Part shown: in pieces, positions 1-64,000 of the stretch
How the letters are laid out: each line of letters starts with the position of its first letter
Position numbering within the stretch: position 1 is the first letter of the stretch
Assembly (NCBI RefSeq): GCF_009931435.1
Contig: NZ_CP043414.1
Reading direction: 5' to 3' (one strand)
Length of the DNA stretch: 64,000 nt
Source: Escherichia coli
GTDB taxonomy: Bacteria; Pseudomonadota; Gammaproteobacteria; Enterobacterales; Enterobacteriaceae
Position numbers and translations under genes: made by a program
Notes under the pieces: generated by a model
Database searches by the model: none
The model's input: the letters and a program-made list of their open reading frames with translations, nothing else
What the model was told of the DNA's origin: nothing

Positions 1-406
1 GGCGCGCCAGCATTCGCAGTACCAGCATCAGCTGTCGGCGTCGTTGATGCCGCCGCACCGCTTTGATCGCCGCTGGTTGATTGCGCCGCTGCACCACCGC
101 TGCTGAGGCTATCGATCTGCAACAGGATCTGCTTTTGCCGCTCCACGACCTGATTCAGTTGATACTGATTTTCCTGAATCTGACCACGCAGGGAATCAAT
201 ATCGGATTGATTATCAGAGAGTTGTTGCTGGAGTTGGGTTAAAAGCTGGCTGTGAGCATTAGAAATACGCTCAAGTTGAGTGACGCGGTCTTCGACCGAG
301 CCTGAGCCGACACTACTGATTGGTGCCTGAGCAAAAGCGGCCCAGGGGGCCGCTATACCAACCAGTAACGACAGACTCAATAGTTGATGTCTGAAGTTAC
401 TGCTCA
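1..406 (-). CDS. cpoB: CpoB (YbgF) periplasmic cell-division coordinator; 5' part only, truncated by window edge
   Basis: Reverse-strand translation from the ATG at 404-406 gives MSSNFRHQLLSLSLLVGIAAPWAAFAQAP... with a signal peptide and Gln-rich coiled coil; sits directly downstream of pal as in the tol-pal operon. Confidence 0.85.
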
Positions 407-416
407 TGCAATTCTC

Positions 417-962
<546 letters not shown>

Positions 963-972
963 TTAATTATTA

Positions 973-2268
973 TCACAGATACGGCGACCAGGCAGGGAAT
1001 TTGACCTGTCCATCAGTTGCCGGAAGACGCGCTTTGAAACGCCCATCTGTAGAAACCAAATTCAGCACGGATCCCATCCCCTGAGAAGAGCTGTAGATTA
1101 CCATAGTGCCGTTAGGTGCCAGACTTGGCGTTTCATCCAGGAACGTGGACGACAGAACTTGTACGCCTCCCGTTGCCAGATCTTGTTTGGCAATGTGCTG
1201 CTGCCCACCATTGGAGCTGACCATTACCATAAATTTACCGTCGCTGCTGACATCCGCATCCTGGTTCTGCGAACCTTCCCAGGTAATACGTTGTGGCGCA
1301 CCGCCGTTGATATTCACTTTATAAACCTGCGGACGACCGGCCTGGTCAGAAGTAAATGCCAGGTTCTGGCTGTCCGGGAACCAGGTCGGTTCGGTATTGT
1401 TACTGCGACCATCAGTCACCTGGCGGATCTGACCAGAAGCCAAATCCATTACGTACAGGTTCAGGCTACCGGTTTTCGACAAGGCGAATGCCAGTTTGCT
1501 GCCGTCTGGCGAGAATGCTGGTGCACCGTTGTGACGCGGGAATGAAGCCACCTGACGTACAGCACCATTTGCCAGCGTTTGAATAACCAGCGCTGAACGA
1601 CCGCTCTCGAAAGTCACATAGGCCAGTTTAGAACCATCCGGTGACCATGCCGGAGACATCAGCGGCTGCGGAGAACGGTGAACGACAAACTGGTTGTAAC
1701 CGTCATAGTCAGATACGCGCAGTTCATACGGGAACTGACCGCCATTGGTCTGAACAACGTAGGCAATACGGGTACGGAACGCACCTTTAATGCCGGTCAG
1801 TTTTTCAAACACTTCATCACTGGCGGTATGACCAGCATAACGCAGCCACTGCTTGTTCACTTTGTACGAGTTCTGAGCAAGTACAGTACCCGGTGCGCCG
1901 CCAGTGTCAACCAGCTGATAAGCAACATTGTAAGAGCCGTCCGGATTCGGAGTGACCTGGCCGACAACCACAGCGTCAATGCCCAGCGCAGACCATGCTG
2001 CTGGTTGTACTTCCTGTGCACTACCCGGCTGCTGTGGCAGACGAGCGCGATCTAATGGATTAAATTTACCGCTGTTACGCAAGTCAGCAGCAACGATGCC
2101 GCCAATATCTTCAGGTGCTGCACCAGGACCCGCCCACTGGAAAGGAACAACGCCAATAGGACGACCGGAATCTACACCGCTGTCGATCACAATGCGGACT
2201 TCAGCATGCAGAACTGATGCCCACAGTATGAGAAAACCAAATGCTACTCGTAATGCCTGCTTCATCAT
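973..2268 (-). CDS. tolB: Tol-Pal system beta-propeller protein TolB
   Basis: 431-aa [34 protein letters not shown]...; start may be the second Met (2265); upstream of pal. Confidence 0.95.
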
Positions 2269-2397
2269 ATCTCCCTTATCTGGACCGATGGCCCACGATA
2301 ATTTAGCAGAATGTTAACAAACTAAAATACACAAAACTACCAGAACCCCGTGGCAACCGGTGTCTGATGTTGACCGTCGGAACAGTCAGCATCGCGA

Positions 2398-3663
2398 TTA
2401 CGGTTTGAAGTCCAATGGCGCGTTTTTGAACACTTCATATACTGCCTGGCTTGGTGGTTTCGGGATCTTCGCAAGTTTAGCTGCTGCCAACGCAGCCTGA
2501 CAAAGTGCGGGATCGCCACCTTCAGGTTTGATATCCAGTAACATACCATCGGGTGCCAGTTTTATGCGCAGCGTACAGGTCTTGCCTGCATAGGACGATG
2601 CGTCATAGAACTTACTTTCGATAGCAGATTTAATCTGCCCGGCATAGTTATTGATATCGGCCCCTGATGCGCCATTGTTTTTAGTATTACCACTCCCGGC
2701 AGGCGAAGCATTGTTCCCTTTCGCCCCTCCCCCCGTTTTCGGTGCATTCTTACCAGAGCTTAGCTCACCGAAAATATCATCTGCCTCTGCGGCCGCTTTT
2801 GCTGCAGCGGCTTTTTCAGCTGCAGCTTTTGCCGCTGCCGCTTTTTTGTCTGCGGCGGCTTTTTCTGCCGCTGCTTTCTTATCAGCTGCTGCCTTTTCAG
2901 CAGCCGCTTTTTCTGCTGCTTTTTTGTCGGCTGCAGCTTTCTCTGCCGCTGCTTTCTTATCAGCTGCTGCCTTTTCAGCAGCCGCTTTCTTCTCAGCTTC
3001 TGCCTTGGTTTTTTCAGCAGCTTCAGTTGCCGCTTTTTTTCTTGCTTCAGCTGCAGCTGCTTCTGCCGCTTCCGCTTTCTTCTTCAGCGCCGCAGCGGCT
3101 GCTTCGGCTTTTTTCTGCGCTTCGGCTGCGGCTTTGGCTGCTTCTGCTTCTGCTTTTTTCTTCGCGTCTGCAGCCGCTTTCTTCGCTGCTTCTTCCGCAG
3201 CTTTTGCATCCGCTTCAGCCTTCGCTTTAGCATCTGCAGCCGCTTTCGCTGCCGCCTCTTCCGCTTGCTTCTGCTTTAACTCGGCCTGTTTTGCGGCTTC
3301 TTCAGCCTGCTTTTTCTGCTCCTGAGCCGCTAACCGCTCTTTCTCAAGTTGCTTCAGGCGTTCCTGTTCAGCCGCTTGTTTCTCACGCAGTTCTTCCGCA
3401 GCCTGCTGTTCCTTCATCTTGCGCTGCTCATCAGAACGCTTCGCGCTTGATTCCTGGCTTTGCATGCGTTTGTACTGCTCAACTACCGCACCTGAATCAA
3501 CCATTACAGCGTCGATGGACGAACCACCGCCGCCTCCGGCTGAAGCTTCTATATTCTCATCGAACGAACTCCAGATCAGCGCCGCAAATAAGATGACATG
3601 CAGCACTGCTGAAATAATTATCGCCCGCTTGAGCTTGTCGTTTTGTTCGGTTGCCTTTGACAC
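2398..3663 (-). CDS. tolA: Tol-Pal system protein TolA
   Basis: 421-aa ORF with N-terminal TM helix, long Ala/Lys/Glu-rich helical domain (KAAAEKAAADKK repeats) and C-terminal domain; between tolR and tolB. Confidence 0.95.
   Translation of the reverse strand: MSKATEQNDKLKRAIIISAVLHVILFAALIWSSFDENIEASAGGGGGSSIDAVMVDSGAVVEQYKRMQSQESSAKRSDEQRKMKEQQAAEELREKQAAEQERLKQLEKERLAAQEQKKQAEEAAKQAELKQKQAEEAAAKAAADAKAKAEADAKAAEEAAKKAAADAKKKAEAEAAKAAAEAQKKAEAAAAALKKKAEAAEAAAAEARKKAATEAAEKTKAEAEKKAAAEKAAADKKAAAEKAAADKKAAEKAAAEKAAADKKAAAEKAAADKKAAAAKAAAEKAAAAKAAAEADDIFGELSSGKNAPKTGGGAKGNNASPAGSGNTKNNGASGADINNYAGQIKSAIESKFYDASSYAGKTCTLRIKLAPDGMLLDIKPEGGDPALCQAALAAAKLAKIPKPPSQAVYEVFKNAPLDFKP
2760..3300. repeat. 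In-frame tandem repeats encoding the TolA domain II Ala/Lys/Glu-rich helix
   Basis: Reiterated gctgcagc / gcggcttt / ttctgc units visible in the DNA; protein shows repeated AAEKAAADKKAA. Confidence 0.8.
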
Positions 3664-3727
3664 TCTCGGTTTCCAAAAACTGTTCGCCTGTTACCCGCTC
3701 TCTTTCAAGCAAGGGAAACGCAGATGT

Positions 3728-4156
3728 TTAGATAGGCTGCGTCATTAAACCAACCGATTTCACACCCGCACTATGTAACAAGTTCAGTGCTTTAATTATT
3801 TCATCGTAAGGCACATCTTTTGCGCCACCGATCAGAAAGACCGTTTTCGGGTTGGCCTTGAAACGGCTGGACACTTCCGCCACCACCTGCTCTGGTGGTA
3901 AACGCTCCAGGCGATCTTTCTCAACCACCACGGTGTACTGACCAATACCAGACACTTCAACAATCACTGGCGGATTATCGTTACTGCTCACCGCCTGTGA
4001 TTCAGTAGCGTCTGGCAGATCGACCTCCACGCTCTGGGTGATGATGGGCGCTGTCGCCATAAAGATCAGCAACAGCACCAGCAGTACGTCCAGCAACGGT
4101 ACAATGTTGATTTCGGACTTGAGATCGCGACGACCTCGTCCACGCGCTCTGGCCAT
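3728..4156 (-). CDS. tolR: Tol-Pal system protein TolR
   Basis: 142-aa ExbD/TolR-family ORF (MARARGRGRRDLKSEINIVPLLDVLLVLLLIF...). Confidence 0.95.
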   Translation of the reverse strand: MARARGRGRRDLKSEINIVPLLDVLLVLLLIFMATAPIITQSVEVDLPDATESQAVSSNDNPPVIVEVSGIGQYTVVVEKDRLERLPPEQVVAEVSSRFKANPKTVFLIGGAKDVPYDEIIKALNLLHSAGVKSVGLMTQPI

Positions 4157-4159
4157 GGC

Positions 4160-5253
<1,094 letters not shown>

Positions 5254-5356
5254 TTTACATCCCGGTAATGCAACAAAAGTTAGAGCTTTTAAACGCTGCT
5301 ACTATACGCGCGCGATTGAGGTTTGGGAATGAGGGCAAGTTAAGGGAGCGTAAAAA

Positions 5357-5388
5357 TTTATGGGCCTGAAGCGGCCCATAAATTTTTA
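5357..5388 (-). terminator. Rho-independent terminator downstream of ybgE (cydAB-cydX-ybgE operon); bidirectional hairpin
   Basis: tttatgggcc-tgaagc-ggcccataaa stem-loop flanked by an A-run on + and a T-run on the - strand. Confidence 0.6.
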
Positions 5389-5402
5389 AAGAGAATTCTG
5401 AT

Positions 5403-5696
5403 TTAAAAGAAGAAGAAAATCAGCCCGACAATGAGAACAATATCGGCAAGCAAAGGGCAAAAAATCCCTTGCCAGAGAACCTTCTGCGGACGAAAGCCCA
5501 CGCCGTGAATAACACCAGCACAGACGGCCCACATCAGCAATAAACCATGCCAGATTTCCAGTTCACTGGTCTTCGCGGCGAAACGTGACGGGTCCCAAAA
5601 CATACATCCTGCTAACAGAAGCGCCATCACGAAGGAAAGCGCCCGCAGGGGGCGCTTGTCCATTACCGCATACAAGGTTGCGATAATCTTACTCAT
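5403..5696 (-). CDS. ybgE: Small inner-membrane protein YbgE (cyd operon)
   Basis: 97-aa hydrophobic ORF immediately downstream of cydX; its start codon overlaps the cydX stop. Confidence 0.85.
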   Translation of the reverse strand: MSKIIATLYAVMDKRPLRALSFVMALLLAGCMFWDPSRFAAKTSELEIWHGLLLMWAVCAGVIHGVGFRPQKVLWQGIFCPLLADIVLIVGLIFFFF

Positions 5697-5809
5697 CAGA
5701 TGTCTTCTTGACCGGCTTTGCCTGATTCGACGTGCTCAAGCGCCAGCGCGGTGATTACCCCAAACGAACAGGCAAGAAGCGTTCCCAGAATCCATGCGAA
5801 ATACCACAT
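5696..5809 (-). CDS. cydX: Cytochrome bd-I accessory small subunit CydX (37 aa)
   Basis: Manual reverse-strand translation: MWYFAWILGTLLACSFGVITALALEHVESGKAGQEDI*; not in the ORF track because it is shorter than the track cutoff; sits between cydB and ybgE. Confidence 0.85.
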   Translation of the reverse strand: MWYFAWILGTLLACSFGVITALALEHVESGKAGQEDI

Positions 5810-5823
5810 TTTTAGCTCCTTAC

Positions 5824-6963
5824 TTAGTACAGAGAGTGGGTGTTACGTTCAATATCTTCTTTGGTGATACGACCGAACATTTTCCAGTAGCACCAGGCGG
5901 TGTAGAGCAGAATGATCGGTACCAGAACCACCGCAACCCAGGTCATGACGTTAAGCGTCAGCTGGCTGGAAGTTGCATCCCACATTGTCAGACTTGCGTT
6001 CATCATGGTGCTGGACGGCATCACAAACGGGAACATTGCAATACCGGCAGTCAGGATGATGCAGGCCAGCGTCAGGGAGGAGAACACAAACGCCCACGCC
6101 GCTTTATCCATACGTGCAGTCAGAATGGTCAGCAGAGGCAGAACCACACCCAGTACCGGAATAGCCCACAGAATCGGCGTATTGTTGAAGTTCACCAACC
6201 ATGCGCCAGCTTCACGAACCACTTCTTTATTCAGCGGGTTAGATGCCGCGTAATGGTCCATTGTTGATTTCACAACATAACCATCGATACCGTACATCAC
6301 CCATACGCCAGCCAGTGCGAAGCAGACCAGTGTCACCAGTGCCGCCACCTGAGCCGTTGCACGGGTACGCAGGTGCAGTTCGCCCACGGTACGCATCTGC
6401 AGATAGGTTGCGCCCTGAGTAATGATCATCCCTACGCTCACCACGCCAGCCAGCAGGCCGAACGGGTTAAGCAGCTGGAAGAAGTTACCGGTGTAGTACA
6501 GACGCAGATATTCATCCACGTTGAACGGTACGCCCTGCAACAGGTTACCAAACGCCACGCCAATCACCAGCGGCGGAACGAAGCTACCAATGAAGATGCC
6601 CCAGTCCCACATGTTACGCCAGCGGGTTTCTTCAATCTTGGAGCGGTAGTCAAAACCGACCGGACGGAAGAACAGAGACGCCAGCACGAGGATCATCGCC
6701 ACATAGAAGCCGGAGAACGCAGCGGCATAGACCATCGGCCAGGCAGCAAACAGAGCGCCACCCGCAGTGATCAGCCATACCTGGTTACCGTCCCAGTGTG
6801 GTGCGATGGAGTTAATCATAATTCGACGCTCGGTGTCGTTACGACCGAGGAAACGGGTGAGCATGCCCACCCCCATGTCGAAACCGTCAGTGACTGCAAA
6901 ACCAATCAGCAGAACGCCAACCAGCAGCCACCAGATAAAACGCAATACTTCATAATCGATCAT
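5824..6963 (-). CDS. cydB: Cytochrome bd-I ubiquinol oxidase subunit II
   Basis: 379-aa polytopic membrane ORF (MIDYEVLRFIWWLLVGVLLIGFAVTDGFDMGVG...). Confidence 0.95.
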   Translation of the reverse strand: MIDYEVLRFIWWLLVGVLLIGFAVTDGFDMGVGMLTRFLGRNDTERRIMINSIAPHWDGNQVWLITAGGALFAAWPMVYAAAFSGFYVAMILVLASLFFRPVGFDYRSKIEETRWRNMWDWGIFIGSFVPPLVIGVAFGNLLQGVPFNVDEYLRLYYTGNFFQLLNPFGLLAGVVSVGMIITQGATYLQMRTVGELHLRTRATAQVAALVTLVCFALAGVWVMYGIDGYVVKSTMDHYAASNPLNKEVVREAGAWLVNFNNTPILWAIPVLGVVLPLLTILTARMDKAAWAFVFSSLTLACIILTAGIAMFPFVMPSSTMMNASLTMWDATSSQLTLNVMTWVAVVLVPIILLYTAWCYWKMFGRITKEDIERNTHSLY

Positions 6964-6978
6964 TTGACGACTCCTGTC

Positions 6979-8547
6979 TTAGCGTGCCGGCTGAGTAGTC
7001 GTGGAAGACTGCTCAAAGTGATAGCGACCGGTTTTCAGGCTGCTTGGGCCGAGGCGTGCAAACTTGAACATCAAGAACAATTCTGCCACCAGGAACAGGG
7101 TATACAGGCCACAAATCAGCACCATCGAGAAGATGAGGTCGCCTGCGGTCAGTGACGAGTTCGCTACAGCTGTCGGCAGCACTTCACCGATAGCCCAAGG
7201 TTGGCGACCATATTCAGCCACGAACCAGCCCGCTTCTACAGCAATCCACGGCAACGGAATACCGTACAATGCAGCGCGCAGCAGCCATTTTTTCTCGCCA
7301 ATACGGTTGCGGATGACACTCCAGAAAGAGAGCGCGATGATTGCCAGCAGCAGGAAGCCACACGCCACCATGATACGGAACGCGAAGTACAGCGGCGCTA
7401 CACGTGGAATGGAGTCTTTGGTTGCCTGTTGAATCTGCGCTTCAGTCGCATCCGCCACGTTTGGCGTGTAGCGTTTCAGCAACAGACCGTAACCGAGGTC
7501 TTTCTTCATGCTATTGAACTGGTCACGAACCGCCTGGTCAGTAGAACCAGAACGCAGTTGCTCGAGCAGAGAGTACGCCTTCATCCCGTTACGGATGCGT
7601 TCTTCATGCTGCACCATCAGCTCTTTCAGGCCGATAACCGGGGTATCCACGGAACGCGTTGCAATGATGCCCAGCGCGTAAGGGATCTGGATCGCAAATT
7701 TGTTCGTCTCCTCTTCCTGATCAGGAATGCCGAACAGAGTAAAGGCAGCAGGTGCAGGTTGCGTTTCCCACTCGGCTTCAATAGCAGCCAGTTTGGTTTT
7801 CTGCACGTCGCCCATTTCATAACCGGATTCATCACCCAGAACAATAACAGACAGAACGGCAGCCATACCGAAGCTGGCAGCGATAGCAAAGGAGCGTTTA
7901 GCAAAGGCGAAGTCACGACCTTTCAGCATATACCATGCGCTGATACCGAGGATGAACATCGCGCCAGTCACATAACCAGACGCTACCGTGTGAACGAATT
8001 TCACCTGAGCAACCGGGTTAAGCACCAGCTCGGAGAAGCTCACCATCTCCATACGCATAGTTTCAAAGTTGAAATCGGATGCGATTGGGTTTTGCATCCA
8101 GCCGTTCGCAACCAGAATCCACAGTGCGGACAGGTTTGAACCAAGCGCCACCAGCCAGGTGACACACATATGCTGAACTTTACCCAGACGATCCCAACCG
8201 AAGAAGAACAGACCTACAAAGGTGGATTCGAGGAAGAAGGCCATCAGACCTTCGATTGCCAGCGGCGCGCCGAAAATATCCCCTACATAGTGGGAATAGT
8301 AAGACCAGTTAGTCCCGAACTGGAACTCCATGGTCAGACCGGTTGCCACACCCAGAGCGAAGTTGATACCAAACAACTTGCCCCAGAACTTGGTCATATC
8401 TTTATAAATCTGTTTGCCGGAAAGGACGTAGACCGTTTCCATAATGGCCAGCAGGAACGCCATACCGAGCGTCAGTGGCACAAAAAGGAAGTGGTACATC
8501 GCGGTCAAGGCAAACTGTAAGCGCGACAGTTCGACTATATCTAACAT
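6979..8547 (-). CDS. cydA: Cytochrome bd-I ubiquinol oxidase subunit I
   Basis: 522/523-aa ORF (M)[31 protein letters not shown]... with the Q-loop region. Confidence 0.95.
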
Positions 8548-9272
8548 CATGACTCCTTGCTCATCGCATGAAGACTCCGAGAGTGAACCCCGTTAGAAAG
8601 GGTCACACGCATGCCCCAATACAAAATTATTTGCTCGCCTCTATCGCTGCCTTTTCCTCAAAAGTGGAAAAGACAATGATAAAAAGTTACAAATATGTTA
8701 ATGAATAAACCAAATTGATCCCGTAATTATATTACGCCGCAAAATCCTTACAATAAACAGGTTTTTATTGAGCAAATTTGCATTTTTCGACAGTGATCAA
8801 TTTATAGCGAAATTGTCACGACCTCACCAATTTGATCTACGACAATTTATCGTGTTTTGCAGATTTTTTTCAAGAATTAAAAATTGATTTATATCAAAAC
8901 CAATCAAATATGTTAATTATGTATAAACCATAGACCATTGGTAATTTTATTGTTAATTTATTGTGAAATATTTATGTAACACAATTATTACAATAAAAAG
9001 ACATAGATAAAAAACCAGTGTTTTATTTAACAGAATCGCCTTATCAACTTTTTATAATACCAATTGATTAGAGTAGCCAATTTGTTGCTATTTTACATAA
9101 CATATTTTTATCAAAGTTAATTGATTGTTGCCTTTATGAGCATCGCCGTAAGACCGCCATGTTATTGTTTCATTTGTAATAATCACCAATAAGTATCGAT
9201 GAGAGAGATATCGCTTAACAGAGGCGACTGTGTCTGCATGAACACAGGCAACTTTCGCCTGATAAACGAAAA
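8548..9272. promoter_or_regulatory. Long AT-rich cydA upstream control region, shared divergently with the 9273 ORF; includes a perfect FNR-type box TTGATttatATCAA at 8884..8897
   Basis: Match to the TTGAT-N4-ATCAA FNR consensus seen directly; cydAB is known to be Fnr/ArcA controlled through a long multi-promoter region. Confidence 0.5.
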
Positions 9273-10295
9273 ATGAGCGATTTTTGCAAGTTAGTTTTTC
9301 TATTGCCGGGTACGCTGAGCGCCTCGCTTGATTACAATGAGGTTGCTGCCATGGGTCTTGATAATATAGGTTCTGTTGTCAATCGCTTCTCTGGTTGGCC
9401 ATCAAATGATCCTCTAAAAACAGATAACGAATCAATGACATCACCCGTGACTGTGCAGGTAATAAAGTTGATTGCCGCCATCCTTGACCCACATCGGATA
9501 GTCGTTGGTATCGATACACTTTATACAACGCAGCGCAAAACATTTACCTCAGAGGGTCAACAACTCATTGAATCAGCATTGAAAACACTTAATGTGATGA
9601 ATTTAAATAACCTGGAAACAGATCGTGATGAGGAGGGTAACTATCTGGCTTTTGGATATAACGTTGACACTCCTGACAGAATAACCGTTTCTGCTTATAA
9701 TGAAAAAAAACCTTTCTGTTATGGCCAATGTCTTTTAATACAGGATGAAGAACCAGATTTATTTAACCTGGTAAAAATTAAAACCTTTGAAGCCAGGCAT
9801 AATTATGTTTCTAAATTGATGAGCGATCCGGAATTTATGTTTAAATTCAGTTATAGCGCCCAACAAAATAGATTAGAACCTCATCTTCTGGTTCCCACTT
9901 ATTTCCCTCTGAAAACAAACCAACCGGTTACGCTAGAGGATGTACTGATACTTTATCGTTTCTTTAAAATGAATGGCGATTTTAATATATTAACATCAGA
10001 TGAATACATGAGTATCATGACACCTCTGATGAAGTGTGAGCGTAGTATCCACGACCATAACAGGTATGTGACGGGCAAAGATGCTCTTCTTCTGGACAAT
10101 CCTCCGTCTGGTAACCAGATATATTTCCATATTTCCCCTGACGAATCAGCAACACTTGTCCTTTATTTTTCAGACAATAACCTTGAATCCTTCGTCTTTG
10201 AAAATGATATTCCGAGCCAGTATCGACATTTCAAAATGTTTACCAATTTAGCACTAGTTATTGATCAGTTAACCGACGCCAATCAAATACTTTAA
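9273..10295 (+). CDS. Hypothetical protein (340 aa), AT-rich, no recognisable domain
   Basis: Long uninterrupted ORF in a strongly AT-rich stretch unlike the flanking core genes; alternative start at 9351 (MGLDNIG...). Confidence 0.5.
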   Translation: MSDFCKLVFLLPGTLSASLDYNEVAAMGLDNIGSVVNRFSGWPSNDPLKTDNESMTSPVTVQVIKLIAAILDPHRIVVGIDTLYTTQRKTFTSEGQQLIESALKTLNVMNLNNLETDRDEEGNYLAFGYNVDTPDRITVSAYNEKKPFCYGQCLLIQDEEPDLFNLVKIKTFEARHNYVSKLMSDPEFMFKFSYSAQQNRLEPHLLVPTYFPLKTNQPVTLEDVLILYRFFKMNGDFNILTSDEYMSIMTPLMKCERSIHDHNRYVTGKDALLLDNPPSGNQIYFHISPDESATLVLYFSDNNLESFVFENDIPSQYRHFKMFTNLALVIDQLTDANQIL

Positions 10296-10374
10296 TTTTC
10301 TATACAGCCCTGTGTAAAATATTGCTAAACAGTGCCCGGGGTTGATTTTTATTCCTCACGGTGATATTTAAATC

Positions 10375-10797
10375 ATGACACCATCTCAGCTCTCTTTTAA
10401 TACTCTTCCTGTCAATGCAACATGCACTTCAGAGATAACAGTAAACACACAAAAATTCTCTGACATCCTCTACTCAGTGGGGTATTCCCTAAAGGATCTG
10501 GCTTATCTGAGCAGATGTCTGGCATCATTACACCCGACACTCGCCAAAAACATTTATGAAACGGAAAATCTCAGCGATCAAAAATTACTTTATATAGATT
10601 GCCGTAGTACAAATGAAATCAAGATAAATATCTTTTTGGGTCAAAAAAGAGAAGAATTAATCGAAATTAGTTCTGATACAGTCATTTTTTCGATACTGTC
10701 TTCATTGATTGACTCAGTTATTTCTGAACATCGACATCAAATCCCCGTTAACGATTCAAATAATTCTGAACTATTTTATGAGGATTATACTGATTAA
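10375..10797 (+). CDS. Hypothetical protein (140 aa), AT-rich, acidic C-terminus
   Basis: ORF immediately downstream of and co-directional with the 340-aa ORF; no recognisable motif. Confidence 0.45.
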   Translation: MTPSQLSFNTLPVNATCTSEITVNTQKFSDILYSVGYSLKDLAYLSRCLASLHPTLAKNIYETENLSDQKLLYIDCRSTNEIKINIFLGQKREELIEISSDTVIFSILSSLIDSVISEHRHQIPVNDSNNSELFYEDYTD

Positions 10798-11341
10798 ATC
10801 CACTCTGTACGAACCTGTCCTGCATTTATGCCAGAAGTATTAGAATCTTTGCTTAACGTTACTCATACAGTAGCACCTTCATGTGCCTCTCTTTTTTACG
10901 AAAAATCAAAAGAGCTAACAAAAGTCATTCTTCGCATGAATCATTAATTATTTGTTATTTTCAACATTATTTTTACATTAAGCATATATGAATTGCAGTG
11001 AAATTCGACTTAACTTTTATGAAATGCATTTACTCATGGCTAAAGCCACGTCACAAAAATGCAAATTAGAAGTTGATCACAATTATCTCAATCCATCAAA
11101 TCAAGTTAATTTTAAAAATTTAACATCCATGACATTAGTTGACATAACACGCTGAATTAAAATGAGAATTTAAAAAAACACTTTAAACAATCATTTCCCG
11201 AAAGACATTTTGAAAATAGATCAATTGCAACATTACGGTCAGATAAAGACACTCCTCTGATATTAAACCTGTGCCGTTATGAACGGCCATAAATACGACG
11301 TGTGTAACTTAATTTACTCTCTGTCTTACAAAGGATTACCC

Positions 11342-11791
11342 ATGAAGAAAGCAACACTTGTGATTGGCGTTATTGGCGCGGACTGCCATGCAGTAGGCAA
11401 TAAAGTTCTGGACCGCGTTTTTAGCAACCATGACTTCAGAGTCATTAATCTGGGCGTAATGGTCAGCCAGGACGAATATATTGATGCTGCCATTGAAACT
11501 GGCGCTGACGCGATTGTCGTCTCCTCTATCTATGGGCATGGCGATATCGATTGTCTGGGCATGCGCGAACGCTGCATCGAGCGTGGGCTGGGTAACATCC
11601 TGCTCTATGTGGGCGGTAACCTGGTGGTCGGAAAACATGACTTCGCTGACGTGGAAACCAAGTTCAAAGAGATGGGATTTGATCGCGTCTTTTCCCCAAG
11701 TCATGACTTAGAAGATGTTTGTCAGCTGATGGCCCACGATATCAACCAACGTCATGACGTTGATACTCGCATTCTTGAAGAGGCAATCTGA
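11342..11791 (+). CDS. glmS: Glutamate mutase sigma (S) subunit, B12-binding (methylaspartate mutase small subunit)
   Basis: [24 protein letters not shown]... carries the DxHxxG cobalamin-binding motif and aligns by eye with clostridial GlmS/MutS; start at 11342 chosen over the track's 11279 because of the RBS. Confidence 0.85.
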
Positions 11792-13179
11792 TGCAAATCG
11801 TCTCTGTCGATATTGGATCGACGTGGACCAAAGCAGCCCTCTTCACCCGGGAGGGGGACGCGTTAACGTTGGTTAACCACGTTCTGACCCCAACCACCAC
11901 CCATCATCTGGCGAAGGGGTTTTTCTCCAGCCTGGACCAGGTGTTAAACGTAGATGATGCCCTCCCCCTGTTAAACAGTGGTGAGGTTGCATTGAAGTAT
12001 TCCTCCTCTGCCAAAGGTGGGCTGGCGGTTGCCGCAATGGGAATAGTGCCTTCTATCACTCTGGAAACCGCGAAAGTAACCGCTCACTCTGCGGGTGCTA
12101 AAATTGCGCAATATTACGCCTACAAGCTGAACCGCCGTGATATCCAGGCACTGGAAGAAACGCAGCCCGATATTCTCTTGTTCACCGGCGGCACCGACGG
12201 CGGAGAAGAAAGCTACGGACTGAATAACGCCCGTGTGCTGGCAGAATCCAAACTCGACTGCGCCATTATTTATGCCGGAAACCGGGATATTCAGGACAAG
12301 GTGCAGGAGATCCTCGGGCATAAAGACCTGACCATCGTCGACAACGTTCTGCCCGATCTTGACCATCCGAACCCTTTAGCTGCACGCCAGGCTATCTGCG
12401 ACATATTCCTTAAACGCATCGTTAAAGGGAAAGGGCTGGATGTCATTGTTGATAAAACAGGCGAAGAACCAATGCCGACACCATGGACGGTCTTTGAACT
12501 GGTTAAGGCAATCAGTAACGTCGATCACAGCTGGAAAGAGTTCATGCTGATCGACATGGGCGGCGCAACCACCGATGTCTATTCCGCCTGTGCCAACACG
12601 CTCTCGCCCGACACTGTTTTACATGGCGTACCGGAACCCTTCGTAAAACGGACGGTGGAAGGCGATCTGGGAATGCGCGTCTCGGCAATGGTGGTTGGTG
12701 AAAGTGCGAAAGAGTTAGTCAGTGTGAATTTTGCTCAGCAACCCGCACAGTTGGACGCTTTTTATCATTACCTCCGTCATCTAGTCGCTCATCCCGACTA
12801 CTTACCCGCGAATGCAGATGAAAAATATTTCGATACCGTCCTGGCCGGACTGTGTGTGGGTTATGCCACCGAAAGACATGCGGGCACCAAAAAAGAGGTC
12901 TGCACCTGCGTCGGCAATGTCGATTTACAGATGGGACGTGACCTGACAACCGTGCGTAAAGTCGTGGGTTCCGGCGGATGGCTCTCGCGTGCCAGTCAGT
13001 TCGATATGCATCACTGGTTGAAATACCGCGAGTTAAACGACGACGGTAAACGCATTCTCTTACCGACCGAATTTGAATATTACCGCGATTCCCGGGGGCT
13101 ATTACCACTGCTGGCAAACGTCGCCAGAGTCGATCCGCTGGCCGCCGCGCGCACCAGTATTCAATGCTTAACCCTATAA
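11791..13179 (+). CDS. glmL: Glutamate mutase accessory protein GlmL/MutL (putative reactivating chaperone)
   Basis: 462-aa ORF sitting between the S and E subunit genes, as in clostridial mutS-mutL-mutE operons. Confidence 0.7.
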   Translation: MQIVSVDIGSTWTKAALFTREGDALTLVNHVLTPTTTHHLAKGFFSSLDQVLNVDDALPLLNSGEVALKYSSSAKGGLAVAAMGIVPSITLETAKVTAHSAGAKIAQYYAYKLNRRDIQALEETQPDILLFTGGTDGGEESYGLNNARVLAESKLDCAIIYAGNRDIQDKVQEILGHKDLTIVDNVLPDLDHPNPLAARQAICDIFLKRIVKGKGLDVIVDKTGEEPMPTPWTVFELVKAISNVDHSWKEFMLIDMGGATTDVYSACANTLSPDTVLHGVPEPFVKRTVEGDLGMRVSAMVVGESAKELVSVNFAQQPAQLDAFYHYLRHLVAHPDYLPANADEKYFDTVLAGLCVGYATERHAGTKKEVCTCVGNVDLQMGRDLTTVRKVVGSGGWLSRASQFDMHHWLKYRELNDDGKRILLPTEFEYYRDSRGLLPLLANVARVDPLAAARTSIQCLTL

Positions 13180-13197
13180 CAATTAAGGCTGCAATCA

Positions 13198-14643
13198 ATG
13201 GAACTTCGAAATAAGAAATTAACCCATGACGAATTCATGACCGAGCGGCAACAGGTATTGAAAACCTGGGAAACCGGCAAGGATGTTGAAAACTTTGAAG
13301 ATGGCGTTAAATACCAACAAACCATTCCTGAGCATAAACGCTTCTCTCTTGCCCTGCTGAAAGCAGACAAGGAAGGTAAAACCCTTAGCCAACCGCGCGC
13401 AGGCGTGGCGCTGATGGACGAACACATCGAACTACTGAAAACACTACAAGAAGAGTGCGATCTGCTGCCGAGCACTATCGATGCATATACCCGTCTGAAT
13501 CGGTACGAAGAAGCTGCTGTAGGGATTAAAAAATCCATCGAAGCCGGAACCTCTAAACTGAACGGTTTACCGGTAGTTAACCACGGCGTCGCAGCTTGCC
13601 GTCGCCTCACCGAAACTCTGCAAAAACCGCTACAGATCCGCCACGGCACGCCAGATGCGCGTCTGCTGGCTGAAATCTCGATGGCCAGCGGCTTTACCAG
13701 TTATGAAGGCGGCGGCATTTCCTACAATATTCCGTATGCCAAGCGCGTAACGCTGGAAAAATCGATCCGCGACTGGCAGTACTGCGATCGTTTAATGGGG
13801 ATGTACGAAGAACACGGGATCCGCATCAACCGCGAACCGTTTGGCCCACTAACGGGTACGCTGATCCCGCCGTTTATCTCGCACTCTATCGCAATAATCG
13901 AAGGCTTGCTGGCACTGGAACAGGGTGTGAAGTCTATCACCGTTGGTTATGGTCAGGTCGGTAGCCTGACGCAGGATGTTGCGGCGATCCAGTCTCTGCG
14001 GGAACTTGCACACGAATATTTTCAGAGCTATGGCTATACCGACTACGAATTAAGTACCGTGTTTCACCAGTGGATGGGAGGCTTTCCGGAGGACGAATCG
14101 AAAGCGTTCGCCATTATCTCCTGGGGTGCTGCAGTCGCGGGGATGTCTGGTGCTACCAAAGTCATCACCAAAAGTCCGCACGAAGCCTGGGGCATCCCGA
14201 CTGCTGCTGCCAACATTCAGGGGCTAAAAGCCTCCCGCCAGATGCTCAACATGGTCAACGAGCAGAAATTCCCGCCGTGCCCGGCGGTTGAACTAGAAAT
14301 TGAACTGATTAAGAGCGAGGTTCGCGCTGTACTGAACAAAGTGTTCGAACTGGGTAATGGTGATATTGCGCGCGGTACGGTGCTGGCATTTGAAGCGGGC
14401 GTACTGGATGTGCCGTTTGCACCAGCCGCCTGCAACGCGGGCAAAATTCTTCCGGTCCGTGACAACACCGGCGCGATACGCGTACTGGAAGCCGGAGCCG
14501 TTCCATTGCCAAAAGATATTCTCGACCTCCACCACGATTACGTTGCGGAACGCGCGCGCTTTGAAGGACGCCAACCGACATTCCAGATGGTTGTAGATGA
14601 CATCAATGCTGTATCCCACAGTAAATTAATAGGAAGACCATAA
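13198..14643 (+). CDS. glmE: Glutamate mutase epsilon (E) catalytic subunit
   Basis: 481 aa; MELRNKK...QPRAGVALMDEHIELL...PSTIDAYTR...GGGISYNIPYAK matches recalled Clostridium GlmE along its length. Confidence 0.9.
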   Translation: MELRNKKLTHDEFMTERQQVLKTWETGKDVENFEDGVKYQQTIPEHKRFSLALLKADKEGKTLSQPRAGVALMDEHIELLKTLQEECDLLPSTIDAYTRLNRYEEAAVGIKKSIEAGTSKLNGLPVVNHGVAACRRLTETLQKPLQIRHGTPDARLLAEISMASGFTSYEGGGISYNIPYAKRVTLEKSIRDWQYCDRLMGMYEEHGIRINREPFGPLTGTLIPPFISHSIAIIEGLLALEQGVKSITVGYGQVGSLTQDVAAIQSLRELAHEYFQSYGYTDYELSTVFHQWMGGFPEDESKAFAIISWGAAVAGMSGATKVITKSPHEAWGIPTAAANIQGLKASRQMLNMVNEQKFPPCPAVELEIELIKSEVRAVLNKVFELGNGDIARGTVLAFEAGVLDVPFAPAACNAGKILPVRDNTGAIRVLEAGAVPLPKDILDLHHDYVAERARFEGRQPTFQMVVDDINAVSHSKLIGRP

Positions 14644-15884
14644 TGAAAATAAAACAGGCCCTTTTTACCGCTGGCTACTCCTCATTCTATTTCGATGATC
14701 AGCAGGCGATAAAAAACGGAGCGGGTCACGACGGCTTTTTCTACACCGGAGAGCCGGTAACACAGGGGTTTAACGCCGTACGTCAGGCCGGGGAGTGCGT
14801 TTCGGTTCAGTTGATTCTGGAAAACGGTGCGGTCGCCGTAGGTGACTGTGCTGCCGTACAGTATTCCGGGGCAGGCGGTCGCGATCCACTGTTCCTCGCA
14901 GAGCACTTTATTCCGTTCCTCAACGACCATATCAAGCCATTACTGGTAGGCCGCGATGTGGATGCTTTCCTGCCGAATGCCCGTTTCTTCGACAAATTGC
15001 GTATTGACGGCAACTTGCTGCATACCGCCGTACGTTACGGATTATCACAGGCGCTGCTTGATGCTACCGCGCTGGCAACCGGCCGTCTGAAAACTGAAGT
15101 GGTCTGTGATGAATGGCAGTTGCCACGCGTGGCGGAATCCATTCCATTATTTGGTCAGAGCGGCGACGATCGATATATCGCCGTCGATAAGATGATCCTT
15201 AAGGGCATCGACGTGCTGCCCCATGCGCTGATTAATAACGTCGAAGAGAAACTGGGCTTTAAAGGTGAAAAACTGCGCGAATATGTCCGCTGGTTGTCAG
15301 ATCGCATTCTGAGCAAGCGCACCAGCGCACGCTACCACCCTACCCTGCACATCGATGTATACGGCACTATCGGTCTGATCTTCGATATGGATCCGCTTCG
15401 CTGTGCGCAATACATCGCCAGTCTGGAAAAAGAGGCGCAAGGCCTGCCGCTCTACATTGAGGGGCCGGTCGATGCCGGTAACAAGCCCGATCAAATCCGC
15501 CTGCTGACCGCGATTACCAAAGAGCTGACGCGCCTCGGTTCCGGCGTGAAAATCGTGGCCGATGAATGGTGTAACACCTACCAGGATATTGTTGATTTCA
15601 CTGATGCCGCCAGTTGCCACATGGTGCAAATCAAAACCCCGGATCTGGGCAGTATTCACAACATCGTCGATGCAGTTCTTTATTGCAACAGCCACAGCAT
15701 GGAAGCGTACCAGGGCGGCACCTGCAATGAAACTGATGTCAGTGCCCGCACCTGTGTCCACGTCGCCCTTGCTGCTCGCCCCATGCGTATGCTGGTAAAA
15801 CCAGGGATGGGCTTTGACGAAGGCCTCGATATCGTCTTCAACGAAATGAATCGTACTATCGCGCTGTTGCAGGCTAAGGATTAA
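14643..15884 (+). CDS. mal: 3-Methylaspartate ammonia-lyase (methylaspartase)
   Basis: 413-aa enolase-superfamily ORF (MKIKQALFTAGYSSFYFDDQ...), same length as clostridial MAL; start overlaps the glmE stop. Confidence 0.85.
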   Translation: MKIKQALFTAGYSSFYFDDQQAIKNGAGHDGFFYTGEPVTQGFNAVRQAGECVSVQLILENGAVAVGDCAAVQYSGAGGRDPLFLAEHFIPFLNDHIKPLLVGRDVDAFLPNARFFDKLRIDGNLLHTAVRYGLSQALLDATALATGRLKTEVVCDEWQLPRVAESIPLFGQSGDDRYIAVDKMILKGIDVLPHALINNVEEKLGFKGEKLREYVRWLSDRILSKRTSARYHPTLHIDVYGTIGLIFDMDPLRCAQYIASLEKEAQGLPLYIEGPVDAGNKPDQIRLLTAITKELTRLGSGVKIVADEWCNTYQDIVDFTDAASCHMVQIKTPDLGSIHNIVDAVLYCNSHSMEAYQGGTCNETDVSARTCVHVALAARPMRMLVKPGMGFDEGLDIVFNEMNRTIALLQAKD

Positions 15885-15887
15885 CAA

Positions 15888-17258
15888 ATGGCTCGTTCTT
15901 TTAAAGTCTTATCGCCAACGGCAATCCTCGGGTATGGATTCCCGGAAGAGAGCTTCCGCAAAGCGATGGCAGAATCGCCCGATCTGATCGCCGTTGATGC
16001 AGGCTCTTCCGATCCTGGCCCCCACTACCTCGGGGCGGGCAAACCGTTTACCGATCGCGCAGGGGTCAAGCGCGATCTGCGCTATATGATCACCGCAGGC
16101 GTGCAAAATAATATACCGGTGGTGATCGGAACGGCCGGCGGTTCTGGTGCCGCTCCACACCTGGAGTGGTGCCGAGAAATAATTCATGAGATTGCCCGGG
16201 AAGAGCACCTCGCGTTCTCGATGGCGCTGATCCCGGCAGACGTTGACAAAGCCATCGTCCACCAGGCGCTGGATAACGGCAAAATCACAGCGCTGGATTT
16301 TGTCCCGCCGTTAACCCACGACGCGATTGACGAAAGTACGTATATCGTCGCGCAAATGGGCATCGAACCCTTCCAGCAGGCGCTGAAAGAAGGCGCGCAA
16401 GTGGTGCTGGGCGGGCGCGCTTACGACCCGGCCTGCTTTGCTGCGCTACCGATCATGCAAGGCTTTGATGAAGGTCTGGCGCTGCATTGTGGGAAAATCC
16501 TTGAATGCGCGGCAATCGCCGCAACGCCCGGCTCAGGCTCTGACTGTGCGATGGGCATCATTGATGACAACGGCTTTACGCTGAAGACATTTAATCCGAA
16601 GCGTAAATTTACCGAAACGTCAGCGGCTGCACACACACTGTATGAGAAATCCGATCCCTACTTCCTGCCAGGACCTGGCGGCGTGTTGAACCTGAAAGGC
16701 TGCACATTTAAAGCGGTCAATGACGGCGAAGTGTACGTCAGCGGTTCTAAGCATGAAGAAACGCCGTATGCCCTGAAACTGGAAGGTGCGCGGCGGGTGG
16801 GCTTCCGCTGTCTGACCATCGCAGGAACGCGCGACCCGATCATGATCGCCGGGATCGATAAAATCATCGATGAAGTCAAAACCAGCGTTTCGCGTAACCT
16901 GTCGCTCGACGATGACAGCATTCGCATCAATTTCCACCTGTACGGCAAAAACGGGGTGATGGGCGACCATGAACCGATGCAAACTGCCGGGCATGAGCTG
17001 GGGATTGTCCTTGATGTAGTTGCACCGACCCAGGATATTGCCAATAGCGTTTGCTCGCTGGTGCGCTCTACCATGCTGCACTACGGCTATGAAAACCGCA
17101 TCGCTACCGCAGGCAACCTGGCGTTCCCGTTCTCCCCTTCTGATATCCAGGGCGGGCCGGTATACGAATTTTCCATATATCACCTGATTGAAGCCAACGA
17201 CGCTCTGCGTTTTGATTTCCATATTGAACAGGTGACGCCAGAAGGAGTTCAGGCATGA
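15888..17258 (+). CDS. DUF1446 (AtuA-like) family protein, function unknown
   Basis: 456-aa ORF tightly linked downstream of mal; sequence resembles the acyclic-terpene-utilisation AtuA-like family as recalled. Confidence 0.6.
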   Translation: MARSFKVLSPTAILGYGFPEESFRKAMAESPDLIAVDAGSSDPGPHYLGAGKPFTDRAGVKRDLRYMITAGVQNNIPVVIGTAGGSGAAPHLEWCREIIHEIAREEHLAFSMALIPADVDKAIVHQALDNGKITALDFVPPLTHDAIDESTYIVAQMGIEPFQQALKEGAQVVLGGRAYDPACFAALPIMQGFDEGLALHCGKILECAAIAATPGSGSDCAMGIIDDNGFTLKTFNPKRKFTETSAAAHTLYEKSDPYFLPGPGGVLNLKGCTFKAVNDGEVYVSGSKHEETPYALKLEGARRVGFRCLTIAGTRDPIMIAGIDKIIDEVKTSVSRNLSLDDDSIRINFHLYGKNGVMGDHEPMQTAGHELGIVLDVVAPTQDIANSVCSLVRSTMLHYGYENRIATAGNLAFPFSPSDIQGGPVYEFSIYHLIEANDALRFDFHIEQVTPEGVQA

Positions 17259-17572
17259 AACAGTCAATTGTCTCACTGGCGCAAGTCATTCGTTCGAAAA
17301 ATGCCGGACCTTACGAACTGGTTTTAGATATTTTATTTAAAACGAAAGAAAACTATGAGCGAGTAAAATCATCAGGGCAATTAACCCCAGAACTGATTGC
17401 GCGCTTATATCATGTTGAACCTGACTTTATTCATCGTATTGTCTGGTTTGATCCTTCTAACGCAGTAAAAATTGTCATGCCACGAGATATTATCTCCGGG
17501 AATGTAGGTGACAATGATGTCTATGGCGCACAGCAACATGCACCTTTATTAAATATGAGTTTCGATTTGTAA
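17255..17572 (+). CDS. DUF4387-family small protein (partner of DUF1446 proteins)
   Basis: 105-aa ORF overlapping the previous stop by 4 nt (translational coupling). Confidence 0.55.
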   Translation: MKQSIVSLAQVIRSKNAGPYELVLDILFKTKENYERVKSSGQLTPELIARLYHVEPDFIHRIVWFDPSNAVKIVMPRDIISGNVGDNDVYGAQQHAPLLNMSFDL

Positions 17573-17732
17573 AAATCCGAACACTTTTAGCCAACTGACA
17601 TCCCGTCACTTATTGCAGCTCAACACTTCAGCTATTTGTAAGGTTGTTATAGCAGGTAGATGCCTGAATCTCTATTCAGGCATCCACTTCTCCTGATTCT
17701 GATTTATCGCCGTGCACCTGATGGAGGAAAAA

Positions 17733-19013
17733 ATGAAGAAAATAAGTTTAACCACGATGATTCTTTTGGCGCTGGTACTTGGAATGATTATCGGCGTAGT
17801 GCTCAATAACACTGCTTCACCGGAAACAGCAAAACTCTATGCGCAAGAAATATCGATATTCACGACGATTTTCTTACGACTGATAAAAATGATTATCGCT
17901 CCGTTAGTGGTCTCTACCCTGGTGGTAGGTATTGCTAAAATGGGCGATGCCAAAGCCCTTGGTCGTATTTTTTCTAAAACACTCTTTTTATTTATTTGCG
18001 CCTCATTGCTGTCAATTGCCTTAGGCTTGATAACGGTAAATTTCTTCATGCCAGGCACAGGAATTAATTTTGTTGCACACGGTGCCGAAACCACCGGAGT
18101 GGTCGCGTCAGAACCCTTTACACTAAAAGTATTTATTTCGCATGCTTTCCCCACCAGCATTGTCGATGCCATGGCGCACAATGAAATTTTGCAAATCGTG
18201 GTGTTCTCAATTTTCCTCGGCTGTAGCCTGACGGCGATTGGTGAGAAAGGCAGCGCCATCGTTCACGCCTTAGATTCGCTGGCACATGCCATGTTAAAGC
18301 TCACTGGCTACGTCATGCTCTTCGCTCCCCTGACCGTATTCGCCGCTATTTCAGCATTGATTGCTGAACGAGGACTGGCAGTTATGGTGAGCGCCGGGAT
18401 CTTTATGGGTGAATTTTATTTCACCATGTTATTACTTTGGGTGCTGCTTATCGGTCTGGCCATCGTTTATGTCGGCCCCTGCATCAGACGCCTGACCCGC
18501 GCCCTTTCAGAACCCGCCCTGCTGGCATTTACCACATCCAGTTCTGAAGCTGCTTTTCCGGGAACGCTTGAAAAACTGGAGCAATTTGGCGTTTCCCCCA
18601 AAATTGCCAGCTTTGTCTTACCCATTGGCTACTCATTTAATCTCGTTGGATCAATGGCCTACTGCTCCTTCGCCACAGTTTTCATCGCCCAGGCCTGCAA
18701 TATCCATTTATCCATCGGTGAGCAAATCACCATGCTGTTGATCCTGATGTTGACCTCGAAAGGAATGGCTGGCGTACCACGCGCCTCAATGGTGGTTATC
18801 GCCGCCACGCTCAACCAGTTCAATATTCCGGAAGCGGGGCTGATCTTGCTGATGGGCGTTGATCCGTTCCTTGATATGGGGCGTTCCGCGACAAACGTCA
18901 TGAGCAACGCAATGGGCGCTGCGATGGTGAGTCGGTGGGAAGGCGAACATTTCGGCGAGGGCTGTCGGGGTAAAGCATTAAAACCCAATGAATCGAACGT
19001 TGCTCTGCCCTGA
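17733..19013 (+). CDS. Dicarboxylate/amino acid:cation symporter (DAACS, GltP-like); putative glutamate or C4/C5-dicarboxylate uptake
   Basis: About 426-aa polytopic membrane protein with DAACS-like sequence; GGAGG upstream of the ATG at 17733 (track ORF starts at 17712). Confidence 0.75.
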   Translation: MKKISLTTMILLALVLGMIIGVVLNNTASPETAKLYAQEISIFTTIFLRLIKMIIAPLVVSTLVVGIAKMGDAKALGRIFSKTLFLFICASLLSIALGLITVNFFMPGTGINFVAHGAETTGVVASEPFTLKVFISHAFPTSIVDAMAHNEILQIVVFSIFLGCSLTAIGEKGSAIVHALDSLAHAMLKLTGYVMLFAPLTVFAAISALIAERGLAVMVSAGIFMGEFYFTMLLLWVLLIGLAIVYVGPCIRRLTRALSEPALLAFTTSSSEAAFPGTLEKLEQFGVSPKIASFVLPIGYSFNLVGSMAYCSFATVFIAQACNIHLSIGEQITMLLILMLTSKGMAGVPRASMVVIAATLNQFNIPEAGLILLMGVDPFLDMGRSATNVMSNAMGAAMVSRWEGEHFGEGCRGKALKPNESNVALP

Positions 19014-19120
19014 GGGGGATCTTAAGCAATCAGAAGCCAATGACTACGCATTTTTATAAGCCGGATCATGAAGTTAGACGGCAATTAAGTAACACTAACG
19101 TTTAAGGTGAAAAGTGAAAT

Positions 19121-20773
19121 ATGTCCAAACCATTTATCTGGCAAGAACCGTTTCTACAAAATAAAGACGGTACAGAATATACATTAATTAGCGATCAACA
19201 TATTACAGTAACGGAATTAGACGGCGAAGAAGTAATAAAAATCGCTCCTGAAGCATTAACGCTGCTTGCCCGGCAGGCATTTTATGAAGCCTCTTTTTTC
19301 TTACGTTCCGCTCATTTGCAACAGGTCGCCAGCATTCTTAACGATCCGCAGGCCAGCAGTAATGATAAATACGTTGCGTTGCAGTTATTACGTAATGCTG
19401 AAGTCTCAGCAAAAGGGGTATTACCCAACTGTCAGGATACCGGCACCGCAACTATTGTTGCCAGTAAAGGGCAACAGATATGGACGGGAGGTAACGACGC
19501 TGAAGCCTTAAGCAAAGGCATTTACAGTACTTTCCAGGAAAATAATCTGCGCTTTTCACAAAATGCGCCGCTGGATATGTATACCGAAGTCAATACGCAA
19601 ACCAATCTTCCGGCGCAGATTGATATCAGCGCTGTCGCTGGTAATGAGTACCATTTTCTCTGTGTTAATAAAGGGGGCGGCTCCGCCAATAAAGCCGCAC
19701 TTTATCAGGAAACCAAATCCTTATTGCAACCAGAAAAACTGACCGCATTTTTAATCGACAAAATGAAATCGTTGGGCACGGCCGCCTGCCCGCCCTACCA
19801 CATCGCCTTTGTCGTCGGAGGGCTTTCAGCCGATCAAACCTTAAAAGTTGCCAAGCTGGCCTCTACGAAATATTACGACAATTTGCCCACCAGCGGAAAC
19901 GAGCAGGGACAAGCATTCCGTGATATTGAGCTGGAAAAAGCGTTGCTCGAGGCCAGTCAGCAATTTGGTATTGGTGCGCAATTTGGGGGTAAATATTTCG
20001 CTCATGATATTCGCGTCATTCGTCTGCCGCGTCACGGTGGCTCTTGCCCGATAGCTATGGCGCTCTCCTGTTCTGCCGATCGCAATATCAAAGCAAAAAT
20101 TAACAAGCATGGTATCTGGCTGGAAAAACTCGAACACAATCCGGGGCAATATATTCCAGCCTCACTGCGGGAAGAAAATCACGCGCAACATGTACAGCTG
20201 GATCTAAACCGTCCGTTGCGTGACGTGATGCAGGATCTCGCCAGATTACCGGTAGGTACCCGCGTGTCGTTAAGTGGTCCCATCGTAGTGGCGCGCGATA
20301 TCGCCCACGCAAAAATAAAAGCGCGGCTGGATAGCGGCGAATCGATGCCGGATTACCTGAAGCATCATATTGTCTATTACGCTGGCCCGGCGAAAACACC
20401 GGAGAACATGGCCTGCGGTTCACTGGGTCCAACCACGGGCGGTCGAATGGACGGTTATGTCGAAACCTTCCAGGCGGCTGGCGGCAGTCTGGTAATGTTA
20501 TCGAAAGGTAACCGCAGCCAGCAGGTCACCGATGCCTGTCACAAACATGCAGGCTTCAATCTGGGAAGTATTGGCGGTGCAGCTGCGTTACTGGCGCAAG
20601 AATATGTCAAAAGTCTGCGTTGCCTGGAATACCCGGAGCTGGGTATGGAGGCGGTGTGGATGATGGAAGTGGAAAATCTGCCCGCATTCATCCTGGTTGA
20701 TGATAAAGGCAATAATTTCTTTAGCCAGTTTGAGCAGCAACACCGCTGCGCCAGTTGCCCTGCGGGACATTAA
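19121..20773 (+). CDS. fumD: Class I (Fe-S) fumarate hydratase family; probable mesaconase/fumarase
   Basis: 550-aa FumA/FumB-like ORF (..[10 protein letters not shown]..); its position in a glutamate mutase/methylaspartase cluster suggests mesaconate hydratase. Confidence 0.8.
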
Positions 20774-20782
20774 GGAAAATGA

Positions 20783-21385
20783 ATGGAAGCGCGAATTTCA
20801 ACTGAACGGCATGTGCAGCGCCAACAGAAATTGAAGGAACAGGTCGATACGCGCGTCGCGGCGGCGATAGAGAAAAAAGGGATCTTGATTGTTTTCACCG
20901 GCAACGGCAAAGGGAAATCCACTGCCGCGTTTGGTACTGTGACGCGCGCGGTGGGTCATGGCAAAACGGTGGGGGTTGCGCAGTACATCAAGGGGCAATG
21001 GGACAACGGCGAATACAACCTTCTCCAGCCGCTGGGGGTTGAGTTTCATATTATGGGAACCGGTTTTACCTGGGAGACTCAGAACCGGCAAGCGGATATC
21101 GACGCGGCGAAAGAGGTCTGGTCGGAAAGCAAACGGATGCTGGCTGACAAGCGTTACGACTTAGTGGTGCTTGATGAGCTGACCTATATGCTGGCTTACC
21201 ATTATCTGGACACCGAAGAAGTGATCACTTCTCTGCAAAACCGCCCGGCACAACAAAGTGTCATTGTCACCGGACGCAGTTGCCACAGTCAGATATTAAA
21301 AATGGCGGATACGGTCAGCGAAATCCGCCCCGTCAAACATGCTTTTGATAACGGCATTCAGGCGCAGCCGGGTATCGACTGGTAA
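20783..21385 (+). CDS. Cob(I)yrinic acid a,c-diamide / corrinoid adenosyltransferase (CobA/BtuR/CobO family)
   Basis: 200-aa ORF with P-loop GNGKGKSTAAFG; would supply adenosylcobalamin for glutamate mutase. Confidence 0.8.
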   Translation: MEARISTERHVQRQQKLKEQVDTRVAAAIEKKGILIVFTGNGKGKSTAAFGTVTRAVGHGKTVGVAQYIKGQWDNGEYNLLQPLGVEFHIMGTGFTWETQNRQADIDAAKEVWSESKRMLADKRYDLVVLDELTYMLAYHYLDTEEVITSLQNRPAQQSVIVTGRSCHSQILKMADTVSEIRPVKHAFDNGIQAQPGIDW

Positions 21386-21418
21386 TAACTGCGCCTGGCA
21401 TCCAGCCAGGCGCAGGTT

Positions 21419-22324
21419 TTACATCTCCTGCGGTACGACCGATTTCGCCAGCAACCATTCACGAAATTGCTGCAAGTGCGGCGAGTCAGACTTCTCTTCC
21501 TGCCACGTCATAATAAAACGATTACCGGTACGAATAGGCACATCACAGGGAATCACCATATCGCCACTATCCAAATCATGTTGAATAGCGAACCGTGGTA
21601 ACAGCGCCACGCCGAGATTAGAGCGCACGGCGGCAATCAGCATTGAAAGCAAATCGAAACGTGGTCCGTTATTGACCAGCGGACTGCTAACGCCAGATAA
21701 AGCAAACCACTCTTCCCAGCCAGTAATACGGGTGCTTTGATGCAGAAGTGGTAACTCAGTAAGCAGTTCTGCCACTGACAGTTTTTGATCGGACATTGCA
21801 AGCAAACTGCCGCTGCATACCGGCAAAATCTCCTCTTCAAAGAGATATTCTACTTCCGCCCAGGGCGCGCAAAAATTTTCGCGCATAATGACAGCATCGT
21901 ACTCCCGATTAAGAAAATCGCCGTTATTAGCTAAAGAATGAATATTAACAATAATATCGGGATGTAACTTTGTGAATTCATGTAAATTTGGGATTAACCA
22001 GTGGGTACTAAACGTAGGATTAACGGCAAGTTCAATAACCTGAACCGTAGGCTGCCAGGTCATAATCGTATTGGTATCGCGCTCCAATTTATTTAATGTT
22101 TCTTTTACTATCCCCAGGTAATACTTCCCTGCATCATTAAGAAAAATGCGTTTTTTAGAGTGTGAAAATAACGGAGTATGTAAAAATTCCTCCAACGCAC
22201 TTACTTGTCTGAATACTGCACTTTGGGTTAACGCTAACTCCTCTGCCGCTCTGGTATAACTTTCATGACGTGCGACGACCTCAAAAGTCACCAGCAGCTC
22301 CGTTTTAGGTATTTTTCCTCGCAT
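21419..22324 (-). CDS. LysR-family transcriptional regulator
   Basis: 301 aa; N-terminal HTH (LLVTFEVVARHESYTRAAEELALTQSAVFRQVSALE) plus substrate-binding domain. Confidence 0.85.
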   Translation of the reverse strand: MRGKIPKTELLVTFEVVARHESYTRAAEELALTQSAVFRQVSALEEFLHTPLFSHSKKRIFLNDAGKYYLGIVKETLNKLERDTNTIMTWQPTVQVIELAVNPTFSTHWLIPNLHEFTKLHPDIIVNIHSLANNGDFLNREYDAVIMRENFCAPWAEVEYLFEEEILPVCSGSLLAMSDQKLSVAELLTELPLLHQSTRITGWEEWFALSGVSSPLVNNGPRFDLLSMLIAAVRSNLGVALLPRFAIQHDLDSGDMVIPCDVPIRTGNRFIMTWQEEKSDSPHLQQFREWLLAKSVVPQEM

Positions 22325-22471
22325 AATGCCGTCCCTTAAAAATAGTTTAAACCATCAAAAATACATTACTTATTACGAAGTAATGGTAACCAAAGCAGCA
22401 ATAAATAATTTATAAGAATCATGATTAACATTTATAACCCAGTAAGCCTGGCGTGACAATTATCTTAATCA

Positions 22472-22509
22472 GATAATAATAATCCGAAAAGCACAGCACC
22501 TTTCGGATT
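22472..22509 (-). terminator. Hairpin downstream of the hut-like operon (candidate terminator)
   Basis: atccgaaa-N-tttcggat inverted repeat in the AT-rich spacer between the HAL-like gene and the LysR gene. Confidence 0.4.
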
Positions 22510-22594
22510 ATCAGGAATTACATTAAGTGAAAATTATTAAATTGATATCATTTATCATATCTGTGGATATAATGATAAACAATCAACATAGATT

Positions 22595-24265
22595 TTATTT
22601 TTGATTTATAGCATATCCCTCTAAGAATTTTTGCGATGCTTCAATATCCGGGGTAAAGACCCGATCCTGACTGACAAATGGCACGACTTGACGATAAGCG
22701 GTGAACATCGCTTTTGTTGATTTGCCTAACGCCAGCTGTGGATCGGCTTGCAAGCGCAAATCAATCGCCTGGGCAGAATGCATCAGTTCAATGCCATAAA
22801 TGACATTCAAATTATCAACAACCTGTTTCAATCTTCTCGCCGCGTGGTCGTTATTGGCACCCGTATCTTCAATGCCTCCGGCTACCGGTTGAATATCGAA
22901 AGAAACCGGGTTAGCGAGATCGACATTTTCCGCATGCAGCGCAACAAACGGGATATGTAATGAACCGAAGCCATGACCTTTATTACCTGCTGCCGACAGG
23001 AAGCGTGACAAACCGGTAAAGTGATCATCTTCAAGATGCAGCGAGCGGCGCATACTGTTATGTGAAACATGCACTAACGCCACGGTCAGACGCTGGGTGG
23101 CAAGCGCAACCGGTAACGATTCGAAATTCGCCGTCGGGAAGATCCCACCGCTGATTGCCCCATCTTTAACAAAATATTGCGCGACCTGACTGGAGTCCTG
23201 ATACGCTTTGTCTGCATTCAGCACGGTTGCCGGGTTGTCATCGGAACTGTTGATCTGCACGGTAATGGTATCTTCAGCATCGCGCAACGCGCGCATTGCC
23301 TCAGAAATGGTATACACCGTCGTTCTGAACGATAACGGATCCTGCAATGCACGTTTGTCATCCTTATGCCATAAATAAGAACCACTTAACGCATCGCGAA
23401 TCTCTTTAGCGGAATCAGCCAACTGCGGGAAAGGACGCACGGCGATCGACTGCGGCAGTACCGGCGCGACATTGCCATTCAACGCTTCGAGGCTCATGGC
23501 GAAAACCACCGGACTGACATTCAGCACCTGGCGTGCCGACCGTACCGCTTCAATTGCATATGCTGTTCCGACACTGTTGTTCGACAAAATCGCCAGCATA
23601 TCTTTACCCTGCGGGACCAGTGGTTTAAGCCCCACTTTCACCAGCGCATCGCCACCACTCATTTCCACGCCATTAACCCGCGCTTTCCACTCGCCCATCA
23701 TCACCAGACCAACGTGTGAAGCGAGCATAATATCCGCTGCGCCGATACTTCCCCGCGCCGGAATTAACGGCGTAACGCCTCGATTAATAAACTCGGCATA
23801 CAACTCGGCAATATAAGGCTGCGCGCCGGTTTGCCCATGCAACATAGTATTTAAACGTAACACCATTGAGAGACGGGCAAGATAATCCGGCAACATCGGA
23901 CCGACGCCCGCAGAATGGGCGCGCAGCGCGGCAGCATTAAATTTTTTCGATGCGTCAATCACCTCAGGCGTTAAATTTCCTTTGGCATCAAATATGGGCT
24001 GATCTTTATTTAGCCCCACGCCCACGGTTAAGCCATAAACAGGCGTACCTGAATGCGCGGCAGTCATCACCAGATCATAACTTTTTTCCATGCGCTCCAT
24101 GGCGTTCGACGCGATTTTGACGCCGTTATCACCTAATGCAATTGACCAGGCCTGGTCAATAGAGAGATGTTCGCCATCCAGCGTAATGGTTGATTTTGCC
24201 ATCGCGATGGAGCAAACGCTCCAGAGCACAACGGTGACAGTGACTCTGCGTATCAATCCTTTCAT
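22595..24265 (-). CDS. Histidine ammonia-lyase-like protein (aromatic amino acid lyase fold) with N-terminal signal peptide and no Ala-Ser-Gly MIO triad
   Basis: 556 aa; MKGLIRRVTVTVVLWSVCSIAMA|KS signal-like N-terminus; region aligning to the HAL GSxGASGDLAPL motif reads GSIGAADIMLASH. Confidence 0.7.
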   Translation of the reverse strand: MKGLIRRVTVTVVLWSVCSIAMAKSTITLDGEHLSIDQAWSIALGDNGVKIASNAMERMEKSYDLVMTAAHSGTPVYGLTVGVGLNKDQPIFDAKGNLTPEVIDASKKFNAAALRAHSAGVGPMLPDYLARLSMVLRLNTMLHGQTGAQPYIAELYAEFINRGVTPLIPARGSIGAADIMLASHVGLVMMGEWKARVNGVEMSGGDALVKVGLKPLVPQGKDMLAILSNNSVGTAYAIEAVRSARQVLNVSPVVFAMSLEALNGNVAPVLPQSIAVRPFPQLADSAKEIRDALSGSYLWHKDDKRALQDPLSFRTTVYTISEAMRALRDAEDTITVQINSSDDNPATVLNADKAYQDSSQVAQYFVKDGAISGGIFPTANFESLPVALATQRLTVALVHVSHNSMRRSLHLEDDHFTGLSRFLSAAGNKGHGFGSLHIPFVALHAENVDLANPVSFDIQPVAGGIEDTGANNDHAARRLKQVVDNLNVIYGIELMHSAQAIDLRLQADPQLALGKSTKAMFTAYRQVVPFVSQDRVFTPDIEASQKFLEGYAINQK

Positions 24266-24315
24266 TGTGTTTCCTTATTTTGATGAGTTTAACAACGGAT
24301 TACTGCAACAACCTC

Positions 24316-25266
24316 TTAATTTGTTTTATCTGTTTTTCCTCGACGGACAATAGTGGCAGCCAGGCGAGCGGCAACCTTCGCGGTCAAATTATCGCGGTCC
24401 AAATCTGGGTTCAGTTCGGCAATATCCGCAGCAATCAACTTCTCGCTACCGGCAATTAAATTCACAATAGCCTCAGCAATATTTAATGGCACGCCTAACG
24501 GCGAAGGCGCAGAAACGCCAGGAGCCTGATAACCCGGTAAGACATCAAGACAAATCGTTAAATAAATGGCGTCACACGCCTGAATATCTGCCGAGAGCGC
24601 ATTAACAATCTCATGCAAACCACGTTCAAATTGCAGAGATTCATCCAGCCAATAACGCACACCAGGACAATCAGCACGATCAAATAACGCCTGAGTGTTG
24701 GCATAACGGCTTATTCCCAGCACGCGATAATGAAACGGTTTGCCATGCTGCGCATTCCACTCCTGCATCTGCCGAAACGGCGTACCCGAATTGGCCTTTT
24801 CCGCCATCCGCAAATCAAAATGCGCGTCAAGGTTGACTATCAGCAGTCGCCGAATATCCGGACGCGACTGCATAATCCCCTGAAATGTTCCCCATGCCAC
24901 TTCATGACCGCCGCCCAGAACGACCGGCAAACTGCCGCGCGCAATTGCCATAGCCACGTTTTCCGCCAGACGGTTTTGTGCGGGTTCCAGCGCGTGGTCT
25001 TCGCTTTGCACGTCACCCATGTCAAAAATAGCGCCTTCATGGAGCACTGGCATATTGCCCAACATGCTGCGTAATGCGCCCGGTCCGCCTGCTGCGCCCG
25101 CTCGCCCACCGTTACGTTGCACCCCGTCATCGACGGCAAAACCAATCAGCGTACTGCCTCCATGACTTTGTTCGGTAAACGGTTTTACATGCTGATGCCA
25201 GCGGGTGCTGACGCCAGTTTCCTGCGAGTCAACACGTCCACTCCATGCCATAAATGTTTGCTTCAT
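24316..25266 (-). CDS. hutG: Formimidoylglutamase (arginase-family HutG)
   Basis: Arginase/ureohydrolase-like ORF; start placed at MKQTFMAWSG so the ATG overlaps the hutI stop. Confidence 0.75.
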   Translation of the reverse strand: MKQTFMAWSGRVDSQETGVSTRWHQHVKPFTEQSHGGSTLIGFAVDDGVQRNGGRAGAAGGPGALRSMLGNMPVLHEGAIFDMGDVQSEDHALEPAQNRLAENVAMAIARGSLPVVLGGGHEVAWGTFQGIMQSRPDIRRLLIVNLDAHFDLRMAEKANSGTPFRQMQEWNAQHGKPFHYRVLGISRYANTQALFDRADCPGVRYWLDESLQFERGLHEIVNALSADIQACDAIYLTICLDVLPGYQAPGVSAPSPLGVPLNIAEAIVNLIAGSEKLIAADIAELNPDLDRDNLTAKVAARLAATIVRRGKTDKTN

Positions 25267-26477
25267 TACCAACTCCTTTTTCCGCCGACAATCAGCCCCA
25301 GACAAGGCTGATGTCCAAACCAGTAAGCCAGCTCACGCGGATGATTAAGATCCCAAACAGCCATATCCGCCCGTAGTCCCGGCGCAAGTTCACCCCGATC
25401 AACAAGTCCAAGCGCTTTTGCCGCATGACGTGTAACGCCCTGAACGGCTTCCAGCGGGGTCATGTGAAACAGCGTACAGGCCATATTGATCATCAACTGC
25501 AATGACATGTTGGGAGACGTTCCGGGGTTATGATCCGTGGAGATGGCAATCGGCACACCTGCGGCCCGCAGAGCGACAATCGGCGGCAGATGGGTTTCGC
25601 GCAGGAAGTAATAAGCACCGGGAAGCAAAACCGCCACTGTTCCAGCCGCTTTCATGGCGGCGATCCCCGACTCGCTCAGGTACTCCAGATGATCGCAGGA
25701 GAGTGCAGAAAACGCCGCTGCCAGCGCCGCGCCTTGCTGGTCAGAAAGCTGTTCGGCATGCAGTTTTACAGGTAATCCATAGCTTTGCGCTTTACTGAAA
25801 ACGCGCCGTACCTGCTCTGGAGTAAAGGCGATGTTTTCACAAAAAGCATCAACTGCATCAATCAGCCCCTGTTCATGCAACACGCACATCCAGTCGCAAA
25901 GCGCCGTAATGTAATCATCACTGCGCCCGGCAAACTCTGGCGGCAGGCTGTGCGCCCCGAGAAACGTAGACTGAATATGTAACCCGGTAGATTGCTGCAA
26001 GCGGCGGATCACGCGTAAACAACGCGCTTCATCTTCCAGCGTTAAGCCATAACCCGATTTGATTTCAAGCGTACTGACGCCTTCACGTTGCCAGTTTCGC
26101 AGTCGCTGCGCCGCCAGTTCAAACAGCTGTGTTTCGCTGGCTGCCCGCGTGGCATTAACCGTAGATAAGATCCCGCCGCCCGCTCTGGCGATATCTTCAT
26201 AAGCCACGCCTTGCAACCGCATCTCAAACTCGTTCGCCCTCTGGCCGCCATACACCAGATGTGTATGACAATCTACCAGACCGGGTGTCAGCAACTTACC
26301 CTGTAGATCGTGTTCTTCTGTAATATCAGCCGTCAGTTCACGGGGGATCTGCGTGGCCTTCCCAAGCCAGACAATCGAGTCACCGCGGCTGATTAATGCA
26401 CCGTTTTCAATCACCCCCCAATCATTAGCCGAAAGCGTCGTCAGGGTGGTATTTCGCCAGAGCGTAAATGCACTCAT
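25266..26477 (-). CDS. hutI: Imidazolonepropionase
   Basis: Amidohydrolase ORF with DCHTHLVYGG metal-binding motif; start at MSAFTLW overlapping the hutD stop. Confidence 0.85.
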   Translation of the reverse strand: MSAFTLWRNTTLTTLSANDWGVIENGALISRGDSIVWLGKATQIPRELTADITEEHDLQGKLLTPGLVDCHTHLVYGGQRANEFEMRLQGVAYEDIARAGGGILSTVNATRAASETQLFELAAQRLRNWQREGVSTLEIKSGYGLTLEDEARCLRVIRRLQQSTGLHIQSTFLGAHSLPPEFAGRSDDYITALCDWMCVLHEQGLIDAVDAFCENIAFTPEQVRRVFSKAQSYGLPVKLHAEQLSDQQGAALAAAFSALSCDHLEYLSESGIAAMKAAGTVAVLLPGAYYFLRETHLPPIVALRAAGVPIAISTDHNPGTSPNMSLQLMINMACTLFHMTPLEAVQGVTRHAAKALGLVDRGELAPGLRADMAVWDLNHPRELAYWFGHQPCLGLIVGGKRSW

Positions 26478-27064
26478 AAGGATTTTTCCCCTCGTAGATA
26501 ATAAATCCACCAACCCGCCAGCTCGCCGACGGAGACTTTTTGCTGTGGTACGAAACGCCAGGAGTTGCCATCAGGCGCAAACCGCCATAACAACGTATTC
26601 GCCGTTACAAACACCCTGTTCTCGCCGCTTATCCACTCCCCTTCACACAGCGTGAACAGCCCCGCTTGCGCATGCGCCGGAGGGAGCCAGTCAATGACGC
26701 TTTGCACACGACGCATCCCCGCATCGCCTTCCCGCGCCATAATATTCAGATCGCGAACCCCGCCGCCCAGCAGCTGACAATCAGGCATTGCTTCTCCAGG
26801 GAAAATTAAGGCGGGATCGTGACGTTGCAGGTTGATGATCGAATCGGCAAACGTTAGCTTCACCCCTTCCCCGTCGAGGATCGCGAGGCCACGAACCACG
26901 CCAGGCCACGCTGAAAAAGGGCCATCCTGACTGACATTCGCCATACTGATGCGCAACAACCAGTTTTCATCATCGGGCCAGGCAAGCAGCTGTCGGGTAA
27001 ACCCCCCGCCGTTGCGCCACGGTTGCAGCGGCTTATCCATTGCAGAAATCAGCATCGGTTCCAT
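26474..27064 (-). CDS. hutD: HutD-family protein
   Basis: 196-aa ORF (..PWRNGGGFTRQL..) resembling HutD; embedded in the hut cluster. Confidence 0.65.
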   Translation of the reverse strand: MEPMLISAMDKPLQPWRNGGGFTRQLLAWPDDENWLLRISMANVSQDGPFSAWPGVVRGLAILDGEGVKLTFADSIINLQRHDPALIFPGEAMPDCQLLGGGVRDLNIMAREGDAGMRRVQSVIDWLPPAHAQAGLFTLCEGEWISGENRVFVTANTLLWRFAPDGNSWRFVPQQKVSVGELAGWWIYYLRGEKSL

Positions 27065-27065
27065 A

Positions 27066-28475
27066 TTAAGACTCGGGATAAATCGTATAAGCAGGAACGC
27101 AGGTGGTGCGTTTGGCCCACGGGTAATAGATAACGGCGGTAATTAACAAGCCGACAATCCAGGAGATATCCGCCCCATCCATCAGGACAGAAATGGGTCC
27201 CTGATACAGTTTTTGATTCAGGAAGGGGATCTGCACCAACACGCCTACGCCATAGCACGTCAAAGCGGTTTTGTTATACGCGCCATAACGCCCTTCCGGG
27301 GTATAAAGCGCTGGAATATCGGTTTTACCTTGTGAGATGAAGTAATAATCGATGAGATTAATGGCACTCCACGGAACAAATACCGTCAACAGTAGCAGAA
27401 CGAAGTTTTTGAAATTATTCAAAAAATCTGCGCTTGCCGCCAGCGCGACGACCATCGACAACAGCACGAACCCTACAACGTAGGCAGCACGAACACGCTG
27501 TGAAACCTGACTGCGATCATTAAAGGCGCTGACGGTCGCCAGAATCGACATAAAGCCACCGTAGGCATTCAAACAGTTCACCGTCAGTTTGCCGCAAACA
27601 ATCACCATATAAATCAGAATGGCGAAGGTGGGTCCGGCTAACTCGCCCATAAAACCAACCTGATCCTTCAGGAAGTTAGCACCACAGGCCGCAACAAGTA
27701 CGCCAAACGTCATGGCACATTGCGCACCAAGCGTGGTTCCCAGAAAGGTGGCAAAGAAGATTGATTTTGCTGGCGTATCAGAGGGTAAATAGCGGGAATA
27801 ATCAGAGGCGTAAGGGGCAAACGTTAATTGCCATCCGGCAGAGAGAGCAATCGTTAATAAAAAGACCGACAGACTAAATGGCTTTTGACCAAATGCCGCA
27901 GCCACATCGTAGTGACCGCTAAGTTGAGTGGCCAGGTAAATAAACCCCAGAATACTTAATATCCCTGCAACACGGCCAACGACGTGAATTAGTTTATAAC
28001 CGACCAATGCGATCATCGCGGTCAGCATGCCGAAAATAATAATTCCGGTCGATGCCGATTCGAAACCAAATATCCGGTTAATCGCCTGACCGGATAATAC
28101 TGTACCCGTCGCGGCAAATCCAAGGTACATAATAATCACCATCAGTAACGGTAGCGCCGCTCCTTTAACGCCAAAGCGGATACGACTGGAGATCATCTGG
28201 GGTAATCCCAGCTTTGCCCCCTGCGACGAGTGCAATGCCATTACTGCACCACCAATAATATTACCGATTAATAAACCAATTATTGCTGACATAGCTTCGG
28301 AGCCAAAAATAATCGCTAACGCGCCGTCCACCACTGCGGTAATTTGTAAGTTAGCACTTAGCCATAAAGTAAACTGACTAGATGGCGCGCCGTGGCGAGC
28401 AGACTCAGGAACGGCGTTAATCGTATTTGATTCTAATACTGGCTTTTTACTGCGGATAGGGCTGCTTGATTCCAT
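27066..28475 (-). CDS. NCS1-family (cytosine/purine/uracil/allantoin-type) permease; candidate histidine/urocanate/imidazole-compound importer
   Basis: Polytopic membrane ORF; start set at MESSSP with AGGAGA RBS (track ORF starts at 28520). Confidence 0.7.
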   Translation of the reverse strand: MESSSPIRSKKPVLESNTINAVPESARHGAPSSQFTLWLSANLQITAVVDGALAIIFGSEAMSAIIGLLIGNIIGGAVMALHSSQGAKLGLPQMISSRIRFGVKGAALPLLMVIIMYLGFAATGTVLSGQAINRIFGFESASTGIIIFGMLTAMIALVGYKLIHVVGRVAGILSILGFIYLATQLSGHYDVAAAFGQKPFSLSVFLLTIALSAGWQLTFAPYASDYSRYLPSDTPAKSIFFATFLGTTLGAQCAMTFGVLVAACGANFLKDQVGFMGELAGPTFAILIYMVIVCGKLTVNCLNAYGGFMSILATVSAFNDRSQVSQRVRAAYVVGFVLLSMVVALAASADFLNNFKNFVLLLLTVFVPWSAINLIDYYFISQGKTDIPALYTPEGRYGAYNKTALTCYGVGVLVQIPFLNQKLYQGPISVLMDGADISWIVGLLITAVIYYPWAKRTTCVPAYTIYPES

Positions 28476-28638
28476 GAAAAAGTCTCCTGCAAAATGAGAG
28501 GTCATTTTTTGAAACAGCAATAGAGGGTCGGGAGATATTTTTCTCGACGATGTAAAAATATTTTTTGATAATTATTGTTATACAGGCGAATTATTCTCCG
28601 CCTGTATTAGCGCAAATATTAAATGACGGCGTTAATAT

Positions 28639-30336
28639 TTAGCGAATCATCGGTAATTTCAGACCATAGTTTTTGGCACATTCAATTGCCGCTTCATAAC
28701 CCGCATCCGCATGACGCATAACCCCGGACGCACAGTCATTCACCAGCACACGCGCCAGACGTTTTTCGGCTTCTTCGCTACCATCGGCAACAATAACCAT
28801 CCCGGCGTGTTGTGAATACCCCATCCCGACGCCGCCGCCATGATGCAGGGATACCCACGTTGCTCCCCCTGCAGTGTTGAGCAAACCGTTGAGCAACGGC
28901 CAGTCAGAAACCGCATCACTGCCATCAAGCATGCTTTCGGTTTCGCGGTTCGGGCTGGCGACAGAACCGGTATCAAGATGATCGCGCCCAATCACAATCG
29001 GTGCTTTTAGTTCACCGTTGCGCACCATTTCGTTGAATGCCAGCCCCGCCAGGTGACGCTCACCAAGCCCCAGCCAGCAAATACGTGAAGGAAGTCCCTG
29101 GAAGGCAATGCGCTCGCGCGCCATATCCAGCCAGCGATGCGTCAGTACGTTATTGGGGAACAACTCTTTAATTTTGGCATCGGTTTTATAGATATCTTCC
29201 GGGTCGCCAGACAGCGCCACCCAACGGAATGGACCTTTGCCTTCACAAAACATTGGACGAATATAAGCCGGAACAAAGCCCGGGAAATCAAAGGCATTTT
29301 GCAGACCTTCGTTGAAGGCCACCTGGCGGATGTTGTTGCCATAATCGACAACCGGGATCCCCATCGCCTGGAAGTCCAGCATCCCCTGAACATGTGCGAC
29401 GCAGCTCTGTGCCGCTTCTTTTTGCAATCTGGCGTGTTGCTGTGGATCCTGCTGTGCAGCGCGCCATTGTTCTACGCTCCAGCCCATCGGTAGGTAGCCA
29501 TAAACCAGATCGTGAGCGGAAGTCTGGTCGGTTACCAGATCCGGCTTAATCGCCCCCTGATGCGCACGTTTCACCAGCTCAGGAACAATTTCCGCCGCAT
29601 TGCCCAACAGCGCGATTGAAACAGCGTCTTTGCGCTCGGTATGGTATTTAATCAGCGCCAGTGCATCATCAAGATCTTTCGCTTGTTTATCGACATAACG
29701 GGTACGCAGTCGGAAGTCGATGCTACTTTGCTGGCACTCGATATTTAATGAGCACGCCCCCGCCAGAGTCGCCGCCAGCGGTTGTGCGCCACCCATACCA
29801 CCGAGCCCCGCGGTCAGGATCCATTTTCCACTCAGCGAATTGTTGTAGTGCTGACGACCCGCTTCAACAAAGGTTTCGAACGTTCCCTGCACAATGCCCT
29901 GACTACCGATGTAGATCCACGAGCCAGCGGTCATCTGGCCGTACATGAACAGACCTTTACGATCCAGTTCATTGAAATGATCCCAGTTGGCCCATTGCGG
30001 TACCAGGTTAGAGTTGGCAATCAATACGCGCGGCGCATCGGTATGCGTTTTAAACACGCCTACGGGTTTACCGGACTGAACCAGCAGTGACTCATCAGCT
30101 TCCAGATTTTTCAGTGATTCAAGGATCTTGTCAAAACACTCCCAGTTACGTGCCGCACGACCAATACCACCATACACCACCAGATGCTGTGGATTTTCGG
30201 CAACGTCGGGATCAAGGTTGTTCTGCAACATCCGGTAGGCTGCTTCAATTTGCCAGTTTTTGCAGTGCAGCTGCGTACCGTGTGGCGCATGGATTACACG
30301 GCTGGTATCAATACGCGGGTCTGAAGGCTTACTCAT
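28639..30336 (-). CDS. hutU: Urocanate hydratase (urocanase)
   Basis: About 565 aa from [47 protein letters not shown]; AGGAGA RBS upstream; the track ORF extends to 30435. Confidence 0.9.
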
Positions 30337-30454
30337 GAATCTTCTCCTGTTACTTGATAAAATTAAACGCTGTAATCGGTCAGAAAAAACGAACGAATGA
30401 ATATAGAAACGGTTTCTATAATTCCCGTTTATCATTTTGTATTATTAATTCATT

Positions 30455-30487
30455 TAGTGAATATTGTTTGTCTTGGTATATTCACTA
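30455..30487. promoter_or_regulatory. Perfect 10-bp inverted repeat (TAGTGAATAT-N13-ATATTCACTA) in the hutU leader; candidate operator
   Basis: Seen directly, 20-50 bp upstream of the hutU start, in the divergent hutU / rtcB-like intergenic region. Confidence 0.4.
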
Positions 30488-31093
30488 TGAATATAAATTC
30501 AAAACCACCAACGCGTTGTATGCGAATTCAATATGCTTAATTTAACTTGTCGAAAAAGTGATATTGTTGGCAAAATATTTTCTAATTTGAACATATGAAT
30601 ATGATGAGATTGCAAGATGTCAGTAATTTAATTATCTAAGAAATGCGTTAATAACGACCAGATATTAGCGTAACAACAGGTGTTCCGACACCACACAGTG
30701 CGCATAACACAATGATATTTAAAATAAGATCTTCATTATTCGTCATAAAGACATGTTTTATTATCATTAATAATCCATTTGTTTTCATCCCACTTTTGAT
30801 AATTAAAAAACGGCAACAATGGCTAGTTACCCGACGTAAAAATAGGCGTAAAAATAAATCTTAAAATATATCCACTGGAAATTATCATTTTTCATATTTT
30901 ACAATCTGGCGTCGATAACTTACCCCTTTTATAACACCCCCGTTTGTTAATAGTCTTTTTTATCTTGTATTGATCGTCATTGCTGCATACACTACGCGCG
31001 TTTTCTTTCCCTTTTGCTGGCTGCTGACCGGAAAGACAAAATTACCCTCGCAATACAGGGGGTTGATTAACGTCTATATTTCAGGACAGCGTT

Positions 31094-32492
31094 ATGCATC
31101 ATCTTTCAAGGCTTGATAAAGCCTTTCTGCGCAAAGGGATCCAACTTTCCCGCGCCAACAATATTGTTTCATTATGTCGTCCATCAGGAGCCAGTGCCCG
31201 CGTACTGCTGCCGGACGAACTGCCGCTGGAAGAAAAAGCAGTGACACAACTGCTTGATTTTGCAGAAGTGAAGATACCAGGCCATCCAGGTTACGTACGC
31301 CAGACGTGCGCGACGCCAGATTTTCATCCCGGCAATGGCGTCCCCGTTGGCGCGGTGGTGGCCTCAACGCCGGATTTAGTCATTCCCGCCGCCATCGGCA
31401 CCGATATTTCTTGTGGCATGCGGCTGCTGACGACCGGATTAACCCTTGAGCAAGCCGAAGCGAATAAAGAAATAATCACTCAGCGGTTAACACAAGTGTT
31501 ACTGCAGAATGAGCGCGATGTTCCGTTATCCGCACGAGCGTTCACCGCGCTTTTTGATGGCGGACCGGCAGATTGCATGTCGGCCTTGCCATCAGCAGGT
31601 CTCTGGACACGTACAAATATCCCCCGGATGACGCAAGAGATTGACCGCTGCATTGGGCTTAACGAGCATAACAGTCATTCGCGTTATGCCCCCACCTGCC
31701 CTGCTGGCAACGGACCGCGCATTACTCCGCGATCCTTGTCTTGGTACGCCGGGTTCAGGTAATCATTTTATTGAACTTCAGGTCGTTGATAGCGTGGTTG
31801 ATCGCCATGTAGCCTGGCAACAAGGGCTGAAAACAGGCGATATTGTGGTGATGATCCACAGTGGATCGCGAGATGTTGGCTTTTACGTCGGAAGACGCTG
31901 GATGGATCGCGCCCGTGCTGAATGGCCCACCGGACATAAACATCCACAAAGCGGGTTATATGGTCTGGCAGGCGGACTGGCGGAGGAATATCTACAAGCG
32001 ATAGGAATGGCGGCGCGTTACGCGTGGTTAAATCGCGTGACAATTGCCGAAATGGTGCGCGTATGTCTTGCCAATCTCTTTCATCAGGACAATTCGCATC
32101 TGGTGGTGGATGTGCCACATAACATCATCCTTCGCGAGCATGAAATGAATATTCATCGCAAAGGCGCAACACCGGCACGAGTGGGCAATCTGGCGTTAAT
32201 CCCCGGTTCAATGGGCGATTATTCGTGGCTTGCGGTTGGTTGCGGCAACCCGGAGTGGCTGTGGTCATGCAGTCACGGAGCAGGACGCAGCCAGCGTCGG
32301 CAGGCCATGCGCTCACGCGCGACTGAAGAGTCAACGCTGCCGTGGCAATGCGTCACATTGCGCGAAGAACGACGTCTTGAAGAAGCGCCAGCGGCTTATA
32401 AAGATATTGGTCCGGTTATCGAAGCCCAACAAGAAGCCGGATTAATTCAGCCTGTGGTCAGATTTCGACCGTGGTTAACGTTTAAGGCATAA
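31094..32492 (+). pseudogene. RtcB-family RNA ligase-like gene split by a frameshift (or a sequencing error) near 31690
   Basis: Two overlapping ORFs in different frames (31094..31762 and 31641..32492) carry RtcB-like motifs (DISCGMRLL; GSGNHFIELQ; CSHGAGRS); C5 run at 31688-31692. Confidence 0.6.
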
Positions 32493-32493
32493 A

Positions 32494-32590
32494 AAAGGCC
32501 ATCATACGATGGCCAACCATGTCGAAACCGACAGCCCTTCGCCATTCCTGTAGAGGGAAGCGGCGAGGGCTATTTCTTATTACAGATATT
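32494..32590 (-). ncRNA. sdhX: sucD 3' UTR with intrinsic terminator; position corresponds to the 3'UTR-derived sRNA SdhX (RybD)
   Basis: ggccatc-atac-gatggcc hairpin followed by a T-run on the - strand right after the sucD stop; the sRNA identity is by position only. Confidence 0.4.
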
Positions 32591-33459
32591 TATTTCAGAA
32601 CAGTTTTCAGTGCTTCACCGATATCCGCCAGGCTGCGAACGGTTTTCACGCCTGCGGCTTCCAGAGCAGCGAATTTCTCATCCGCAGTCCCTTTCCCACC
32701 GGCAATGATGGCACCCGCGTGGCCCATACGTTTGCCTTTCGGCGCAGTTACACCAGCGATGTAACCTACAACTGGCTTGGTAACGTGCTCTTTGATGTAC
32801 GCAGCCGCTTCTTCTTCAGCGCTACCGCCGATCTCACCGATCATCACGATCGCTTCGGTCTGCGGATCTTTTTCGAACATTTCGAGGATGTCGATAAAGT
32901 TAGAGCCAGGGATCGGGTCGCCGCCGATACCGACACAGGTCGACTGACCGAAACCGTAATCCGTGGTCTGTTTAACCGCTTCATAGGTGAGTGTACCGGA
33001 ACGGGAAACGATACCCACTTTACCCGGTTTGTGAATGTGACCCGGCTGGATACCGATTTTGCATTCACCCGGAGTGATAACGCCCGGGCAGTTCGGGCCG
33101 ATCATACGAACGCCTGCTTCATCCAGTTTCACTTTCACGGTCAGCATATCCAGCGTCGGGATGCCTTCAGTGATGGTGATAATCAGTTTGATACCTGCGT
33201 CGATGGCTTCCAGAATGGAGTCTTTGCAGAACGGAGCCGGTACGTAGATAACAGAAGCGGTAGCGCCAGTGGCAGCAACGGCTTCACGCACGGTGTTGAA
33301 CACCGGCAGACCGAGGTGGGTAGTACCGCCTTTACCTGGGGTTACGCCGCCAACCATTTTAGTGCCGTATGCAATGGCCTGTTCAGAGTGGAAAGTCCCC
33401 TGGCTACCAGTAAAGCCCTGGCAGATAACCTTGGTGTTTTTATCAATTAAAATGGACAT
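32590..33459 (-). CDS. sucD: Succinyl-CoA synthetase alpha subunit
   Basis: 289 aa, [45 protein letters not shown]. Confidence 0.97.
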
Positions 33460-34625
33460 TATTTCCCCTCCACTGCGGCAACAACCTGCTGAGCTGCATC
33501 CGTCAGACCTTTTGCTGCAATAATATTCAGGCCGCTGTCAGCCAGTTTCTTCGCGCCGAGTTCGGCGTTGTTACCTTCCAGACGTACCACGACCGGTACG
33601 TTAACACCCACTTCCGCTACCGCGCCGATGATACCGTCAGCGATCAGGTCGCAACGAACGATACCACCGAAGATGTTAACCAGAACGGCTTTCACTTTGT
33701 CGTCAGAGAGGATGATTTTGAACGCTTCGGTTACACGTTCTTTGGTTGCGCCACCGCCAACGTCCAGGAAGTTAGCTGGTTCGCCACCGTGCAGTTTAAC
33801 GATGTCCATGGTACCCATCGCCAGACCTGCGCCGTTAACCATACAACCGATGTTACCGTCCAGCGCAACGTAGTTCAGTTCCCACTGTGCAGCCTGTGCT
33901 TCACGTGGATCTTCCTGCGACTGGTCGCGCATTTCGCGCAGATCAGGCTGGCGGAACAGTGCGTTGCCATCAGCACCCAGTTTACCGTCGAGGCAGATCA
34001 GATCGCCCTGTTTGGTGATGACCAGCGGGTTGATTTCGATCAACGCCAGGTCGCGCTCCAGGAAAATGGTCGCCAGGCCCATGAAGATTTTGGTGAACTG
34101 CTGAACCAGTTTACCTTCCAGACCCAGTTTGAACGCCAGCTCGCGTCCCTGATACGGCATCGGGCCAGTCAGCGGATCAAGCGCAACTTTGTGGATCAGG
34201 TGCGGAGTTTCTTCCGCCACTTTTTCGATTTCCACGCCGCCTTCGGTGGAGGCCATAAAGACCACGCGACGGGAACTACGGTCTACAACGGCACCAAGAT
34301 ACAGCTCTTTAGCGATATCGGTCGCTGCTTCAACCAGAATCTGGTTAACCGGTTGGCCATTAGCATCTGTTTGATACGTTACCAGACGCTTGCCCAGCCA
34401 GTTTTCTGCAAAAGCACGGATGTCTTCTTTGCTGTTTACAACTTTCACACCGCCCGCTTTACCGCGGCCACCAGCGTGAACCTGACATTTCACTACCCAC
34501 GGACCGGCACCGATTTTTGAAGCGGCTTCTTCTGCTTCGCGCGGAGTAGTACAGGCATAACCCACCGGTGCTGGTAAGCCATAGCGGGCAAACAGTTGTT
34601 TTGCCTGATATTCATGTAAGTTCAT
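33459..34625 (-). CDS. sucC: Succinyl-CoA synthetase beta subunit
   Basis: 388 aa, [39 protein letters not shown]; stop overlaps the sucD start. Confidence 0.97.
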
Positions 34626-34699
34626 GTGTTCTGTCCATCCTTCAGTAATCGTTATCTTTTAAACCGTAGACCGAATATTTCGTATCGCTTCCGGGTATT

Positions 34700-34760
34700 G
34701 TCGGTCACCCGTAGGCCTGATAAGACGCGTCAGCGTCGCATCAGGCTTCAATTGCCGGAG
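34700..34760. repeat. REP (repetitive extragenic palindrome) in the sucB-sucC spacer
   Basis: gcctgataagacgcgtcagcgtcgcatcaggc palindrome. Confidence 0.7.
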
Positions 34761-34809
34761 AAAGCGATAATGCCTCATCCGGTCTACAGTGCAGGTGAAA
34801 CTTAAACTA

Positions 34810-36027
34810 CTACACGTCCAGCAGCAGACGCGTCGGATCTTCCAGCAACTCTTTGATCGTTACCAGGAAACCCACGGACTCGCGACCATCGATCAGACGG
34901 TGATCGTAGGACAGCGCCAGGTACATCATCGGCAGGATCTCAACCTGACCATTCACTGCCATCGGACGATCTTTGATAGCGTGCATACCCAGAATTGCGC
35001 TCTGCGGCGGGTTGATGATAGGCGTAGACATCAGGGAACCGAACACACCACCGTTGGTGATGGTAAAGTTACCACCGGTCAGATCTTCAACCGTCAGCTT
35101 GCCGTCACGGCCTTTAACTGCCAGCTCTTTAATTTTCTTCTCGATGTCTGCCATGCCGAGGGTATCGACATCACGCAGAACCGGCGTCACCAGGCCACGC
35201 GGCGTAGATACCGCCATGCTGACGTCGAAATAGTTGTGGTAAACCACATCATCGCCGTCGATAGAAGCATTCACTTCCGGGTAACGTTTCAGGGCTTCAA
35301 CCACCGCTTTCACGTAGAAGGACATAAAGCCCAGACGGATGCCGTGACGTTTTTCAAACGCTTCACCATACTGCTTACGCAGATCCATAATCGGCTTCAT
35401 GTTGACTTCATTGAACGTGGTCAGCATGGCGGTGGAGTTTTTCGCTTCCAGCAGACGCTCTGCCACACGCTTACGCAGGCGAGTCATCGGAACACGTTTT
35501 TCGCTACGTGCAGCCAGAGCCGGTTGCGCCGCCGTAGCAGCTGCTGCCGGTGCAGACTCTTTCGCCGGGGCTTTCGCCAGATGTTTTTCCACATCTTCAC
35601 GGGTCAGACGACCACCTACACCGGTGCCTTTAATGGCGCTGGCATCAAGATTGTGTTCAGCCAAAAGGCGACGGATCGCAGGGCTTAACGCATCGTTGTT
35701 TTGCTCTTCCAGAGACGCCTGTTGGCGTTGTGCCGGAGTTGACGCTTTCTCTTCAGATTTGGCGCTGGTTTCTTTACCGGCGCTGTTGCCTTCACGCAGG
35801 CGACCAAGGATCTGACGAGACGTTACGGTTGTACCTTCATCTTCCAGAACCGCATCCAGAATGCCGTCTGCTGATGCCGGTACTTCCAGTACCACTTTGT
35901 CAGTTTCGATTTCTACCAGCACTTCATCACGTACGACTGCGTCGCCGGGTTTTTTATGCCAGGTTGCGACGGTGGCATCGGCTACGGATTCAGGCAGGTC
36001 AGGGACCAGAATATCTACGCTACTCAT
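34810..36027 (-). CDS. sucB: 2-Oxoglutarate dehydrogenase E2 (dihydrolipoyl succinyltransferase)
   Basis: 405 aa with lipoyl domain (..[14 protein letters not shown]..) and catalytic domain. Confidence 0.97.
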
Positions 36028-36041
36028 TGTGTATCCTTTAT

Positions 36042-38843
36042 TTATTCGACGTTCAGCGCGTCATTAACCAGATCTTGTTGCTGTTTCTGGTGAACGGACA
36101 TATACCCTACCGCCGGAGAGGCGGAGGCCGGGCGGCCTGCATAACGCAGAGAAGCCCCAAACGGAATCACTTCACGGAAATGATGCTGGCTGCAGTACCA
36201 TGCGCCCTGGTTGAGCGGCTCTTCCTGGCACCAGACAAAATCCTTGACGTGAGCAAACTGCTGCAACACTTCCTGCATCGCTTTATGCGGGAACGGGTAG
36301 AGTTGCTCGATACGCACAATGGCGACATCGTGTTGATTGTTCTTACGGCGTTGTTCCAACAGGTCGTAATAAACCTTACCAGAACACATCACTACGCGCT
36401 TCACACCCTTAGGATCAAGCTCGTCGATTTCACCAATGGCAGGCAGGAAGGTGCCGTTCGCCAGTTCTTCGAGGCTGGAAACCGCCAGCGGATGACGCAG
36501 CAGGGATTTCGGCGACATCACCACCAGCGGACGACGCATCCCGCGCAGCGCCTGACGACGCAGCATATGGTAAACCTGTGCCGGGGTAGACGGTACGCAC
36601 ACCTGCATGTTTTGTTCAGCACAAAGTTGCAGATAACGTTCCAGACGCGCGGAGGAGTGCTCCGGCCCCTGCCCTTCATACCCGTGCGGCAGCAGCATTA
36701 CCAGACCACACATCCGGCCCCATTTCTGTTCGCCAGAGGAGATGAACTGGTCGATAACCACCTGCGCACCGTTAGCGAAGTCACCAAACTGCGCTTCCCA
36801 GATGGTCAGCGTACGCGGCTCTGCGGTGGCATAACCGTATTCAAACGCCAGCACTGCTTCTTCAGACAGTACGGAGTCCCAGACGCGGAACGCGCCCTGG
36901 CCATTATGGATATGTTGCAGCGGCGTGTAAGTGGAACCGTTGGACTGGTTGTGGATCACCGCATGGCGATGGAAGAAGGTACCGCGACCGGAGTCTTCAC
37001 CCGACAGGCGGACCGGAATGCCTTCATCAACCAGCGTGGCGTAAGCGAGGTTTTCCGCGCCGCCCCAGTCGAACAGTTTCTCACCGGCAGCCATTGCCTG
37101 GCGATCGCCATAAATCTTGGCAACGCGAGACTGCATTTCAACCGCTTCCGGCACCGTACTGATACGTTTCGCCAGTTCCTGCAGGCGCTTCATCTCAACT
37201 TTGTTCGGGTACTCTTCGTCCCATTCGTGGTTGAGGTACGGCGACCAGGTGAAAGAGTGCATGTTCATCGGACGCCACTCTGCTACCACGCAATCGCCAG
37301 CATCCAGCGCATCGCGGTACAGGTTAACCATCTCGGTGGCATCTTCCAGCGTCGCGACTTTTTCCTGCTCCAGCTTGTCAGCGTAGATTTTGCGCGGCGT
37401 CGGATGTTTTTTGATTTTCTGATACATCAGCGGCTGAGTTGCACTCGGCTCGTCGGCTTCGTTGTGGCCGTGACGGCGGTAGCACACCAGGTCGATGAAG
37501 ACATCACGTTTAAAGGTGTTACGGAAATCGAGCGCCAGACGGGTCACAAAGGCAACGGCTTCCGGATCATCCGCATTAACGTGGAAAATCGGTGCCTGTA
37601 CCATCTTGCCGATATCAGTACAGTACGGCGTAGAACGGGCATCCAGCGGGTTAGAGGTAGTGAAACCGACCTGGTTGTTGATAACGATACGTACCGTACC
37701 GCCAACTTCATAACCACGCGCTTTCGACATGTTCAGGGTTTCCTGAACCACGCCCTGCCCGGTCACTGCGGCATCACCGTGGATGGTGATTGGCAGCACT
37801 TTGTTGCTGCTCGGCTCATCGAGTCTGTCCAGACGGGCGCGAACAGAACCGATAACTACCGGGCTTACAATCTCAAGGTGAGACGGGTTAAACGCCAGCG
37901 CCAGGTGAACCAGGCCGCCATCGGTCTGGAAGTCAGACGAGAAGCCCATGTGGTATTTCACGTCGCCCGTGCCGAGGTGTTCTTTATGTTTACCGGCAAA
38001 TTCGTCGAACAAATCTTGCGGTTTTTTACCCAGCACGTTAACCAGCACGTTCAGACGACCACGGTGCGCCATCCCAAGAACCACTTCACGGGTGCCGCTG
38101 TTGCCAGCATGGCGGATCATCTCTTTAAGCATCGGGATTAACGCATCACCGCCTTCCAGCGAGAAGCGTTTTGCGCCAGGGAATTTTGCGCCGAGGTAAC
38201 GTTCAAGGCCTTCAGCGGCGGTCAGTTCGCTTAAGAAGCGTTTTTTCTCTTCGCTATTGAAAGTCGCGCGACCAGACTCGATACGCTGTTGGATCCAGCG
38301 TTTTTCTTCGGTGCTGGTAATGTGCATGTACTCGGCACCAATCGGGCCGCAGTAGGTTTGCTTGAGGGCTTCCAGCAGCTCGCCGAGTTTCATGGTTTCT
38401 TTGCCGCTGGCAAATGAACCGACGTTGAAGGTCTCCTGGAAGTCTGCTTCGGTCAGATCGTGGAAAGACGGATCCAGATCGGCCACTTTATCTTGCTGCC
38501 ACAGTCCCAGCGGATCGAGATTCGCATGCTGGTGACCGCGGAAGCGGTATGCGTTAATGAGCTGCAGGACTTTAACCTGCTTCACATTGGTGTCAGGGTC
38601 GGAGATCGTTGAAGAGTAACGTGAAGCGTCTTTCGCCAGGCGGCGGAAATATTCACGCGTTTGAGAGTGGAATTGATCCGGTTTGACTCCCGTACCAGGT
38701 AACTGCTGGAACGTCGAACGCCAGTTAGCGTCAACCGAGTCAGGATCGGTTAAGAAGTCTTCATAGAGCTGTTCTATCCAGCTCTGGTTTGCGCCAGAGA
38801 GGTAAGAAGAGTCCAACCAGGCTTTCAAAGCGCTGTTCTGCAT
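36042..38843 (-). CDS. sucA: 2-Oxoglutarate dehydrogenase E1 component
   Basis: 933 aa, [38 protein letters not shown]. Confidence 0.97.
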
Positions 38844-39002
38844 CGTGATCCCTTAAGCATCTTTTTTATGCTTACTTCGCCGTGGATACTACCACGCACA
38901 GTGATGTGCGTGCCGGGGTTCACTTGCGAGCTCTTGTCTACGTAGTGGCTCGCGAAGGAACCTTTAAAAACTGTCTTAGTGTCAGGGGCAGTTTTTAAAG
39001 AT

Positions 39003-39285
39003 TTCCTGCATTTCTTTTGTAGGCCGGATAACGCATTCACGCTGCATCCGGCGCTGTTTGCCTGATGCGACGCTTGCGCGTCTTATCAGGCCTACGATTC
39101 CTGCATTTCTTTTGTAGGCCGGATAACGCATTCACGCCGCATCCGGCCCTGGTTGCCTGATGCGACGCTTGCGCGTCTTATCAAGCCTACGATTTCTGCA
39201 TTTCTTTTGTAGGCCGGATAAGGCGTTCACGCCGCATCCGGCACTGGTTGCCTGATGCGACGCTTGTGCGTCTTATCAGGCCTGG
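39003..39285. repeat. Cluster of three tandem BIME/REP units in the sdhB-sucA intergenic region
   Basis: Three near-identical ~95-bp units, each with two REP palindromes (taggccggataa...gcatccggc and gcctgatgcgacgcttgcgcgtcttatcaggcctac). Confidence 0.85.
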
Positions 39286-39287
39286 GT

Positions 39288-40004
39288 TTACGCATTACGC
39301 TGCAACAACATCGACTTGATATGGCCGATGGCGCGCGTCGGGTTCAGCCCCTTCGGACATACACTGACGCAGTTCATGATGCTGTGACAGCGGAATACGC
39401 TGAATGCATCGCTCAAACCGTCGAGGCGGCTGTCAGTCTCGGTATCACGGCTATCGATCAGGAAACGATATGCCGCTAACAAGCCTGCCGGGCCGATAAA
39501 CTTATCGGGATTCCACCAGAAAGACGGACAAGAGGTTGAACAACATGCGCAGAGAATACATTCATACAGCCCGTCGATTTTTTCGCGCTGCTCTGGCATC
39601 TGTAAATGCTCACGAGCTGGCGGATTTTGTCCATTATTCAACAGGTAAGGCTTAATTTTCTCATATTGCGCATAGAATTGTCCCATGTCTACCACCAAAT
39701 CGCGGATCACTGGTAAACCTGGCAGCGGGCGAATCACAATCTTCTTGCCCGGCTGGTTGAGTGCCGAAATCGGGGTAATACAGGCCAGACCATTCTTGCC
39801 GTTCATGTTCAGACCGTCGGAACCGCACACACCTTCACGGCAGGAGCGACGGAACGACAGGCTGGGATCTTTCTCTTTCAACTGGATAAGCGCATCCAGC
39901 AGCATCATGTCGCGACCTTCTTCCGCTTCCAGGGTGTAATCCTGCATACGCGGAGCATCATCAACATCCGGGTTATAGCGATAAATTGAAAACTCGAGTC
40001 TCAT
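39288..40004 (-). CDS. sdhB: Succinate dehydrogenase iron-sulfur subunit
   Basis: 238 aa, MRLEFSIYRYNPDVDDAPRMQDYTLEA.., Cys clusters. Confidence 0.97.
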   Translation of the reverse strand: MRLEFSIYRYNPDVDDAPRMQDYTLEAEEGRDMMLLDALIQLKEKDPSLSFRRSCREGVCGSDGLNMNGKNGLACITPISALNQPGKKIVIRPLPGLPVIRDLVVDMGQFYAQYEKIKPYLLNNGQNPPAREHLQMPEQREKIDGLYECILCACCSTSCPSFWWNPDKFIGPAGLLAAYRFLIDSRDTETDSRLDGLSDAFSVFRCHSIMNCVSVCPKGLNPTRAIGHIKSMLLQRNA

Positions 40005-40019
40005 TTTCCTGTCTCCGCA

Positions 40020-41786
40020 TTAGTAAGTACGAATCTTCGGCGGGAATGCCGGGCGCAGTTTCGGTTCCATGTTGACGCTTCGGCGCGTCATGGATTCCGA
40101 CTCTGGCAGATACAGGGAGTGGCACAGCCAGTTTTCATCATCACGATCCGGGAAGTCGAAGCGGCTATGCGCGCCACGGCTTTCGGTACGGAAGTTGGCA
40201 GAAACAGCCGTTGCATACGCCGTTTCCATCAGGTTATCCAGTTCCAGGCATTCAACGCGCTGGGTGTTGAACTCGCTGGAAGTGTCATCCAGACGGGCAT
40301 TTTTCAAACGCTCGCGGATCACTTTCAACTGCTCAAGCCCTTTTGCCATCGCATCACCTTCACGGAAGACCGAGAAGTTATGCTGCATACATTCTTGCAG
40401 TGCTTTACGAATCGCCACTGGATCTTCACCATTACGGTTGTTGTTCCAGCGATTCAGACGATCCAGAGACGCTTCAACATCAGACTCGCTGGCATCGCGC
40501 AGTGCGCCCTGCTCGGCAATAGACTCTTGCAGATGCAGGCCCGCTGCGCGACCAAAGACCACCAGGTCCAGCAGCGAGTTGCCGCCAAGACGGTTAGCGC
40601 CGTGTACCGATACACAAGCGATTTCACCTACCGCGAACAGCCCCGGAACAACCACATCTTCGCCTTTCTCGTTCACCGTCAGCGCCTGACCGGTCACTTT
40701 GGTCGGAATACCGCCCATCATGTAGTGACAGGTTGGGATAACCGGAATCGGCTCTTTCACCGGATCGACGTGTGCGAAGGTACGGGAGAGTTCAAGGATA
40801 CCCGGCAGACGGGATTCGAGAACTTCTTTACCCAGGTGGTCGAGTTTCAGTTTTGCATGTGGCCCCCATGGACCATCACAGCCGCGACCTTCACGGATTT
40901 CGATCATGATGGAACGCGCCACCACGTCACGGCCCGCCAGATCTTTGGCATTCGGCGCATAACGCTCCATAAAGCGTTCGCCATGTTTGTTCAGCAGATA
41001 ACCGCCTTCACCACGGCAACCTTCGGTGACCAGTACGCCCGCACCTGCTATACCGGTCGGGTGGAACTGCCACATTTCCATATCCTGCACCGGTACACCT
41101 GCACGGATAGCCATGCCGACGCCATCTCCGGTGTTAATGTGCGCGTTGGTGGTGGACTGATAAATACGCCCTGCCCCGCCGGTTGCCAGCACAGTCGCAC
41201 GGGCTTTGAAGTAAACCACTTCACCGGTTTCGATGCACAGTGCGGTACAACCAACTACCGCGCCATCCTGGTTCTTCACCAGATCCAGCGCATACCACTC
41301 GGAGAAAATGGTGGTGTGGTTTTTCAGGTTCTGCTGATAAAGCGTGTGCAACAGTGCGTGACCGGTACGGTCAGCTGCCGCCGCAGTACGTGCCGCTTGC
41401 TCGCCACCGAAGTTTTTCGACTGGCCGCCAAACGGACGTTGATAGATACGACCATCATCAAGGCGCGAGAACGGCAGGCCCATGTGTTCCAGTTCCAGAA
41501 TCGCTTCCGGCCCGGTTTTACACATATATTCAATCGCGTCCTGGTCACCGATATAGTCCGACCCTTTTACGGTGTCGTACATATGCCATTCCCAGTTATC
41601 TTCATGGGTATTACCCAGCGCAACGGTAATGCCGCCTTGCGCAGAAACGGTATGGGAACGGGTCGGGAAGACTTTGGAGAGCAGCGCACAGGTTTGGCCG
41701 CTCTGGGAAATTTGCAGCGCCGCGCGCATACCTGCGCCACCGGCACCAATCACAACTGCATCAAATTCTCTGACTGGCAATTTCAT
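40020..41786 (-). CDS. sdhA: Succinate dehydrogenase flavoprotein subunit
   Basis: [24 protein letters not shown] (FAD-binding); track ORF starts 4 codons earlier (to 41798); chosen start overlaps the sdhD stop. Confidence 0.97.
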
Positions 41787-42133
41787 CACACACCCCACAC
41801 CACAACGAATCCATAAATCACGTAAACCACCAGTGCAACGACAATCACCAGTTGCAGCATCAGGCGCAAAGCCAGTGGTTTAACGTAGTCGGTCAACACC
41901 TGCCACATGCCGATCCAGGCATGGATCAAGATAGAAAACAGCGCCAGCAGGGTGAACACTTTGGTGAACGCAGAGGCGAAGAAACCAATCCAGACTTCAT
42001 ATGTCAGCTCGCCAGTGGTAGCGAAAAAACCGACCATATAAATGATGTAAAGCGTCAGGACGATAGCGGTAGCGCGAACGAGGATGAAATCATGTACGCC
42101 ATTGCGTCCTAATGCGGAGGCGTTGCTTACCAT
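41786..42133 (-). CDS. sdhD: Succinate dehydrogenase membrane anchor subunit
   Basis: 115-aa hydrophobic ORF. Confidence 0.95.
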
Positions 42134-42516
42134 ACGAGGACTCCTGCGAGAAGTGAAAGCACGACAGTAATAACAAAGGAGATTTTGGCGGAGCGTTTAC
42201 CCGCTTCGAATGTTTCTTCCAGATAGCCAAAATCCATCATCATGTGGCGAATACCTACGACGACGTGATACGCCAGAGCGGTAAGGATGCCCCACATGAT
42301 AAATTTGACGAAGAAGCTGCCCATAATCGCGGAAGCTTGCTCGAAACCTTCAGGGGAAGAGAGGCTGGTACCCAGAAGCCACAGCAGGATGCCCACTGCA
42401 ACAAAGGTGATCACACCGGAAACGCGATGGAGAATGGACGCTATCGCCGTGACGGGGAACCGGATGGTCTGTAGGTCCAGATTAACAGGTCTTTGTTTTT
42501 TCACATTTCTTATCAT
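42127..42516 (-). CDS. sdhC: Succinate dehydrogenase cytochrome b556 subunit
   Basis: [21 protein letters not shown]...; track ORF starts 5 codons upstream (to 42531). Confidence 0.95.
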
Positions 42517-43224
42517 GAATAACGCCCACATGCTGTTCTTATTATTCCCTGGGGACTACGGGCACAGAGGTTAACTTTCTGTTACCTGGAGACGTCGGGA
42601 TTTCCTTCCTCCGGTCTGCTTGCGGGTCAGACAGCGTCCTTTCTATAACTGCGCGTCATGCAAAACACTGCTTCCAGATGCGAAAACGACACGTTACAAC
42701 GCTGGGTGGCTCGGGATTGCAGGGTGTTCCGGAGACCTGGCGGCAGTATAGGCCGTTCACAAAATCATTACAATTAACCTACATATAGTTTGTCGGGTTT
42801 TATCCCGAACAGTGATCTGGGTCACGATAACAACATTTATTTAATTTTTAATCATCTAATTTGACAATCATTCAACAAAGTTGTTACAAACATCACTAGG
42901 AAAAGCATATAATGCGTAAAAGTTATGAAGTCAGTATTTCACCTAAGATTAACTTATGTAACAGTGTGGAAGTATTGACCAATTCATTCGGGACAGTTAT
43001 TAGTGGTAGACAAGTTTAATAATTCGGATTGCTAAGTACTTGATTCGCCATTTATTCGTCATCAATGGATCCTTTACCTGCAAGCGCCCAGAGCTCTGTA
43101 CCCAGGTTTTCCCCTCTTTCACAGAGCGGCGAGCCAAATAACAAACGGGTAAAGCCAGGTTGATGTGCGAAGGCAAATTTAAGTTCCGGCAGTCTTACGC
43201 AATAAGGCGCTAAGGAGACCTTAA
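42517..43224. promoter_or_regulatory. Divergent gltA / sdhCDAB promoter-control region
   Basis: About 700-bp AT-rich intergenic region between divergently oriented gltA and sdhC. Confidence 0.6.
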
Positions 43225-44508
43225 ATGGCTGATACAAAAGCAAAACTCACCCTCAACGGGGATACAGCTGTTGAACTGGATGTGCTGAAAGGCACGCTGG
43301 GTCAAGATGTTATTGATATCCGTACTCTCGGTTCAAAAGGTGTGTTCACCTTTGACCCAGGCTTCACTTCAACCGCATCCTGCGAATCTAAAATTACTTT
43401 TATTGATGGTGATGAAGGTATTTTGCTGCACCGCGGTTTCCCGATCGATCAGCTGGCGACCGATTCTAACTACCTGGAAGTTTGTTACATCCTGCTGAAT
43501 GGTGAAAAACCAACTCAGGAACAGTATGACGAATTTAAAACGACGGTGACCCGTCATACCATGATCCACGAGCAGATTACCCGTCTGTTCCATGCTTTCC
43601 GTCGCGACTCGCATCCAATGGCAGTCATGTGTGGTATTACCGGCGCGCTGGCGGCGTTCTATCACGACTCGCTGGATGTTAACAATCCTCGTCATCGTGA
43701 AATTGCCGCGTTCCGCCTGCTGTCAAAAATGCCGACCATGGCCGCGATGTGTTACAAGTATTCCATTGGTCAGCCATTCGTTTACCCGCGCAACGATCTC
43801 TCCTATGCCGGTAACTTCCTGAATATGATGTTCTCCACGCCGTGCGAACCGTATGAAGTTAATCCGATTCTGGAACGCGCGATGGACCGTATTCTGATCC
43901 TGCACGCTGACCATGAACAGAACGCCTCTACCTCCACCGTGCGTACCGCTGGCTCTTCGGGGGCGAACCCGTTTGCCTGTATCGCAGCAGGTATTGCTTC
44001 ACTGTGGGGACCAGCGCACGGTGGTGCTAACGAAGCGGCTCTGAAAATGCTGGAAGAAATCAGCTCCGTTAAACACATTCCGGAATTTGTTCGTCGTGCG
44101 AAAGACAAGAATGACTCTTTCCGCCTGATGGGCTTCGGTCACCGCGTGTACAAAAACTACGACCCGCGCGCCACCGTCATGCGTGAAACCTGCCACGAAG
44201 TCCTGAAAGAGCTGGGCACGAAGGATGACCTGCTGGAAGTGGCTATGGAGCTGGAAAACATCGCGCTGAACGACCCGTACTTTATCGAGAAGAAACTGTA
44301 CCCGAACGTCGATTTCTACTCTGGTATCATCCTGAAAGCGATGGGTATTCCGTCTTCCATGTTCACCGTGATCTTCGCTATGGCACGTACAGTTGGCTGG
44401 ATCGCCCACTGGAGCGAAATGCACAGTGACGGCATGAAGATTGCCCGTCCACGTCAGCTGTATACCGGCTATGAAAAACGCGATTTTAAAAGCGACATCA
44501 AACGTTAA
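43225..44508 (+). CDS. gltA: Citrate synthase
   Basis: 427 aa, [78 protein letters not shown]. Confidence 0.97.
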
Positions 44509-44537
44509 CTGCTGATTCCTAAGCAGTAAATTCTGTT

Positions 44538-44568
44538 AACCCGCCTTTAAAAGGCGGGTTAATTTTTA
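44538..44568 (+). terminator. Rho-independent terminator of gltA
   Basis: aacccgcc-tttaaaa-ggcgggtt hairpin followed by aattttta. Confidence 0.75.
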
Positions 44569-44900
44569 TCTACCTAAACACAAAAAAATGTAAAAATAAA
44601 ATTAATTAACCGGCTGACATTAATATTGCAAAATAATAGAATTGTTCATTTTATCGGCAAAATAATAAATTTTAATTAAGGTATCTGCTTTTAGTTACAT
44701 TTATAACCTCATGAAAATGAGGTATATCTCTCTCATTCCCCCCGATAACATTCATTAAATTATTAATTCATCACATCAATTAGTTAACCTTGCATTTAAT
44801 ATAATTAATAATATTTTTAAGTAAAACTAAAAACATTCGACAATCAAATAAGATATTCTGATATCGCTATACTTTTTCTATTTCTGTAAAGGACTCAGTT

Positions 44901-45467
44901 ATGTTTAAAGGACAAAAAACATTGGCCGCATTGGCCGTATCTCTGTTATTCACTGCACCGGTTTATGCAGCTGATGAAGGTTCTGGTGAAATTCACTTTA
45001 AAGGTGAAGTTATAGAAGCACCATGTGAAATACATCATGATGATATTGATAAAGAAATTGAGCTAGGTCAGGTGACCACCAGCCACATTAATCAGTCTCA
45101 TCACAGCGATGCGGTTGCTGTCGACCTGCGTTTAATCAACTGCGACCTGGAAAACTCTAATAACGGTTCCGGTGGTAAGATTTCCAAAGTTGCGGTCACC
45201 TTCGATAGCTCAGCGAAAACTACTGGCGCAGATCCGATACTCAACAATACCAGCACTGGCGAAGCCACCGGTGTCGGCGTGCGTTTAATGAATAAGGATC
45301 AAAGCAATATCATTTTAGGCACTGCTTCTCCGGATATCGACCTCGCACCAACGTCCAGTGAACAAACACTGAACTTCTTTGCCTGGATGGAACAAATTGA
45401 TCAAGCGACACCAGTAACGGCAGGGGCTGTTACAGCGAATGCAACCTACGTACTGGATTATAAATAA
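44901..45467 (+). CDS. ybgD: Fimbrial major subunit-like protein (chaperone-usher fimbriae)
   Basis: 188 aa with signal peptide (..LFTAPVYAADEG) and fimbrial-subunit size and composition. Confidence 0.8.
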   Translation: MFKGQKTLAALAVSLLFTAPVYAADEGSGEIHFKGEVIEAPCEIHHDDIDKEIELGQVTTSHINQSHHSDAVAVDLRLINCDLENSNNGSGGKISKVAVTFDSSAKTTGADPILNNTSTGEATGVGVRLMNKDQSNIILGTASPDIDLAPTSSEQTLNFFAWMEQIDQATPVTAGAVTANATYVLDYK

Positions 45468-45516
45468 GCGTTATTGGGCGGCATCACTGCCGCCTTTCTT
45501 AAAATATTTATCTGGT

Positions 45517-47976
45517 ATGGACACCGTGAATATTTATCGACTCTCTTTTGTATCCTGCCTGGTCATGGCGATGCCTTCCGCCATGGCGGTTGAATTCAAC
45601 CTGAATGTCCTCGACAAATCGATGCGTGAGCGCATTGATATTTCATTATTAAAGGAAAAAGGTGTCATTGCTCCCGGTGAATATTTTGTCAGCATTGCGG
45701 TAAATAATAACCAAATCAGTAATGGGCAAAAAATTAACTGGCAAAAAAAGGGTGACAATACCATTCCGTGCATCAATGATTTATTGGTCGATAAATTTGG
45801 CTTAAAACCTGAAGTCCGTCAGTCGTTACCCCTGATTAATCAGTGCGTCGATTTTAGCTCCCGACCAGAAATGCTCTTCAATTTTGATCAGGCCAGTCAG
45901 CAACTGAATATCACCATCCCACAGGCCTGGCTGGCGTGGCACTCAGATAACTGGACTCCACCCTCCACATGGAAAGAAGGTGTCCCCGGTGTCCTGATGG
46001 ATTACAACTTGTTTGCCAGCAGCTACCGCCCACAGGATGGCAGCAGCAGCACTAATCTTAACGCCTACGGAACAGCCGGAATTAACGCGGGGGCATGGCG
46101 CTTACGCAGTGACTATCAGTTGAATCAAAATGATGGCGATGATAACCATGAGCAGTCAGGCGAAATATCACGTACCTATCTTTTTCGCCCGCTACCGCAA
46201 TTAGGTTCAAAATTAACCCTCGGCGAAACGGATTTTAGTTCCAATATTTTCGACGGTTTTTCTTATACCGGCGCGGCACTGGCGAGTGACGACCGGATGT
46301 TACCGTGGGAACTGCGCGGCTACGCTCCACAAATTAGCGGTATTGCACAAACCAATGCCACCGTCACCGTGAGTCACTCAGGGCGAGTTATTTACCAGAA
46401 AAAAGTCCCGCCAGGCCCGTTTATCATTGATGATCTGAATCAGTCCGTCCAGGGGACGCTGGATGTCAAAGTGACGGAAGAAGATGGTCGGGTGAACAAT
46501 TTCCAGGTTTCGGCAGCATCGACGCCTTTCCTTACGCGCCAGGGGCAGGTTCGCTATAAACTTGCTGCCGGTCAGCCGCGAACATCTATGTCTCATCAAA
46601 CTGAAAATGAAACCTTTTTTAGCAATGAAGTTTCCTGGGGGATGCTGTCAAATACCTCGCTGTACGGCGGCCTGCTGATTTCGGGTGACGACTACCATTC
46701 TGCCGCAATGGGTATCGGGCAAAATATGCTCTGGCTTGGTGCATTGTCGTTTGATGTCACCTGGGCCAGTAGTCAGTTTGATACTCAGCAGGACGAGCGG
46801 GGCTTAAGTTACCGCTTTAATTACAGCAAACAAGTGGATGCCACTAACAGCACGATTTCGCTCGCCGCTTATCGCTTCTCAGATCGTCATTTTCACAGCT
46901 ACGCCAACTATCTGGATCACAAATACAACGACAACGATGCGCAGGACGAAAAACAGACGATCAGCTTATCCGTGGGGCAACCAATTACCCCACTGAACCT
47001 CAATCTGTACGCCAACCTGCTGCATCAAACCTGGTGGAATGCAGACGCCTCCACGACCGCCAACATCACGGCGGGTTTTAATGTTGATATTGGTAACTGG
47101 AGAGATATCTCGATCTCGACGTCATTCAATACAACCCATTACGAAGATAAAGATCGCGACAACCAGATTTACCTGTCGATTTCGCTTCCCTTCGGTAACG
47201 GTGGTCGGGTCGGTTATGACATGCAAAACAGTAGCCACAGCACCACACACCGCATGTCGTGGAACGATACGCTGGATGAACGAAATAGCTGGGGGATGTC
47301 TGCTGGACTACAATCCGACCGTCCGGACAATGGAGCCCAGGTGAGCGGTAACTATCAGCACCTGAGTTCAGCGGGTGAGTGGGATCTTTCTGGTACTTAT
47401 GCTGCCAATGACTACAGTTCTGTTAGCAGCAGCTGGAGTGGTTCTTTCACGGCGACGCAATATGGTGCAGCCTTCCATCGCCGCAGCTCCACCAATGAAC
47501 CACGCCTGATGGTCAGCACCGATGGCGTGGCAGATATTCCGGTTCAGGGCAATCTCGACTACACCAACCATTTTGGCATTGCAGTGGTACCGCTGGTTTC
47601 CAGTTATCAACCTTCCACCGTGGCCGTGAACATGAACGACTTACCCGACGGCGTGACGGTGACAGAAAACGTCATCAAAGAAACGTGGATTGAAGGCGCA
47701 ATAGGTTACAAATCACTGGCATCCCGTTCCGGTAAAGACATTAACGTCATCATTCGCAACGCCAGCGGTCAGTTCCCTCCCCTCGGTGCGGATATCCGTC
47801 AGGATGGCAGCAGCATTAGCGTGGGGATGGTTGGCGAGGAAGGACACGCCTGGTTAAGCGGAGTCGCTGAGAATCAAAAGTTTACCGTGGTCTGGGGTGA
47901 TAGTCAGCGTTGCTCGATCCATCTTCCTGAACATATGGAAGACACCGCAAATCGCCTGATTTTACCTTGTCATTAA
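45517..47976 (+). CDS. ybgQ: Fimbrial outer-membrane usher
   Basis: About 819 aa from MDTVNIYRL with signal peptide; typical usher size; track ORF starts at 45439. Confidence 0.85.
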   Translation: MDTVNIYRLSFVSCLVMAMPSAMAVEFNLNVLDKSMRERIDISLLKEKGVIAPGEYFVSIAVNNNQISNGQKINWQKKGDNTIPCINDLLVDKFGLKPEVRQSLPLINQCVDFSSRPEMLFNFDQASQQLNITIPQAWLAWHSDNWTPPSTWKEGVPGVLMDYNLFASSYRPQDGSSSTNLNAYGTAGINAGAWRLRSDYQLNQNDGDDNHEQSGEISRTYLFRPLPQLGSKLTLGETDFSSNIFDGFSYTGAALASDDRMLPWELRGYAPQISGIAQTNATVTVSHSGRVIYQKKVPPGPFIIDDLNQSVQGTLDVKVTEEDGRVNNFQVSAASTPFLTRQGQVRYKLAAGQPRTSMSHQTENETFFSNEVSWGMLSNTSLYGGLLISGDDYHSAAMGIGQNMLWLGALSFDVTWASSQFDTQQDERGLSYRFNYSKQVDATNSTISLAAYRFSDRHFHSYANYLDHKYNDNDAQDEKQTISLSVGQPITPLNLNLYANLLHQTWWNADASTTANITAGFNVDIGNWRDISISTSFNTTHYEDKDRDNQIYLSISLPFGNGGRVGYDMQNSSHSTTHRMSWNDTLDERNSWGMSAGLQSDRPDNGAQVSGNYQHLSSAGEWDLSGTYAANDYSSVSSSWSGSFTATQYGAAFHRRSSTNEPRLMVSTDGVADIPVQGNLDYTNHFGIAVVPLVSSYQPSTVAVNMNDLPDGVTVTENVIKETWIEGAIGYKSLASRSGKDINVIIRNASGQFPPLGADIRQDGSSISVGMVGEEGHAWLSGVAENQKFTVVWGDSQRCSIHLPEHMEDTANRLILPCH

Positions 47977-47990
47977 TTAAGGAAATGAAA

Positions 47991-48722
47991 ATGACATTTA
48001 TGAAAGGACTTCCCCTTTTGTTGTTGGTTACCAGTCTGTGTAGCCACGCTGCACTACAACCCGATCGCACTCGCATTGTGTTTAACGCTAATGATAAAGC
48101 CACCAGCCTGCGAGTAGATAATCGTAGCGATAAACTCCCCTACCTCGCTTATTCCTGGCTCGAAAATGAAAAAGGGGAGAAAAGCGACGATCTTCTGGTC
48201 GCCCTGCCACCGATACAACGTCTGGAACCGAAAGCAACAACGCAGGTGCGGATAGTCAAGCAAGCCTCGACCGCGAAATTACCGGGCGATCGCGAAACGC
48301 TATTTTTCTACAATATGCGTGAAATTCCTCCCGCCCCGGAAAAAAACAGCGACCATGCCGTTCTGCAAGTCGCCATCCAGAGCCGTATCAAGGTGTTCTG
48401 GCGACCGTCTGCATTACGCAAGAAAGCAGGAGAAAAGGTCGAACTGCAGTTACAGGTCAGCCAGCAGGGCAATCAGCTTAGCTTAAAAAACCCTACTGGC
48501 TATTATCTGACCATCGCGTATCTTGGGCGAAATGAGCAAAGCGTTCTCCCGGGCTTCAAAACTGTGATGATTGCGCCTTTTAGTACAGTAAGCACAACCA
48601 CTGGAAATTATAGTGGCAGCCAGTTTTATCTCGGTTATATGGATGATTATGGCGCATTACGCATGACAACGCTCAACTGTAACGGGCAATGCCGTTTACA
48701 GGCTGTGGAGGCGAAGAAATGA
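47991..48722 (+). CDS. ybgP: Fimbrial periplasmic chaperone (PapD-like)
   Basis: About 243 aa with signal peptide; AAGGA RBS before 47991. Confidence 0.85.
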
Positions 48723-49780
48723 GTGCTGGCAAGGGATTGTTGCTCATCATCTGTCTGTTATTTCTACCGTTAAAATCTGCGCTTGCCCTGAACTGTTACT
48801 TTGGTTCATCCGGTGGTTCGGTAGAAAAATCGGAATCTATTCAACCATTTGCTGTACCAGGGAATGCCAAACCCGGCGATAAGATCTGGGAGTCTGACGA
48901 TATTAAAATTCCCGTCTATTGTGACAACAATACCAACGGCAACTTTGAGAGCGAGCATGTCTACGCCTGGGTAAACCCGTACCCGGGAATTCAGGATCGC
49001 TATTATCAACTCGGCGTAACTTACAATGGTGTTGATTATGATGCTAACCAGGGAAAAAGCCGCATCGACACTAACCAGTGCATCGACAGCAAAAACATTA
49101 ATATTTATACCCCTGAGCAGATCATCGCGATGGGATGGCAGAACAAAATTTGCTCTGGTGATCCCAATAATATTCATATGTCGCGTACGTTTCTCGCTCG
49201 CATGCGGTTATACGTCAAGATACGAGAGATACCGCCGCATGATTATCAAAGCACGCTCAGCGATTACATTGTGGTGCAATTTGATGGCGAAGGAAGCGTT
49301 AATGAGGACCCTACCGCCCAAAACCTGAAATATCATATTACCGGTCTGGAAAACATTCGGGTATTGGATTGCAGCGTCAATTTTTCTATTACCCCAGCCA
49401 ACCAGGTCATTGATTTTGGTAAATTTAATGTACTGGATATCCGGCGACACAACATGACAAAAACATTCGGTATTAAAACGACAAAATCACAAAACGATCA
49501 ATGTACCGACGGATTCAAAGTCAGCTCCTCGTTTTATACCGAAGAAACGTTGGTTGAAGAAGATAAAGCATTGCTGATTGGTAATGGTCTGAAGCTACGT
49601 TTACTGGATGAAAACGCCTCGCCCTATACCTTCAACAAATACAGCGAATATGCCGACTTCACCAGTGACATGCTGATCTACGAAAAAACCTATACGGCTG
49701 AACTTTCGTCTATTCCCGGCACTCCCATTGAGGCTGGCTCCTTCGATACCGTGGTGCTTTTTAAGATTAACTATAACTAA
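48719..49780 (+). CDS. ybgO: Fimbrial adhesin-like protein
   Basis: 353 aa from [23 protein letters not shown]; last gene of the fimbrial operon; start overlaps the chaperone stop. Confidence 0.75.
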
Positions 49781-49788
49781 TTTCCCAT

Positions 49789-49822
49789 GATGCCCTTTGC
49801 AACCGAAAGGGCATCTCTTTCA
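49789..49822 (+). terminator. Hairpin terminator after the fimbrial operon
   Basis: gatgcccttt-gcaaccg-aaagggcatc stem-loop followed by tctttc. Confidence 0.5.
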
Positions 49823-49930
49823 GAAAATTGCTGATTTTCCCCTTTTCCTTGATTGCTGTTATTTTTTCCTGGCCCGGCTTTCTTTATGCTGTATCGATAC
49901 ACCAAAGAGAAAATAATGAGGAAGCGAAGG

Positions 49931-50977
49931 ATGCCAGTTTTGCAGTGGGGAATGTTATGTGTGCTTTCACTTCTCCTTTCTATTGGCTTCCTCGCGGTAC
50001 ATCTTCCGGCGGCACTATTACTTGGGCCAATGATCGCCGGAATCATCTTTAGTATGCGCGGAATTACTCTGCAACTTCCCCGATCCGCTTTTCTCGCCGC
50101 CCAAGCCATTCTTGGTTGCATGATTGCGCAAAACCTCACTGGTTCGATTCTCACCACGCTAGCCGTTAACTGGCCGATTGTGCTAGCCATTTTACTCGTG
50201 ACGCTGCTTTCCAGTGCCATCGTGGGCTGGTTACTGGTGCGCTATAGCTCACTGCCTGGAAATACCGGTGCCTGGGGTTCTTCGCCAGGCGGCGCGGCTG
50301 CGATGGTTGCTATGGCACAGGATTACGGCGCAGATATTCGTCTGGTGGCGTTTATGCAATACCTACGAGTGCTGTTCGTCGCGGGGGCGGCGGTACTGGT
50401 TACGCGGATGATGTTGGGTGATAACGCTGAAGCGGTTAACCAGCAGATCGTCTGGTTCCCGCCAATGAGCATTAATCTCCTGCTTACGATTTTGCTCGCG
50501 GTCGTTGCCGGTACGGCGGGATGCTTGCTACGTCTTCCTTCCGGCACGATGCTCATCCCGATGCTGGCAGGCGCGCTGCTCCAGTCTGGTGAGTACATAA
50601 CCATCGAACTACCGGAATGGCTTCTGGCGATAGCCTATATGGCAATTGGCTGGCGGATTGGTCTTGGTTTCGATAAACAAATATTACTGCGAGCATTGCG
50701 TCCACTGCCACAAATCCTGCTGTCGATTTTTGCTCTGCTGGCTATTTGTGCGGGTATGGCGTGGGGGCTGACCCGGTTTATGCATATTGATTTTATGACT
50801 GCCTACCTCGCCACCAGTCCCGGCGGGCTTGATACCGTGGCGGTCATCGCCGCAGGGAGCAATGCCGATATGGCGCTTATTATGGCGATGCAAACCCTAC
50901 GCCTGTTCAGTATTTTGCTGACGGGGCCAGCCATTGCGCGGTTTATTTCAACCTATGCGCCGAAGCGGTCGGCCTAG
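49931..50977 (+). CDS. abrB: AbrB-family membrane protein (putative regulator of aidB)
   Basis: 348 aa from [14 protein letters not shown], polytopic; track ORF starts at 49853. Confidence 0.8.
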
Positions 50978-51765
50978 TGCTGGCAGCCTGGACACCAGTA
51001 AAACGGGCGCGAGGACAACGTGGTTTTCTCAATGATGCTGCCACAACGTTCGCACGGTTCGCCATCACGATGAAAAACCTTAAAGCGAAACAGCGCCCCA
51101 TGATGTTTATTCTCATCCACCTGCCCCCGCGTAGCGTAAGAAAGTCGAGGAATCTCCAGTAACGCGTGTGCGAGTGCATCCAGTTGCGCCGCATTGAGAT
51201 CTTTCGCTTTATGATTGCCGGTTAACCCCACCTGCCAGAGGATCTCCACCCGCAAATAATTGCCAAGCCCAGCCAGAAACGCCTGATCGAGTAGTAATCC
51301 AGCAAACTGACGGTTACGAAAGCGCGGCGACAATAACCGTTCTTTCACCATTTCCGGCGTCAGATTCGGGTCGAGTACATCGGGGCCAACGCGTTGTAAA
51401 AACGGATGCGTGGTCAGTTGTTCCGGAGTCAACATCTCAATATCCGAGGCGCTATAAAGTAGAATGGTTTTGTCGACAGTTTGCAGTTTTACCCGCAATA
51501 CTCGCGTGGTCTGCGGCTCTTCGCCGGTATCAACCACGCGCCAGACGCCGTAAAGCTGATTATGGCTGTAGAGCGTTAACCCGTTGGAAAAATGAGTTAA
51601 CAACGCCTTACCTCGCGTTTCCACATGGGTAACGTGTTGACCGATAAGTTGTGATTGATAAGGTTTTAACTGCGGGAAGGCAAACCAGACATCAGTTAGA
51701 GGTTTGCCTTTGATCGCCGCCTCCAGGTTATCCGCTGCACGGCGGATCTCCGGGCCTTCAGGCAT
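50974..51765 (-). CDS. nei: Endonuclease VIII (Fpg/Nei DNA glycosylase)
   Basis: 263 aa, [23 protein letters not shown].. (N-terminal PEGPEI) and C-terminal zinc finger [25 protein letters not shown]. Confidence 0.95.
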
Positions 51766-51800
51766 GGTGATATCCTTTTTTCATTCTTTATTAAGCGGGG

Positions 51801-52535
51801 TTATGCTGCGACAACAATCCCCTTTTCGGCAAATGTAGAGCGTAGTCGGCGGGCGAACGCCAGTGCGTGTTCTCCATCGCCATGCAGGCAGACCGTTTGC
51901 GCCGTGACCGTTGCCCATTCGCCGTTGATACTTTTGACTCTGCCGTGTTGCACCATCTCCAGCGTCTGCGCCAGCGCCTGTTCTTCGTTTTCAATCAACG
52001 CGCCAGGCTGACTTCGCGGTACCAGTGAGCCGTCAGCCTGATATCCGCGATCGGCAAATACTTCCTCGCGCGTTGTCAGGCCATATTGCTTGCCTGCACG
52101 AATCAGCTCGCTTCCCGCCAGCCCAACGAGAATCAACGCCGGATCGCAAGCGTAAACTGCTCTGGCAATGGCGTCTGCCAGTTGTGCCTCTTTCGCCGCC
52201 TGGTTGTATAACATGCCGTGCGGTTTGACGTGACGCATCACGCCGCCTTGCGCGCGAGCAATAGCGGCCAGCGCACCAATTTGATACAGCGTTTGGGCGT
52301 AAACGGTTTCCGGCGGCAATTGCATGGCGCTACGGCCAAAATGTTCCCTGTCCGGAAAGCTCGGGTGAGCGCCAATGGCGACACCATTTTGTATGGCGTC
52401 ACGCACACAAGCCTGCATGGTTTGTGCATCGCCTGCATGAAATCCACAGGCAATATTGGCAGAGGAAACCAGCGTTAATAGCTCTGCGTCGCTGGCACAG
52501 CCTTCGCCCAGATCGGCGTTCAGGTCAATTTTCAT
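51801..52535 (-). CDS. pxpA: 5-Oxoprolinase subunit A (LamB/YcsF family)
   Basis: 244 aa, [20 protein letters not shown]. Confidence 0.9.
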
Positions 52536-53457
52536 TGTGCAGCCGCCACGCTAATTGTTCGAAATAACGTTGCTGATCTTGCCGCGCTTTCAGTGCCTCT
52601 TCCAGTGAACACTGGACAAAATGAATCGGCTGACCGAGCGGAATTTGCGCCAGATGGTACATATCAGCCTCAATGATACAGGCAATACGCGGATAACCAC
52701 CGGTGGTCTGTGCGTCGTTCATCAATACAATCGGCTGGCCGTTATGCGGCACCTGCACCACGCCCGGCAACAAACCATGAGATAACAGTTCGCGATCGGT
52801 GGTGCGTTTTAAAATTTGCCCCTGTAAGCGATAGCCCATACGGTTACTTTGCGGACTAAGCTGCCACGGCGAACGCCAGAATGCATCCTGCGAGGCGCGA
52901 TCGAACTCATGATATTCCGGCCCCGGCAAGGCGCGAATGCGGTTGCCCCACAGCAGCTGTTTAACGCCCTGCGCTTCCATAAAATCACGCTTCGATTTAC
53001 CCATCGGGAGTCGGTCACCATCCTTCAGTAAACGGCCTTCCAGCCCACCAATCCCCACTTTGAGATCGGTACTGCATGACCCCATTACCGGCGGAACATC
53101 AATACCACCCGCGACCGCCAGATAACTGCGCATCCCGTGCTGCGGGCGTTTAAGCGTTAAACGCTGGCCTGCTTTCATCGGCAATCGCCAGCCAGTCCAG
53201 ACGGCATTATCATCCAGCCGCGCTTCGCAACCTGCCCCCGTCAGGGCAAACCAACCATCAGTTTCGAACTCTACCGTTAACTGACCGAGCGTTATCTCCA
53301 GCGCGGGGGCATTGGCGTCATTACCCACCAGCAGGTTAGCAATGCGTAACGCAGGCATATCCAGTGCGCCGCAGTGGCTGATACCCGACTGGCGAAAACC
53401 GTGACGACCGCCATCCTGCACAGTGGTATACATGCCCGCACGAATAATCTTCAGCAT
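52525..53457 (-). CDS. pxpC: 5-Oxoprolinase subunit C (allophanate hydrolase subunit 2-like)
   Basis: 310 aa; overlaps the pxpA start. Confidence 0.85.
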
Positions 53458-54107
53458 ACTCCCTCCTTCTGCGGTACAAAGCGCACGCTGTCTCCCGGAC
53501 GTAATAAGATGGGTTCGTCACGCGCCGGATCAAACAGGCTGAGTGAGGTATGACCAATCAACTGCCAGCCGCCCGGCGTTGCCAGCGGATAAACACCGGT
53601 CTGCGGCCCGCCGATCCCGACAGAACCTGCCGGAACGAGCAAGCGCGGTTCAGCGCGCCGTGGCGTGTGTAGTTGTTCCGGCAAACTCCCGAGATACGGG
53701 AAGCCCGGTTGAAAACCTAAAAACCAGACCACGTATTCCACAGAGGAGTGCAATTCAACAACCTGTTTTTCGCTCAATCCACAATGCGCCGCGACCACCG
53801 CCAAATCCGGTCCGCCTGCGCCACCGTAAACTACCGGAATTTCAATAAAACGAGACTCCGGCTCCAGCGCCTCACTCTCCTCCCACCAGCGTTGCAAACG
53901 CTCTATGGCATCCAGCGCCAGCGACTCAGGATTACGCAAAATCACCGTGATATTGTTCATGCCGGGAATGGCTTCAACCACATTCGGCATATCCACCAGA
54001 CGCTGCGCCAGTCGCCAGATCCGTTTCTGGCTAGCCAGCGTCACCGGCGGTTCCAGTTCCAGCACTACCGCCGTTTCACCTATCAGATAACAACGCGCTC
54101 GTTGCAC
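53451..54107 (-). CDS. pxpB: 5-Oxoprolinase subunit B (allophanate hydrolase subunit 1-like)
   Basis: 218 aa; overlaps the pxpC start. Confidence 0.85.
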
Positions 54108-54129
54108 TTTCGATCCCTCTGATTATTCG

Positions 54130-54873
54130 TTATGCAGGATTAGGAATATCAATAAAGGTCACATCAAGATCGGTATTTTCATTCAGCCACTCACTCAATG
54201 CGCGAATACCACCGCGTTCAGTGGCATGGTGACCCGCAGCATAAAAATGCAATCCCTGCTCGCGGGCTGAATGAATGGTCTGTTCAGAAACTTCGCCAGT
54301 AATAAAAGCATCCACGCCAAAACGCGCGGCGCTATCGATAAAACTTTGCCCGCCGCCCGTGCACCAGGCAACGCGCTGAATCACCTCAGGTCCGGTATCT
54401 CCACACCATAACGGCTTACGTCCCAGACGCGCTTCAATCCAGGAGGCTAGTTCCAGTCCCGGCACAGGCATGGTCAGCTCGCCCCACGGCACCAACGGCT
54501 CAATTTCGCCCATGACCGTGATCCCCAGTAACGCCGCCAGCTGTGCGTTATTGCCCAGCTCAGGATGTGCGTCAAGCGGCAAATGCCAGCCATACAGGTT
54601 GATATCATTCGCCAGCAAGGTTTTTAAACGGTTACGCTTCATGCCGCGAATGACCGGAGATTCGCCTTTCCAGAAGTAGCCATGATGCACAATGACCGCA
54701 TCCGCGCCCAGACGCACTGCCTCATCGAGCAAAGCCTGGCTGGCGGTGACACCGGTAACAATTTTTTGCACCGTCTCTTTGCCTTCCACCTGCAAACCAT
54801 TCGGCGCGTAATCACTAATCGCCGCGCTGTTCAGTTTTTCGTTAATCAGTTGTTCCAGTTCGGTGTTTTTCAT
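54130..54873 (-). CDS. ybgI: Nif3/YbgI-family metal-binding protein
   Basis: 247 aa; heads the ybgI-pxpBCA gene string. Confidence 0.85.
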   Translation of the reverse strand: MKNTELEQLINEKLNSAAISDYAPNGLQVEGKETVQKIVTGVTASQALLDEAVRLGADAVIVHHGYFWKGESPVIRGMKRNRLKTLLANDINLYGWHLPLDAHPELGNNAQLAALLGITVMGEIEPLVPWGELTMPVPGLELASWIEARLGRKPLWCGDTGPEVIQRVAWCTGGGQSFIDSAARFGVDAFITGEVSEQTIHSAREQGLHFYAAGHHATERGGIRALSEWLNENTDLDVTFIDIPNPA

Positions 54874-54960
54874 CTTCGCGCCTTCCGTATTCTGATAGCT
54901 ACACCGTTAACATAGCGTTACCTCGCCTGTTCGTCGATAGCCAATCTTTTGACATATTAA

Positions 54961-56625
<1,665 letters not shown>

Positions 56626-56640
56626 CAGGCCAGCACCGAT

Positions 56641-56673
56641 GCCTGATAAGACGCTTAATGCGTTTTATCAGGC
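56641..56673. repeat. REP-like palindrome between convergent dtpD and phr (probable bidirectional terminator)
   Basis: gcctgataagacgc-ttaatg-cgttttatcaggc. Confidence 0.6.
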
Positions 56674-58086
56674 ACCTTTCTTCGCTTCTTCATACGCTGC
56701 CAGCGTTCGCAGCCTTGCCTCTTTGTGGTCAACTATCGGTTGCGGATAATCCAGCTTCACACCTGCTTTCTCTGCCCACTTCCACGGTTCATGCACCGCT
56801 TTCCCTGGTACATCGCGCAACTCTGGTAGCCACCGGCGAATAAACTCGCCCTCGCGGTCAAATTTCTCGCCCTGGGTTGTCGGGTTGAAAATACGAAAAT
56901 ACGGCGCTGCATCAGTACCCGTAGAAGCCGCCCACTGCCAGCCACCGTTATTGGCTGCCAAATCACCATCAATCAGCTGCGACATGAAATACCGCTCGCC
57001 TTCGCGCCAGTCGATCAACAAATCTTTCACCAAAAAGCTTGCTGTAATCATCCGTAGCCGATTATGCATCCAGCCAGTGCTGTTAAGCTGACGCATGGCC
57101 GCATCAACAATCGGGTATCCCGTTTTGCCTTCCTGCCAGGCCTTTAAATGCGCGGGATTACTTTGCCACTGTACGCGATCGGTCCAGGCAATAAAGGGGC
57201 GATGCTTACACAGTGACGGGTGATACGTCATCAAATGACGGTAGAACTCGCGCCAGATCAGCTCATTAAGCCAGACGCTACCAGCCCCGCCATCCAGCGC
57301 ATGCGGCTGTTCCGCCAACAGGCGATGCAGACACTGGCGAGGCGATAACCTACCCGTTGCAAGGCTTGCAGACAAACGGCTGGTGCCTTCCACTGCCGGA
57401 AAATCACGCTGCTGATCGTACTGACTCGCACCGTTCTGGCAAAACTGGCGTAATTGCGCAATCGCCGCTTTTTCTTCCACCGGGAAATGCGCGGTATCGA
57501 ATGACTGACGAGGGTAATTCAGCGTAATAGATGGCGCGGGATCTAATGATCCGCTACTCCGAACTTTTGGCGCAGCGACGCACTCCGGCATCCCTTCCCG
57601 CAGCCGTTTCAGCCAGGCGTTTTTAAATGGCGTAAAGACTTTGTACATCTCATGATTGCCAGTCATCACCGCCCCCGGCGGCAGGATCACGCTGTCATCA
57701 AATCCTTCACACACCACGTTACGCAGCGTTCTCTCAACCTGCACATCCCGCGCCCGCTCATTCACCTCATACTGATAGTTATAAAACAGATGGGTAACAC
57801 GGTTTTCCGCGCACACCTGTTTAACTATTTCGACGCTGGCGGCAAAGTCATCCACTTCATGAAACAGCAAAGGAATGCCTTTTTCCGCCAGCGCGATTTG
57901 TAGCCCGTTCAGTTGTGCATTGATAAATTCAGCCTGACGCGGCGACATATTATGCGCCGCCCACTGGCGTGGTGTAGCGATATACAACGCCAGCACGCGT
58001 GCAGACGAATTGCGGCAGGCGGCAGCAAGCGCGAGATTGTCGTGCAGACGTAAATCCTGGCGAAACCAGACCAGATGGGTAGTCAT
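56668..58086 (-). CDS. phr: Deoxyribodipyrimidine photolyase
   Basis: 472 aa, MTTHLVWFRQDLRLHDNLALAAA.. plus FAD-binding C-terminal domain. Confidence 0.95.
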   Translation of the reverse strand: MTTHLVWFRQDLRLHDNLALAAACRNSSARVLALYIATPRQWAAHNMSPRQAEFINAQLNGLQIALAEKGIPLLFHEVDDFAASVEIVKQVCAENRVTHLFYNYQYEVNERARDVQVERTLRNVVCEGFDDSVILPPGAVMTGNHEMYKVFTPFKNAWLKRLREGMPECVAAPKVRSSGSLDPAPSITLNYPRQSFDTAHFPVEEKAAIAQLRQFCQNGASQYDQQRDFPAVEGTSRLSASLATGRLSPRQCLHRLLAEQPHALDGGAGSVWLNELIWREFYRHLMTYHPSLCKHRPFIAWTDRVQWQSNPAHLKAWQEGKTGYPIVDAAMRQLNSTGWMHNRLRMITASFLVKDLLIDWREGERYFMSQLIDGDLAANNGGWQWAASTGTDAAPYFRIFNPTTQGEKFDREGEFIRRWLPELRDVPGKAVHEPWKWAEKAGVKLDYPQPIVDHKEARLRTLAAYEEAKKGA

Positions 58087-58592
58087 AAAACTCCTGCATG
58101 GCGCAAGTTAATCACCCGCGGCCAAAGTTCGAAATAACGCTGCTCTGAAAGCCAGGCGTCAGGATAAAGCGCCATATAGTGTTTGATACGCATCAGCGGC
58201 GCAAGAAGCGGTTGCTCGCCACGGCGATAACTGTCGATAAGCGCCGCCAGCTGCTGGCGTTCTGTGGAATCAATATGTGGGCGAAAATAACCCTGAACGT
58301 GCATCAAAACGTTGGTGTGATCGCGCGGGTTGGCGGGATGAGAAAGCAAAACAATTACGCGTTGGCGGTACTGGTTGTAATAGTCACCCAGATTTTGCCA
58401 CTGGTGAATATCAGCCACAAACGGGCCAAGTTTGCGGTATTCCGGCTGGGAATGAGCCAGAAAGACGAGTTTATAGCGGCTGTGATAATCGAGAAGCGCC
58501 CCGCGCGTTAAGCCTCGCTCTTTAAGACGGTGTAACTCATGCAAAGCAAAAATGCGGATAAGGGTGCTGTCATCAAAAAGTTGTTGATTCAT
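58083..58592 (-). CDS. ybgA: DUF1722-family protein YbgA (co-transcribed with phr)
   Basis: 169-aa ORF whose stop overlaps the phr start. Confidence 0.85.
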   Translation of the reverse strand: MNQQLFDDSTLIRIFALHELHRLKERGLTRGALLDYHSRYKLVFLAHSQPEYRKLGPFVADIHQWQNLGDYYNQYRQRVIVLLSHPANPRDHTNVLMHVQGYFRPHIDSTERQQLAALIDSYRRGEQPLLAPLMRIKHYMALYPDAWLSEQRYFELWPRVINLRHAGVL

Positions 58593-58676
58593 TACTACTC
58601 CTGGGCGGTTTACAGGAGTAAGTGTAGACGGCGGTACTGAAAAAACGAAACGAATAAATGATAACAGTAAAAAAAT

Positions 58677-59126
58677 TCAATTATTCATAATAAATTTCAT
58701 GGTGGCAAGAAATAGTTTCTTTTCTTCATCACTCATGGCAGCAACGTTTAACATGTTGTCATCAAAATTATTGATGATATTTTTTAATTTCAGTAACTGC
58801 AAAGGAGAAAAATAGTCACTCCCGATGAGATTACTCAATACCAGCAATAGCTCCCCATCATATAAATAGCCCACCATAAGATTAATCTCTATCATCTCAA
58901 TTGCTTTTTGTACAGCAAGCGCCGGTAAGATATTCTGACGAAGCATTTTGGCAATATCATTTTCATCCAGTTCATCGGGTGTTTTATCTAATAAAGAATT
59001 ATACCAGTTTATTAAACCACTTTTGAAAGCGAACGAATCATATTGCAGGTGATAAATCTGTTTTAGGGTTTCTTTATTTTTCAATTTATAGTGCCTTTGT
59101 TTGCTATAATTTTTCTGAAATAACAT
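58677..59126 (-). CDS. Hypothetical protein (149 aa), AT-rich; candidate immunity protein
   Basis: ORF whose start overlaps the stop of the upstream 155-aa ORF (TGATG); low-GC composition. Confidence 0.45.
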   Translation of the reverse strand: MLFQKNYSKQRHYKLKNKETLKQIYHLQYDSFAFKSGLINWYNSLLDKTPDELDENDIAKMLRQNILPALAVQKAIEMIEINLMVGYLYDGELLLVLSNLIGSDYFSPLQLLKLKNIINNFDDNMLNVAAMSDEEKKLFLATMKFIMNN

Positions 59127-59593
59127 CAGCGAGTTTGCTCAGGTGCAGGGATGACCGAAATTGTCATGTATTTTTTCAGTCTGGCTTCTCGTTTCACACC
59201 TTTCGGATCTGAACCAAAAGGAAGCGTCAAGCATGGTGAGTCAACGGTTTGGATTGTCCAGAGAGAATCACCAATGAATCTGAAATTGATGCTATCCGCT
59301 GTAACGGATAATCCCTCAAAACTTCCCGTCGCATACTCATTACCCAAACGTACGGTCTCTTTAACTCCATCATTAACATCGATAAGGACAATTGTCAGTG
59401 ATTCCTCAAAAATAACGTCATCCGTCAGAAAAAGGATATAACGCTGGTCATTAACCTGAATTGCCGCTTCCAGTATTTGCCCTGGTACAATAATACCTGT
59501 GTTATTGCCATTGAGCACAACGTCAGACTGAGCCTGAGATAAATCAGTCGCTTTGTGAACCTTGACCAACGATATCGAATTAACCTGTTGCAT
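59126..59593 (-). CDS. Hypothetical protein (about 155 aa from MQQVNSISLVK)
   Basis: ORF 59126..59686 in the track; start at 59593 preferred because it lies 2 nt after the stop of the Gly-zipper micro-ORF. Confidence 0.4.
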   Translation of the reverse strand: MQQVNSISLVKVHKATDLSQAQSDVVLNGNNTGIIVPGQILEAAIQVNDQRYILFLTDDVIFEESLTIVLIDVNDGVKETVRLGNEYATGSFEGLSVTADSINFRFIGDSLWTIQTVDSPCLTLPFGSDPKGVKREARLKKYMTISVIPAPEQTR

Positions 59594-59595
59594 AA

Positions 59596-59736
59596 TCAAT
59601 TCCACAAGCGCCCCATTTCCCATGCGGCAAGTGCACCGCCGACAAAGCCGCCAATAAGTACGCAAACAGGTGCACCTGGACCACACACCAATCCTGCCAT
59701 CGCGCCGCCTGCGACAGCTCCGGCAATAATATTCAT
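59596..59736 (-). CDS. Possible 46-aa glycine-zipper membrane peptide (MNIIAGAVAGGAMAGLVCGPGAPVCVLIGGFVGGALAAWEMGRLWN)
   Basis: Manual reverse-strand translation; GxxxG-rich hydrophobic peptide; could instead be the remnant C-terminus of a deleted larger gene. Confidence 0.3.
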   Translation of the reverse strand: MNIIAGAVAGGAMAGLVCGPGAPVCVLIGGFVGGALAAWEMGRLWN

Positions 59737-59919
59737 CCGGGTACGACTGCCAGTGGTTTTAACAGATTTGCGCTCACCGTTACGTATCCTGCCACCACTC
59801 AGGTTGCAGACGCGGCAGTCACAGCCTTGACGGTGTTGAAACTAAAGTTCAGGTGATAGTCTGATGTTCATAGTTTGAGCATTATCCCCTGACAGAATCA
59901 AATCAAGCAGTGTCAATGA

Positions 59920-60177
59920 TCACGTGTATATATCATTTAAAGCATTATCAAGCCAATCTTCCATGTTTTTAATTTTAGCCCGCGCATATAAATCATTCAT
60001 AACATCCTCATAACTCTGTCCATCATTGACCATACAATTAGCTGTATGAGGCAGAACATGTATAAAATCAGACAATATAAAACAAGCCTTTGAATTTCCA
60101 GAGTTAGCTGCAATTCTGATATCAATCAATCCTCTGGCAATCAATTTAAGAATAACATCTTGCATTTTAATTTCCAT
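59920..60177 (-). CDS. Hypothetical small protein (85 aa), AT-rich
   Basis: ORF in the same orientation as its neighbours in the AT-rich array. Confidence 0.35.
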   Translation of the reverse strand: MEIKMQDVILKLIARGLIDIRIAANSGNSKACFILSDFIHVLPHTANCMVNDGQSYEDVMNDLYARAKIKNMEDWLDNALNDIYT

Positions 60178-60259
60178 ATCATTCAGTTAAATTTCAGTAG
60201 TAAATCGTCTATCAAAAAAAGATGAAATTAACATTCATAAATTTATTACAATATGAAAA

Positions 60260-60613
60260 TCAAAAATATACATCATCAGCTTCTACCGAAAACTCCATGG
60301 CTCCTAAGGCACCTAAATCAATACTAAATATAGTATCACTTTCCTTAGCACTCCCAACATAGATAAAATAGCCTAAATCTCCGTCTTGACCTATCAAAAA
60401 ATAGTCAGGTTCCACTTGTTGAATATCATATGTTTCATTTCTTTCAATAAGATCAGAATAGTTATATAAATATAATGTTTCGTGCTTCTTATTAGTTATT
60501 TCATAGGTCTCACTATCTTTAATTTCTTCTATCAAAAAACGTTTATACACTGGAGGAAACTTGATTGACATGTCAAATTCAATTTTATTTATATATTCTA
60601 TAATTTTATTCAT
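60260..60613 (-). CDS. SMI1/KNR4 (SUKH)-like protein; putative polymorphic-toxin immunity protein
   Basis: 117 aa; N-terminal FPPVYKRFLIEEI resembles the SUKH hallmark (lP.dYk.FL); AT-rich. Confidence 0.55.
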   Translation of the reverse strand: MNKIIEYINKIEFDMSIKFPPVYKRFLIEEIKDSETYEITNKKHETLYLYNYSDLIERNETYDIQQVEPDYFLIGQDGDLGYFIYVGSAKESDTIFSIDLGALGAMEFSVEADDVYF

Positions 60614-60844
60614 GTTAAGAATACCTGAAAGATTATTTATTGATTATCTTGATGAATATATCTTCACTTTTTATTTTCATTTACTCATCGCGGAAATACA
60701 CATTGCCTTGTAGACAAGCGCTAATAATACGTTATGAACCTGACTTCCGCCAGACAATCAATCAATGAATTCATTACGCCGTAGTGTTTTAGAAAGACAC
60801 TTTCTGACCAGATGGTGAACCATATACTACATCGCGCATTATAA

Positions 60845-60882
60845 AAAAACCGCCAGCGTTTCCACTAGCGGTTTTCAATGTT
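60845..60882 (-). terminator. Bidirectional intrinsic terminator downstream of ybfA
   Basis: aaaaaaaccgccagcg-tttccac-tagcggtttt hairpin with A-run and T-run flanks. Confidence 0.6.
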
Positions 60883-60897
60883 TTCAAAACTCAGCAA

Positions 60898-61104
60898 TCA
60901 GTAAAAATCACCGGTTGCCTTTTCGGCCTGATCCATCCACACCGGTTTATCGCTGGTTTTCGACCAGACGCGGTGCAGGTAGCTGTAAAAGCGGGCGCGG
61001 TCTTTCCAGAAAAGCATGAAAGGCAGCGCCAGAACGCCCGCTGCAACCGCATAAGTACGGCGTAAAAAGATAAGCCATGCAGGATATTCTCTGTAAAGTT
61101 CCAT
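60898..61104 (-). CDS. ybfA: DUF2517 small protein YbfA
   Basis: 68 aa, [47 protein letters not shown].. Confidence 0.85.
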
Positions 61105-61312
61105 ACTTTTCTCCCCCTTTTGTATCTACCCGGTGAATGGCACCGGAAAAATGAATTTGTTTATCTGATGAAAATAGTACCGCCTTTTGTGTAATTTTAC
61201 TACTCATCCGACCACTTATTTTTGCTTATTGATGGTTTATTTACATTCATCCCGTAATTAAGTTACATAAAAGTTAAATTAATACTAAACATTAGTTAAA
61301 TCATGGCTTTTG

Positions 61313-61342
61313 CCATTTTTATACTTTTTTTACACCCCGTCC
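61313..61342 (+). promoter_or_regulatory. KdpE response-regulator binding site in the kdpFABC promoter
   Basis: catttttatactttttttacaccccg matches the recalled KdpE box, upstream of kdpF. Confidence 0.7.
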
Positions 61343-61416
61343 GCAGATTTTTGCGAAATCTTTGCAGCCAGAATTCTACCCTTCCGGTATCACTTTTAGG
61401 CCACTGGAGGTGCACT

Positions 61417-61506
61417 GTGAGTGCAGGCGTGATAACCGGCGTATTGCTGGTGTTTTTATTACTGGGTTATCTGGTTTATGCCCTGATCAATGCGGAGGCG
61501 TTCTGA
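61417..61506 (+). CDS. kdpF: Kdp K+-ATPase small subunit KdpF (29 aa, GTG start)
   Basis: (M)[28 protein letters not shown]; GGAGG RBS; stop overlaps the kdpA ATG. Confidence 0.85.
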
Positions 61507-63179
61507 TGGCTGCGCAAGGGTTCTTACTGATTGCCACGTTTTTACTGGTGTTAATGGTGCTGGCGCGCCCTTTGGGCAGTGGGCTGGCGCGGCTGATTAA
61601 TGATATTCCTCTTCCTGGTACGACGGGCGTTGAGCGCGTACTCTTTCGTGTACTCGGCGTGTCTGACCGTGAGATGAACTGGAAGCAATATCTCTGTGCC
61701 ATTCTCGGCCTGAATATGCTGGGGCTGGCAGTGCTGTTTTTTATGTTACTCGGTCAGCACTATCTGCCGCTTAATCCGCAACAACTGCCGGGGCTGTCGT
61801 GGGATCTGGCGCTGAATACTGCCGTCAGCTTTGTCACCAATACCAACTGGCAATCTTATAGCGGTGAAACCACGTTGAGCTATTTCAGCCAGATGGCGGG
61901 CTTAACGGTACAAAACTTTCTTTCTGCCGCCAGCGGGATTGCGGTGATTTTTGCCCTCATCCGCGCGTTTACCCGCCAGAGCATGAGCACACTCGGCAAT
62001 GCCTGGGTCGATCTGCTACGCATCACGTTATGGGTGCTAGTCCCTGTGGCGTTGTTGATCGCACTGTTTTTTATTCAACAAGGTGCGCTGCAAAACTTTC
62101 TGCCCTATCAGGCGGTGAATACCGTTGAAGGAGCGCAACAGCTGTTACCCATGGGGCCTGTAGCTTCTCAGGAAGCGATCAAGATGCTCGGTACTAACGG
62201 CGGTGGCTTCTTTAATGCCAACTCGTCGCATCCGTTTGAAAACCCAACCGCACTGACCAACTTCGTGCAGATGCTGGCGATCTTCTTGATCCCAACAGCG
62301 CTGTGCTTTGCCTTTGGTGAAGTGGCAGGCGATCGCCGCCAGGGGCGCATGTTGCTGTGGGCGATGTCGGTGATTTTTGTCATCTGCGTAGGCGTGGTGA
62401 TGTGGGCAGAAGTTCAGGGTAATCCTCATCTGCTGACGCTGGGTGCGGACAGCAGCATCAATATGGAAGGTAAAGAAAGCCGTTTCGGCGTGCTGGTCAG
62501 TAGCCTGTTTGCGGTCGTGACTACGGCGGCTTCCTGTGGCGCGGTGATTGCGATGCATGATTCGTTTACCGCTCTCGGTGGCATGGTGCCGATGTGGCTG
62601 ATGCAAATTGGTGAAGTGGTATTCGGCGGTGTCGGTTCTGGTCTTTACGGCATGATGCTGTTTGTTCTGCTGGCGGTATTTATTGCCGGGCTGATGATTG
62701 GTCGTACGCCGGAATATCTGGGTAAAAAAATCGACGTACGCGAGATGAAACTGACCGCACTGGCGATTCTGGTCACCCCAACGCTGGTACTGATGGGCGC
62801 AGCACTGGCGATGATGACCGACGCCGGACGTAGCGCCATGCTCAATCCTGGCCCGCATGGTTTTAGCGAAGTGCTGTACGCCGTGTCGTCCGCCGCTAAC
62901 AACAACGGCAGCGCCTTTGCCGGATTAAGCGCCAACTCTCCGTTCTGGAACTGTTTACTGGCGTTCTGCATGTTTGTCGGTCGCTTCGGGGTGATTATCC
63001 CGGTGATGGCAATTGCCGGTTCGCTGGTGAGTAAAAAGAGCCAACCCGCCAGCTCCGGCACGCTGCCAACGCACGGCCCGCTGTTTGTAGGCCTGTTAAT
63101 CGGCACCGTGTTGCTGGTTGGCGCACTGACCTTTATCCCTGCCCTGGCGCTTGGTCCGGTGGCGGAATATCTCTCCTGA
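61506..63179 (+). CDS. kdpA: Potassium-transporting ATPase subunit A
   Basis: 557 aa from [38 protein letters not shown]; the track ORF is extended upstream in frame. Confidence 0.95.
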
Positions 63180-63201
63180 TGATATTGAGTGAGCACTGAA
63201 T

Positions 63202-64000
63202 ATGAGTCGTAAACAACTGGCGCTATTCGAACCAACACTTGTCGTTCAGGCGCTGAAAGAAGCGGTGAAAAAATTAAACCCGCAGGCGCAATGGCGTAAT
63301 CCAGTGATGTTTATCGTCTGGATCGGCAGTCTGTTAACCACCTTTATTAGCATTGCAATGGCAAGCGGCGCGATGCCTGGCAATGCGCTGTTTGGCGCGG
63401 CAATTAGCGCATGGCTGTGGGTCACCGTACTGTTCGCTAATTTCGCCGAGGCGCTGGCAGAAGGCCGCAGTAAAGCGCAGGCTAATAGTCTGAAAGGAGT
63501 GAAAAAAACCGCCTTTGCCCGCAAACTGCGCGAACCGAAATATGGCGCTGCGACAGACAAAGCTCCTGCCGATCAGCTGCGTAAAGGCGATATCGTGCTG
63601 GTAGAAGCGGGCGATATTATCCCCTGCGATGGCGAAGTCATTGAAGGGGGCGCATCGGTCGATGAAAGCGCCATCACCGGGGAATCGGCACCGGTGATCC
63701 GTGAATCCGGCGGCGATTTTGCCTCCGTCACCGGCGGCACGCGTATTCTTTCTGACTGGCTGGTGATTGAGTGTAGCGTTAACCCCGGCGAGACATTTCT
63801 GGATCGGATGATCGCGATGGTGGAAGGCGCGCAGCGACGTAAAACGCCGAACGAGATTGCCCTGACCATTCTGCTGATTGCCCTGACTATCGTCTTTTTA
63901 CTGGCAACCGCCACGCTGTGGCCGTTTTCCGCGTGGGGCGGTAATGCAGTCAGTGTAACGGTACTGGTGGCGCTGCTGGTCTGTCTGATTCCAACCACCA
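63202..64000 (+). CDS. kdpB: Potassium-transporting P-type ATPase subunit B (N-terminal part; truncated by window end)
   Basis: [47 protein letters not shown]..; open to the end of the window. Confidence 0.9.

Follow-up and report, generated by a model that had tools for sequence, protein, structure and literature searches.

Length alleles of the in-frame tandem repeat in domain II of Escherichia coli tolA and their breakpoint homologies

The repetitive segment of tolA in the analysed window (a stretch of 64,000 nucleotides from E. coli contig NZ_CP043414.1, assembly GCF_009931435.1) is, with an estimated probability of about 0.93, an in-frame variable-number tandem repeat in the C-terminal part of domain II, the units of which recombine or slip to alter the length of TolA. 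The length polymorphism of E. coli tolA is already known and was experimentally characterized in 2012 by Zhou, Michiels and Aertsen (PLoS One 7:e47766; PMC3477136), who placed “13 imperfect repeats of 15 or 18 bp” in the C-terminal portion of this domain. What is added here is an independent confirmation on a genome collection ~20-fold larger, sampled twice at even spacing, in which the modal frequency and the range both recur. The unit anatomy, the polymorphism, its confinement to domain II and the occurrence of substitution-free indels come from the present analysis, whereas the RecA dependence, the contraction rate and the phenotypes are taken from the literature. TolA length affects the reach of Tol-Pal across the periplasm, and in experiments it alters the tolerance of bile salts and the sensitivity to filamentous phage; the repeat is thus a true source of diversity in envelope phenotype, and it also serves as a typing marker.

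The open reading frame carrying the repeat matched over its full length two curated TolA equivalog models of NCBIfam above their cut-offs, PRK09510 (NF007065; E 2.3e-166, 553.6 bits, cut-off 213) and TIGR02794 (E 3.3e-91, 306.2 bits, cut-off 59.45), identifying the product as TolA, the force transducer of the Tol-Pal system. The window gene shared 98.5% DNA identity with K-12 tolA in an alignment free of gaps. The locus is the canonical ybgC-tolQ-tolR-tolA-tolB-pal(-cpoB) operon and, from a matching annotated genome, the genes lying beyond tolQ are ybgC, ybgE, cydX, cydB and cydA. The features of the operon and the domains of TolA are as follows (coordinates are those of the window).

378-516: CpoB/ybgF leader RNA
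417..962, minus strand: Pal (equivalog match)
973..2268, minus strand: TolB (equivalog match)
2398..3663, minus strand: tolA coding sequence, 421 aa with a GTG start, as long as tolA of E. coli K-12 (ORF list and profile matches)
2407..2691, minus strand: domain III of TolA, globular and C-terminal, residues 325-419 (Pfam PF06519, E 2e-38)
2734..3522 (approximate), minus strand: domain II, Ala/Lys/Glu-rich, extended helical and periplasm-spanning, ~residues 48-310 (from composition and PMC7391070, PMC10666116)
3562..3624 (approximate), minus strand: domain I, N-terminal membrane anchor, ~residues 14-34, with the S18-H22-L29-S33 “SHLS” motor-coupling motif
3728..4156, minus strand: TolR (equivalog match)
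4160..4852, minus strand: TolQ (equivalog match)

The four residues S18, H22, L29 and S33 were visible in the N-terminal helix of the translation (IIISAVLHVILFAALIWSS), and this S-H-L-S motif of the transmembrane helix couples TolA to the TolQR motor (PMC10666116). Through the long helix of domain II, which crosses the periplasm, force from this inner-membrane motor reaches TolB-Pal at the outer membrane. Two open reading frames on the plus strand over the repeat (2651..3325, 224 aa; 2742..3230, 162 aa) were rejected as artefacts, their poly-Ala/Ser/Phe/Leu products being encoded antisense to the GCN and AAR codons of tolA.

Domain II carries KAAAEKAAADKKAAAEKAAADKKAAEKAAAEKAAADKK in the translation, and the reiterated motif given in the preliminary description (KAAAEKAAADKK) was literally present; the interval proposed there, 2760-3300, correctly encloses the well-conserved tract together with degenerate units upstream of it. 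The tandem-repeat search that it had suggested as a check returned nested arrays across 2787..3006 and 3099..3276. In the first of these stretches Tandem Repeats Finder gave periods of 15, 33, 45 and 78, the top-scoring array (2835..2993) having a period of 78, 2.0 copies, 92% matches and a score of 276; in the second the arrays were weaker, with a period of 12/24, and those at 3200..3250 covered an ADAKAKAE site. When read in register, the tract consisted of units of the form K1-2 A2-4 E/D/A, each of 15 or 18 bp and thus a multiple of 3, so that the tract constitutes an in-frame tandem repeat with the following parts.

2785..2988, minus strand: canonical tract TR1-TR13, 204 bp, residues 226-293, made of 13 in-frame units of 15 or 18 bp; the main length-variable segment
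2942..2988, minus strand: copy 1 of a 47-bp exact direct repeat (TR1-TR3), gene nt 676-722
2864..2910, minus strand: copy 2 of the 47-bp exact direct repeat (TR6-TR8), 78 bp (five units) from copy 1
2989..3039, minus strand: degenerate units just upstream of TR1 (KKAATEAAEKTKAEAEK), residues 209-225; deleted or replaced by copies of TR3-4-5 in the ST131, O157:H7 and EC67 alleles
3200..3234, minus strand: second, minor variable site, ADAKAKAE, ~residues 143-155; a 24-bp tandem duplication in some strains (1290-bp alleles)

The possibility that the repeat merely mirrors a composition rich in Ala, Lys and Glu was excluded by resampling synonymous codons 300 times on the fixed TolA protein. The longest exact in-frame direct repeat of the window gene, 47 bp at an offset of 78 bp, was reached in 0 of the 300 resamplings (mean 17.0 bp, SD 3.2, maximum 35 bp). 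Since 47 bp exceeds every resampling, the DNA repeat is genuine beyond composition, its units having been kept similar by duplication or conversion. The two 26-codon half-arrays shared 20 identical codons, compared with 10.1 expected from codon usage.

The length of tolA was then surveyed across the species. By megablast, the gene was present in 5,425 of 5,426 complete E. coli genomes, and 60 rows evenly spaced down the ranking were taken from each of two runs, one with the window allele and one with the K-12 allele as query, giving 118 usable rows out of 120. One of the two excluded rows was a match cut by the start of its record and the other the garbled pseudogene of NIPH17_0036. The modal length, 1266 bp, was found in 81 of the 118 rows (69%), while the other 37 (31%) were distributed over 12 further lengths between 1185 and 1311 bp, frequencies that rest on 120 sampled rows of 5,425 genomes in a set, RefSeq complete genomes, over-representing clinical clones. 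These comprised alleles of 1311 bp (11 rows), 1299 bp (5), 1251 bp (5) and 1290 bp (3), followed by the rarer 1185, 1215, 1233, 1263 and 1275 bp (2 rows each) and 1218, 1221 and 1296 bp (1 each). About one third of the sample obtained with the K-12 query was 100% identical to K-12 tolA. The encoded proteins ranged from 394 to 436 aa. The preliminary description had held that expansion and contraction in frame would change TolA length between strains, and had proposed a comparison of tolA length and repeat number across strains; the 13 lengths among the 118 sampled rows bear this out, repeat number being far from identical. All 118 usable alleles had a length divisible by 3. As all natural length changes were in frame, the locus does not behave as a strict phase-variable contingency locus with on/off switching.

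These figures agree with earlier PCR sizing of 234 isolates (Zhou, Vanoirbeek, Aertsen and Michiels 2012 Res Microbiol 163:316, as cited in PMC3477136), where 8-16 units were found and the 13-unit allele made up 66%, against 69% here; the lengths of 1185-1311 bp, from -81 to +45 bp, are equivalent to the published range, and the region is the same locus. This agreement in both range and modal frequency also bears on the idea that errors of sequencing or assembly in a GC-rich low-complexity repeat account for the differing tolA lengths. In NIPH17_0036 the gene is annotated as a frameshifted pseudogene and its domain II is garbled, resembling an unpolished consensus, which shows that the region can be mis-assembled. 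However, the 118 other sampled alleles were all in frame, the same lengths recurred in unrelated assemblies (1311 bp in 11 rows, 1299 and 1251 bp in 5 each) and the reference genome of O157:H7 Sakai itself has a 1185-bp allele. An artefactual origin of the length alleles is therefore extremely improbable and effectively refuted. The NIPH17_0036 sequence (1142 bp), the sole sampled allele out of frame, was considered as a natural tolA null and rejected as a probable assembly error, its middle ~555 bp being a garbled, indel-ridden domain II in which neither a simple deletion nor an inversion was found when these were looked for.

To place the length changes within the gene, 16 tolA alleles were retrieved, the first 13 of which were compared in a protein alignment, and unit maps were drawn by assigning each unit to the closest K-12 unit. 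Every indel in the 16 alleles fell within window positions ~2830..3240, in domain II, and comprised whole repeat units. In the alignment of 13 proteins, gaps were confined to residues ~142-150 and ~218-300, domains I and III being identical, and the protein sequence of domain III was identical across all alleles compared. The unit-level assignments relative to K-12, unless stated otherwise, were as follows.

NCTC9113: fusion of TR3 and TR4, -15 bp
MB06171: loss of TR2-3, -33 bp
O111:H8: loss of TR5-7, -45 bp
SW071619: loss of TR9-11, -48 bp
F247: additional TR4-5, +30 bp
PEC1013: two additional units, +33 bp
Ecol_743: additional TR3-4-5, +45 bp
ST131 and O157:H7 types: a copy of TR3-4-5 in place of the degenerate upstream units
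EC67: architecture derived from the ST131-type architecture by loss of five units, 78 bp
GPEC1356: ADAKAKAE duplicated, 24 bp (+8 aa), window ~3200-3234, gene nt 430, with a 35-bp exact flanking repeat

TR12-13 were kept in 16 of the 16 alleles. This conservation has an experimental counterpart, as TR12-13, the CpoB/YbgF-binding region, were never involved in deletions in the laboratory, and some of the deletions obtained there reached the degenerate units upstream of TR1 (PMC3477136); extensions upstream beyond TR1 and the retention of TR12-13 are thus common to that work and to the present survey. EC67 and O157:H7 Sakai have one unit architecture on backgrounds 16 substitutions apart, which suggests that this architecture is either old or has arisen more than once.

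Several alleles differed by repeat units only. Within O157:H7, the alleles of 7386WT (1275 bp), Z887 (1215 bp) and Sakai (1185 bp) showed 0 substitutions among them and were separated only by unit indels of 30 and 60 bp. K-12 tolA likewise differed from the alleles of NCTC9113 (-15 bp), O111:H8 (-45 bp) and F247 (+30 bp) with 0 substitutions each, and Ecol_743 from ST131 by a 48-bp indel and 0 substitutions. In all, seven allele pairs showed an indel with 0 substitutions over at least 1185 bp, as expected of a hypermutable locus, which means that units are gained or lost faster than point substitutions accumulate. These single-indel pairs, including the three alleles within O157:H7, point to recent de novo events and, together with the spontaneous contractions seen in clonal cultures (PMC3477136), make it very unlikely that the length alleles are old and passed from lineage to lineage through homologous recombination of the tol region instead of forming repeatedly de novo. 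Such spread would nevertheless agree with the architecture common to EC67 and Sakai despite their 16 substitutions, and with the 1311-bp allele, which is common (~9% of rows) and near-identical across hosts and countries. Spread of old alleles and de novo change are not mutually exclusive.

The exact homologies at the breakpoints fell into two classes, of 7-12 bp and of 35-68 bp. The short class comprised the -15, -33, -45 and -48 bp events relative to K-12 (7-11 bp) and the 48-bp indel between Ecol_743 and ST131 (12 bp), and also included the +45 bp event relative to K-12. The remaining events made up the long class; among them, an exact flanking repeat of 38-68 bp was found for the -60 and -30 bp events within O157:H7 and for the -78 bp step from the ST131 type to EC67. 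From the breakpoints, the short class looks like replication slippage and the long class like homologous unequal exchange; where the longer allele holds a perfect tandem duplication and only two alleles are compared, the direction of change (duplication or deletion) is ambiguous, and so therefore is the length of homology actually used, the mechanism class behind each natural allele being inferred. Because the units of 15 and 18 bp are alike at the DNA level, misaligned pairing between them deletes or duplicates whole units, through RecA-dependent unequal recombination if the identity extends over tens of bp and through replication slippage if it is limited to 7-12 bp. Each unit has a length divisible by 3 and specifies one and the same helical motif, so that the products stay in frame and functional, with a shorter or longer TolA.

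Efficient RecA recombination reportedly requires ~25 bp of homology in most cases, a figure ascribed to Shen and Huang in 1986. The flanking homologies of the four simplest events relative to K-12 and of the Ecol_743/ST131 indel are below this requirement, and 15% of the wild-type contraction rate persists in a recA mutant (PMC3477136), both of which would fit an origin of most natural alleles by RecA-independent slippage at short homologies, the RecA route being minor outside the laboratory reporter. That this holds for most natural alleles is nonetheless somewhat doubtful, given the 38-68 bp repeats flanking the O157:H7 and EC67 events and the reporter data, where contractions dropped by 85% in recA and rose 3.3-fold in uvrD, with no change in mutS (PMC3477136). 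The preliminary description had named slippage or recombination; both are compatible with the breakpoints, and for recombination there is an experimental demonstration (PMC3477136). Contractions were scored in that study with a stop-codon reporter (frequency 6.9e-5) and the predominant event was a deletion of 5 units (78 bp), the same register as the best array found here by Tandem Repeats Finder; expansions were not recovered among 150 deoxycholate-resistant colonies (PMC3477136).

The window allele has the modal 13-unit length and differs from K-12 tolA at 19 sites, 18 of them synonymous and one giving A219T. No identical copy was found among the 5,425 complete genomes, the best match having 99.7% identity. 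A cluster of synonymous differences from K-12 at gene nt 696, 714 and 717 makes TR2-3 identical to TR7-8, erasing three of the four differences that separate these unit pairs in K-12, so that the perfect repeat in the 78-bp register extends over 47 bp, compared with 20 bp in K-12. Because TR2-3 equal TR7-8 there and most of the other alleles mapped keep the K-12 state at TR2-3, the window allele seems to have been homogenized by short intragenic gene conversion. RecA-dependent exchange rises steeply past ~25 bp of homology, and the mutability of tolA could for this reason be allele-dependent, the rare allele with the 47-bp repeat losing or gaining a 5-unit block several-fold more often than that of K-12, for which the published rate was determined. 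Such a difference is unlikely; if true, concerted evolution within the array would tune the instability of TolA length. Nothing essential differs between the present results and those of Zhou et al., and the 47-bp repeat, which was not found in PMC3477136, is an only mildly new point.

Deletion of domain II abolishes TolA function, and both its structure and its length tune force transduction (PMC10666116; PMC7391070). The repeat number itself has graded effects, as chromosomal variants with 2-39 units were all at least partly functional, and more units gave a higher deoxycholate tolerance, whereas NaCl at pH 5 was tolerated best by those with 6-13 units (PMC3477136). The natural span of 394-436 aa (42 residues) would correspond to ~6 nm if domain II formed one continuous helix (0.15 nm per residue), a modest fraction of its length that fits the functionality of all natural alleles and leaves room for graded phenotypes. 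It is tentatively possible that the length variation is real but near-neutral, domain II acting as a tolerant spacer where changes in unit number drift, or are weakly purged, around an optimum of 13 units, rather than as an adaptive, bet-hedging “contingency locus” by which stress tolerance is adjusted. The natural lengths lie within a narrow range (-27 to +15 aa), 13 units are kept in most genomes (81/118), SDS and osmotic tolerance are restored by every variant from 2 to 39 units (PMC3477136), and TonB domain II or longer chimeras partly replace TolA domain II (PMC10666116). Neutrality is harder to reconcile with plating efficiencies on deoxycholate spanning four orders of magnitude and with the plating of phage fd, which was down to 28-43% in every variant without 13 units (PMC3477136), or with the short architecture that EC67 and Sakai have on two backgrounds. 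That 13 units predominate is in itself a sign of selection on length. The 69% share of this allele, together with the third or so of the K-12-query sample that is identical to K-12 tolA, makes the locus far less variable in nature than the contraction frequency of 6.9e-5 suggests and thus implies stabilizing selection.

The description of a thirteen-fold motif in TolA reportedly goes back to Levengood et al. in 1991. It is also found in current reviews (PMC7391070; PMC10666116). Repeats of this kind have been used for typing in other enterobacteria, namely SENTR1/SE-10 in tolA of Salmonella Enteritidis, with a 45-bp unit (PMC2430564), and locus 53 in tolA of Klebsiella pneumoniae, with an 11-bp unit as scored (PMC3948817), both of them VNTR markers in MLVA. 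These loci resemble the one in E. coli in being in-frame tandem repeats of the Ala/Lys-rich domain II with a copy number varying between isolates, but they belong to other species and follow other unit definitions, the likeness resting on published descriptions. Lahiri et al. (Microbiology, 2011) are said to have tied a difference in tolA repeats between Salmonella Typhi and Typhimurium to detergent resistance; this would be a further case, in a genus other than Escherichia, of the repeat number of TolA domain II differing between close relatives with an effect on bile or detergent tolerance.

Classical contingency loci, such as those of Neisseria and Haemophilus, carry simple-sequence repeats of 1-8 bp and are switched on and off by frameshift. 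They have in common with tolA a repeat-mediated, raised and reversible mutation rate at a gene of the surface or envelope. In contrast, the units of tolA measure 15 or 18 bp and never shift the reading frame, so that length is graded and the gene is never off; unlike short simple-sequence tracts, tolA contractions were unaffected by mutS (PMC3477136). A closer functional parallel is domain II of TonB, with its Glu-Pro/Lys-Pro repeats, which in a paralogous force transducer forms a repetitive linker across the periplasm; its length matters for reach, and it is partly interchangeable with TolA domain II (PMC10666116). The two domains share no sequence similarity, that of TonB forming a polyproline II helix and that of TolA an alpha helix.

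In the tolA repeat array (TR1-TR13, the in-frame 15/18-bp units of domain II), three clustered synonymous differences from the K-12 allele at window positions 2942-2968 make TR2-TR3 match TR7-8. They mark what appears to be a gene-conversion tract within tolA, 22 bp or longer, of which the nearest allele, that of strain MFDS1022581, has just part. In E. coli NIPH17_0036 the annotation lists tolA as a pseudogene with a frameshift (positions 401-1542 of the locus sequence taken from NZ_AP024561.1). Both ends of this gene match K-12 cleanly, but in approximately 555 bp of domain II the repeat is garbled and full of indels, in a way that is not explained by a simple deletion or by an inversion. 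The garbling most likely stems from an assembly that was left unpolished, and it shows that the tolA repeat is open to mis-assembly. A search of the E. coli genome collection with tolA (window 2398-3663) further gave matches in two plasmid records and, in a few genomes, at two places, with no match in one of the 5,426 genomes searched; these odd placements and the absence could reflect mis-assigned replicons, duplications or true loss.

Other features in and around tolA and further along the window were as follows:

2651-3325, + strand: long ORF of 224 aa composed of Ala/Ser/Phe/Leu runs
2742-3230, + strand: long ORF of 162 aa composed of Ala/Ser/Phe/Leu runs
378-516, - strand: CpoB/ybgF intercistronic RNA thermometer (Rfam RF02782, 142 bits, E 2e-28)
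39,022-39,282, + strand: three tandem naRNA4/CssrE matches (RF02564; 72, 66 and 87 bits)
~9,350-32,500: accessory gene block between cydA and sucD

The two ORFs are the GCN/AAR repeat codons of tolA read through in antisense, and almost certainly neither is a gene. The RF02782 match overlaps the end of pal and the spacer downstream of it, as expected for the pal-cpoB junction. The RF02564 matches are REP/BIME-type elements; collinearity with strain 2020CK-00188 places them between sdhB and sucA.

The block is accessory and most E. coli lack it. Its first set of genes encodes methylaspartate mutase (glmS/glmL/glmE), methylaspartate ammonia-lyase, an AtuA-family protein, a dicarboxylate symporter, class I fumarate hydratase, cobO and a LysR regulator. 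After these come a histidine-utilisation cluster (a HAL-family ammonia-lyase, hutG, hutI, HutD, a cytosine-type permease and hutU) and RtcB; block coordinates beyond 29,000 were inferred from collinearity with 2020CK-00188. Window 5000-29000 was covered to at least 80% in only 143 of the 5,426 complete genomes. Among the matches listed, 2020CK-00188 was the best, at 99.3% identity, and the majority of the remainder reached just 96.7-96.9%.

Follow-up and report, generated by a model that had tools for sequence, protein, structure and literature searches.

What occupies the interval between cydA and sucD in this Escherichia coli, and how did that content come to stand where K-12-type genomes hold other genes? 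We analyzed a window of 64,000 nucleotides, in which accessory genes were called with NCBIfam profiles and the RefSeq annotation of a 99.2%-identical genome. The interval lies between two core genes, cydA on the left (6979-8550, minus strand) and sucD on the right (32590-33459, minus strand). The initial annotation had described everything between them, 8551-32589, as accessory. The interval is real, but its first 372 bp (8551-8922) are the conserved cydAB upstream region, and the accessory DNA that is absent from K-12-type genomes spans 8923-32486, or approximately 23.6 kb. In blastn comparisons, homology on the cydA side with the K-12-type genome L003, C. koseri, Salmonella, and Enterobacter ends in every case at 8922-8925. 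These breakpoints define the left edge of the accessory DNA, an AT-rich spacer (8923-9350) whose portion 8923-9186 is also common to the TPR forms of the locus; GC content over 8551-9350 is 33.8%. On the right, the junction and the conserved 3' region of sucD (32487-32589) were placed from junction sequences and from colinearity with a longer form of the locus (L035), and a terminator-like hairpin of sucD is located at 32497-32514. The gene content previously listed for the interval was confirmed, as was its difference from K-12, since L003 carries mngB-mngA-mngR at this position; no mng or TPR sequence was found anywhere in the window. As set out below, the interval represents an uncommon version of an old E. 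coli locus that exists in many variants.

The AT-rich spacers noted earlier were likewise borne out, with 28-34% GC compared to 48-57% for most genes. Foreign base composition does not extend throughout the interval: AT-rich DNA is confined to the orphan genes hyp1 and hyp2, the DUF4387 gene, lysR, and the spacers, while all remaining genes have 48-57% GC. Within the spacer that separates the divergent hutU and rtcB genes (30337-31093, 32% GC), promoter-like matches were no more frequent than expected by chance. In agreement with the earlier impression that mobility features are lacking at the borders, we found no tRNA or tmRNA in the window, no repeat pair spanning the borders, no PHROG or PADLOC match to phage or defense families, and no integrase, recombinase, or transposase among the ORFs of at least 100 aa, all of which are covered by NCBIfam matches or RefSeq annotation. 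A classical integrative island or prophage remnant whose site-specific recombinase has since been lost would fit the AT-rich orphan genes and spacers, but these negative searches and the host-like GC of most genes make it extremely improbable. The mesaconate genes point the same way, being ~80% identical to those beside mng in C. koseri and Salmonella, a between-genus divergence similar to that of their chromosomal neighbors (76-77% identity for mng and 85-88% for cyd in the same genera).

The two orphan genes follow the left spacer on the plus strand. hyp1 (9351-10295, 314 aa, GC 37.6%; ORF start also possible at 9273) has no Pfam, NCBIfam, PADLOC, or PHROG match and only 14 fragmentary matches among 1.84 billion cluster representatives. 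Its ORF is intact in 8/8 forms of the locus, with dN/dS of 0.17-0.35. hyp2 (10375-10797, 140 aa, GC 34.8%), also unmatched in these family databases, is intact in 6/6 forms compared (dN/dS 0.28-0.40) and is annotated as frameshifted in the O145 genome L006. Downstream lies the methylaspartate (mesaconate) operon of glutamate degradation (11342-21385, plus strand), in the order glmS-glmL-glmE-mal-AtuA-DUF4387-symporter-fumD-cobO, where mal encodes methylaspartate ammonia-lyase, the symporter is GltP/DctA-like, and FumD is a class I fumarase (mesaconase). GlmS, GlmE, GlmL, methylaspartate ammonia-lyase, and the FumD-type fumarase all exceed the NCBIfam equivalog cut-offs. The operon is colinear with the O145 and 98224 loci and ~97% identical to that of O145-type genomes. 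A LysR-family regulator (21419-22324, minus strand), which matches a GcvA-like NCBIfam subfamily below cut-off, is retained in every form that carries the mesaconate operon.

The hut-like operon, lyase-hutG-hutI-hutD-NCS1-hutU, occupies 22595-30336 on the minus strand. Its lyase gene (22595-24265), annotated as HAL/PAL/TAL family, is followed in coordinate order by hutG for formimidoylglutamase (24316-25266; TIGR01227, 288 bits, cut-off 229), hutI for imidazolonepropionase (25266-26477; TIGR01224, 452 bits, cut-off 298), and a HutD/Ves-family gene (26474-27055) assigned from the RefSeq annotation of relatives and a weak Ves match. Next come an NCS1-family permease gene (27066-28475; NCS1 subfamily match below cut-off), whose product is the proposed urocanate importer, and hutU for urocanate hydratase (28639-30336; TIGR01228, 934 bits). 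HutU, HutI, and HutG are canonical and exceed their equivalog cut-offs; HutU reaches 948 bits against P. putida urocanase 1UWL, and 670 against the thiourocanate hydratase model, under the cut-off of 930. The pairing of permease and lyase recurs on an unrelated contig (L028), where each is 85% identical to its counterpart here. The interval 8551-32589 contains no GntR-family gene that could encode a HutC repressor, and no regulator of the operon was identified. Across the divergent spacer, a gene of the RtcB family (31094-32492, plus strand) had been called a pseudogene, correctly: both ORF halves match RtcB models, and alignment with four intact 1398-bp copies locates the defect to one extra C in the C-run at ~31685-31689, a one-base frameshift that splits the gene.

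The distribution of these modules was assessed in 5426 complete E. coli genomes. The hut-like block is present in ~143 of them (~2.6%), rtcB in 289, the junction of the rtcB end with sucD in 993, and mng in 3884, and these counts are mutually consistent. Most genomes carry only one of the two, mng or the island. Nine genomes, EC12 among them, possess a full form in the order cydA, two orphan genes, mesaconate operon, LysR, hut, rtcB, mngB-A-R, sucD; in a further ~146, mng is accompanied by the mesaconate operon and rtcB, and other genomes show intermediate forms. In 837 genomes, the hut block is reduced to its first 390 bp. The O145/O157 type retains four ordered remnants, corresponding to window positions 22647-22732, 23075-23136, 32219-32275, and from 32449 on, while the remnants in E. 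whittamii differ (to 22909; 29696-29829; from 32368) and end in the same rtcB-end/sucD junction as the window. The ordered remnants of the lyase, hutU, and rtcB genes in these genomes indicate that they descend, through deletions, from a form resembling the window. At the hut position, the 98224-type carries 463 bp of unrelated filler, an arrangement expected from neither a clean deletion nor a clean insertion. Relative to the window, strain R32_14_1F shows 99.7% identity in hut and 96.3% in rtcB, and two strains are 90-95% identical over the lyase-to-hutD stretch and 98.7-99.5% over the NCS1-hutU stretch. This patchy sequence identity points to spread by homologous recombination.

The term accessory replacement therefore describes the locus only in part: its content differs from K-12 and mng is absent, but it is not a block-for-block swap, since nine complete genomes hold the 24-kb content and mngBAR side by side. 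More specifically, the window equals the full form (L035) minus exactly 5609 bp, comprising mngBAR, and is otherwise colinear with it. The gap lies at 32487, with the same breakpoints against the full form and against strain 98224, and one base of overlap at the junction. A one-step cassette exchange, in which a single homologous recombination replaced mngBAR with a foreign 24-kb block and the two contents are alleles of one site, would agree with the clean borders, the lack of a mobility gene, and the either-or state of most genomes. It is nevertheless very unlikely given the coexistence of both contents in the full form, the ~146 additional genomes that combine mng with the mesaconate operon and rtcB, and a right junction that is an exact deletion of mngBAR. 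Alternatively, the window type, with rtcB beside sucD, could be ancestral in Escherichia and mngBAR a later insertion between the two. The junction shared with E. whittamii favors this order of events, as does an mng block that ends exactly at the mngB and mngR stop codons in three different contexts. Against it, Enterobacter hormaechei has the K-12 order sucD-mngR-mngA-mngB-cydA, with mngR adjoining sucD in the same orientation, which argues that mng is ancestral. Furthermore, C. koseri and Salmonella have mngB directly at the same boundary of the cydA upstream region, and MngB orthologs are 79-84% identical across genera, as vertical descent predicts; a late insertion of mng is thus improbable. 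The spacer that separates mngB from cydA in K-12 shows weak similarity to its counterparts in C. koseri and Salmonella.

We instead favor a history in which the ancestral content was mngB-mngA-mngR, as in K-12 and Enterobacter, and in which an Escherichia lineage would have gained ~24 kb of modules that separated the 3' end of mngB from the cydA upstream region. These would comprise the two orphan genes, the B12-dependent mesaconate operon with its LysR regulator, the lyase-hutG-hutI-hutD-NCS1-hutU operon, and an rtcB paralog, perhaps acquired in separate events. A single illegitimate deletion of 5609 bp would then have converted the full form into the window form, while other lineages would have lost hut, or hut and rtcB. 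No site-specific recombinase would be involved; homologous recombination, both within the island and in the core genes on either side, would move the forms between lineages. Judging from the divergence of the mesaconate genes from those of Citrobacter and Salmonella and from the decayed remnants in E. whittamii, the 24 kb were not acquired recently. C. koseri and Salmonella carry their mesaconate genes at the opposite end of mng, suggesting a past more complex than a single insertion. No donor or intermediate was found for the first 24-kb gain.

The hut-like operon raises a separate question, that of its substrate. Its designation as a hut-like cluster holds for hutU, hutI, and hutG, but not in the sense of a plain histidine-utilization set, given that its lyase has no MIO motif and bears a putative signal peptide. 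The lyase, predicted to be a periplasmic MIO-less trimethylammonia-lyase, has T. denticola ergothionase (6S7J) as its best solved relative, with 295 bits versus 168 for P. putida HAL. GSIGAADI stands in place of GSVGASGDL, and the MIO-forming Ala-Ser-Gly triad is absent from the lyase and from all 120 of its closest homologs. An AAGGAA ribosome-binding site precedes the long start, and the N-terminus, MKGLIRRVTVTVVLWSVCSIAMA followed by K, was judged by eye to be a Sec-like signal peptide with an A-M-A/K cleavage site; it is conserved in homologs of 85% and 68% identity. A dN/dS of 0.04-0.07 indicates strong purifying selection. Ile438 of the lyase, in the motif L-H-I-P, aligns with Lys384 of ergothionase in I-Q-K-P, and 103 of the 120 closest homologs have the ergothionase lysine. 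The proven histidine-betaine lyase has Asn at this position and SO_3299 has Gln; the isoleucine differs from both and belongs to an uncharacterized clade. As no Asn-type member (Asn439 of Swoo_3913) occurs among the 120 nearest homologs, the lyase is not an ortholog of Swoo_3913. Enterococcus members of the Ile clade have a different context without hutU. MIO-less lyases depend on trimethylammonium as the leaving group, and action on ergothioneine requires the lysine (bioRxiv 10.1101/2025.08.13.670108; 10.64898/2026.04.22.720169).

Based on these sequence features, the operon probably degrades a trimethylated histidine and releases trimethylamine. The presumably periplasmic lyase would convert a sulfur-free histidine betaine, most likely hercynine, to urocanate and trimethylamine. 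The NCS1 permease would import the urocanate, and HutU, HutI, and HutG would process it to glutamate and formamide; this glutamate could feed the neighboring glutamate mutase pathway. Hercynine is both an oxidation product and a precursor of ergothioneine. It is conceivable, as a tentative extension from gene content, that a minority of E. coli and some E. marmotae possess an unrecognized route from dietary or host histidine betaine to trimethylamine and glutamate, perhaps continued by methylaspartate fermentation. If true, E. coli would be a new source of gut trimethylamine, and the lyase gene a candidate for a disputed ergothionase-like activity. Wolff reportedly found ergothionase in E. coli in 1962, a report that is said to be contested.

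The lyase could itself be an ergothionase that explains this activity, with thiourocanate processed downstream. Its best solved relative and the lysine common among its closest homologs lend this some appeal, and a 2026 paper states that no E. coli homolog is known. We nonetheless regard it as rather unlikely, since the essential Lys384 is replaced by Ile, HutU matches urocanase rather than thiourocanate hydratase models, and neither a desulfhydrase nor hydantoin-propionate enzymes were found in the interval by RefSeq annotation or NCBIfam. Ordinary histidine utilization with a divergent histidase is very improbable indeed. The RefSeq label hutH on the lyase gene in some genomes and the canonical hutU, hutI, and hutG would suit it, but the missing triad, a hutH model score of 277 bits against a cut-off of 539, the putative signal peptide, and an interval with neither HutC nor a histidine-type permease all contradict it. 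Taken together, the history of added modules with subsequent mngBAR deletion and a histidine-betaine function of the hut-like operon form a joint reading that we consider likely.

Among known systems, the closest to the lyase are the periplasmic trimethylammonia-lyases of Shewanella, which belong to the same family (Swoo_3913 histidine betaine lyase, SO_3057 ergothionase, and SO_3299; Bertsova et al., bioRxiv 2025, 2026). They resemble it in lacking a MIO motif, in conserved Tyr77 and His117, and in having a signal peptide (putative in the lyase of the window), and are 55-56% identical to it, whereas the specificity residue here is the Ile of L-H-I-P and not Lys, Asn, or Gln. The Shewanella lyases, like a 57% homolog in Turicimonas, have a respiratory partner, a periplasmic flavocytochrome c or urocanate reductase. 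No such gene was found in the interval, and the lyase of the window is paired instead with an NCS1 permease and a cytoplasmic HutU/HutI/HutG route. Classical Hut systems (hutUH-hutIGC of Klebsiella and Salmonella; the Pseudomonas hut cluster with HutTu) have HutU, HutI, HutG, and a HutD-family protein in common with the interval, which differs from them in lacking a MIO histidase, the HutC repressor, and a histidine permease. HutTu is presumably a member of the NCS1 family. In Pseudomonas, HutTu/PA5099 is the dedicated urocanate transporter (PMC12977541).

In K-12, mngR-mngA-mngB sits at the same site of the chromosome, between sucD and cydA, and its conserved flanks are those of the window, which lacks all three genes. 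The mesaconate block is already published: the glutamate-fermentation cluster of O157:H7 (PMC4682846; Kato & Asano 1997) matches it gene for gene, in order and in location, with ~97% identity, and comprises glmS, glmL, glmE, mal, DUF1446/AtuA, DUF4387, the GltP-like transporter, fumD, cobA, and the LTTR. FumD of O157 (ECs0757) has been characterized, and mesaconase activity was shown for this ortholog (Kronen & Berg 2015, PMC4682846); conditions under which the O157 methylaspartate cluster is expressed were never found (PMC4682846). Of the hut block and rtcB, only remnants are left in the O157/O145 form, whereas the window retains both.

Both cydA (6979-8550) and sucD (32590-33459) lie on the minus strand, and the 24 kb between them hold two unknown ORFs on the cydA side (hyp1 and hyp2), a nine-gene methylaspartate/mesaconate operon (glmS, glmL, glmE, mal, an AtuA-family gene, a DUF4387 gene, a GltP/DctA-like symporter, the class I fumarase FumD and cobO), a single LysR regulator gene, a hut-like operon of six genes on the minus strand (lyase, hutG, hutI, hutD, NCS1 permease and hutU) and an rtcB paralogue broken into two ORFs. 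NCBIfam models and a 99.2%-identical genome annotated in RefSeq support these assignments, which bear out the gene list of the initial annotation, including its rtcB-like pseudogene. The gene rtcB is disrupted by a single additional C within a run of C at about 31685-31689, and four relatives carry an intact 1398-bp gene. K-12-type genomes have mngB-mngA-mngR at the same position, so the content does differ from K-12 as proposed, and a search for mng elsewhere, run within the 64-kb window, found none at the DNA or protein level. The spacers are AT-rich, as had been noted, with 28-34% GC, compared with 35-45% for hyp1, hyp2, DUF4387 and lysR and 48-57% for all other genes, which resemble the flanking core genes. 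A Rfam scan of the interval at gathering thresholds gave no riboswitch or other RNA, including a cobalamin riboswitch before glmS.

Homology to K-12-type genomes ends at 8922 and restarts at 32487. Because the cydA-side homology of Citrobacter koseri, Salmonella and Enterobacter also ends at 8922-8925, 8551-8922 reads as the ancestral upstream region of cydA, outside the accessory DNA. On the other side, 32487-32589 is conserved in all E. coli and contains the sucD terminator hairpin (32497-32514); this sucD 3' region presumably also encodes the SdhX small RNA. With both conserved stretches excluded, alignment places the accessory DNA at 8923-32486. Just the 372 bp nearest cydA are common to the forms of the locus, the K-12-type region being 846 bp long; unrelated AT-rich DNA at 8923-9350 (compared with 2871-3343 of L003, a K-12-type genome) stands in place of the distal cydA upstream region, and this swap could alter the regulation of cydAB.

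The initial annotation had reported no integrase, tRNA or direct repeats at the borders, and our searches agree: no integrase was found among the genes of the interval, no tRNA or tmRNA within the window, and no direct repeats across the interval borders. Insertion through any such element was therefore rejected, and no site-specific mechanism is involved in shaping the locus; its rearrangements would, by their look, be illegitimate deletions. A 26-nt AT-rich direct repeat, 85% identical, lies at 8900-8925, exactly at the K-12 breakpoint, and at 10279-10304, the end of hyp1, and is probably due to chance. A phage or defence origin for hyp1, hyp2 and RtcB was rejected for want of a PHROG or PADLOC match.

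We surveyed 5426 complete E. coli genomes to place this arrangement in the population. The edges of the interval are matched by all genomes but one, with coverage of at least 80% in 142. A complete hut block (22343-30985) occurs in 143 genomes, and 837 more retain just the first 390 bp of it; rtcB is present in 289. The 5609-bp mngB-mngA-mngR segment was found in 3884 genomes, with 1542 lacking it, and an 80-bp junction that joins the rtcB end to the sucD 3' region occurs in 993. Since the mng carriers and the junction carriers, with about 549 others, account for all 5426 genomes, relocated mng copies need not be invoked. Seven arrangements were seen: mng alone (K-12 type); a TPR-repeat gene alone; the TPR gene with mng; hyp1, hyp2, the mesaconate operon and LysR (O145/O157 type); these four followed by rtcB and mng (98224 type, of which strain A34 is a version with an added internal deletion); the window type, with hyp1, hyp2, mesaconate, LysR, hut and rtcB and without mng; and a full type with all modules together. 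A context survey based on SucD returned only arrangements already known from the other comparisons, and the literature, when searched, yielded nothing relevant on hut genes across E. coli phylogroups or on an O-island name for the locus. A metagenome-assembled genome labelled 'Citrobacter sp.' (HRGM_Genome_0066, DXKH01000067.1) matches the window at 96% identity along 12.9 kb, a stretch that takes in sucC-sucD, rtcB and the entire hut block; its DNA looks like Escherichia, so that the label is probably wrong or the bin contaminated.

The intermediate forms imply an ancestor with hut, rtcB and mng. A chimeric query, in which window 29400-32486 was followed by the rtcB-mngB spacer and 3'-terminal mngB sequence of 98224, was matched end to end in nine genomes at 97.5-97.6% identity. 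In strain EC12 the order is cydA, hyp1, hyp2, glmS to cobO, LysR, lyase to hutU, rtcB, mngB, mngA, mngR and sucD, and the window is colinear with it except for exactly 5609 bp that are skipped, with the same breakpoints as against 98224. More specifically, the left breakpoint lies five bases before the rtcB stop codon and the right one at the base after the mngR stop codon, with an overlap of one base. The colinearity and the exact gap make the window form the full form minus mng. Furthermore, mng beside sucD emerges as the ancestral state, given the order sucD-mngR-mngA-mngB-cydA in Enterobacter hormaechei, MngB orthologues 79-84% identical across Citrobacter, Salmonella, Enterobacter and Klebsiella, and a K-12 mngB-cydA spacer weakly similar to its C. 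koseri and Salmonella counterparts. The replacement of K-12 content proposed in the initial annotation thus holds as a difference in content and fails as a swap: the extra modules would have been gained long ago beside mng, yielding the full form, and mng would have been lost later in a separate, precise deletion.

The position of the glm-mal genes in other genera is a poor fit to a simple history. In C. koseri and Salmonella enterica, glmS-glmL-glmE-mal lie within the cydA-sucD interval between mngR and the sucD side, on the opposite side of mng from E. coli and with the same direction of transcription, suggesting that the relative order of the two blocks was swapped during evolution. Nucleotide identity to E. 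coli in these two species is 80-81% for glm-mal, between the values for mng (76-77%) and cyd (85-88%), which would make the mesaconate cluster about as old as the genera Citrobacter, Salmonella and Escherichia. The O145/O157 form, a deletion derivative, retains four ordered remnants of a window-like form: one from the 3' end of the lyase gene, one from within that gene, one from within rtcB and one from the 3' end of rtcB, the last with the same rtcB/sucD junction as the window. E. whittamii, whose mesaconate genes are 88.8% and suc genes 95.6% identical to the window, keeps 315 bp from the 3' end of the lyase gene, 134 bp from hutU and 125 bp from the 3' end of rtcB, again with that junction. 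An arrangement with hut and rtcB and without mng would hence predate, or have crossed, the E. whittamii species boundary, and the different remnants point to independent decay at least twice. In the 98224 and A34 types, a 463-bp filler, likewise hard to fit to a simple history, occupies the hut position between LysR and rtcB (17798-18260 of L002, the 98224 locus; also in L007, that of A34), with no similarity to the window or any other locus compared.

Identity along the interval is patchy. The hut block of R32_14_1F is 99.7% identical to the window and its rtcB 96.3%, and against AR0349 and 4973 the lyase-hutG-hutI-hutD stretch (22343-27000) reaches 90-95%, compared with 98.7-99.5% for NCS1-hutU (27001-30985). 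Together with the absence of mobility genes, this pattern fits spread by homologous recombination between diverged forms. Synonymous divergence is 0.21-0.23 for the lyase gene against 0.05-0.09 for fumD, and this deep allelic split within the hut block points to recombination between long-diverged forms, possibly through introgression from another Escherichia lineage. As a genome feature the locus is ordinary, a strain-variable site shaped by deletion and homologous recombination and partly published. It also documents with unusual clarity the origin of an apparent "replacement island": the full form, the intermediates and the decayed versions are all still found, and outgroups allow them to be put in order.

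Over 40000-64000, the best match among the 5426 genomes has only 98.2% identity, and the lineage of the window is poorly represented among finished genomes. A second variable locus lies just downstream of gltA (44901-50977; from 36878 onward in L015 and L016, the AR0349 and 4973 loci; 40768-41163 in L035, the EC12 locus), with a ybg-type fimbrial operon in the window and R32_14_1F, a TRAP transporter in AR0349 and 4973, and a fimbrial pseudogene remnant alone in EC12. Three tandem naRNA4/REP-type elements (Rfam RF02564) lie in the sucA-sdhB gap at 39022-39282, a related repeat insert of about 105 bp is strain-variable in the sucB-sucC gap (34675-34779), and the tol-pal region contains the CpoB/ybgF thermometer RNA element at 378-516 (Rfam RF02782, 142 bits).

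The mesaconate block is already published: FumD (ECs0757) was characterised by Kronen and Berg, who reported that 26.5% of E. coli strains carry the cluster and found neither the conditions for its expression nor the fate of citramalate (PMC4682846). As no citramalate-consuming enzyme was found in that study, the AtuA-family (DUF1446) and DUF4387 genes inside the operon (15888-17572) are a candidate pair for this step. The two orphan ORFs have no Pfam, NCBIfam, PADLOC or PHROG match, and among 1.84 billion cluster representatives hyp1 has only fragmentary matches, 68-88% identical, which are fragments of the same gene. Both are open in every form compared, though the O145 hyp2 is annotated as frameshifted, and their dN/dS is mostly 0.29-0.40; they are real, fast-evolving orphan genes restricted to Escherichia. 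AlphaFold single-sequence models (pLDDT 33-34) were unusable. In AR Bank #0349, an IS1A between hyp2 and glmS truncates hyp2 (L015 2660-3357), and a promoter scan of the hutU-rtcB spacer in the window gave no more matches than expected by chance.

The part of the locus most worth attention is the re-reading of the "hut" block, which encodes a probably secreted lyase lacking the MIO cofactor, of a family for which trimethylamine release from histidine betaines was recently demonstrated. A histidase reading was rejected: the hutH model gives the enzyme 277 bits, below its cut-off of 539, and the enzyme has G-S-I-G-A-A-D-I at the histidase G-S-V-G-A-S-G-D-L site, so that the MIO-forming Ala-Ser-Gly is absent. 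Its best solved relative is the Treponema denticola ergothionase 6S7J (295 bits), compared with 168 bits for the Pseudomonas putida histidase. At the N-terminus, MKGLIRRVTVTVVLWSVCSIAMA|KST resembles a Sec signal peptide and is kept in homologues of 85% and 68% identity; an AAGGAA ribosome-binding site precedes the long start by five bases, and none precedes the internal Met22. Studies of MIO-less family members found that they split trimethylamine off histidine betaines, that the Treponema enzyme cannot do without Lys384 for ergothioneine, and that a proven histidine-betaine lyase of Shewanella woodyi has Asn at that position (bioRxiv 10.1101/2025.08.13.670108; 10.64898/2026.04.22.720169). 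Here the alignment places Ile438 at the Lys384 position, in the motif L-H-I-P, and an ergothionase was set aside on this motif. I-Q-K is found in 103 of the 120 closest homologues, and L-H-I/V-P in the Escherichia clade and an Enterococcus clade. The enzyme thus falls in a separate specificity clade, predicted to be inactive on ergothioneine. A dN/dS of 0.04-0.07 indicates strong purifying selection on the lyase. Cytoplasmic members of the same Lys-less clade occur in Enterococcus (L030 and L031) in another operon, with a sigma-54 activator, a CoA-transferase, an MFS transporter, the lyase and an NMO-type FMN oxidoreductase, a context that suggests a different fate for the enoate product.

The remaining enzymes are canonical. 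For HutU the hutU model gives 934 bits and the thiourocanate hydratase model, with a cut-off of 930, gives 670; the score against the P. putida urocanase is 948, and HutI and HutG exceed their model cut-offs. A sulfur-free histidine betaine, most likely hercynine, would be cleaved in the periplasm to urocanate and trimethylamine, the NCS1 permease would import the urocanate, and HutU, HutI and HutG would turn it into glutamate and formamide, making the block a probable histidine-betaine catabolic operon that releases trimethylamine. Glutamate is the substrate of glutamate mutase, and a functional link to the adjacent glutamate mutase operon is speculation. E. coli annotations have been described as lacking an ergothionase homologue, and Wolff's 1962 report was doubted (PMC13405746, 2026). 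The lyase gene is such a homologue in some E. coli strains, with a probably different substrate, and whether E. coli releases trimethylamine from ergothioneine-related compounds is therefore now directly testable. On an unrelated contig, an NCS1 permease 85% identical to that of the window directly adjoins an 85%-identical lyase. In Turicimonas, a 57% lyase homologue comes after a flavocytochrome c, the respiratory arrangement already described, whereas the lyase of the window is paired with a catabolic route.

Follow-up and report, generated by a model that had tools for sequence, protein, structure and literature searches.

A perfect FNR box upstream of cydA is very probably an ancestral operator of the cydAB promoter complex, with an orphan ORF and a glutamate fermentation cluster as neighbors

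Which genes does a perfect FNR box serve when it lies in a long spacer shared by cydA and a divergently transcribed gene with no family assignment? The question is raised by a 64,000-nucleotide stretch of Escherichia coli DNA (contig NZ_CP043414.1; the whole stretch is referred to here as the window), for which it had been proposed that accessory genes to the right of the box came under the oxygen-responsive cyd control region, as would befit an anaerobic glutamate fermentation module. The region is Escherichia DNA, with positions 8400 to 9400 being 99.8% identical to E. coli MFDS1022581. On the minus strand, cydA (6979 to 8547), coding for cytochrome bd-I subunit I and the gene that the box is expected to regulate, comes first and is followed by cydB, cydX, ybgE, ybgC, and tolQRAB-pal. 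On the plus strand, two hypothetical genes precede glmS, glmL, and the genes for the methylaspartate mutase E subunit and methylaspartate ammonia-lyase; further along are genes for an AtuA/DUF1446 protein, a DUF4387 protein, a dicarboxylate/amino acid symporter, a class I fumarase, and cobO, with a LysR gene (21419 to 22324) on the minus strand at the end of the glm cluster.

The box itself (TTGATTTATATCAA, 8884 to 8897, assigned to neither strand; center at 8890.5) matches the FNR consensus TTGAT-N4-ATCAA at 10 of 10 half-site positions, confirming the complete consensus match in the original prediction, and lies 337 to 350 nt upstream of the annotated cydA ATG (8547, minus strand). The whole 64-kb window has two perfect boxes compared with 0.13 expected from dinucleotide shuffles, and for the 800-bp spacer (8551 to 9350; 34% GC) a perfect box is seen in 0.5% of 20,000 dinucleotide shuffles (expectation, 0.005). 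The spacer is AT rich (34% GC overall and 26% in 8800 to 9199), and many consensus-like matches arise in AT-rich DNA, as a chance palindrome with no regulatory role would require; this explanation is nonetheless almost certainly wrong, as the local probability of a perfect box is 0.005, the half-sites are fixed across diverged haplotypes in which the N4 spacer is variable, and the K-12 ortholog lies under an FNR ChIP-seq peak, an orthology by which chance is effectively refuted. An operator for CRP rather than for FNR is hardly credible either: the two regulators belong to one family and recognize related palindromes, but TTGAT/ATCAA half-sites with a 4-bp spacer have the FNR form, unlike the TGTGA-N6-TCACA form of CRP operators, and the K-12 ortholog is an FNR ChIP site. 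The other perfect TTGAT-N4-ATCAA sequence in the window (TTGATTTCGATCAA, 34030 to 34043) is within the sucC coding sequence; this placement takes account of an 8.6-kb insertion in the window compared with the reference strain.

Alignment with K-12 places the box exactly on TTGATATTTATCAA (U00096.2 770333), at -53.5 of cydAB P1, and this orthology bears out its assignment to a cydA upstream region under oxygen-responsive control. A second, imperfect FNR site (TTGATCTACGACAA, 8832 to 8845, neither strand; two mismatches, center at 8838.5) lies 52 bp from the perfect box on the cydA side in both the window and K-12, reading in the cyd sense TTGTCGTAGATCAA in the window and TTGTTCTCGATCAA in K-12 (770385). 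A consensus scan identifies a P1-like sigma-70 promoter of cydAB (8844 to 8873, minus strand) with a -35 hexamer TTGAAA (8873 to 8868), an 18-bp spacer, and a -10 hexamer TAAATT (8849 to 8844), the K-12 hexamers being TTGGAA and TAAATT. With a P1 start placed by orthology at about 8837, the two FNR sites would be centered at -53.5 and -1.5 and the leader would be about 290 nt long; the half-integral position of the box calculated from this start equals the published K-12 value. The primary footprinting and mutagenesis work on the two FNR sites of K-12 cydAB P1 (-53.5 and -1.5) is reportedly that of Cotter in 1997 and Govantes in 2000.

Genome-wide data for K-12 agree with this arrangement, as cydA has FNR sites at 770333 (marked "+") and 770385, 52 bp apart (Myers 2013, supplementary file 6), and an FNR ChIP peak at 770404/770405 (Myers 2013, file 5), and cydAB, for which the site at -53.5 is given, is classed with the operons under direct repression by FNR (Myers 2013, Table 1). 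FNR sites upstream of cydAB were also predicted in 10 of 10 gamma-proteobacterial genomes analyzed (Ravcheev et al. 2007). At about +43.5 of P1 there is a third FNR-like sequence (TCGACAGTGATCAA, 8787 to 8800, two mismatches), which has a conserved K-12 counterpart, TCGACGGTGATCAA, and is not among the retrieved cydA entries of Myers 2013.

Three ArcA-type direct repeats accompany these sites, identified with a simple scan that also recovers all three of the K-12 ArcA sites of cydA (Park 2013 supplements). The first (AAGTTACAAATATGTTAA, 8685 to 8700, plus strand) is downstream of P1 and is the counterpart of the K-12 ArcA site cydA3, and the second (TTGTTAATTTATTGTGAA, 8951 to 8966, plus strand) is just upstream of the box in the cyd sense and is the counterpart of cydA2. 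The third (TTGATAAAAATATGTTAT, 9098 to 9113, minus strand) matches the distal K-12 site cydA1 in orientation and is about as far from the box, but the DNA around it cannot be aligned with K-12, and it may be likened to cydA1 by positional analogy only. Of the five promoters described for cydAB, P1 to P4 are controlled by O2, ArcA, and FNR; the spacer is also marked for H-NS. Because the FNR, promoter, and ArcA-type sites are spread over the stretch from about 8685 to 9130, cyd control is predicted to span most of the spacer.

The window and K-12 thus share both half-sites of the box and its placement with respect to cydA and the P1 hexamers; in each, the two FNR sites are 52 bp apart, ArcA repeats flank the box on either side, and the leader would be about 290 nt long. 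They differ in the N4 spacer of the box (ATAA in the window versus ATTT in K-12, in the cyd sense), in the second FNR site (two mismatches in the window, and thus weaker, versus one in K-12), in the DNA beyond about 25 to 80 bp upstream of the box, where the window has a different allele, and in the upstream neighbor, which is a divergent orphan ORF in the window and co-directional mngB in K-12. On these sequence comparisons, the box is very probably the upstream FNR operator of the cydAB promoter complex, at -53.5 of P1. This operator is already known in K-12, and the window has an allelic version of it.

As proposed for this operator, dimeric [4Fe-4S] FNR would bind the perfect site under anaerobiosis and would also bind the weaker site overlapping the P1 start (-1.5), with FNR at both sites partly repressing cydAB transcription. 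Phosphorylated ArcA at the flanking direct repeats would counteract H-NS silencing of the AT-rich region, and this relief together with partial FNR repression would cause cytochrome bd-I to peak microaerobically. The K-12 identity, geometry, and conservation come from this analysis and FNR binding and repression from the K-12 literature, and we infer that the same holds in the window strain. Since the distal part beyond about 8922 to 8970 cannot be aligned with K-12, regulation may differ quantitatively.

Conservation across strains provides a second line of evidence. The box is perfect in every cydA-sucD interval configuration retrieved, including K-12, where mngB is upstream, two strains in which a TPR gene alone is upstream, with neither the glm cluster nor mngAB (L003 and L008), two O157-like island strains (L004 and L007), and an Escherichia-like contig, L009, with about 88 to 90% identity over tol-cyd. 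All seven sequences agree at the ten half-site positions, while the four N4 positions vary (TTAT, TTAC, or AAAT) and the flanks diverge, a pattern expected of a functional operator. Because the box is perfect with or without the island and its half-sites never vary, it belongs to cyd and is independent of the glm cluster. The element is presumably ancestral to Escherichia and retained whatever lies upstream, be it mngAB, the TPR gene, or the 314-aa ORF with glm and hut genes, and the orphan ORF and the glutamate fermentation cluster would be mere neighbors of the control region. The suggestion that accessory genes have been recruited to cyd/FNR control is consequently unsupported, the box being perfect in K-12 and in island-free strains.

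The boundaries of homology are informative as to what lies between the box and these neighbors. By blastn, homology to K-12 ends at 8922, beyond which weak similarity extends as far as about 8970, whereas island-free L003 is homologous to the window up to about 9186. The K-12 break at 8922 thus marks a boundary between alleles inside the cyd region, and L003, which has neither the ORF nor the glm cluster, shares the box and about 290 bp of sequence on its right side. An island junction right beside the box was also considered and is rejected, as island-free strains are homologous to about 9186. We note that the distal cydAB control region has at least two unrelated alleles in E. coli (window 8922 to 9186; L002, L003, and L008), and that the two distal alleles, although not homologous in sequence, have ArcA-type repeats at similar distances. 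In strain HH97 (L008), a mosaic, the box-proximal part is K-12-like, yet the alignment with the window extends to 9186.

The divergent gene does share the spacer with the box, as originally described, but it is not the 340-aa ORF starting at 9273 that had been named. The conserved start is at 9351, which is also the RefSeq start and is preceded by GAGG, and the ORF (9351 to 10295, plus strand) codes for 314 aa; the center of the box is about 460 bp from this start. The 340-aa frame is open only in the window lineage, and in three other lineages (L004, L007, and L009) the frame that begins with the ATG at 9273 ends after 10 codons. The resulting 10-codon mini-ORF (9273 to 9305) reads MSDFCKLVFL-stop in O157-like strains and MSDFCKFLFP-stop in L009; in the window its TAG is changed to TTG, and the in-frame fusion yields the apparent 340-aa ORF. 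Between the window and L009, conservation looks higher in the approximately 100 bp preceding 9351 than in the protein (63% identical), which suggests that this segment is a leader or a regulatory element. A conserved TATAAT is also present at 9053 to 9058.

The 314-aa ORF is an Escherichia-restricted orphan. Only five homolog clusters are present among 5.8 billion proteins, and the one that has a source name is labeled E. coli. A scan of species-representative genomes found only two contigs, both about 95% identical to the window, labeled as Collinsella and Citrobacter metagenome-assembled genomes and offering no independent genomic context. The ORF is present in about 21% of complete E. coli genomes. 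Searches of Pfam, NCBIfam, and PADLOC gave no match for either orphan ORF (314 and 140 aa), and an AlphaFold model of the 314-aa ORF from four sequences is unusable (mean pLDDT, 42). The two orphan genes (9351 to 10797) have a dN/dS of about 0.35 to 0.4 and no indels relative to their O157-like orthologs, the value for the 314-aa gene being about 0.35.

The glutamate fermentation module would be one conceivable home for these ORFs. However, in contig L009 (region 8001 to 9098), which carries no glm genes, a 63%-identical homolog of the 314-aa ORF likewise diverges from cydA; next come an unrelated 258-aa ORF and sucD, and the 140-aa gene is reduced to a 48-codon remnant. A consistent co-occurrence of the ORFs with glmSLE-mal-fumD across genomes is thus not observed. 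Because the orphan also occurs beside cydA without the glm cluster, a role for it as an accessory of glutamate fermentation is not demonstrable. The glm cluster, for its part, has been reported in Klebsiella, Citrobacter, Salmonella, Yersinia, and Morganella.

Could the box nonetheless act in both directions, with FNR repressing P1 and activating or repressing a rightward promoter of the orphan ORF, from which transcription reads through to the 140-aa gene and glm? A symmetric FNR palindrome in a spacer with a divergent gene is compatible with such a bidirectional operator, and the spacing between the box and the ORF (about 467 bp) is the same in the diverged contig L009. There is also a TATAAA at 8922 to 8927 in the three glm-bearing sequences (the window, L004, and L007), the counterpart of which is TGTGAA in L003, which does not have the 314-aa ORF, and TTTCAA in K-12, and the strongly conserved 100 bp or so upstream of the ORF, with its mini-ORF, are compatible with a long leader. 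Class II activation by FNR involves a site near -41.5, with the -10 hexamer about 29 to 30 bp from the center of the site. This geometry is not seen on the ORF side, where the canonical position (8920 to 8925) reads TGTATA and the nearest TATAAA is 2 bp off, such that FNR would be at -43.5 and not -41.5; the TATAAA moreover does not have the critical T at -7, and is TATAGA in L009. A consensus scan of 8500 to 9673 revealed no plus-strand promoter-like site, and no suitably placed -10 hexamer faces the ORF.

Distance and context argue against a bidirectional operator too. Some 460 bp separate the center of the box from the conserved start codon, and ArcA-type sites and DNA that is also found in glm-free strains intervene; the box and the DNA up to about 9186 are likewise present in strains that do not have the ORF. 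Taken together with the absence of a suitably placed -10 element, this leaves the prediction that the neighbors respond to cyd/FNR control without support, and we regard a bidirectional operator as improbable. It is similarly doubtful that in strains carrying the orphan ORF the FNR box, ArcA repeats, and H-NS-bound DNA of the cyd region tie orphan expression to oxygen or redox state. The long leader with its conserved mini-ORF and read-through to glm, mal, and fumD, which form part of the bidirectional reading, are no less unlikely. Candidate precedents for a symmetric FNR site between divergent genes are the sites annotated to gene pairs such as dcuC/pagP, ybhK/moaA, and ybiY/fsaA (Myers 2013); at the present locus the second gene begins about 460 bp from the box and no -10 element is matched to it, and the box is equally present without that gene.

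The glm operon has putative control elements of its own. A separate 544-bp AT-rich spacer (10798 to 11341; about 30% GC) precedes glmS, and the LysR regulator gene adjoins the cluster at its end, both of which speak against the operon being under the box. Methylaspartate ammonia-lyase, moreover, is not induced by anaerobic growth of O157:H7, which showed no activity of this enzyme under any anaerobic condition tried (Kronen and Berg 2015). An Rfam search of 8400 to 11500 (E-value mode) identified neither a riboswitch nor a leader RNA in front of glmS or the orphan ORF, the only match being a spurious tmRNA fragment far below threshold. Literature on guessed O157 locus tags near the cluster (ECs0764-0766 and Z0897-Z0899) provided nothing relevant, and the transcriptomics literature nothing specific.

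As a discovery, a cydAB operator at this position means little, as it is a textbook FNR operator that with ArcA and H-NS would give the microaerobic peak of cytochrome bd-I. The negative outcome carries a practical message, in that the box is not to be cited as evidence for oxygen regulation of the glutamate cluster or the orphan ORFs. If the orphan were in truth to share the operator, the case would illustrate, in a modest way, how a lineage-specific gene can make use of a global-regulator site that already exists.

The wider neighborhood has some additional features. A hut cluster (22595 to 30435, minus strand) codes for hutU, a HAL-family ammonia-lyase, a cytosine-type permease, hutI, hutG, and two further genes, and directly adjoins the glm/mal/fumD/cobO/LysR cluster, such that histidine-to-glutamate and glutamate-to-citramalate modules are adjacent. 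At least 80% of the hut segment is present in 143 of 5,426 complete E. coli genomes, and the strain nearest to the window over the cyd region does not have it. In the window, rtcB (31094 to 32492) appears split into two overlapping frames of 222 and 283 aa, and since it is a single 465-aa gene in MFDS1022581, a frameshift or pseudogene in the window is likely.

Follow-up and report, generated by a model that had tools for sequence, protein, structure and literature searches.

A catabolic segment beside cydA in Escherichia coli raises the question of how far its enzymes would carry glutamate. We analysed a 64,000-nucleotide stretch of contig NZ_CP043414.1 (assembly GCF_009931435.1), hereafter the window. 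Our preferred reading, to which we assign a probability of roughly 85%, is that the segment is the enterobacterial version of the methylaspartate-pathway operon and codes for every step that leads from L-glutamate to pyruvate, acetate and ammonia. The operon is already known; two of its genes, formerly ‘unknown’, are now matched to a solved citramalate lyase.

An intact operon shared with O157:H7

As originally predicted, nine co-directional, tightly packed genes with intact reading frames occupy positions 11342–21385 of the plus strand, in the order glmS, glmL, glmE, mal, an AtuA/DUF1446 gene (cmlA), a DUF4387 gene (cmlB), a DAACS transporter gene, fumD and cobO (Table 1). Neighbouring genes overlap by 1 nt at glmS/glmL and glmE/mal and by 4 nt at cmlA/cmlB, and are separated by 18 nt (glmL–glmE), 3 nt (mal–cmlA), 160 nt (cmlB–transporter), 107 nt (transporter–fumD) and 9 nt (fumD–cobO). 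At the 3′ end lies a GC-rich hairpin, the top terminator-like site in a terminator scan and likely a bidirectional terminator closing the operon, followed by a convergent LysR-type regulator gene. The overlapping or closely spaced genes, together with this strong terminal hairpin, support an operon structure.

The operon and LysR proteins are approximately 98–100% identical to ECs_0755–0764 of E. coli O157:H7 Sakai, in the same order, and the earlier statement that a FumD-containing cluster had been reported in O157:H7 proved correct (Kronen & Berg 2015, PMC4682846). Judged by its sequence, the segment is an intact copy of the B12-dependent glutamate-breakdown operon already described in that organism.

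Table 1. Features of the window discussed in the text, with identities to O157:H7 Sakai orthologues
Feature	Coordinates	Strand	Sakai orthologue, protein identity	Basis or remark
Hypothetical protein, 314 aa	9351..10295	+	ECs_0767, 85.7%	Left-hand gene of variable cassette
Hypothetical protein, 140 aa	10375..10797	+	ECs_0766, 83.6%	No database match
Conserved 21-nt element, TTTTGAAAATAGATCAATTGC	11208..11228	+		~115 nt 5′ of glmS
glmS, glutamate (methylaspartate) mutase sigma subunit, B12-binding	11342..11791	+	ECs_0764, 98.7%	NCBIfam, PDB, Sakai
glmL (mutL), glutamate mutase accessory/reactivating protein	11791..13179	+	ECs_0763, 98.3%	NCBIfam, Sakai
glmE, glutamate mutase epsilon (catalytic) subunit	13198..14643	+		TIGR01503, PDB, residues
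mal, 3-methylaspartate ammonia-lyase	14643..15884	+	99.8%	TIGR01502, PDB 1KKO, residues
cmlA, predicted citramalate lyase large subunit (annotated AtuA/DUF1446)	15888..17258	+		PDB 9ERQ/9EVF chain A
cmlB, predicted citramalate lyase small subunit (DUF4387)	17255..17572	+		PDB 9ERQ chain B
DAACS-family dicarboxylate/amino-acid:cation symporter	17733..19013	+	ECs_0758, 99.8%	Family scores, Sakai
fumD, class I (Fe-S) fumarase, mesaconase/fumarase	19121..20773	+	ECs_0757, 98.2%	NF011921, Sakai, 5L2R
cobO/cobA, ATP:cob(I)alamin adenosyltransferase	20783..21385	+		NF004637, TIGR00708
GC-rich hairpin	21389..21415	.		Stem of 11 bp with 9 GC pairs; separates cobO from the convergent LysR gene
LysR-type transcriptional regulator	21419..22324	-	ECs_0755, 99.3%	GcvA subfamily model, Sakai
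hut-like block	22595..30435	-		Lyase, HutG, HutI, HutD, NCS1 transporter, HutU (in plus-strand coordinate order)

A predicted glutamate mutase and its cobalamin supply

Comparison with Clostridium, where GlmS and GlmE are 58–60% identical to their C. cochlearium counterparts, and with the near-identical Sakai proteins bears out the earlier assignments of GlmS, GlmL, GlmE and the corrinoid adenosyltransferase, all of which exceed curated cut-offs. GlmS reached the equivalog score of its NCBIfam model (251 bits; cut-off 110), is 60% identical to C. cochlearium GlmS (PDB 1I9C/1CCW) across 124 aa and carries the base-off/His-on B12-binding motif DxHxxG (D14, H16, G19). A methylmalonyl-CoA mutase relative was rejected, as that family's C-terminal domain model scored 46 bits, under its cut-off of 57. 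The annotated glmS start is 11342; the mechanical open reading frame begins at 11279, and the family-model alignment at residue 22. GlmE also reached its equivalog score (TIGR01503, 865 bits; cut-off 390) and aligns along its entire length with C. cochlearium GlmE (6H9E/1CCW) at 58% identity. Its residues R67, R99, R148, E170 and Y180 align with R66, R100, R149, E171 and Y181 of the clostridial subunit, of which we take the three arginines to be the substrate-binding triad, accompanied by Glu171 and Tyr181. GlmS and GlmE are therefore predicted, on homology, to form an adenosylcobalamin-dependent glutamate mutase.

GlmL, which would maintain or reactivate the mutase, scored 507 bits against NCBIfam NF040745 (cut-off 475) and 883 bits against TIGR01319. 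CobO scored 295 bits against NF004637 (cut-off 185) and 245 bits against TIGR00708 (cut-off 168). E. coli is not known to synthesize B12 de novo, so CobO would adenosylate salvaged corrinoid, and it probably supplies adenosylcobalamin to the mutase. No Rfam match, to a cobalamin riboswitch or otherwise, was found at E ≤ 1 in positions 8000–34000.

From methylaspartate to citramalate

Family scores, structures and near-identity to Sakai agree on the next two enzymes, originally called as methylaspartate ammonia-lyase (MAL) and a candidate mesaconase. MAL scored 544 bits against TIGR01502 (cut-off 286) and its closest solved structure is that of the Citrobacter amalonaticus enzyme (PDB 1KKO; 898 bits, ungapped full-length alignment); the clostridial structure 1KCZ also aligned without gaps (502 bits). 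All catalytic and metal-binding residues are kept (K331, H194, Q329, D238, E273 and D307), as are Q172, C361 and L384. A different enolase-superfamily enzyme was rejected, the next model scoring just 20 bits. The MAL of E. coli O157:H7 has been characterised and is active in vitro and in vivo.

FumD scored 1276 bits against the class I fumarate hydratase model NF011921/PRK15392 (cut-off 1060), and its three cluster-ligand cysteine motifs align with those of Leishmania fumarate hydratase (5L2R). As a candidate FumA it was rejected (923 bits, under the FumA cut-off of 1105). The O157:H7 enzyme is a mesaconase that prefers mesaconate 2- to 3-fold (Kronen & Berg 2015, PMC4682846).

A predicted citramalate lyase after mal

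The original prediction was right about the presence of a DUF1446/DUF4387 pair, but it ended the route at mesaconate, and that part did not stand: by homology, its products are orthologues of CmlA and CmlB, the two subunits of a solved citramalate lyase (CmlAB). CmlA is 92.1% identical across all 456 residues to chain A of PDB 9ERQ/9EVF (E = 3e-292), and CmlB matches chain B of 9ERQ over residues 1–104 (E = 5e-57); these chains are named ‘Citramalate lyase, subunit A (cmlA)’ and ‘subunit B (cmlB)’. The encoded route would therefore run past mesaconate, from glutamate to pyruvate and acetate. In Pfam, CmlA has a weak match to AtuA (PF07287, E = 7e-19) and CmlB matches DUF4387 (PF14330, E = 3e-39); public annotation still lists the two as ‘acyclic terpene utilization AtuA family protein’ and ‘DUF4387’. 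Raoultella planticola CmlAB is reported to convert (S)-citramalate to pyruvate and acetate (bioRxiv 10.64898/2026.01.16.699985), and the E. coli pair is predicted, most likely correctly, to cleave the same substrate. This assignment draws on the PDB molecule names and on one preprint's use of the enzyme; the literature searched contained no primary paper on CmlAB. Genes for a clostridial CitDEF-type lyase (CitD, CitF, CitE) are absent from positions 8923–32482, where all open reading frames are accounted for.

Gene context points the same way across several phyla. In 57 of 58 loci no more than 100 nt separate the end of mal from the start of cmlA, and the order glmS-glmL-glmE-mal-cmlA-cmlB is kept among the 61 loci retrieved with CmlA, which span Enterobacterales, Aromatoleum/Azoarcus, Telmatospirillum, Firmicutes MAGs, Dictyoglomaceae and Desulfotomaculum. 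This co-inheritance with glmSLE-mal, the translational coupling of cmlA and cmlB and the match to a solved lyase all weigh against a proposal by Kronen & Berg, whose paper did not account for the DUF1446 gene or for what becomes of citramalate. Having found no citramalate-cleaving activity in O157:H7 extracts, they suggested that the module turns glutamate into mesaconate or (S)-citramalate to be secreted, for instance to influence the host, and not for catabolism (Kronen & Berg 2015, PMC4682846); a C5-dicarboxylate is a conceivable cargo of the DAACS transporter. In O157:H7 ATCC 700728, however, MAL activity was undetectable too, and glutamate gave neither anaerobic growth nor growth stimulation (PMC4682846). 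Because the operon was unexpressed in the cells extracted in 2015, the missing lyase activity is uninformative, and we regard secretion as a very unlikely purpose.

Transport, regulation and the direction of flux

The transporter (426 aa from ATG 17733, as opposed to a GTG at 17712) is a DAACS member, as first proposed. It was rejected as either DctA (314 bits; cut-off 513) or GltP (304 bits; cut-off 638), and so fits neither named family; Kronen & Berg called it ‘GltP’ (PMC4682846). Its substrate is presumed to be glutamate or a C5-dicarboxylate and, as it falls below both cut-offs, methylaspartate or mesaconate could be the physiological entry point instead of glutamate.

The operon might accordingly serve mainly to exploit C5 compounds from outside the cell (3-methylaspartate, mesaconate or citramalate), or run backwards to produce glutamate, with the mutase as an accessory step in both cases. 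The mutase and MAL can each work in either direction, engineered E. coli has been shown to carry flux from methylaspartate to glutamate, and loci in Morganella, Hafnia and Budvicia keep glmSLE-mal-cmlAB and the transporter with no fumD within 10 kb. Against this, the strictly conserved glmS-to-cmlB core makes sense only as a link between glutamate and pyruvate plus acetate, most enterobacterial versions of the cluster carry a dedicated B12 adenosyltransferase, and thermodynamics favour the cleavage of citramalate at all but high acetate (bioRxiv 10.64898/2026.01.16.699985). We thus consider such a role unlikely, and favour glutamate breakdown.

The convergent LysR gene, whose product best matches the GcvA subfamily model (221 bits, under the cut-off of 288), is kept at the equivalent position in at least 27 enterobacterial loci and is presumed to regulate the cluster. 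When the 300-nt regions preceding glmS in 37 enterobacterial loci were aligned, TTTTGAAAATAGATCAATTGC was the sole long run of columns conserved at ≥90%; the rest of the leader, which has a GC content of 32%, is unconserved. We propose that the operon probably stays off in laboratory media, that the adjacent LysR-type protein would switch it on, and that TTTTGAAAATAGATCAATTGC, a candidate operator or promoter element in this AT-rich leader, may be the control site.

An accessory cassette under selection

The cluster adjoins cydA, as first described. Comparison of the sucD–cydA slot among 5426 complete E. coli genomes placed the cassette in 1135 (~21%), always in this slot, which mngRAB occupies in 3887 (~72%). 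The operon is thus an accessory cassette and an alternative to mngRAB. Relative to an mngRAB-type strain, positions 8923 to 32482 make up the variable segment. Its left-hand gene (9351..10295; ~36% GC) is found in glm-type E. coli and missing from the mngRAB-type strain, and its product diverges further from Sakai than the operon proteins do (Table 1). Neither this protein nor that of 10375..10797 matched NCBIfam, Pfam, PADLOC, PHROGs or PDB.

Absence from ~79% of genomes, an AT-rich leader typical of xenogeneic silencing and the lack of any expression condition found in O157:H7 (PMC4682846) would fit a cryptic remnant, silenced and without a present role in E. coli. However, all twelve proteins, namely the nine of the operon, LysR and the pair of hypotheticals upstream, are intact both here and in Sakai, catalytic residues are preserved, more than 1100 genomes retain ≥80% of the 10.6-kb segment, and O157:H7 MAL and FumD are active enzymes. 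Against Klebsiella and Citrobacter orthologues, dN/dS was 0.02–0.08 for genes with estimable dS, values that are approximate because dS is saturated (>1). Together with the intactness of all genes, these ratios indicate selection on the operon, and make a remnant extremely improbable.

The island also holds the hut-like cluster that had been noted beside the operon. Comparison with glm-only strains delimits a hut-like/RtcB block of 9.7 kb (22733 to 32448); it is a rarer feature than the glm operon, present in ~2.6% of genomes and always joined to it. The lyase with which it begins (22595–24265) has a signal peptide and no MIO motif, and was rejected as HutH (277 bits; hutH cut-off 539), with GSIGAADIM in place of ASG. 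Its best PDB match is ergothionase 6S7J (295 bits), although the ergothionase lysine for the ergothioneine thiolate (K384 in T. denticola) is replaced by Ile438 (‘GFGSLHIPF’); homologues from Shewanella, Hafnia, Citrobacter and Sutterella read ‘AFGAIQK’ in the K384 region. The protein thus resembles an ergothionase-like trimethylammonia-lyase homologue, not a histidine ammonia-lyase. The predicted end product of the block is glutamate, the operon's substrate, and the block may feed a histidine betaine into glutamate.

Proposed pathway

Taken in order, the encoded steps would be as follows. The DAACS symporter would import glutamate, which GlmS/GlmE, given their clostridial identity and catalytic residues, would rearrange to (2S,3S)-3-methylaspartate. 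MAL would remove ammonia to give mesaconate, and FumD would hydrate this to (S)-citramalate, as shown for the O157:H7 enzyme. CmlAB would then split (S)-citramalate directly into pyruvate and acetate, without an acyl-carrier or CoA intermediate. The overall reaction would be redox-neutral and, with pyruvate formate-lyase and Pta-AckA, could yield about 1 ATP per glutamate anaerobically.

Comparison with known systems

The O157:H7 Sakai cluster has the same genes, order, strands and sucD–cydA slot, but lacks the hut-like/RtcB block joined here on the LysR side. The solved CmlAB (PDB 9ERQ, 9EVF; the R. planticola enzyme in the preprint) shares the two-gene cmlA-cmlB arrangement but comes from a different genus, the orthologous pair in the window being predicted from sequence. 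The clostridial methylaspartate pathway (C. tetanomorphum, C. cochlearium and C. tetani) uses the same chemistry and homologous GlmS, GlmL, GlmE and MAL. It differs in having a two-subunit mesaconase, MesAB, where a single-chain class I fumarase, FumD, is encoded here; a CitDEF-like acyl-carrier complex with CitCXG in place of CmlAB (PMC4682846); a GntR regulator, whereas this operon has LysR and its own CobO; and a butyrate branch, which is absent here. In the haloarchaeal methylaspartate cycle, acetate assimilation proceeds through activation of mesaconate to mesaconyl-CoA; in contrast, the operon described here encodes a mesaconase and a predicted CoA-independent lyase, and no CoA-transferase.

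Operon layout and gene identities

An ORF scan of the window identified nine intact ORFs, all on the plus strand, in the order glmS, glmL, glmE, mal, cmlA, cmlB, a DAACS transporter gene, fumD and cobO. Adjacent genes overlap or are separated by 3-18 nt, the exceptions being gaps of 160 and 107 nt that flank the transporter gene. The original prediction of nine co-directional, tightly spaced genes was thus confirmed in every particular (ORFs, family models and spacing), and its gene assignments are supported by NCBIfam and Pfam matches, by alignments to solved structures and by catalytic residues. The NCBIfam search returned no match for either the AtuA or the DUF4387 protein.

Features of the operon and its surroundings, with family-model scores where available
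Feature	Coordinates	Strand	Details
Two hypothetical genes	9351-10295 and 10375-10797	+	Between cydA and glmS; GC ~36%
Leader element, 21 nt	11208-11228		Candidate regulatory site
Nine-gene operon	11342-21385	+	
GlmS		+	NCBIfam 251 bits (cut-off 110)
GlmL		+	NCBIfam 507 bits (cut-off 475)
GlmE		+	NCBIfam 865 bits (cut-off 390)
3-Methylaspartate ammonia-lyase (MAL)		+	NCBIfam 544 bits (cut-off 286)
cmlA product		+	Pfam AtuA (formerly DUF1446), E 7e-19
cmlB product		+	Pfam DUF4387, E 3e-39
DAACS symporter		+	NCBIfam; below both DctA and GltP cut-offs
FumD, class I fumarate hydratase, PRK15392 type		+	1276 bits (cut-off 1060); under FumA cut-off
CobA/CobO adenosyltransferase		+	NCBIfam 295 bits (cut-off 185)
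Strong hairpin	21389-21415		Between cobO and convergent LysR gene
LysR-type regulator gene	21419-22324		Convergent with operon
Lyase gene	22595-24265	-	Labelled 'HAL/PAL/TAL', 'histidine ammonia-lyase'
NCS1 transporter and canonical HutU/HutI/HutG/HutD genes	24316-30435	-	Coupled to lyase gene
RtcB-family RNA ligase gene	31094-32492	+	sucD end of island

GlmS and GlmE share 60% (over 124 residues) and 58% identity, respectively, with the crystallised glutamate mutase of Clostridium cochlearium; GlmS contains the DxHxxG cobalamin motif and GlmE has counterparts of R66, R100, R149, E171 and Y181. MAL aligned without gaps to the enzymes of Citrobacter amalonaticus (1KKO, 898 bits) and C. tetanomorphum (1KCZ), retaining K331, H194, Q329, the Mg ligands D238/E273/D307 and the pocket residues, while the alignment of FumD with the class I fumarate hydratase of Leishmania spans 519 residues and takes in the three Fe-S-cluster cysteine motifs. 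The two assignments that would contradict the original prediction did not materialize: GlmS as a methylmalonyl-CoA-mutase-type or other B12 enzyme was ruled out by a mutase domain model score of 46 bits (cut-off 57), and MAL as another member of the enolase superfamily by a score of 20 bits for the next model in that superfamily.

The cluster is that described in O157:H7

E. coli O157:H7 Sakai carries an identically ordered set of these genes at the same site, as ECs_0755-ECs_0764. All twelve proteins compared are intact in both genomes, and identity across the ten that belong to the cluster is 98.2-100%. The cluster was reported by Kronen & Berg (2015, PMC4682846) as a 'glutamate fermentation gene cluster' present in 26.5% of E. 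coli genomes and in 90.6% of those of O157:H7. They gave the additional fumarase the name FumD and found that it preferred mesaconate 2- to 3-fold over fumarate. The operon is therefore already described, its spread among pathogenic enterobacteria and the activity of FumD having been published in 2015, as was anticipated when the cluster was called probably not new. The same authors pointed out that a DUF1446 gene of unknown function follows mal, detected no citramalate-cleaving activity, regarded the fate of (S)-citramalate as unclear and identified no conditions that led O157:H7 to express the cluster (PMC4682846). The O157:H7 MAL was characterised later than 2015 and used in vivo. Of the 5426 complete E. 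coli genomes searched here, 1135 have the segment.

CmlAB matches a solved citramalate lyase

The step missing in 2015, citramalate cleavage, is now matched at the sequence level by a solved enzyme. Chains A and B of PDB entries 9ERQ and 9EVF are named 'Citramalate lyase, subunit A (cmlA)' and 'subunit B (cmlB)'; the AtuA protein aligned with the CmlA chain over all 456 residues (E 3e-292, 92.1% identity) and residues 1-104 of the DUF4387 protein with the CmlB chain (E 5e-57). Our full-text literature search found no primary paper on CmlAB and returned solely a 2026 preprint that uses the enzyme (bioRxiv 10.64898/2026.01.16.699985), in which 'Cml' (cmlAB) was taken from Raoultella planticola as a gift of the Berg laboratory.

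Current labels of these genes are misleading. RefSeq names cmlA 'acyclic terpene utilization AtuA family protein' and cmlB 'DUF4387 domain-containing protein', and the Sakai annotation (ECs_0757-0760) gives cmlA as a second '3-methylaspartate ammonia-lyase', cmlB as 'acyl-CoA synthetase' and fumD as 'fumA'. Correcting the annotation of cmlA and cmlB is the practical value of this result.

Using CmlA to search one genome per prokaryotic species, followed by tblastn with all island proteins, we obtained 61 loci. The order glmS-glmL-glmE-mal-cmlA-cmlB was held in Escherichia, Klebsiella, Citrobacter, Salmonella, Enterobacter, Yersinia, Morganella and Hafnia, as well as in Aromatoleum/Azoarcus, Telmatospirillum, Firmicutes MAGs, Dictyoglomaceae and Desulfotomaculum. 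In 57 of 58 loci cmlA follows mal at a distance of no more than 100 nt; mal is missing from three loci, one of them a 384-bp fragment and the others two short MAG contigs. The complete set seen in enterobacteria, with transporter, fumD, cobO and convergent LysR gene, was present in 27 loci. Because dN/dS was 0.02-0.08 against Klebsiella and Citrobacter orthologues where dS could be estimated (approximate values, as dS is saturated), the operon genes appear to be functional rather than remnants.

Five loci from Budvicia, Enterobacteriaceae bacterium B14, Morganella and Hafnia (L039, L040, L042, L043 and L052) keep glmS-glmL-glmE-mal-cmlA-cmlB-transporter, with no fumD, cobO or LysR homologue within 10 kb; there, housekeeping class I fumarases presumably carry out the mesaconase reaction. 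In two MAG contigs, DXKH01000067.1 ('Citrobacter sp.') and JAIJJM010000101.1 ('Collinsella sp.'), the glm/cml genes are 97-100% identical to those of the window. The former additionally has Escherichia-linked hypothetical genes, and its MAG also holds a genuine 92% copy (L014). Both bins are probably contaminated with E. coli.

The sucD-cydA slot holds alternative cassettes

Compared with an mngRAB-type strain, homology ends at 8922, beyond the cydA regulatory region, and restarts at 32483, just before sucD; compared with glm-only strains (E26 and Sakai), it extends to 22732 and restarts at 32449. Because of these breaks, we conclude that the sucD-cydA slot (8923-32482) holds alternative cassettes in E. 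coli; these are mngRAB in 3887 of the 5426 genomes, the glm cassette in 1135 and neither in about 400. The same breakpoints bear out the proposed insertion of the operon beside cydA, in one island with a hut-like cluster.

In E. coli both upstream hypothetical genes accompany the glm cassette, and among the loci compared no other genus has them; the sole exception outside E. coli is a 49%-identical match to one of them, hypA, in an Escherichia sp. (L007). Their products are only 84-86% identical to the Sakai orthologues, compared with 98-100% for the adjoining operon proteins. Searches of NCBIfam, Pfam, PADLOC, PHROGs and PDB gave no match that would make them defence, phage or known-family proteins. 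Other low-GC stretches lie at 44001-45000 (0.41) and 60001-61000 (0.33), the rest of the window being ~52% GC. The RtcB gene, intact at 465 aa in strain 2020CK-00188, is here split into two overlapping ORFs (222 and 283 aa) by the insertion of one base into a run of Cs (CCCC to CCCCC, ~31690), and is either a pseudogene or a sequencing error.

A conserved element in the operon leader

The operon leader comprises 544 nt at 32% GC. When the 300-nt regions preceding glmS in 37 enterobacterial loci were aligned, one conserved island stood out, TTTTGAAAATAGATCAATTGC, a 21-nt element at least 90% conserved and ~115 nt upstream of glmS; the rest of the AT-rich leader is unconserved. We regard it as a candidate regulatory site. 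FNR sites have the form TTGAT-N4-ATCAA. The conserved TTGA-N7-TCAA is mis-spaced for a canonical FNR site, which was rejected, and since the half-site spacing differs we left the regulator unassigned. Scanning 8000-34000 against Rfam by E-value turned up neither a cobalamin riboswitch nor any other known RNA element, whether in the leader or between genes, and a sigma-70 scan gave 15 promoter-like sites compared with 22 in shuffles, none convincingly positioned before glmS. The LysR regulator and the leader element offer concrete handles on how the operon is switched on.

The neighbouring block encodes an ergothionase-family lyase

An extra 9.7-kb block accompanies the glm cassette in 143-144 of the 5426 E. 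coli genomes (~2.6%), IAI39 and CE10 included, and is joined to cobO-LysR in every carrier. It is apparently also present in E. marmotae, joined to the glutamate-fermentation operon; tblastn found no hut-like genes near the glm cluster in the 61 loci of other species. The description of this block as hut-like held for HutU, HutI and HutG, which score above their equivalog cut-offs (HutU being under those for thiourocanate hydratase and S-methyl-thiourocanate hydratase), but not for the lyase. With 277 bits against a hutH cut-off of 539, and without the MIO-forming Ala-Ser-Gly triad, it was rejected as the histidine ammonia-lyase HutH.

Its closest solved relative is the Treponema denticola ergothionase (PDB 6S7J; 295 bits, compared with 168 for a true HAL), and its N-terminus carries a Sec-type signal peptide, MKGLIRRVTVTVVLWSVCSIAMA/K. 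Bertsova et al. described periplasmic 'trimethylammonia-lyases' in Shewanella, in which the mark of an ergothionase is a Lys equivalent to T. denticola K384, replaced in enzymes for sulfur-free substrates (histidine betaine for Swoo_3913, N-pi-methyl histidine betaine for SO_3299). In the lyase this thiolate-binding position is Ile438 ('GFGSLHIPF'), and a true ergothionase was rejected on account of this replacement. The position reads the same in its closest relatives, from E. marmotae, Enterococcus and some metagenomic proteins, while homologues from Shewanella, Hafnia, Citrobacter, Sutterella and E. albertii retain 'AFGAIQK'. The most economical reading, offered as a prediction, is a periplasmic histidine-betaine-type trimethylammonia-lyase yielding urocanate and trimethylamine, with SO_3299 illustrating that loss of the Lys does not suffice to predict histidine betaine as the substrate. 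A 2026 paper reported no annotated ergothionase homologue in E. coli genomes; our comparisons show that a homologue of this family exists in a minority of strains.

On this prediction, the lyase would act in the periplasm on histidine betaine (hercynine), or on a closely related N-trimethyl-histidine derivative, and release urocanate and trimethylamine, the NCS1 transporter would import the product, HutU, HutI and HutG would take it to glutamate, and the B12-dependent operon would carry glutamate on to pyruvate and acetate. That block and operon form one contiguous 'histidine betaine to acetate' island in ~2.6% of E. coli genomes is a tentative proposal, to which we give about one chance in three. 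If true, it would assign a catabolic role to a lyase family known so far only with periplasmic urocanate-type reductases (Shewanella), and would reveal an unrecognised trimethylamine source in E. coli. The block is the part that deserves separate follow-up.

Proposed pathway and comparison with the clostridial route

Glutamate would be taken up and, on the basis of homology, converted by GlmSE to methylaspartate, with GlmL as reactivase and CobO supplying adenosylcobalamin from salvaged corrinoid. MAL would release NH3 to give mesaconate and FumD would hydrate mesaconate to (S)-citramalate, both activities having been shown for the O157:H7 enzymes (Sakai proteins 99.8% and 98.2% identical, respectively). 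CmlAB would then cleave (S)-citramalate to pyruvate and acetate, as reported for the R. planticola enzyme (solved chain 92% identical). The net reaction, glutamate + H2O to NH3 + acetate + pyruvate, would be balanced and redox-neutral, and ATP could follow via pyruvate formate-lyase and Pta-AckA. Read in this way, the genes equip about one-fifth of E. coli strains, in genetic potential, for a complete glutamate fermentation that is redox-neutral and B12-dependent, which matters for colonisation of the gut and for the competition over glutamate and corrinoids.

The proposed route differs from the clostridial pathway by two non-homologous replacements: single-chain FumD stands in place of MesAB as mesaconase, and CmlAB in place of the CitDEF-type acyl-carrier complex as citramalate lyase.

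Follow-up and report, generated by a model that had tools for sequence, protein, structure and literature searches.

A gene pair of the AtuA and DUF4387 families in the methylaspartate operon of Escherichia coli is predicted to encode the CoA-independent citramalate lyase CmlAB

The window discussed here, meaning the whole stretch of E. coli DNA that was analysed (64 kb), contains an operon with genes for glutamate mutase, methylaspartase, a transporter, mesaconase and a cobalamin adenosyltransferase. In the middle of this operon lie two genes to which PGAP gives the product names 'acyclic terpene utilization AtuA family protein' and 'DUF4387 domain-containing protein', and which we will call cmlA and cmlB. 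All features are collected in Table 1.

Table 1. Genes and structural elements of the methylaspartate operon and its 3' flank, in window coordinates
Feature	Position	Strand	Description	Basis or remark
glmS	11342..11791	+	methylaspartate (glutamate) mutase B12-binding subunit S	ORF list, PGAP start; a longer ORF from 11279 is possible
glmL/mutL	11791..13179	+	glutamate mutase accessory (reactivating) protein	
glmE	13198..14643	+	methylaspartate mutase subunit E	
mal	14643..15884	+	3-methylaspartate ammonia-lyase	
cmlA	15888..17258	+	predicted citramalate lyase large subunit, Pfam AtuA/DUF1446	456 aa, ATG start
cmlB	17255..17572	+	predicted citramalate lyase small subunit, DUF4387	105 aa, ATG start
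Stem-loop	17659..17684	+	perfect 11-bp stem-loop GATGCCTGAAT-CTCT-ATTCAGGCATC	cmlB-symporter spacer
Symporter gene	17733..19013	+	GltP/DctA-family dicarboxylate/amino acid:cation symporter	PGAP start; 17712 is a possible alternative start of the ORF
fumD	19121..20773	+	class I fumarase/mesaconase (mesaconate to (S)-citramalate)	NCBIfam NF011921, 1276 bits
cobO	20783..21385	+	cob(I)yrinic acid a,c-diamide adenosyltransferase (coenzyme B12 supply)	PGAP
Hairpin	21389..21415	+	terminator-like, GC-rich, at operon end	11 pairs, 9 of them G-C
LysR-family gene	21419..22324	-	LysR-family regulator, convergent with operon	ORF list, PGAP

Only 3 nt separate the mal stop codon (15884) from cmlA, and the cmlA stop and the cmlB start share 4 nt (ATGA at 17255-17258), with a Shine-Dalgarno motif (GAAGGAG) located 7 nt 5' of the cmlB ATG. 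Through this ATGA overlap, cmlB is translationally coupled to cmlA. In Pfam, CmlA matches AtuA (PF07287) with an E-value of 7.4e-19 over residues 63-393 (model positions 61-396 of 437, 68 bits), which is a partial and modest match, and CmlB matches DUF4387 (PF14330) with an E-value of 2.9e-39. NCBIfam holds no model for either protein. At E<=1e-5, 6757 homologues were found (among 8000 candidates scored), and because the pair is also syntenic in 78 of 80 species genomes, cmlA and cmlB are regarded as real conserved genes and not as chance ORFs. The pair is 99.7% identical to that of E. coli strain 2020CK-00188, where the PGAP gene calls match, and it is carried by 1125 of the 5426 complete E. 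coli genomes (about 21%). In some database records, cmlA is mislabelled '3-methylaspartate ammonia-lyase'.

Several further elements surround the pair. The stem-loop in the spacer between cmlB and the symporter gene (RNA fold -19.7 kcal/mol, z -3.7) is not followed by a T-run on its 3' side and is possibly an intra-operon RNA element. The convergent LysR-family gene, named a putative LTTR in earlier work (PMC4682846), is a candidate regulator of the operon. A scan for operon promoters returned fewer sigma-70-like sites than shuffled sequence did, and the two AT-rich ORFs 5' of glmS gave no PADLOC match. The operon is adjoined by hut genes. Annotation of the counterpart of the entire 64 kb lists neither a CitDEF-type lyase gene nor any of the accessory genes citC, citX and citG. 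A preliminary description of this DNA had noted two proteins of 456 aa (AtuA-like, DUF1446) and 105 aa (DUF4387), the 4-nt overlap suggesting translational coupling, the position of the pair between the methylaspartase and transporter genes, and a cluster devoid of a recognisable citramalate lyase. All of these observations were borne out, and the profile search that it proposed returned exactly the two Pfam families given above.

It had likewise proposed a survey of gene neighbourhoods, reasoning that co-location with unrelated pathways only would speak against a role in glutamate and mesaconate metabolism. By scanning one genome per species, at least 573 relatives were found. The loci of the best 80 (59-99% identity) were then examined by tblastn with the window proteins as queries, so that the results hold for the CmlA subfamily, not for AtuA proteins at large. 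Among these best 80 loci, the gene immediately upstream of cmlA is mal in 78, so the pair is not confined to the company of unrelated pathways. The two exceptions are an Accumulibacter metagenome-assembled genome (MAG) lacking glm and mal within 10 kb and a truncated contig of 3.9 kb. Directly downstream of cmlA, cmlB is equally found in 78 of the 80 loci, both exceptions being at contig ends, and the glutamate mutase genes are present in 73 (glmE), 66 (glmL) and 63 (glmS) of them, with shortfalls that are largely due to contig ends. The hosts comprise Enterobacterales, Betaproteobacteria, Riflebacteria, Aminicenantes/Acidobacteriota, Lentisphaerae, Spirochaetes (including Treponema denticola), Oligoflexales and an Erysipelotrichia MAG, and the mal-cmlA-cmlB context is kept by proteins of distant phyla that are 60-70% identical. 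Four loci for which precomputed Pfam annotation was available display the same order, with no CitE or CitF nearby. Outside the Enterobacterales, the gene after cmlB encodes a P-loop protein that is conserved and about 313 aa long. It matches no family in Pfam, NCBIfam or PADLOC past Walker-A-level matches and bears no similarity to CobO; one possibility is that it represents an unrecognised third component of CmlAB.

The identity of the pair becomes apparent upon comparison with the Protein Data Bank. In a PDB sequence search, CmlA matched chain A of entries 9ERQ and 9EVF over residues 1-456 (E 3.2e-292), a chain named 'Acyclic terpene utilization AtuA family protein | Citramalate lyase, subunit A (cmlA)', and CmlB matched chain B of 9ERQ (E 5.2e-57), named 'DUF4387 domain-containing protein | Citramalate lyase, subunit B (cmlB)'. 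Entry 9EVF, made public on 2025-10-08, bears the title 'Citramalate lyase - ADP - pyruvate complex', and 9ERQ, which followed on 2025-10-22, the title 'Citramalate lyase - AMPPNP - citramalate complex'. Both alignments are gap-free, with identities of 420/456 (92.1%) for CmlA and 88/104 (84.6%) for CmlB. None of the 36 substitutions in CmlA falls on the 151 columns that are invariant in an alignment of 32 sequences reaching down to 60% identity. A Klebsiella michiganensis DSM 25444 gene located in an equivalent cluster (locus L011) encodes a protein with 100% identity to the crystallised CmlA, and the gene order around the pair is the same there as in the E. coli window. The predicted fold of the window proteins is that of crystallised CmlAB, and a PDB fold search returned no whole-fold match for either subunit outside the CmlAB entries. 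Judged by sequence, predicted fold and synteny, the window pair is orthologous to CmlAB, in agreement with it in every feature that was open to testing.

One could still read the E. coli pair as a diverged relative of CmlAB that prefers another 2-hydroxy dicarboxylate (malate, methylmalate or citrate), with citramalate being handled elsewhere. The 16 differences among 104 positions between CmlB and the crystallised subunit would suit such a reading, as would the unusual composition of cmlB, which has a GC3 of 0.45 in Enterobacterales versus 0.64 for cmlA. However, the 92% identity of CmlA without a single substitution on conserved columns, the gene order shared with the source-group organism, and the persistence of mal-cmlA-cmlB around far less similar proteins in distant phyla all argue against it. 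Moreover, no other citramalate-cleaving activity has been found in E. coli (PMC4682846). We therefore consider a shifted substrate preference quite unlikely.

As to function, the pair very probably encodes CmlAB, a heteromeric citramalate lyase that needs neither CoA nor an acyl carrier protein and with whose reaction the methylaspartate pathway would end. Along this route, glutamate would be converted to 3-methylaspartate by GlmSE together with GlmL and CobO, 3-methylaspartate to mesaconate by Mal, mesaconate to (S)-citramalate by FumD and, finally, (S)-citramalate to pyruvate and acetate by CmlAB, with the GltP/DctA-like symporter presumably importing the substrate. The enzyme's name, its ligands, the A-B complex and the cleavage to pyruvate and acetate in vivo have been shown by others, for orthologues. 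The citramalate lyase identity was thus already known, from structures in October 2025 and from a preprint in January 2026. In the latter, an evolved acetyl-CoA auxotroph grows on mesaconate only with a plasmid carrying the Raoultella cmlAB genes, curing of the plasmid abolishes growth on mesaconate, and isotope labelling traces mesaconate carbon into acetyl-CoA; the Berg laboratory had provided the cmlAB construct with both subunits (bioRxiv 10.64898/2026.01.16.699985). Our literature search returned only this preprint and the study of Kronen and Berg from 2015; no paper was found that contains both 'AtuA' and 'citramalate'. Since the search yielded no primary CmlAB paper, the activity is documented by the names that the depositors chose, by the titles and ligands of the entries, and by one preprint in which the enzyme serves as a tool.

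The 2015 study described the enterobacterial cluster and identified FumD, the enzyme of O157:H7, as a mesaconase, while the DUF1446 gene 3' of mal was listed as being of unknown function and often mis-annotated as methylaspartase (PMC4682846). Extracts of E. coli O157:H7 ATCC 700728 grown on citrate, acetate or propionate showed no citramalate lyase activity, conditions under which the E. coli cluster is expressed were not found, and the lyase assay contained no ATP (PMC4682846). With no citramalate lyase found, the fate of citramalate in E. coli O157:H7 was called unclear (PMC4682846). Because neither a lyase nor expressing conditions had come to light in that work, the idea put forward in the preliminary description, namely that the pair supplies the citramalate-cleaving step absent from the other genes, addressed a real gap. 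It is now supported by the PDB names and ligands, by the preprint and by synteny.

The same description had left room for a different fate of mesaconate or citramalate, an alternative that is no longer needed. Isomerisation, decarboxylation or CoA-independent activation, none of which would cleave the substrate to acetate and pyruvate, might have been envisaged as long as the chemistry of DUF1446 and DUF4387 was a blank (before 2025), and a bound nucleotide would also be compatible with a kinase or ligase. Against this stand the pyruvate in the product complex (9EVF title) and the finding that mesaconate carbon reaches acetyl-CoA in vivo only with cmlAB (bioRxiv 10.64898/2026.01.16.699985), which render such a fate highly improbable. 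Finally, an AtuA-type role in the catabolism of acyclic terpenes (citronellol/geraniol), as the PGAP product name and the Pfam AtuA match suggest, has a negligible probability: the operon context of glutamate mutase and methylaspartase in 78 of 80 genomes refutes it, the Pfam match is only modest, the function of AtuA itself has only ever been tentative, and the pair is not an Atu-pathway enzyme because no atuBCDEFGH, liu, geranyl-CoA carboxylase or hydratase genes occur either in the window or in those homologous loci that were inspected.

Returning to citramalate cleavage by CmlAB, we now turn to the nucleotide. A classical lyase needs an acetyl thioester because an acetate carbanion with nothing to stabilise it would result if free citramalate were split between C2 and C3. 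In the crystals, the intact substrate (citramalate) is paired with the non-hydrolysable ATP analogue AMPPNP and the product with ADP (9ERQ and 9EVF titles), from which we infer that ATP may well take part chemically in CmlAB catalysis; alternatively, the bound nucleotide could be structural or regulatory. In the chemical scenario, ATP would transiently phosphorylate the C4 carboxylate of citramalate, C2-C3 cleavage would then leave a stabilised acetyl-phosphate enolate, and the phosphate would go back to ADP or be recovered via acetate kinase. The acyl-phosphate would hence assume the role that the acetyl thioester has in the classical enzyme. More tentatively, we propose a transient citramalyl-4-phosphate, with acetyl phosphate being released or its phosphate passed to ADP, and suggest that the whole AtuA plus DUF4387 family (Pseudomonas AtuA and fungal fusions included) might consist of nucleotide-dependent lyases. 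If true, acetate removal from tertiary beta-hydroxy acids by these enzymes would require neither CoA nor an acyl carrier. The text of the 2026 preprint makes no mention of ATP or acetyl phosphate (bioRxiv 10.64898/2026.01.16.699985). Should CmlAB need ATP, the assay used by Kronen and Berg, which lacked it, would have missed the activity even with the genes expressed.

Sequence conservation provides some candidates for the residues involved. Two Gly-rich loops, D37-x-G-S-x-D42 and G81-x-x-G-G-x-G87, speak for the proposed role of the nucleotide, being shared by bacterial CmlA proteins and fungal fusion proteins; the first of them and the G84-G85-x-G87 part of the second are nearly invariant. 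Also shared is a set of invariant polar residues (Q156, E160, R177, D180, H200, K203, E206, C207, H249, Y252, E253 and N410). In the apo model of CmlA, residues 40-52 form the sole long stretch of low confidence, which would fit a loop that becomes ordered upon ligand binding.

The pair answers a question left over from 2015, namely how citramalate is disposed of in enterobacteria that carry the glutamate mutase/methylaspartase/FumD cluster. With CmlAB included, the operon would encode a full route from glutamate to pyruvate, acetate and ammonia, into which histidine may also enter by way of the adjacent hut genes. In synthetic metabolism, CmlAB already serves as a module that does not depend on CoA. 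What our analysis offers in practice is re-annotation, as genome annotation lags behind the known function of the pair; the simple rule 'mal-AtuA-DUF4387' picks out orthologues in at least ten phylum-level groups.

Among known systems, the CmlAB enzymes of the Klebsiella/Raoultella group (9ERQ and 9EVF, and the Cml of Raoultella planticola) are the closest characterised orthologues, from which the window pair differs in its E. coli host and in 36 (CmlA) and 16 (CmlB) substitutions. The classical citramalate lyase of the CitDEF type (EC 4.1.3.22), known from Clostridium tetanomorphum (Buckel and Bobi 1976, cited in PMC4682846), performs the same net reaction at the same place in the methylaspartate pathway. 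Unlike that enzyme, however, the CmlAB cluster comes without an acyl carrier subunit, without the citX/citG prosthetic-group genes and without the citC ligase, and CmlAB binds an adenine nucleotide (9ERQ, 9EVF). Searches of Pfam and NCBIfam, the PDB sequence search and the fold search revealed no homology of CmlA or CmlB to CitD, CitE or CitF. CmlAB is a functional analogue and not a homologue of the CitDEF-type lyase, that is, a non-homologous replacement of the clostridial enzyme with its need for an acyl carrier protein.

AtuA of Pseudomonas and Thauera, on the other hand, belongs to the same Pfam family (PF07287) as CmlA but is set apart from it by description, being longer (about 600 aa, with 615 aa for the Thauera protein) and residing in an atu operon. 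Another review assigned the AtuA step to LiuE (PMC4097962), and the CmlAB result makes the older AtuA assignment worth re-testing. A last group of relatives is found in fungi, where the AtuA and DUF4387 Pfam domains are joined in one chain (e.g., P0258, P0230 and P0227). In these proteins of 530-735 aa, DUF4387 forms the C-terminus, and the N-terminal 450 residues are 37-40% identical to CmlA (two compared). The fusions resemble CmlAB in possessing both domains and in the conservation of the putative active-site residues, yet they are eukaryotic and lack a glutamate mutase context, their genes adjoining those for a fungal transcription factor and a sugar or amino-acid transporter. Together with the crystal entries that the two subunits have in common, these natural fusions indicate that CmlA and CmlB act as one enzyme.

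The order mal-cmlA-cmlB, in which the methylaspartase gene directly precedes the putative citramalate lyase pair, has a sole clear exception among the homologous loci surveyed (the best 80 of at least 573 relatives, one genome per species), namely that of an Accumulibacter metagenome-assembled genome (MAG). Its cmlA-cmlB pair, 67% identical to that of the window, stands alone and adjoins rpoBC and an RND efflux operon, and no glutamate mutase or methylaspartase genes were found within 10 kb of it. Since this pair breaks the synteny rule, citramalate may come from a different source in this MAG. Contamination with E. coli contigs during binning most likely accounts for two other occurrences in MAGs. 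One MAG, labelled Collinsella sp., has a contig of 7.3 kb (L008) whose proteins are 98-100% identical to those of the E. coli cluster; the other, labelled Citrobacter sp., carries two copies (L007/L013), 99%- and 92%-identical.

Outside Enterobacterales, a conserved gene lies 3' of cmlB and encodes a protein that is about 310-318 aa long and carries a Walker A motif (GAEGAGKST). It is present in 34 of the 80 surveyed loci, immediately after cmlB in most of them, and within this survey it is confined to loci lacking the gltP-like and cobO genes. The product has no family assignment in Pfam, NCBIfam, or PADLOC, and no similarity to CobO was found; it may serve the pathway as an accessory protein or as a third component.

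Coordinates of the features discussed, in the window or in the homologous locus named
Feature	Location	Coordinates	Strand	Properties
cmlA	window	15888-17258		GC 56%, GC3 62%
cmlB	window	17255-17572		GC 38%, GC3 32%
cmlA-cmlB match, Accumulibacter MAG	L049 / L004	10001-11679		
Walker A gene	L002	11712-12665		
Walker A gene	L003	11677-12618		
Walker A gene	L005	11698-12654		
Walker A gene	L006	15269-16201		
Stem-loop	window	17659-17684		perfect 11-bp stem, 4-nt loop
AT-rich ORF	window	9273-10295		340 aa, GC 38%
AT-rich ORF	window	10375-10797		140 aa, GC 35%
Histidine utilisation genes	window	22595-~30000	-	from annotation
naRNA4 elements (REP-derived)	window	39022-39282		three in tandem (Rfam)
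cpoB/ybgF RNA thermometer	window	378-516	-	Rfam

The translationally coupled cmlA and cmlB of the window are separated by an abrupt shift in base composition, and the upstream mal (GC 54%, GC3 61%) is close to cmlA in composition. Across loci L007-L086, mean GC3 is 0.45 for cmlB versus 0.64 for cmlA in Enterobacterales (36 loci), and the two genes are matched in the 38 loci from other phyla (0.66 versus 0.68). The shift is thus confined to Enterobacterales. It could stem from a separate acquisition of cmlB or from selection acting on the region around the coupled start.

cmlB and the symporter gene are separated by a 139-nt spacer, which harbors a stem-loop with a fold energy of -19.7 kcal/mol (z -3.7 against shuffles). 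With no T-run 3' of it, the stem-loop differs from a typical terminator; it may act in the processing or stabilization of the mRNA and in this way set how strongly the genes of the operon are expressed relative to one another. Two other RNA features of the window, the naRNA4 elements and the cpoB/ybgF thermometer, are ordinary E. coli features with no relation to cmlAB.

The operon is part of an accessory island flanked by cydA and the sucABCD side. Between cydA and glmS lie the two AT-rich ORFs, annotated only as hypothetical proteins and lacking a PADLOC match, which probably arrived together with the island. The island also holds the histidine utilisation (Hut) genes, directly adjoining the glutamate-fermentation operon beside the LysR gene and comprising a HAL-family ammonia-lyase gene, hutG, hutI, a HutD-like gene, a permease gene, and hutU. 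As the Hut pathway ends at glutamate, the genes of the island may together provide for the conversion of histidine, via glutamate, to pyruvate and acetate.

Follow-up and report, generated by a model that had tools for sequence, protein, structure and literature searches.

The LysR-type regulator gene (lysR) lying at the 3' end of the glm (methylaspartate/mesaconate) operon of E. coli probably encodes a dedicated regulator of the glm cluster, which would act at a conserved box upstream of glmS. The glm operon is proposed as the target because lysR is co-inherited with it, glm genes adjoin lysR throughout the Enterobacterales loci compared, homologues in three betaproteobacteria are divergent from glmS, and the glmS upstream region carries the box. 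The DNA analyzed (the window) is a stretch of 64,000 nucleotides of the E. coli chromosome located between cydAB and sucABCD, with 99.8% identity to strain R32_14_1F. Its relevant features are collected in Table 1.

Table 1. Features of the window bearing on lysR and its candidate targets
Feature	Position	Strand	Description
lysR	21419..22324	minus	ORF with ATG start, 301 aa; Pfam HTH_1 and LysR_substrate
glm operon	11342..21385	plus	glmS-glmL-glmE-mal-DUF1446-DUF4387-gltP-fumD-cobO (Pfam, RefSeq annotation)
hut-like operon	22595..30435	minus	HAL-hutG-hutI-hutD-NCS1 permease-hutU (Pfam, NCBIfam)
Two E. coli-specific ORFs	9273-10295, 10375-10797	plus	No Pfam match; precede glmS
Conserved box (likely LysR site)	11209..11228	plus	TTTGAAAATAGATCAATTGC; 113-132 nt before the glmS ATG; T-N11-A (TGA-N7-TCA)
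Second conserved block (possible regulator contact)	11194..11205	plus	TTTnnnSAAGA; ~21 bp upstream of the box center; partly conserved alignment columns
Third conserved block (possible core promoter part)	11248..11253	plus	RCACAYT; fixed ~20 nt downstream of the box
cobO/lysR hairpin (likely bidirectional terminator)	21389..21415	both strands	GC-rich 11-bp stem, -25 kcal/mol; z -7.4 (plus), -6.5 (minus)
Candidate lysR promoter	22431..22459	minus	TTGTCA, 17 nt, TATAAA; 3' of the HAL/lysR hairpin
HAL/lysR hairpin (probable terminator)	22477..22513	minus	16-bp stem, -19.1 kcal/mol, z -5.06
Weak second box-like match	22573..22586	plus	TGATAAACAATCAA; lysR upstream region, right after the HAL stop codon

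An earlier note on this DNA had described lysR as convergent with the 3' end of the mesaconate operon, as lying downstream of the hut-like operon behind a hairpin, and as divergent from neither cluster. Each of these points was borne out. The plus-strand cobO gene ends at 21385 and converges with lysR across a gap of 33 bp. The HAL-family gene, on the same strand as lysR, has its stop at 22595, leaving 270 bp (28% GC) up to the lysR ATG, and the hairpin (z -5.1) falls within this region. Beyond the hutU end of the hut-like operon, rtcB is followed by sucDCBA. Divergence from the target operon is common, but not obligatory, in LTTRs. The further claim, that the target cannot be read from the arrangement, holds within the single window, but comparative data (co-occurrence, orthologue context, and the box) point to glm.

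The LysR protein has the LTTR architecture, with an N-terminal winged-helix HTH_1 domain (residues 9 to 67, E 7e-18; PF00126, 64.7 bits versus a Pfam cutoff of 26.6), a C-terminal LysR_substrate effector domain (residues 96 to 293, E 4e-28; PF03466, 98.7 bits versus a cutoff of 28), and a length of about 300 aa. All LysR orthologues share the N-terminal start MRGKIPK. GcvA was both the best NCBIfam match (NF008352, 221.5 bits) and the top PDB match (8y6u, E 7e-43). Since 221.5 bits is under the curated cutoff of 288, the protein is assigned to a GcvA-like subfamily and is not a GcvA orthologue. It shares its two-domain architecture and length with GcvA, the E. coli glycine-cleavage activator, but the genomic context differs and presumably the effector does too. 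In kind, lysR is an ordinary pathway regulator, an uncharacterized member of a well-known type.

The gene itself has been drawn before. Kronen and Berg (2015, PLoS One 10:e0145098, PMC4682846) show an "LTTR" in the enterobacterial glutamate-fermentation cluster (their Fig. 5) and label it a putative LysR-family regulator; their paper contains no target site, distribution analysis, or experiment for it. It characterizes FumD of the glm cluster as a mesaconase and reports that no growth condition was found to induce the cluster in O157:H7. Their LTTR is the gene studied here: two amino acid substitutions separate the O157:H7 copy from that of the window (98.6% nucleotide identity), and both lie after cobO. 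The strains that they treated do not have the hut-like neighbor, unlike the window, so the target ambiguity does not arise there. Searching the literature for this regulator, its locus tags, or a combined hut and glm pathway in enterobacteria yielded nothing further. To this, the present analysis adds the distribution of lysR, its divergent homologues, and a candidate operator. The glm genes form a variable metabolic island that about one-fifth of complete E. coli genomes carry, O157:H7 among them, as do many opportunistic Enterobacterales. Assigning lysR to it, together with a candidate operator, gives a direct experimental handle on when bacteria run the B12-dependent methylaspartate pathway. 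In other respects the finding is routine, a pathway-specific LysR-type regulator in an unusual position, and of modest interest.

The genomic context of lysR in other species was examined by a profile-guided scan of one genome per species, in which neighbors were identified by tblastn with the window proteins. This yielded 24 Enterobacterales loci outside E. coli, with 57 to 87% identity to the window LysR, from Citrobacter, Salmonella, Klebsiella, Raoultella, Buttiauxella, Lelliottia, Pseudescherichia, Escherichia sp., Morganella, Yersinia, Yokenella, and Enterobacter. In all 24, glm genes adjoined lysR; tblastn with the window proteins placed hut genes beside it in none. Thus, lysR is conserved across species as a member of the enterobacterial glm cluster and is co-inherited with glmS/E and mal.

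Most of these loci have the E. coli order, in which lysR is convergent with cobO or fumD. The 3' position of lysR is explained by gene-order rearrangement among Enterobacterales, and the rearrangement that placed it there is old, because the 3'-end layout is common to 20 of the 24 other loci. Other layouts were observed as well. Two Yersinia species (Y. aldovae and Y. enterocolitica) have lysR divergent from a sumT-GHMP-kinase pair; glmS-glmL-glmE-mal follow about 455 bp on, on the same strand as that pair, and fumD-cobO follow lysR on the lysR strand. The divergent partner of lysR in Yokenella and Enterobacter sp. ENT03 is a FecCD-type ABC-transporter gene, which lies on the glmS strand, about 3.8 kb away. 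The Citrobacter gene is divergent from sumT, a B12-synthesis gene. The islands of Salmonella, Citrobacter, and Klebsiella carry an extra, PocR-type AraC regulator, which could share control of glm in these genera; the 64-kb window contains neither a PocR-like regulator nor sumT.

Outside the enterobacteria, Paludibacterium, Azoarcus, and Aromatoleum have a LysR homologue with 45% identity whose gene is directly divergent from glmS, at a distance of 190 to 280 bp. These betaproteobacterial homologues resemble the E. coli LysR no more closely than do paralogues with other neighbors, their nearest neighbors in a neighbor-joining tree are divergent from NAD-glutamate dehydrogenase genes, and their lysR-glmS intergenic regions do not contain the enterobacterial box. 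They may represent an independent recruitment rather than orthologues. We did not treat them as orthologues, as 41 to 45% identity cannot separate paralogues and only the neighbor-joining tree bears on the question. In a large Pseudomonas/Aromatoleum clade, lysR is divergent from genes for an acyl-CoA dehydrogenase and a family III CoA-transferase. Overall, this subfamily is thus associated with the catabolism of glutamate and C5-dicarboxylates.

Evidence for a target also came from the DNA upstream of glmS. We aligned the glmS upstream regions of the window, O157:H7, Salmonella, C. koseri, Pseudescherichia, and Escherichia sp. ESNIH1. The 20-mer TTTGAAAATAGATCAATTGC was invariant in all five of these lineages (the window and O157:H7 both being E. 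coli), and the rest of the intergenic DNA was nearly unalignable. When the alignment was extended with Yersinia (two species), Budvicia, Morganella, and Yokenella, the element read YYTGAMAATAnATCAATTGY. Its ATCAATTG part was invariant in all nine glmS upstream regions, and the left half of the dyad was degenerate, reading TTA in Morganella and TCA in Yokenella. The core of the box, TGAAAATAGATCA, has the T-N11-A form of an LTTR dyad box.

With up to three mismatches allowed, the 20-mer occurs once in the 64 kb, against 0.01 occurrences expected. The pattern TGA-N6-ATCAATTG was detected in 16 of 94 loci and lay upstream of glmS in 13 of the 16, and the box is found once per locus, in glm clusters only. 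The exact dyad TTGA-N7-TCAA occurs twice in the 64 kb; none was found upstream of hutU, gltP, fumD, or lysR. A search for T-N11-A boxes upstream of glmS and hutU, as the earlier note had proposed, thus returned a conserved box before glmS and nothing comparable before hutU. Furthermore, LysR was the one regulator seen in all box-bearing lineages whose cluster regions were covered; the Budvicia locus stops short of the lysR position. Taken together, the box is likely a LysR binding site. Near matches to TTGA-N7-TCAA (7 of 8 positions) in lysR, sumT, and Yokenella intergenic regions were not used, since by our own estimate AT-rich DNA should contain about 0.4 of them per 400 bp.

Two further blocks flank the box. 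The TTTnnnSAAGA block on its upstream side is a possible second regulator contact, and the RCACAYT block downstream is possibly part of the core promoter. No sigma-70 consensus promoter was found upstream of glmS, as expected for an activator-dependent promoter; the combination of TTGCAA (11225-11230), a 17-nt spacer, and GACACT makes a poor sigma-70 promoter. We rejected a riboswitch or another known RNA family in the glmS upstream region or elsewhere in the island, as Rfam gave no match at the gathering threshold in 8000-33000 and none at E values up to 1 in 10700-11400.

The box could instead be bound by another conserved enterobacterial factor. In that case a global enterobacterial regulator, or RNA polymerase using the box as a promoter element, would occupy it, and LysR would act at internal promoters of gltP or fumD, at B12-related genes, or at unlinked loci. 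This we regard as unlikely, although several features speak for it. The ATCAA in the box resembles an FNR half-site, and the pathway is anaerobic and B12 dependent. TTGCAA within the box and GACACT 17 nt further on could serve as a weak core promoter, and the divergence of lysR from sumT in Citrobacter and Yersinia would fit a role in B12 synthesis. However, FNR and CRP sites have the form TGA-N6-TCA, and the TGA-N7-TCA of the box is one base too long for either, which rules out such a site. Nor did the box fit the consensus sites of ArgR, IHF, Nac, or Lrp. A global factor is also hard to reconcile with a box that is restricted to glm clusters, at one copy per locus, and that accompanies lysR in each lineage with coverage of the lysR region. 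Finally, regulators of the GcdR-like clade have the same TGn-N7-nCA geometry in their upstream regions.

This last likeness connects the glmS box to a characterized system. GcdR is the glutarate-responsive LysR-type activator of gcdH-gcoT in Pseudomonas putida, and its footprinted box is GTGACAAAATATCAC (Zhang et al. 2019, mBio, PMC6667623). Pseudomonas homologues with the gcdR/gcdH-gcoT gene order have 40 to 45% identity to the window LysR. Upstream of these homologues, the strict pattern GTGA-N7-TCAC was too narrow and gave no match; by inspection, GTGn-N7-nCAC was conserved. Both GTGACAAAATATCAC and the boxes of the GcdR-like clade share the TGn-N7-nCA core and T-N11-A geometry with the glmS box, and they differ from it in the flanks (GTG/CAC versus TTG/CAA). 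Furthermore, the GcdR effector is a C5-dicarboxylate, chemically near the glm intermediates. The GcdR-like clade is nevertheless separate in the tree and has a divergent gene arrangement, unlike the window lysR.

The sequence around lysR suggests how the gene itself may be expressed. The HAL/lysR hairpin was highly stable for its composition (0 of 200 shuffles equally stable). Its tail, AUUAUUAUUAUCUG, is moderately U-rich and was missed by a simple terminator scan, and AUUAUUAUUAU after the hairpin contains no clean U-run. This hairpin is probably the terminator of the hut-like operon, possibly a leaky one. The candidate promoter TTGTCA-17-TATAAA was read by eye; the consensus scan missed it, the last base of the -10 element being A. 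It is a plausible lysR promoter. At the other end of the gene, the cobO/lysR hairpin is followed on the plus strand by GUUUUAC, and it likely serves as a bidirectional terminator of the convergent cobO and lysR.

On the reading that LysR is dedicated to glm, lysR would have a promoter to itself, located 3' of the hairpin terminating the hut-like operon, and transcription of the gene would stop at the hairpin that it has in common with cobO. The protein would bind the T-N11-A box upstream of glmS and possibly also contact the TTTnnnSAAGA block. As effector it would sense a metabolite of the pathway, the most plausible candidates being L-glutamate and C5-dicarboxylates (for example, methylaspartate or mesaconate); we propose this because the subfamily is tied to glutamate and C5-dicarboxylate catabolism. 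Effector-bound LysR would then activate a glmS promoter that otherwise has no good sigma-70 signals.

The hut-like operon is the other neighbor of lysR, and its distribution across E. coli was compared with those of lysR and glm. A census of 5,426 complete E. coli genomes was conducted with lysR plus flanks, glmE-mal, and hutU-permease as queries. The lysR query matched in 1,127 genomes and glmE-mal in 1,131, and hutU-permease matched in 144. In all 144 hut-positive genomes the cobO-lysR-HAL order was that of the window, and the hut-like cluster never occurred without lysR. Conversely, about 980 genomes, or roughly 87% of the lysR carriers, have lysR without hut.

Three configurations were observed in E. 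coli. The window type is glm-lysR-hut-rtcB-sucD. In O157:H7, glm-lysR is followed by a 138-bp remnant of the 3' end of HAL, rtcB remnants, and sucD; this layout is a deletion derivative that has lost the hut-like cluster. In the MB53 type, an unrelated 465 bp begins 18 bp upstream of the lysR ATG and is followed by rtcB-mngBAR-sucD. The segment that is exchanged for these 465 bp in MB53-type strains corresponds to 22343-30985 of the window and ends 18 bp before the lysR ATG. In hut-positive strains, the hut-like segment thus supplies the upstream region of lysR. By blastn, the DNA upstream of the E. coli lysR showed no homology to the 255-bp lysR upstream region conserved in Salmonella, Citrobacter, and Klebsiella. 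In both hut-less types lysR is intact, with dN/dS values relative to the window copy of 0.05 (O157:H7) and 0.02 (MB53), and it is under strong purifying selection there. By the co-occurrence counts and the intact, low-dN/dS lysR of the hut-less types, lysR is inherited with glm and kept without hut. The hut-like cluster is an E. coli-specific neighbor and not demonstrably LysR regulated.

LysR might nevertheless control both clusters, with hut-like and glm genes forming one regulon and read-through of the leaky hairpin coupling LysR dosage to hut transcription. We consider this decidedly unlikely. HutC, a GntR/UTRA repressor, is the canonical and expected regulator of a hutU-hutI-hutG cluster, and Pfam and RefSeq annotation revealed no such GntR/UTRA (HutC-type) gene in the hut-like cluster, leaving it without a regulator of its own. 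The window LysR is unrelated to HutC: it has neither a GntR HTH with a UTRA domain nor linkage to hut across taxa. A shared regulon would also be in line with the invariable position of the hut-like cluster beside lysR in the 144 E. coli genomes, the hut-derived lysR upstream region, the missing clean U-tract of the hairpin, and the fact that glutamate, the end product of the textbook Hut pathway, is the substrate of glm. Moreover, two Aromatoleum homologues (L040 and L048) lie upstream of hutI-hutG-hutU. That linkage looks incidental, however: the conserved divergent partner in their clade is a DUF3422 gene, found in nine loci, and hut is found in two. Further evidence goes against control of both clusters. 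No glmS-like box was found before hutU or between the permease gene and hutU, and lysR is intact and under purifying selection in the approximately 980 hut-less genomes. Outside E. coli there are no hut-linked orthologues, and relatives of the HAL gene in other taxa do not have such a LysR alongside.

A related, more elaborate scenario, which we hold to be improbable, concerns hut-positive E. coli. Here lysR would be transcribed in part by read-through past the leaky HAL hairpin, so that breakdown of histidine or another imidazole raises LysR levels and at the same time supplies glutamate as the effector. The two clusters would then form one anaerobic module that ferments histidine via glutamate to mesaconate and citramalate. 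Such a module would be comparable to that of Clostridium tetanomorphum, but assembled in E. coli.

That LysR regulates the hut-like operon only, its link to glm being a positional coincidence, is hardly credible: lysR does lie on the hut strand, immediately downstream of an operon without its own regulator, but about 87% of the E. coli genomes with lysR, and all other genera examined, have it together with glm and lack hut, and O157:H7 deleted hut and kept lysR at a dN/dS of 0.05.

The preferred assignment to glm leaves one minor observation in the lysR upstream region. The pattern TGA-N6-ATCAA has six matches in the window, against 2.9 expected, and one of them is the box-like match at 22573. 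This copy is not significant alone and represents a weak lead.

Homologues of the regulator from Propionivibrio, Accumulibacter and other betaproteobacteria (comparison loci L033, L038, L042 and L044) are divergent from genes for large NAD-specific glutamate dehydrogenases of approximately 1,555 to 1,600 aa, an identity confirmed by Pfam for L033 only. This divergent arrangement suggests that gdhB in those betaproteobacteria has an uncharacterised regulator of the LysR type.

Salmonella, Citrobacter and Klebsiella have a gene for a PocR-type AraC regulator in their glm islands, located between sucD and lysR, and approximately 255 bp 5' of lysR are 69 to 80% conserved among the three. The islands of Citrobacter and Yersinia additionally contain sumT, which in Yersinia is accompanied by a gene for a GHMP (PduX-like) kinase. 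Within the glm operon, the DUF1446 (AtuA-like) and DUF4387 gene pair, to which no function is assigned, is kept from E. coli to betaproteobacteria with 55 to 70% identity; this pair was already pointed out by Kronen and Berg (PMC4682846).

Comparison of E. coli genomes revealed three configurations of the island. In O157:H7, a 138-bp piece from the 3' end of HAL persists together with rtcB fragments, and we therefore conclude that the hut genes were lost there by deletion. MB53-type strains contain an unrelated 465 bp, which begins 18 bp 5' of the lysR start codon. In the window, rtcB has a 1-nt insertion near 31689 when compared to the intact rtcB of NZ_CP074749 and is split into two overlapping ORFs; it is either a pseudogene or the result of a sequencing error.

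The HAL-family lyase (556 aa) scored 277 bits, below the NCBIfam hutH cutoffs (539 bits). Its nearest relatives outside Escherichia are found in a Burkholderiaceae MAG and in Citrobacter werkmanii, where genes for FAD-flavoproteins and multihaem cytochromes adjoin them. These gene neighbours seem to resemble a urocanate-reductase context, and the lyase of the window may belong to a separate clade of anaerobic histidine lyases. The hut-like cluster also encodes HutD and an NCS1-family permease, and Pfam and NCBIfam revealed no HutC/GntR repressor among its genes. Its hutU scored above the NCBIfam hutU cutoff and below those for thiourocanate hydratase.

The two ORFs between cydA and glmS have a GC content of 35 to 38% and no Pfam match. 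The Salmonella locus (L085) and the Pseudescherichia-type loci (L086, L087) have cydA and glmS as immediate, divergently oriented neighbours.

Coordinates of the features and compared regions
Feature	Location	Strand	Remark
ORF, 340 aa	window 9273-10295	+	cydA-glmS interval of E. coli
ORF, 140 aa	window 10375-10797	+	cydA-glmS interval of E. coli
DUF1446-DUF4387 pair	window 15888-17572	+	
Island segment	window 22343-30985		configurations compared
Island segment	L002 13940-14606		configurations compared
Island segment	L003 12940-13530		configurations compared
HAL-family lyase	window 22595-24265	-	
hut-like cluster	window 22595-30435	-	
rtcB	window 31094-32492	+	
rtcB, first ORF	window 31094-31762	+	
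rtcB, second ORF	window 31641-32492	+	
glm-island region	L006 8758-9645		additional island genes
glm-island region	L007 7953-9595		additional island genes
glm-island region	L023 7870-9552		additional island genes
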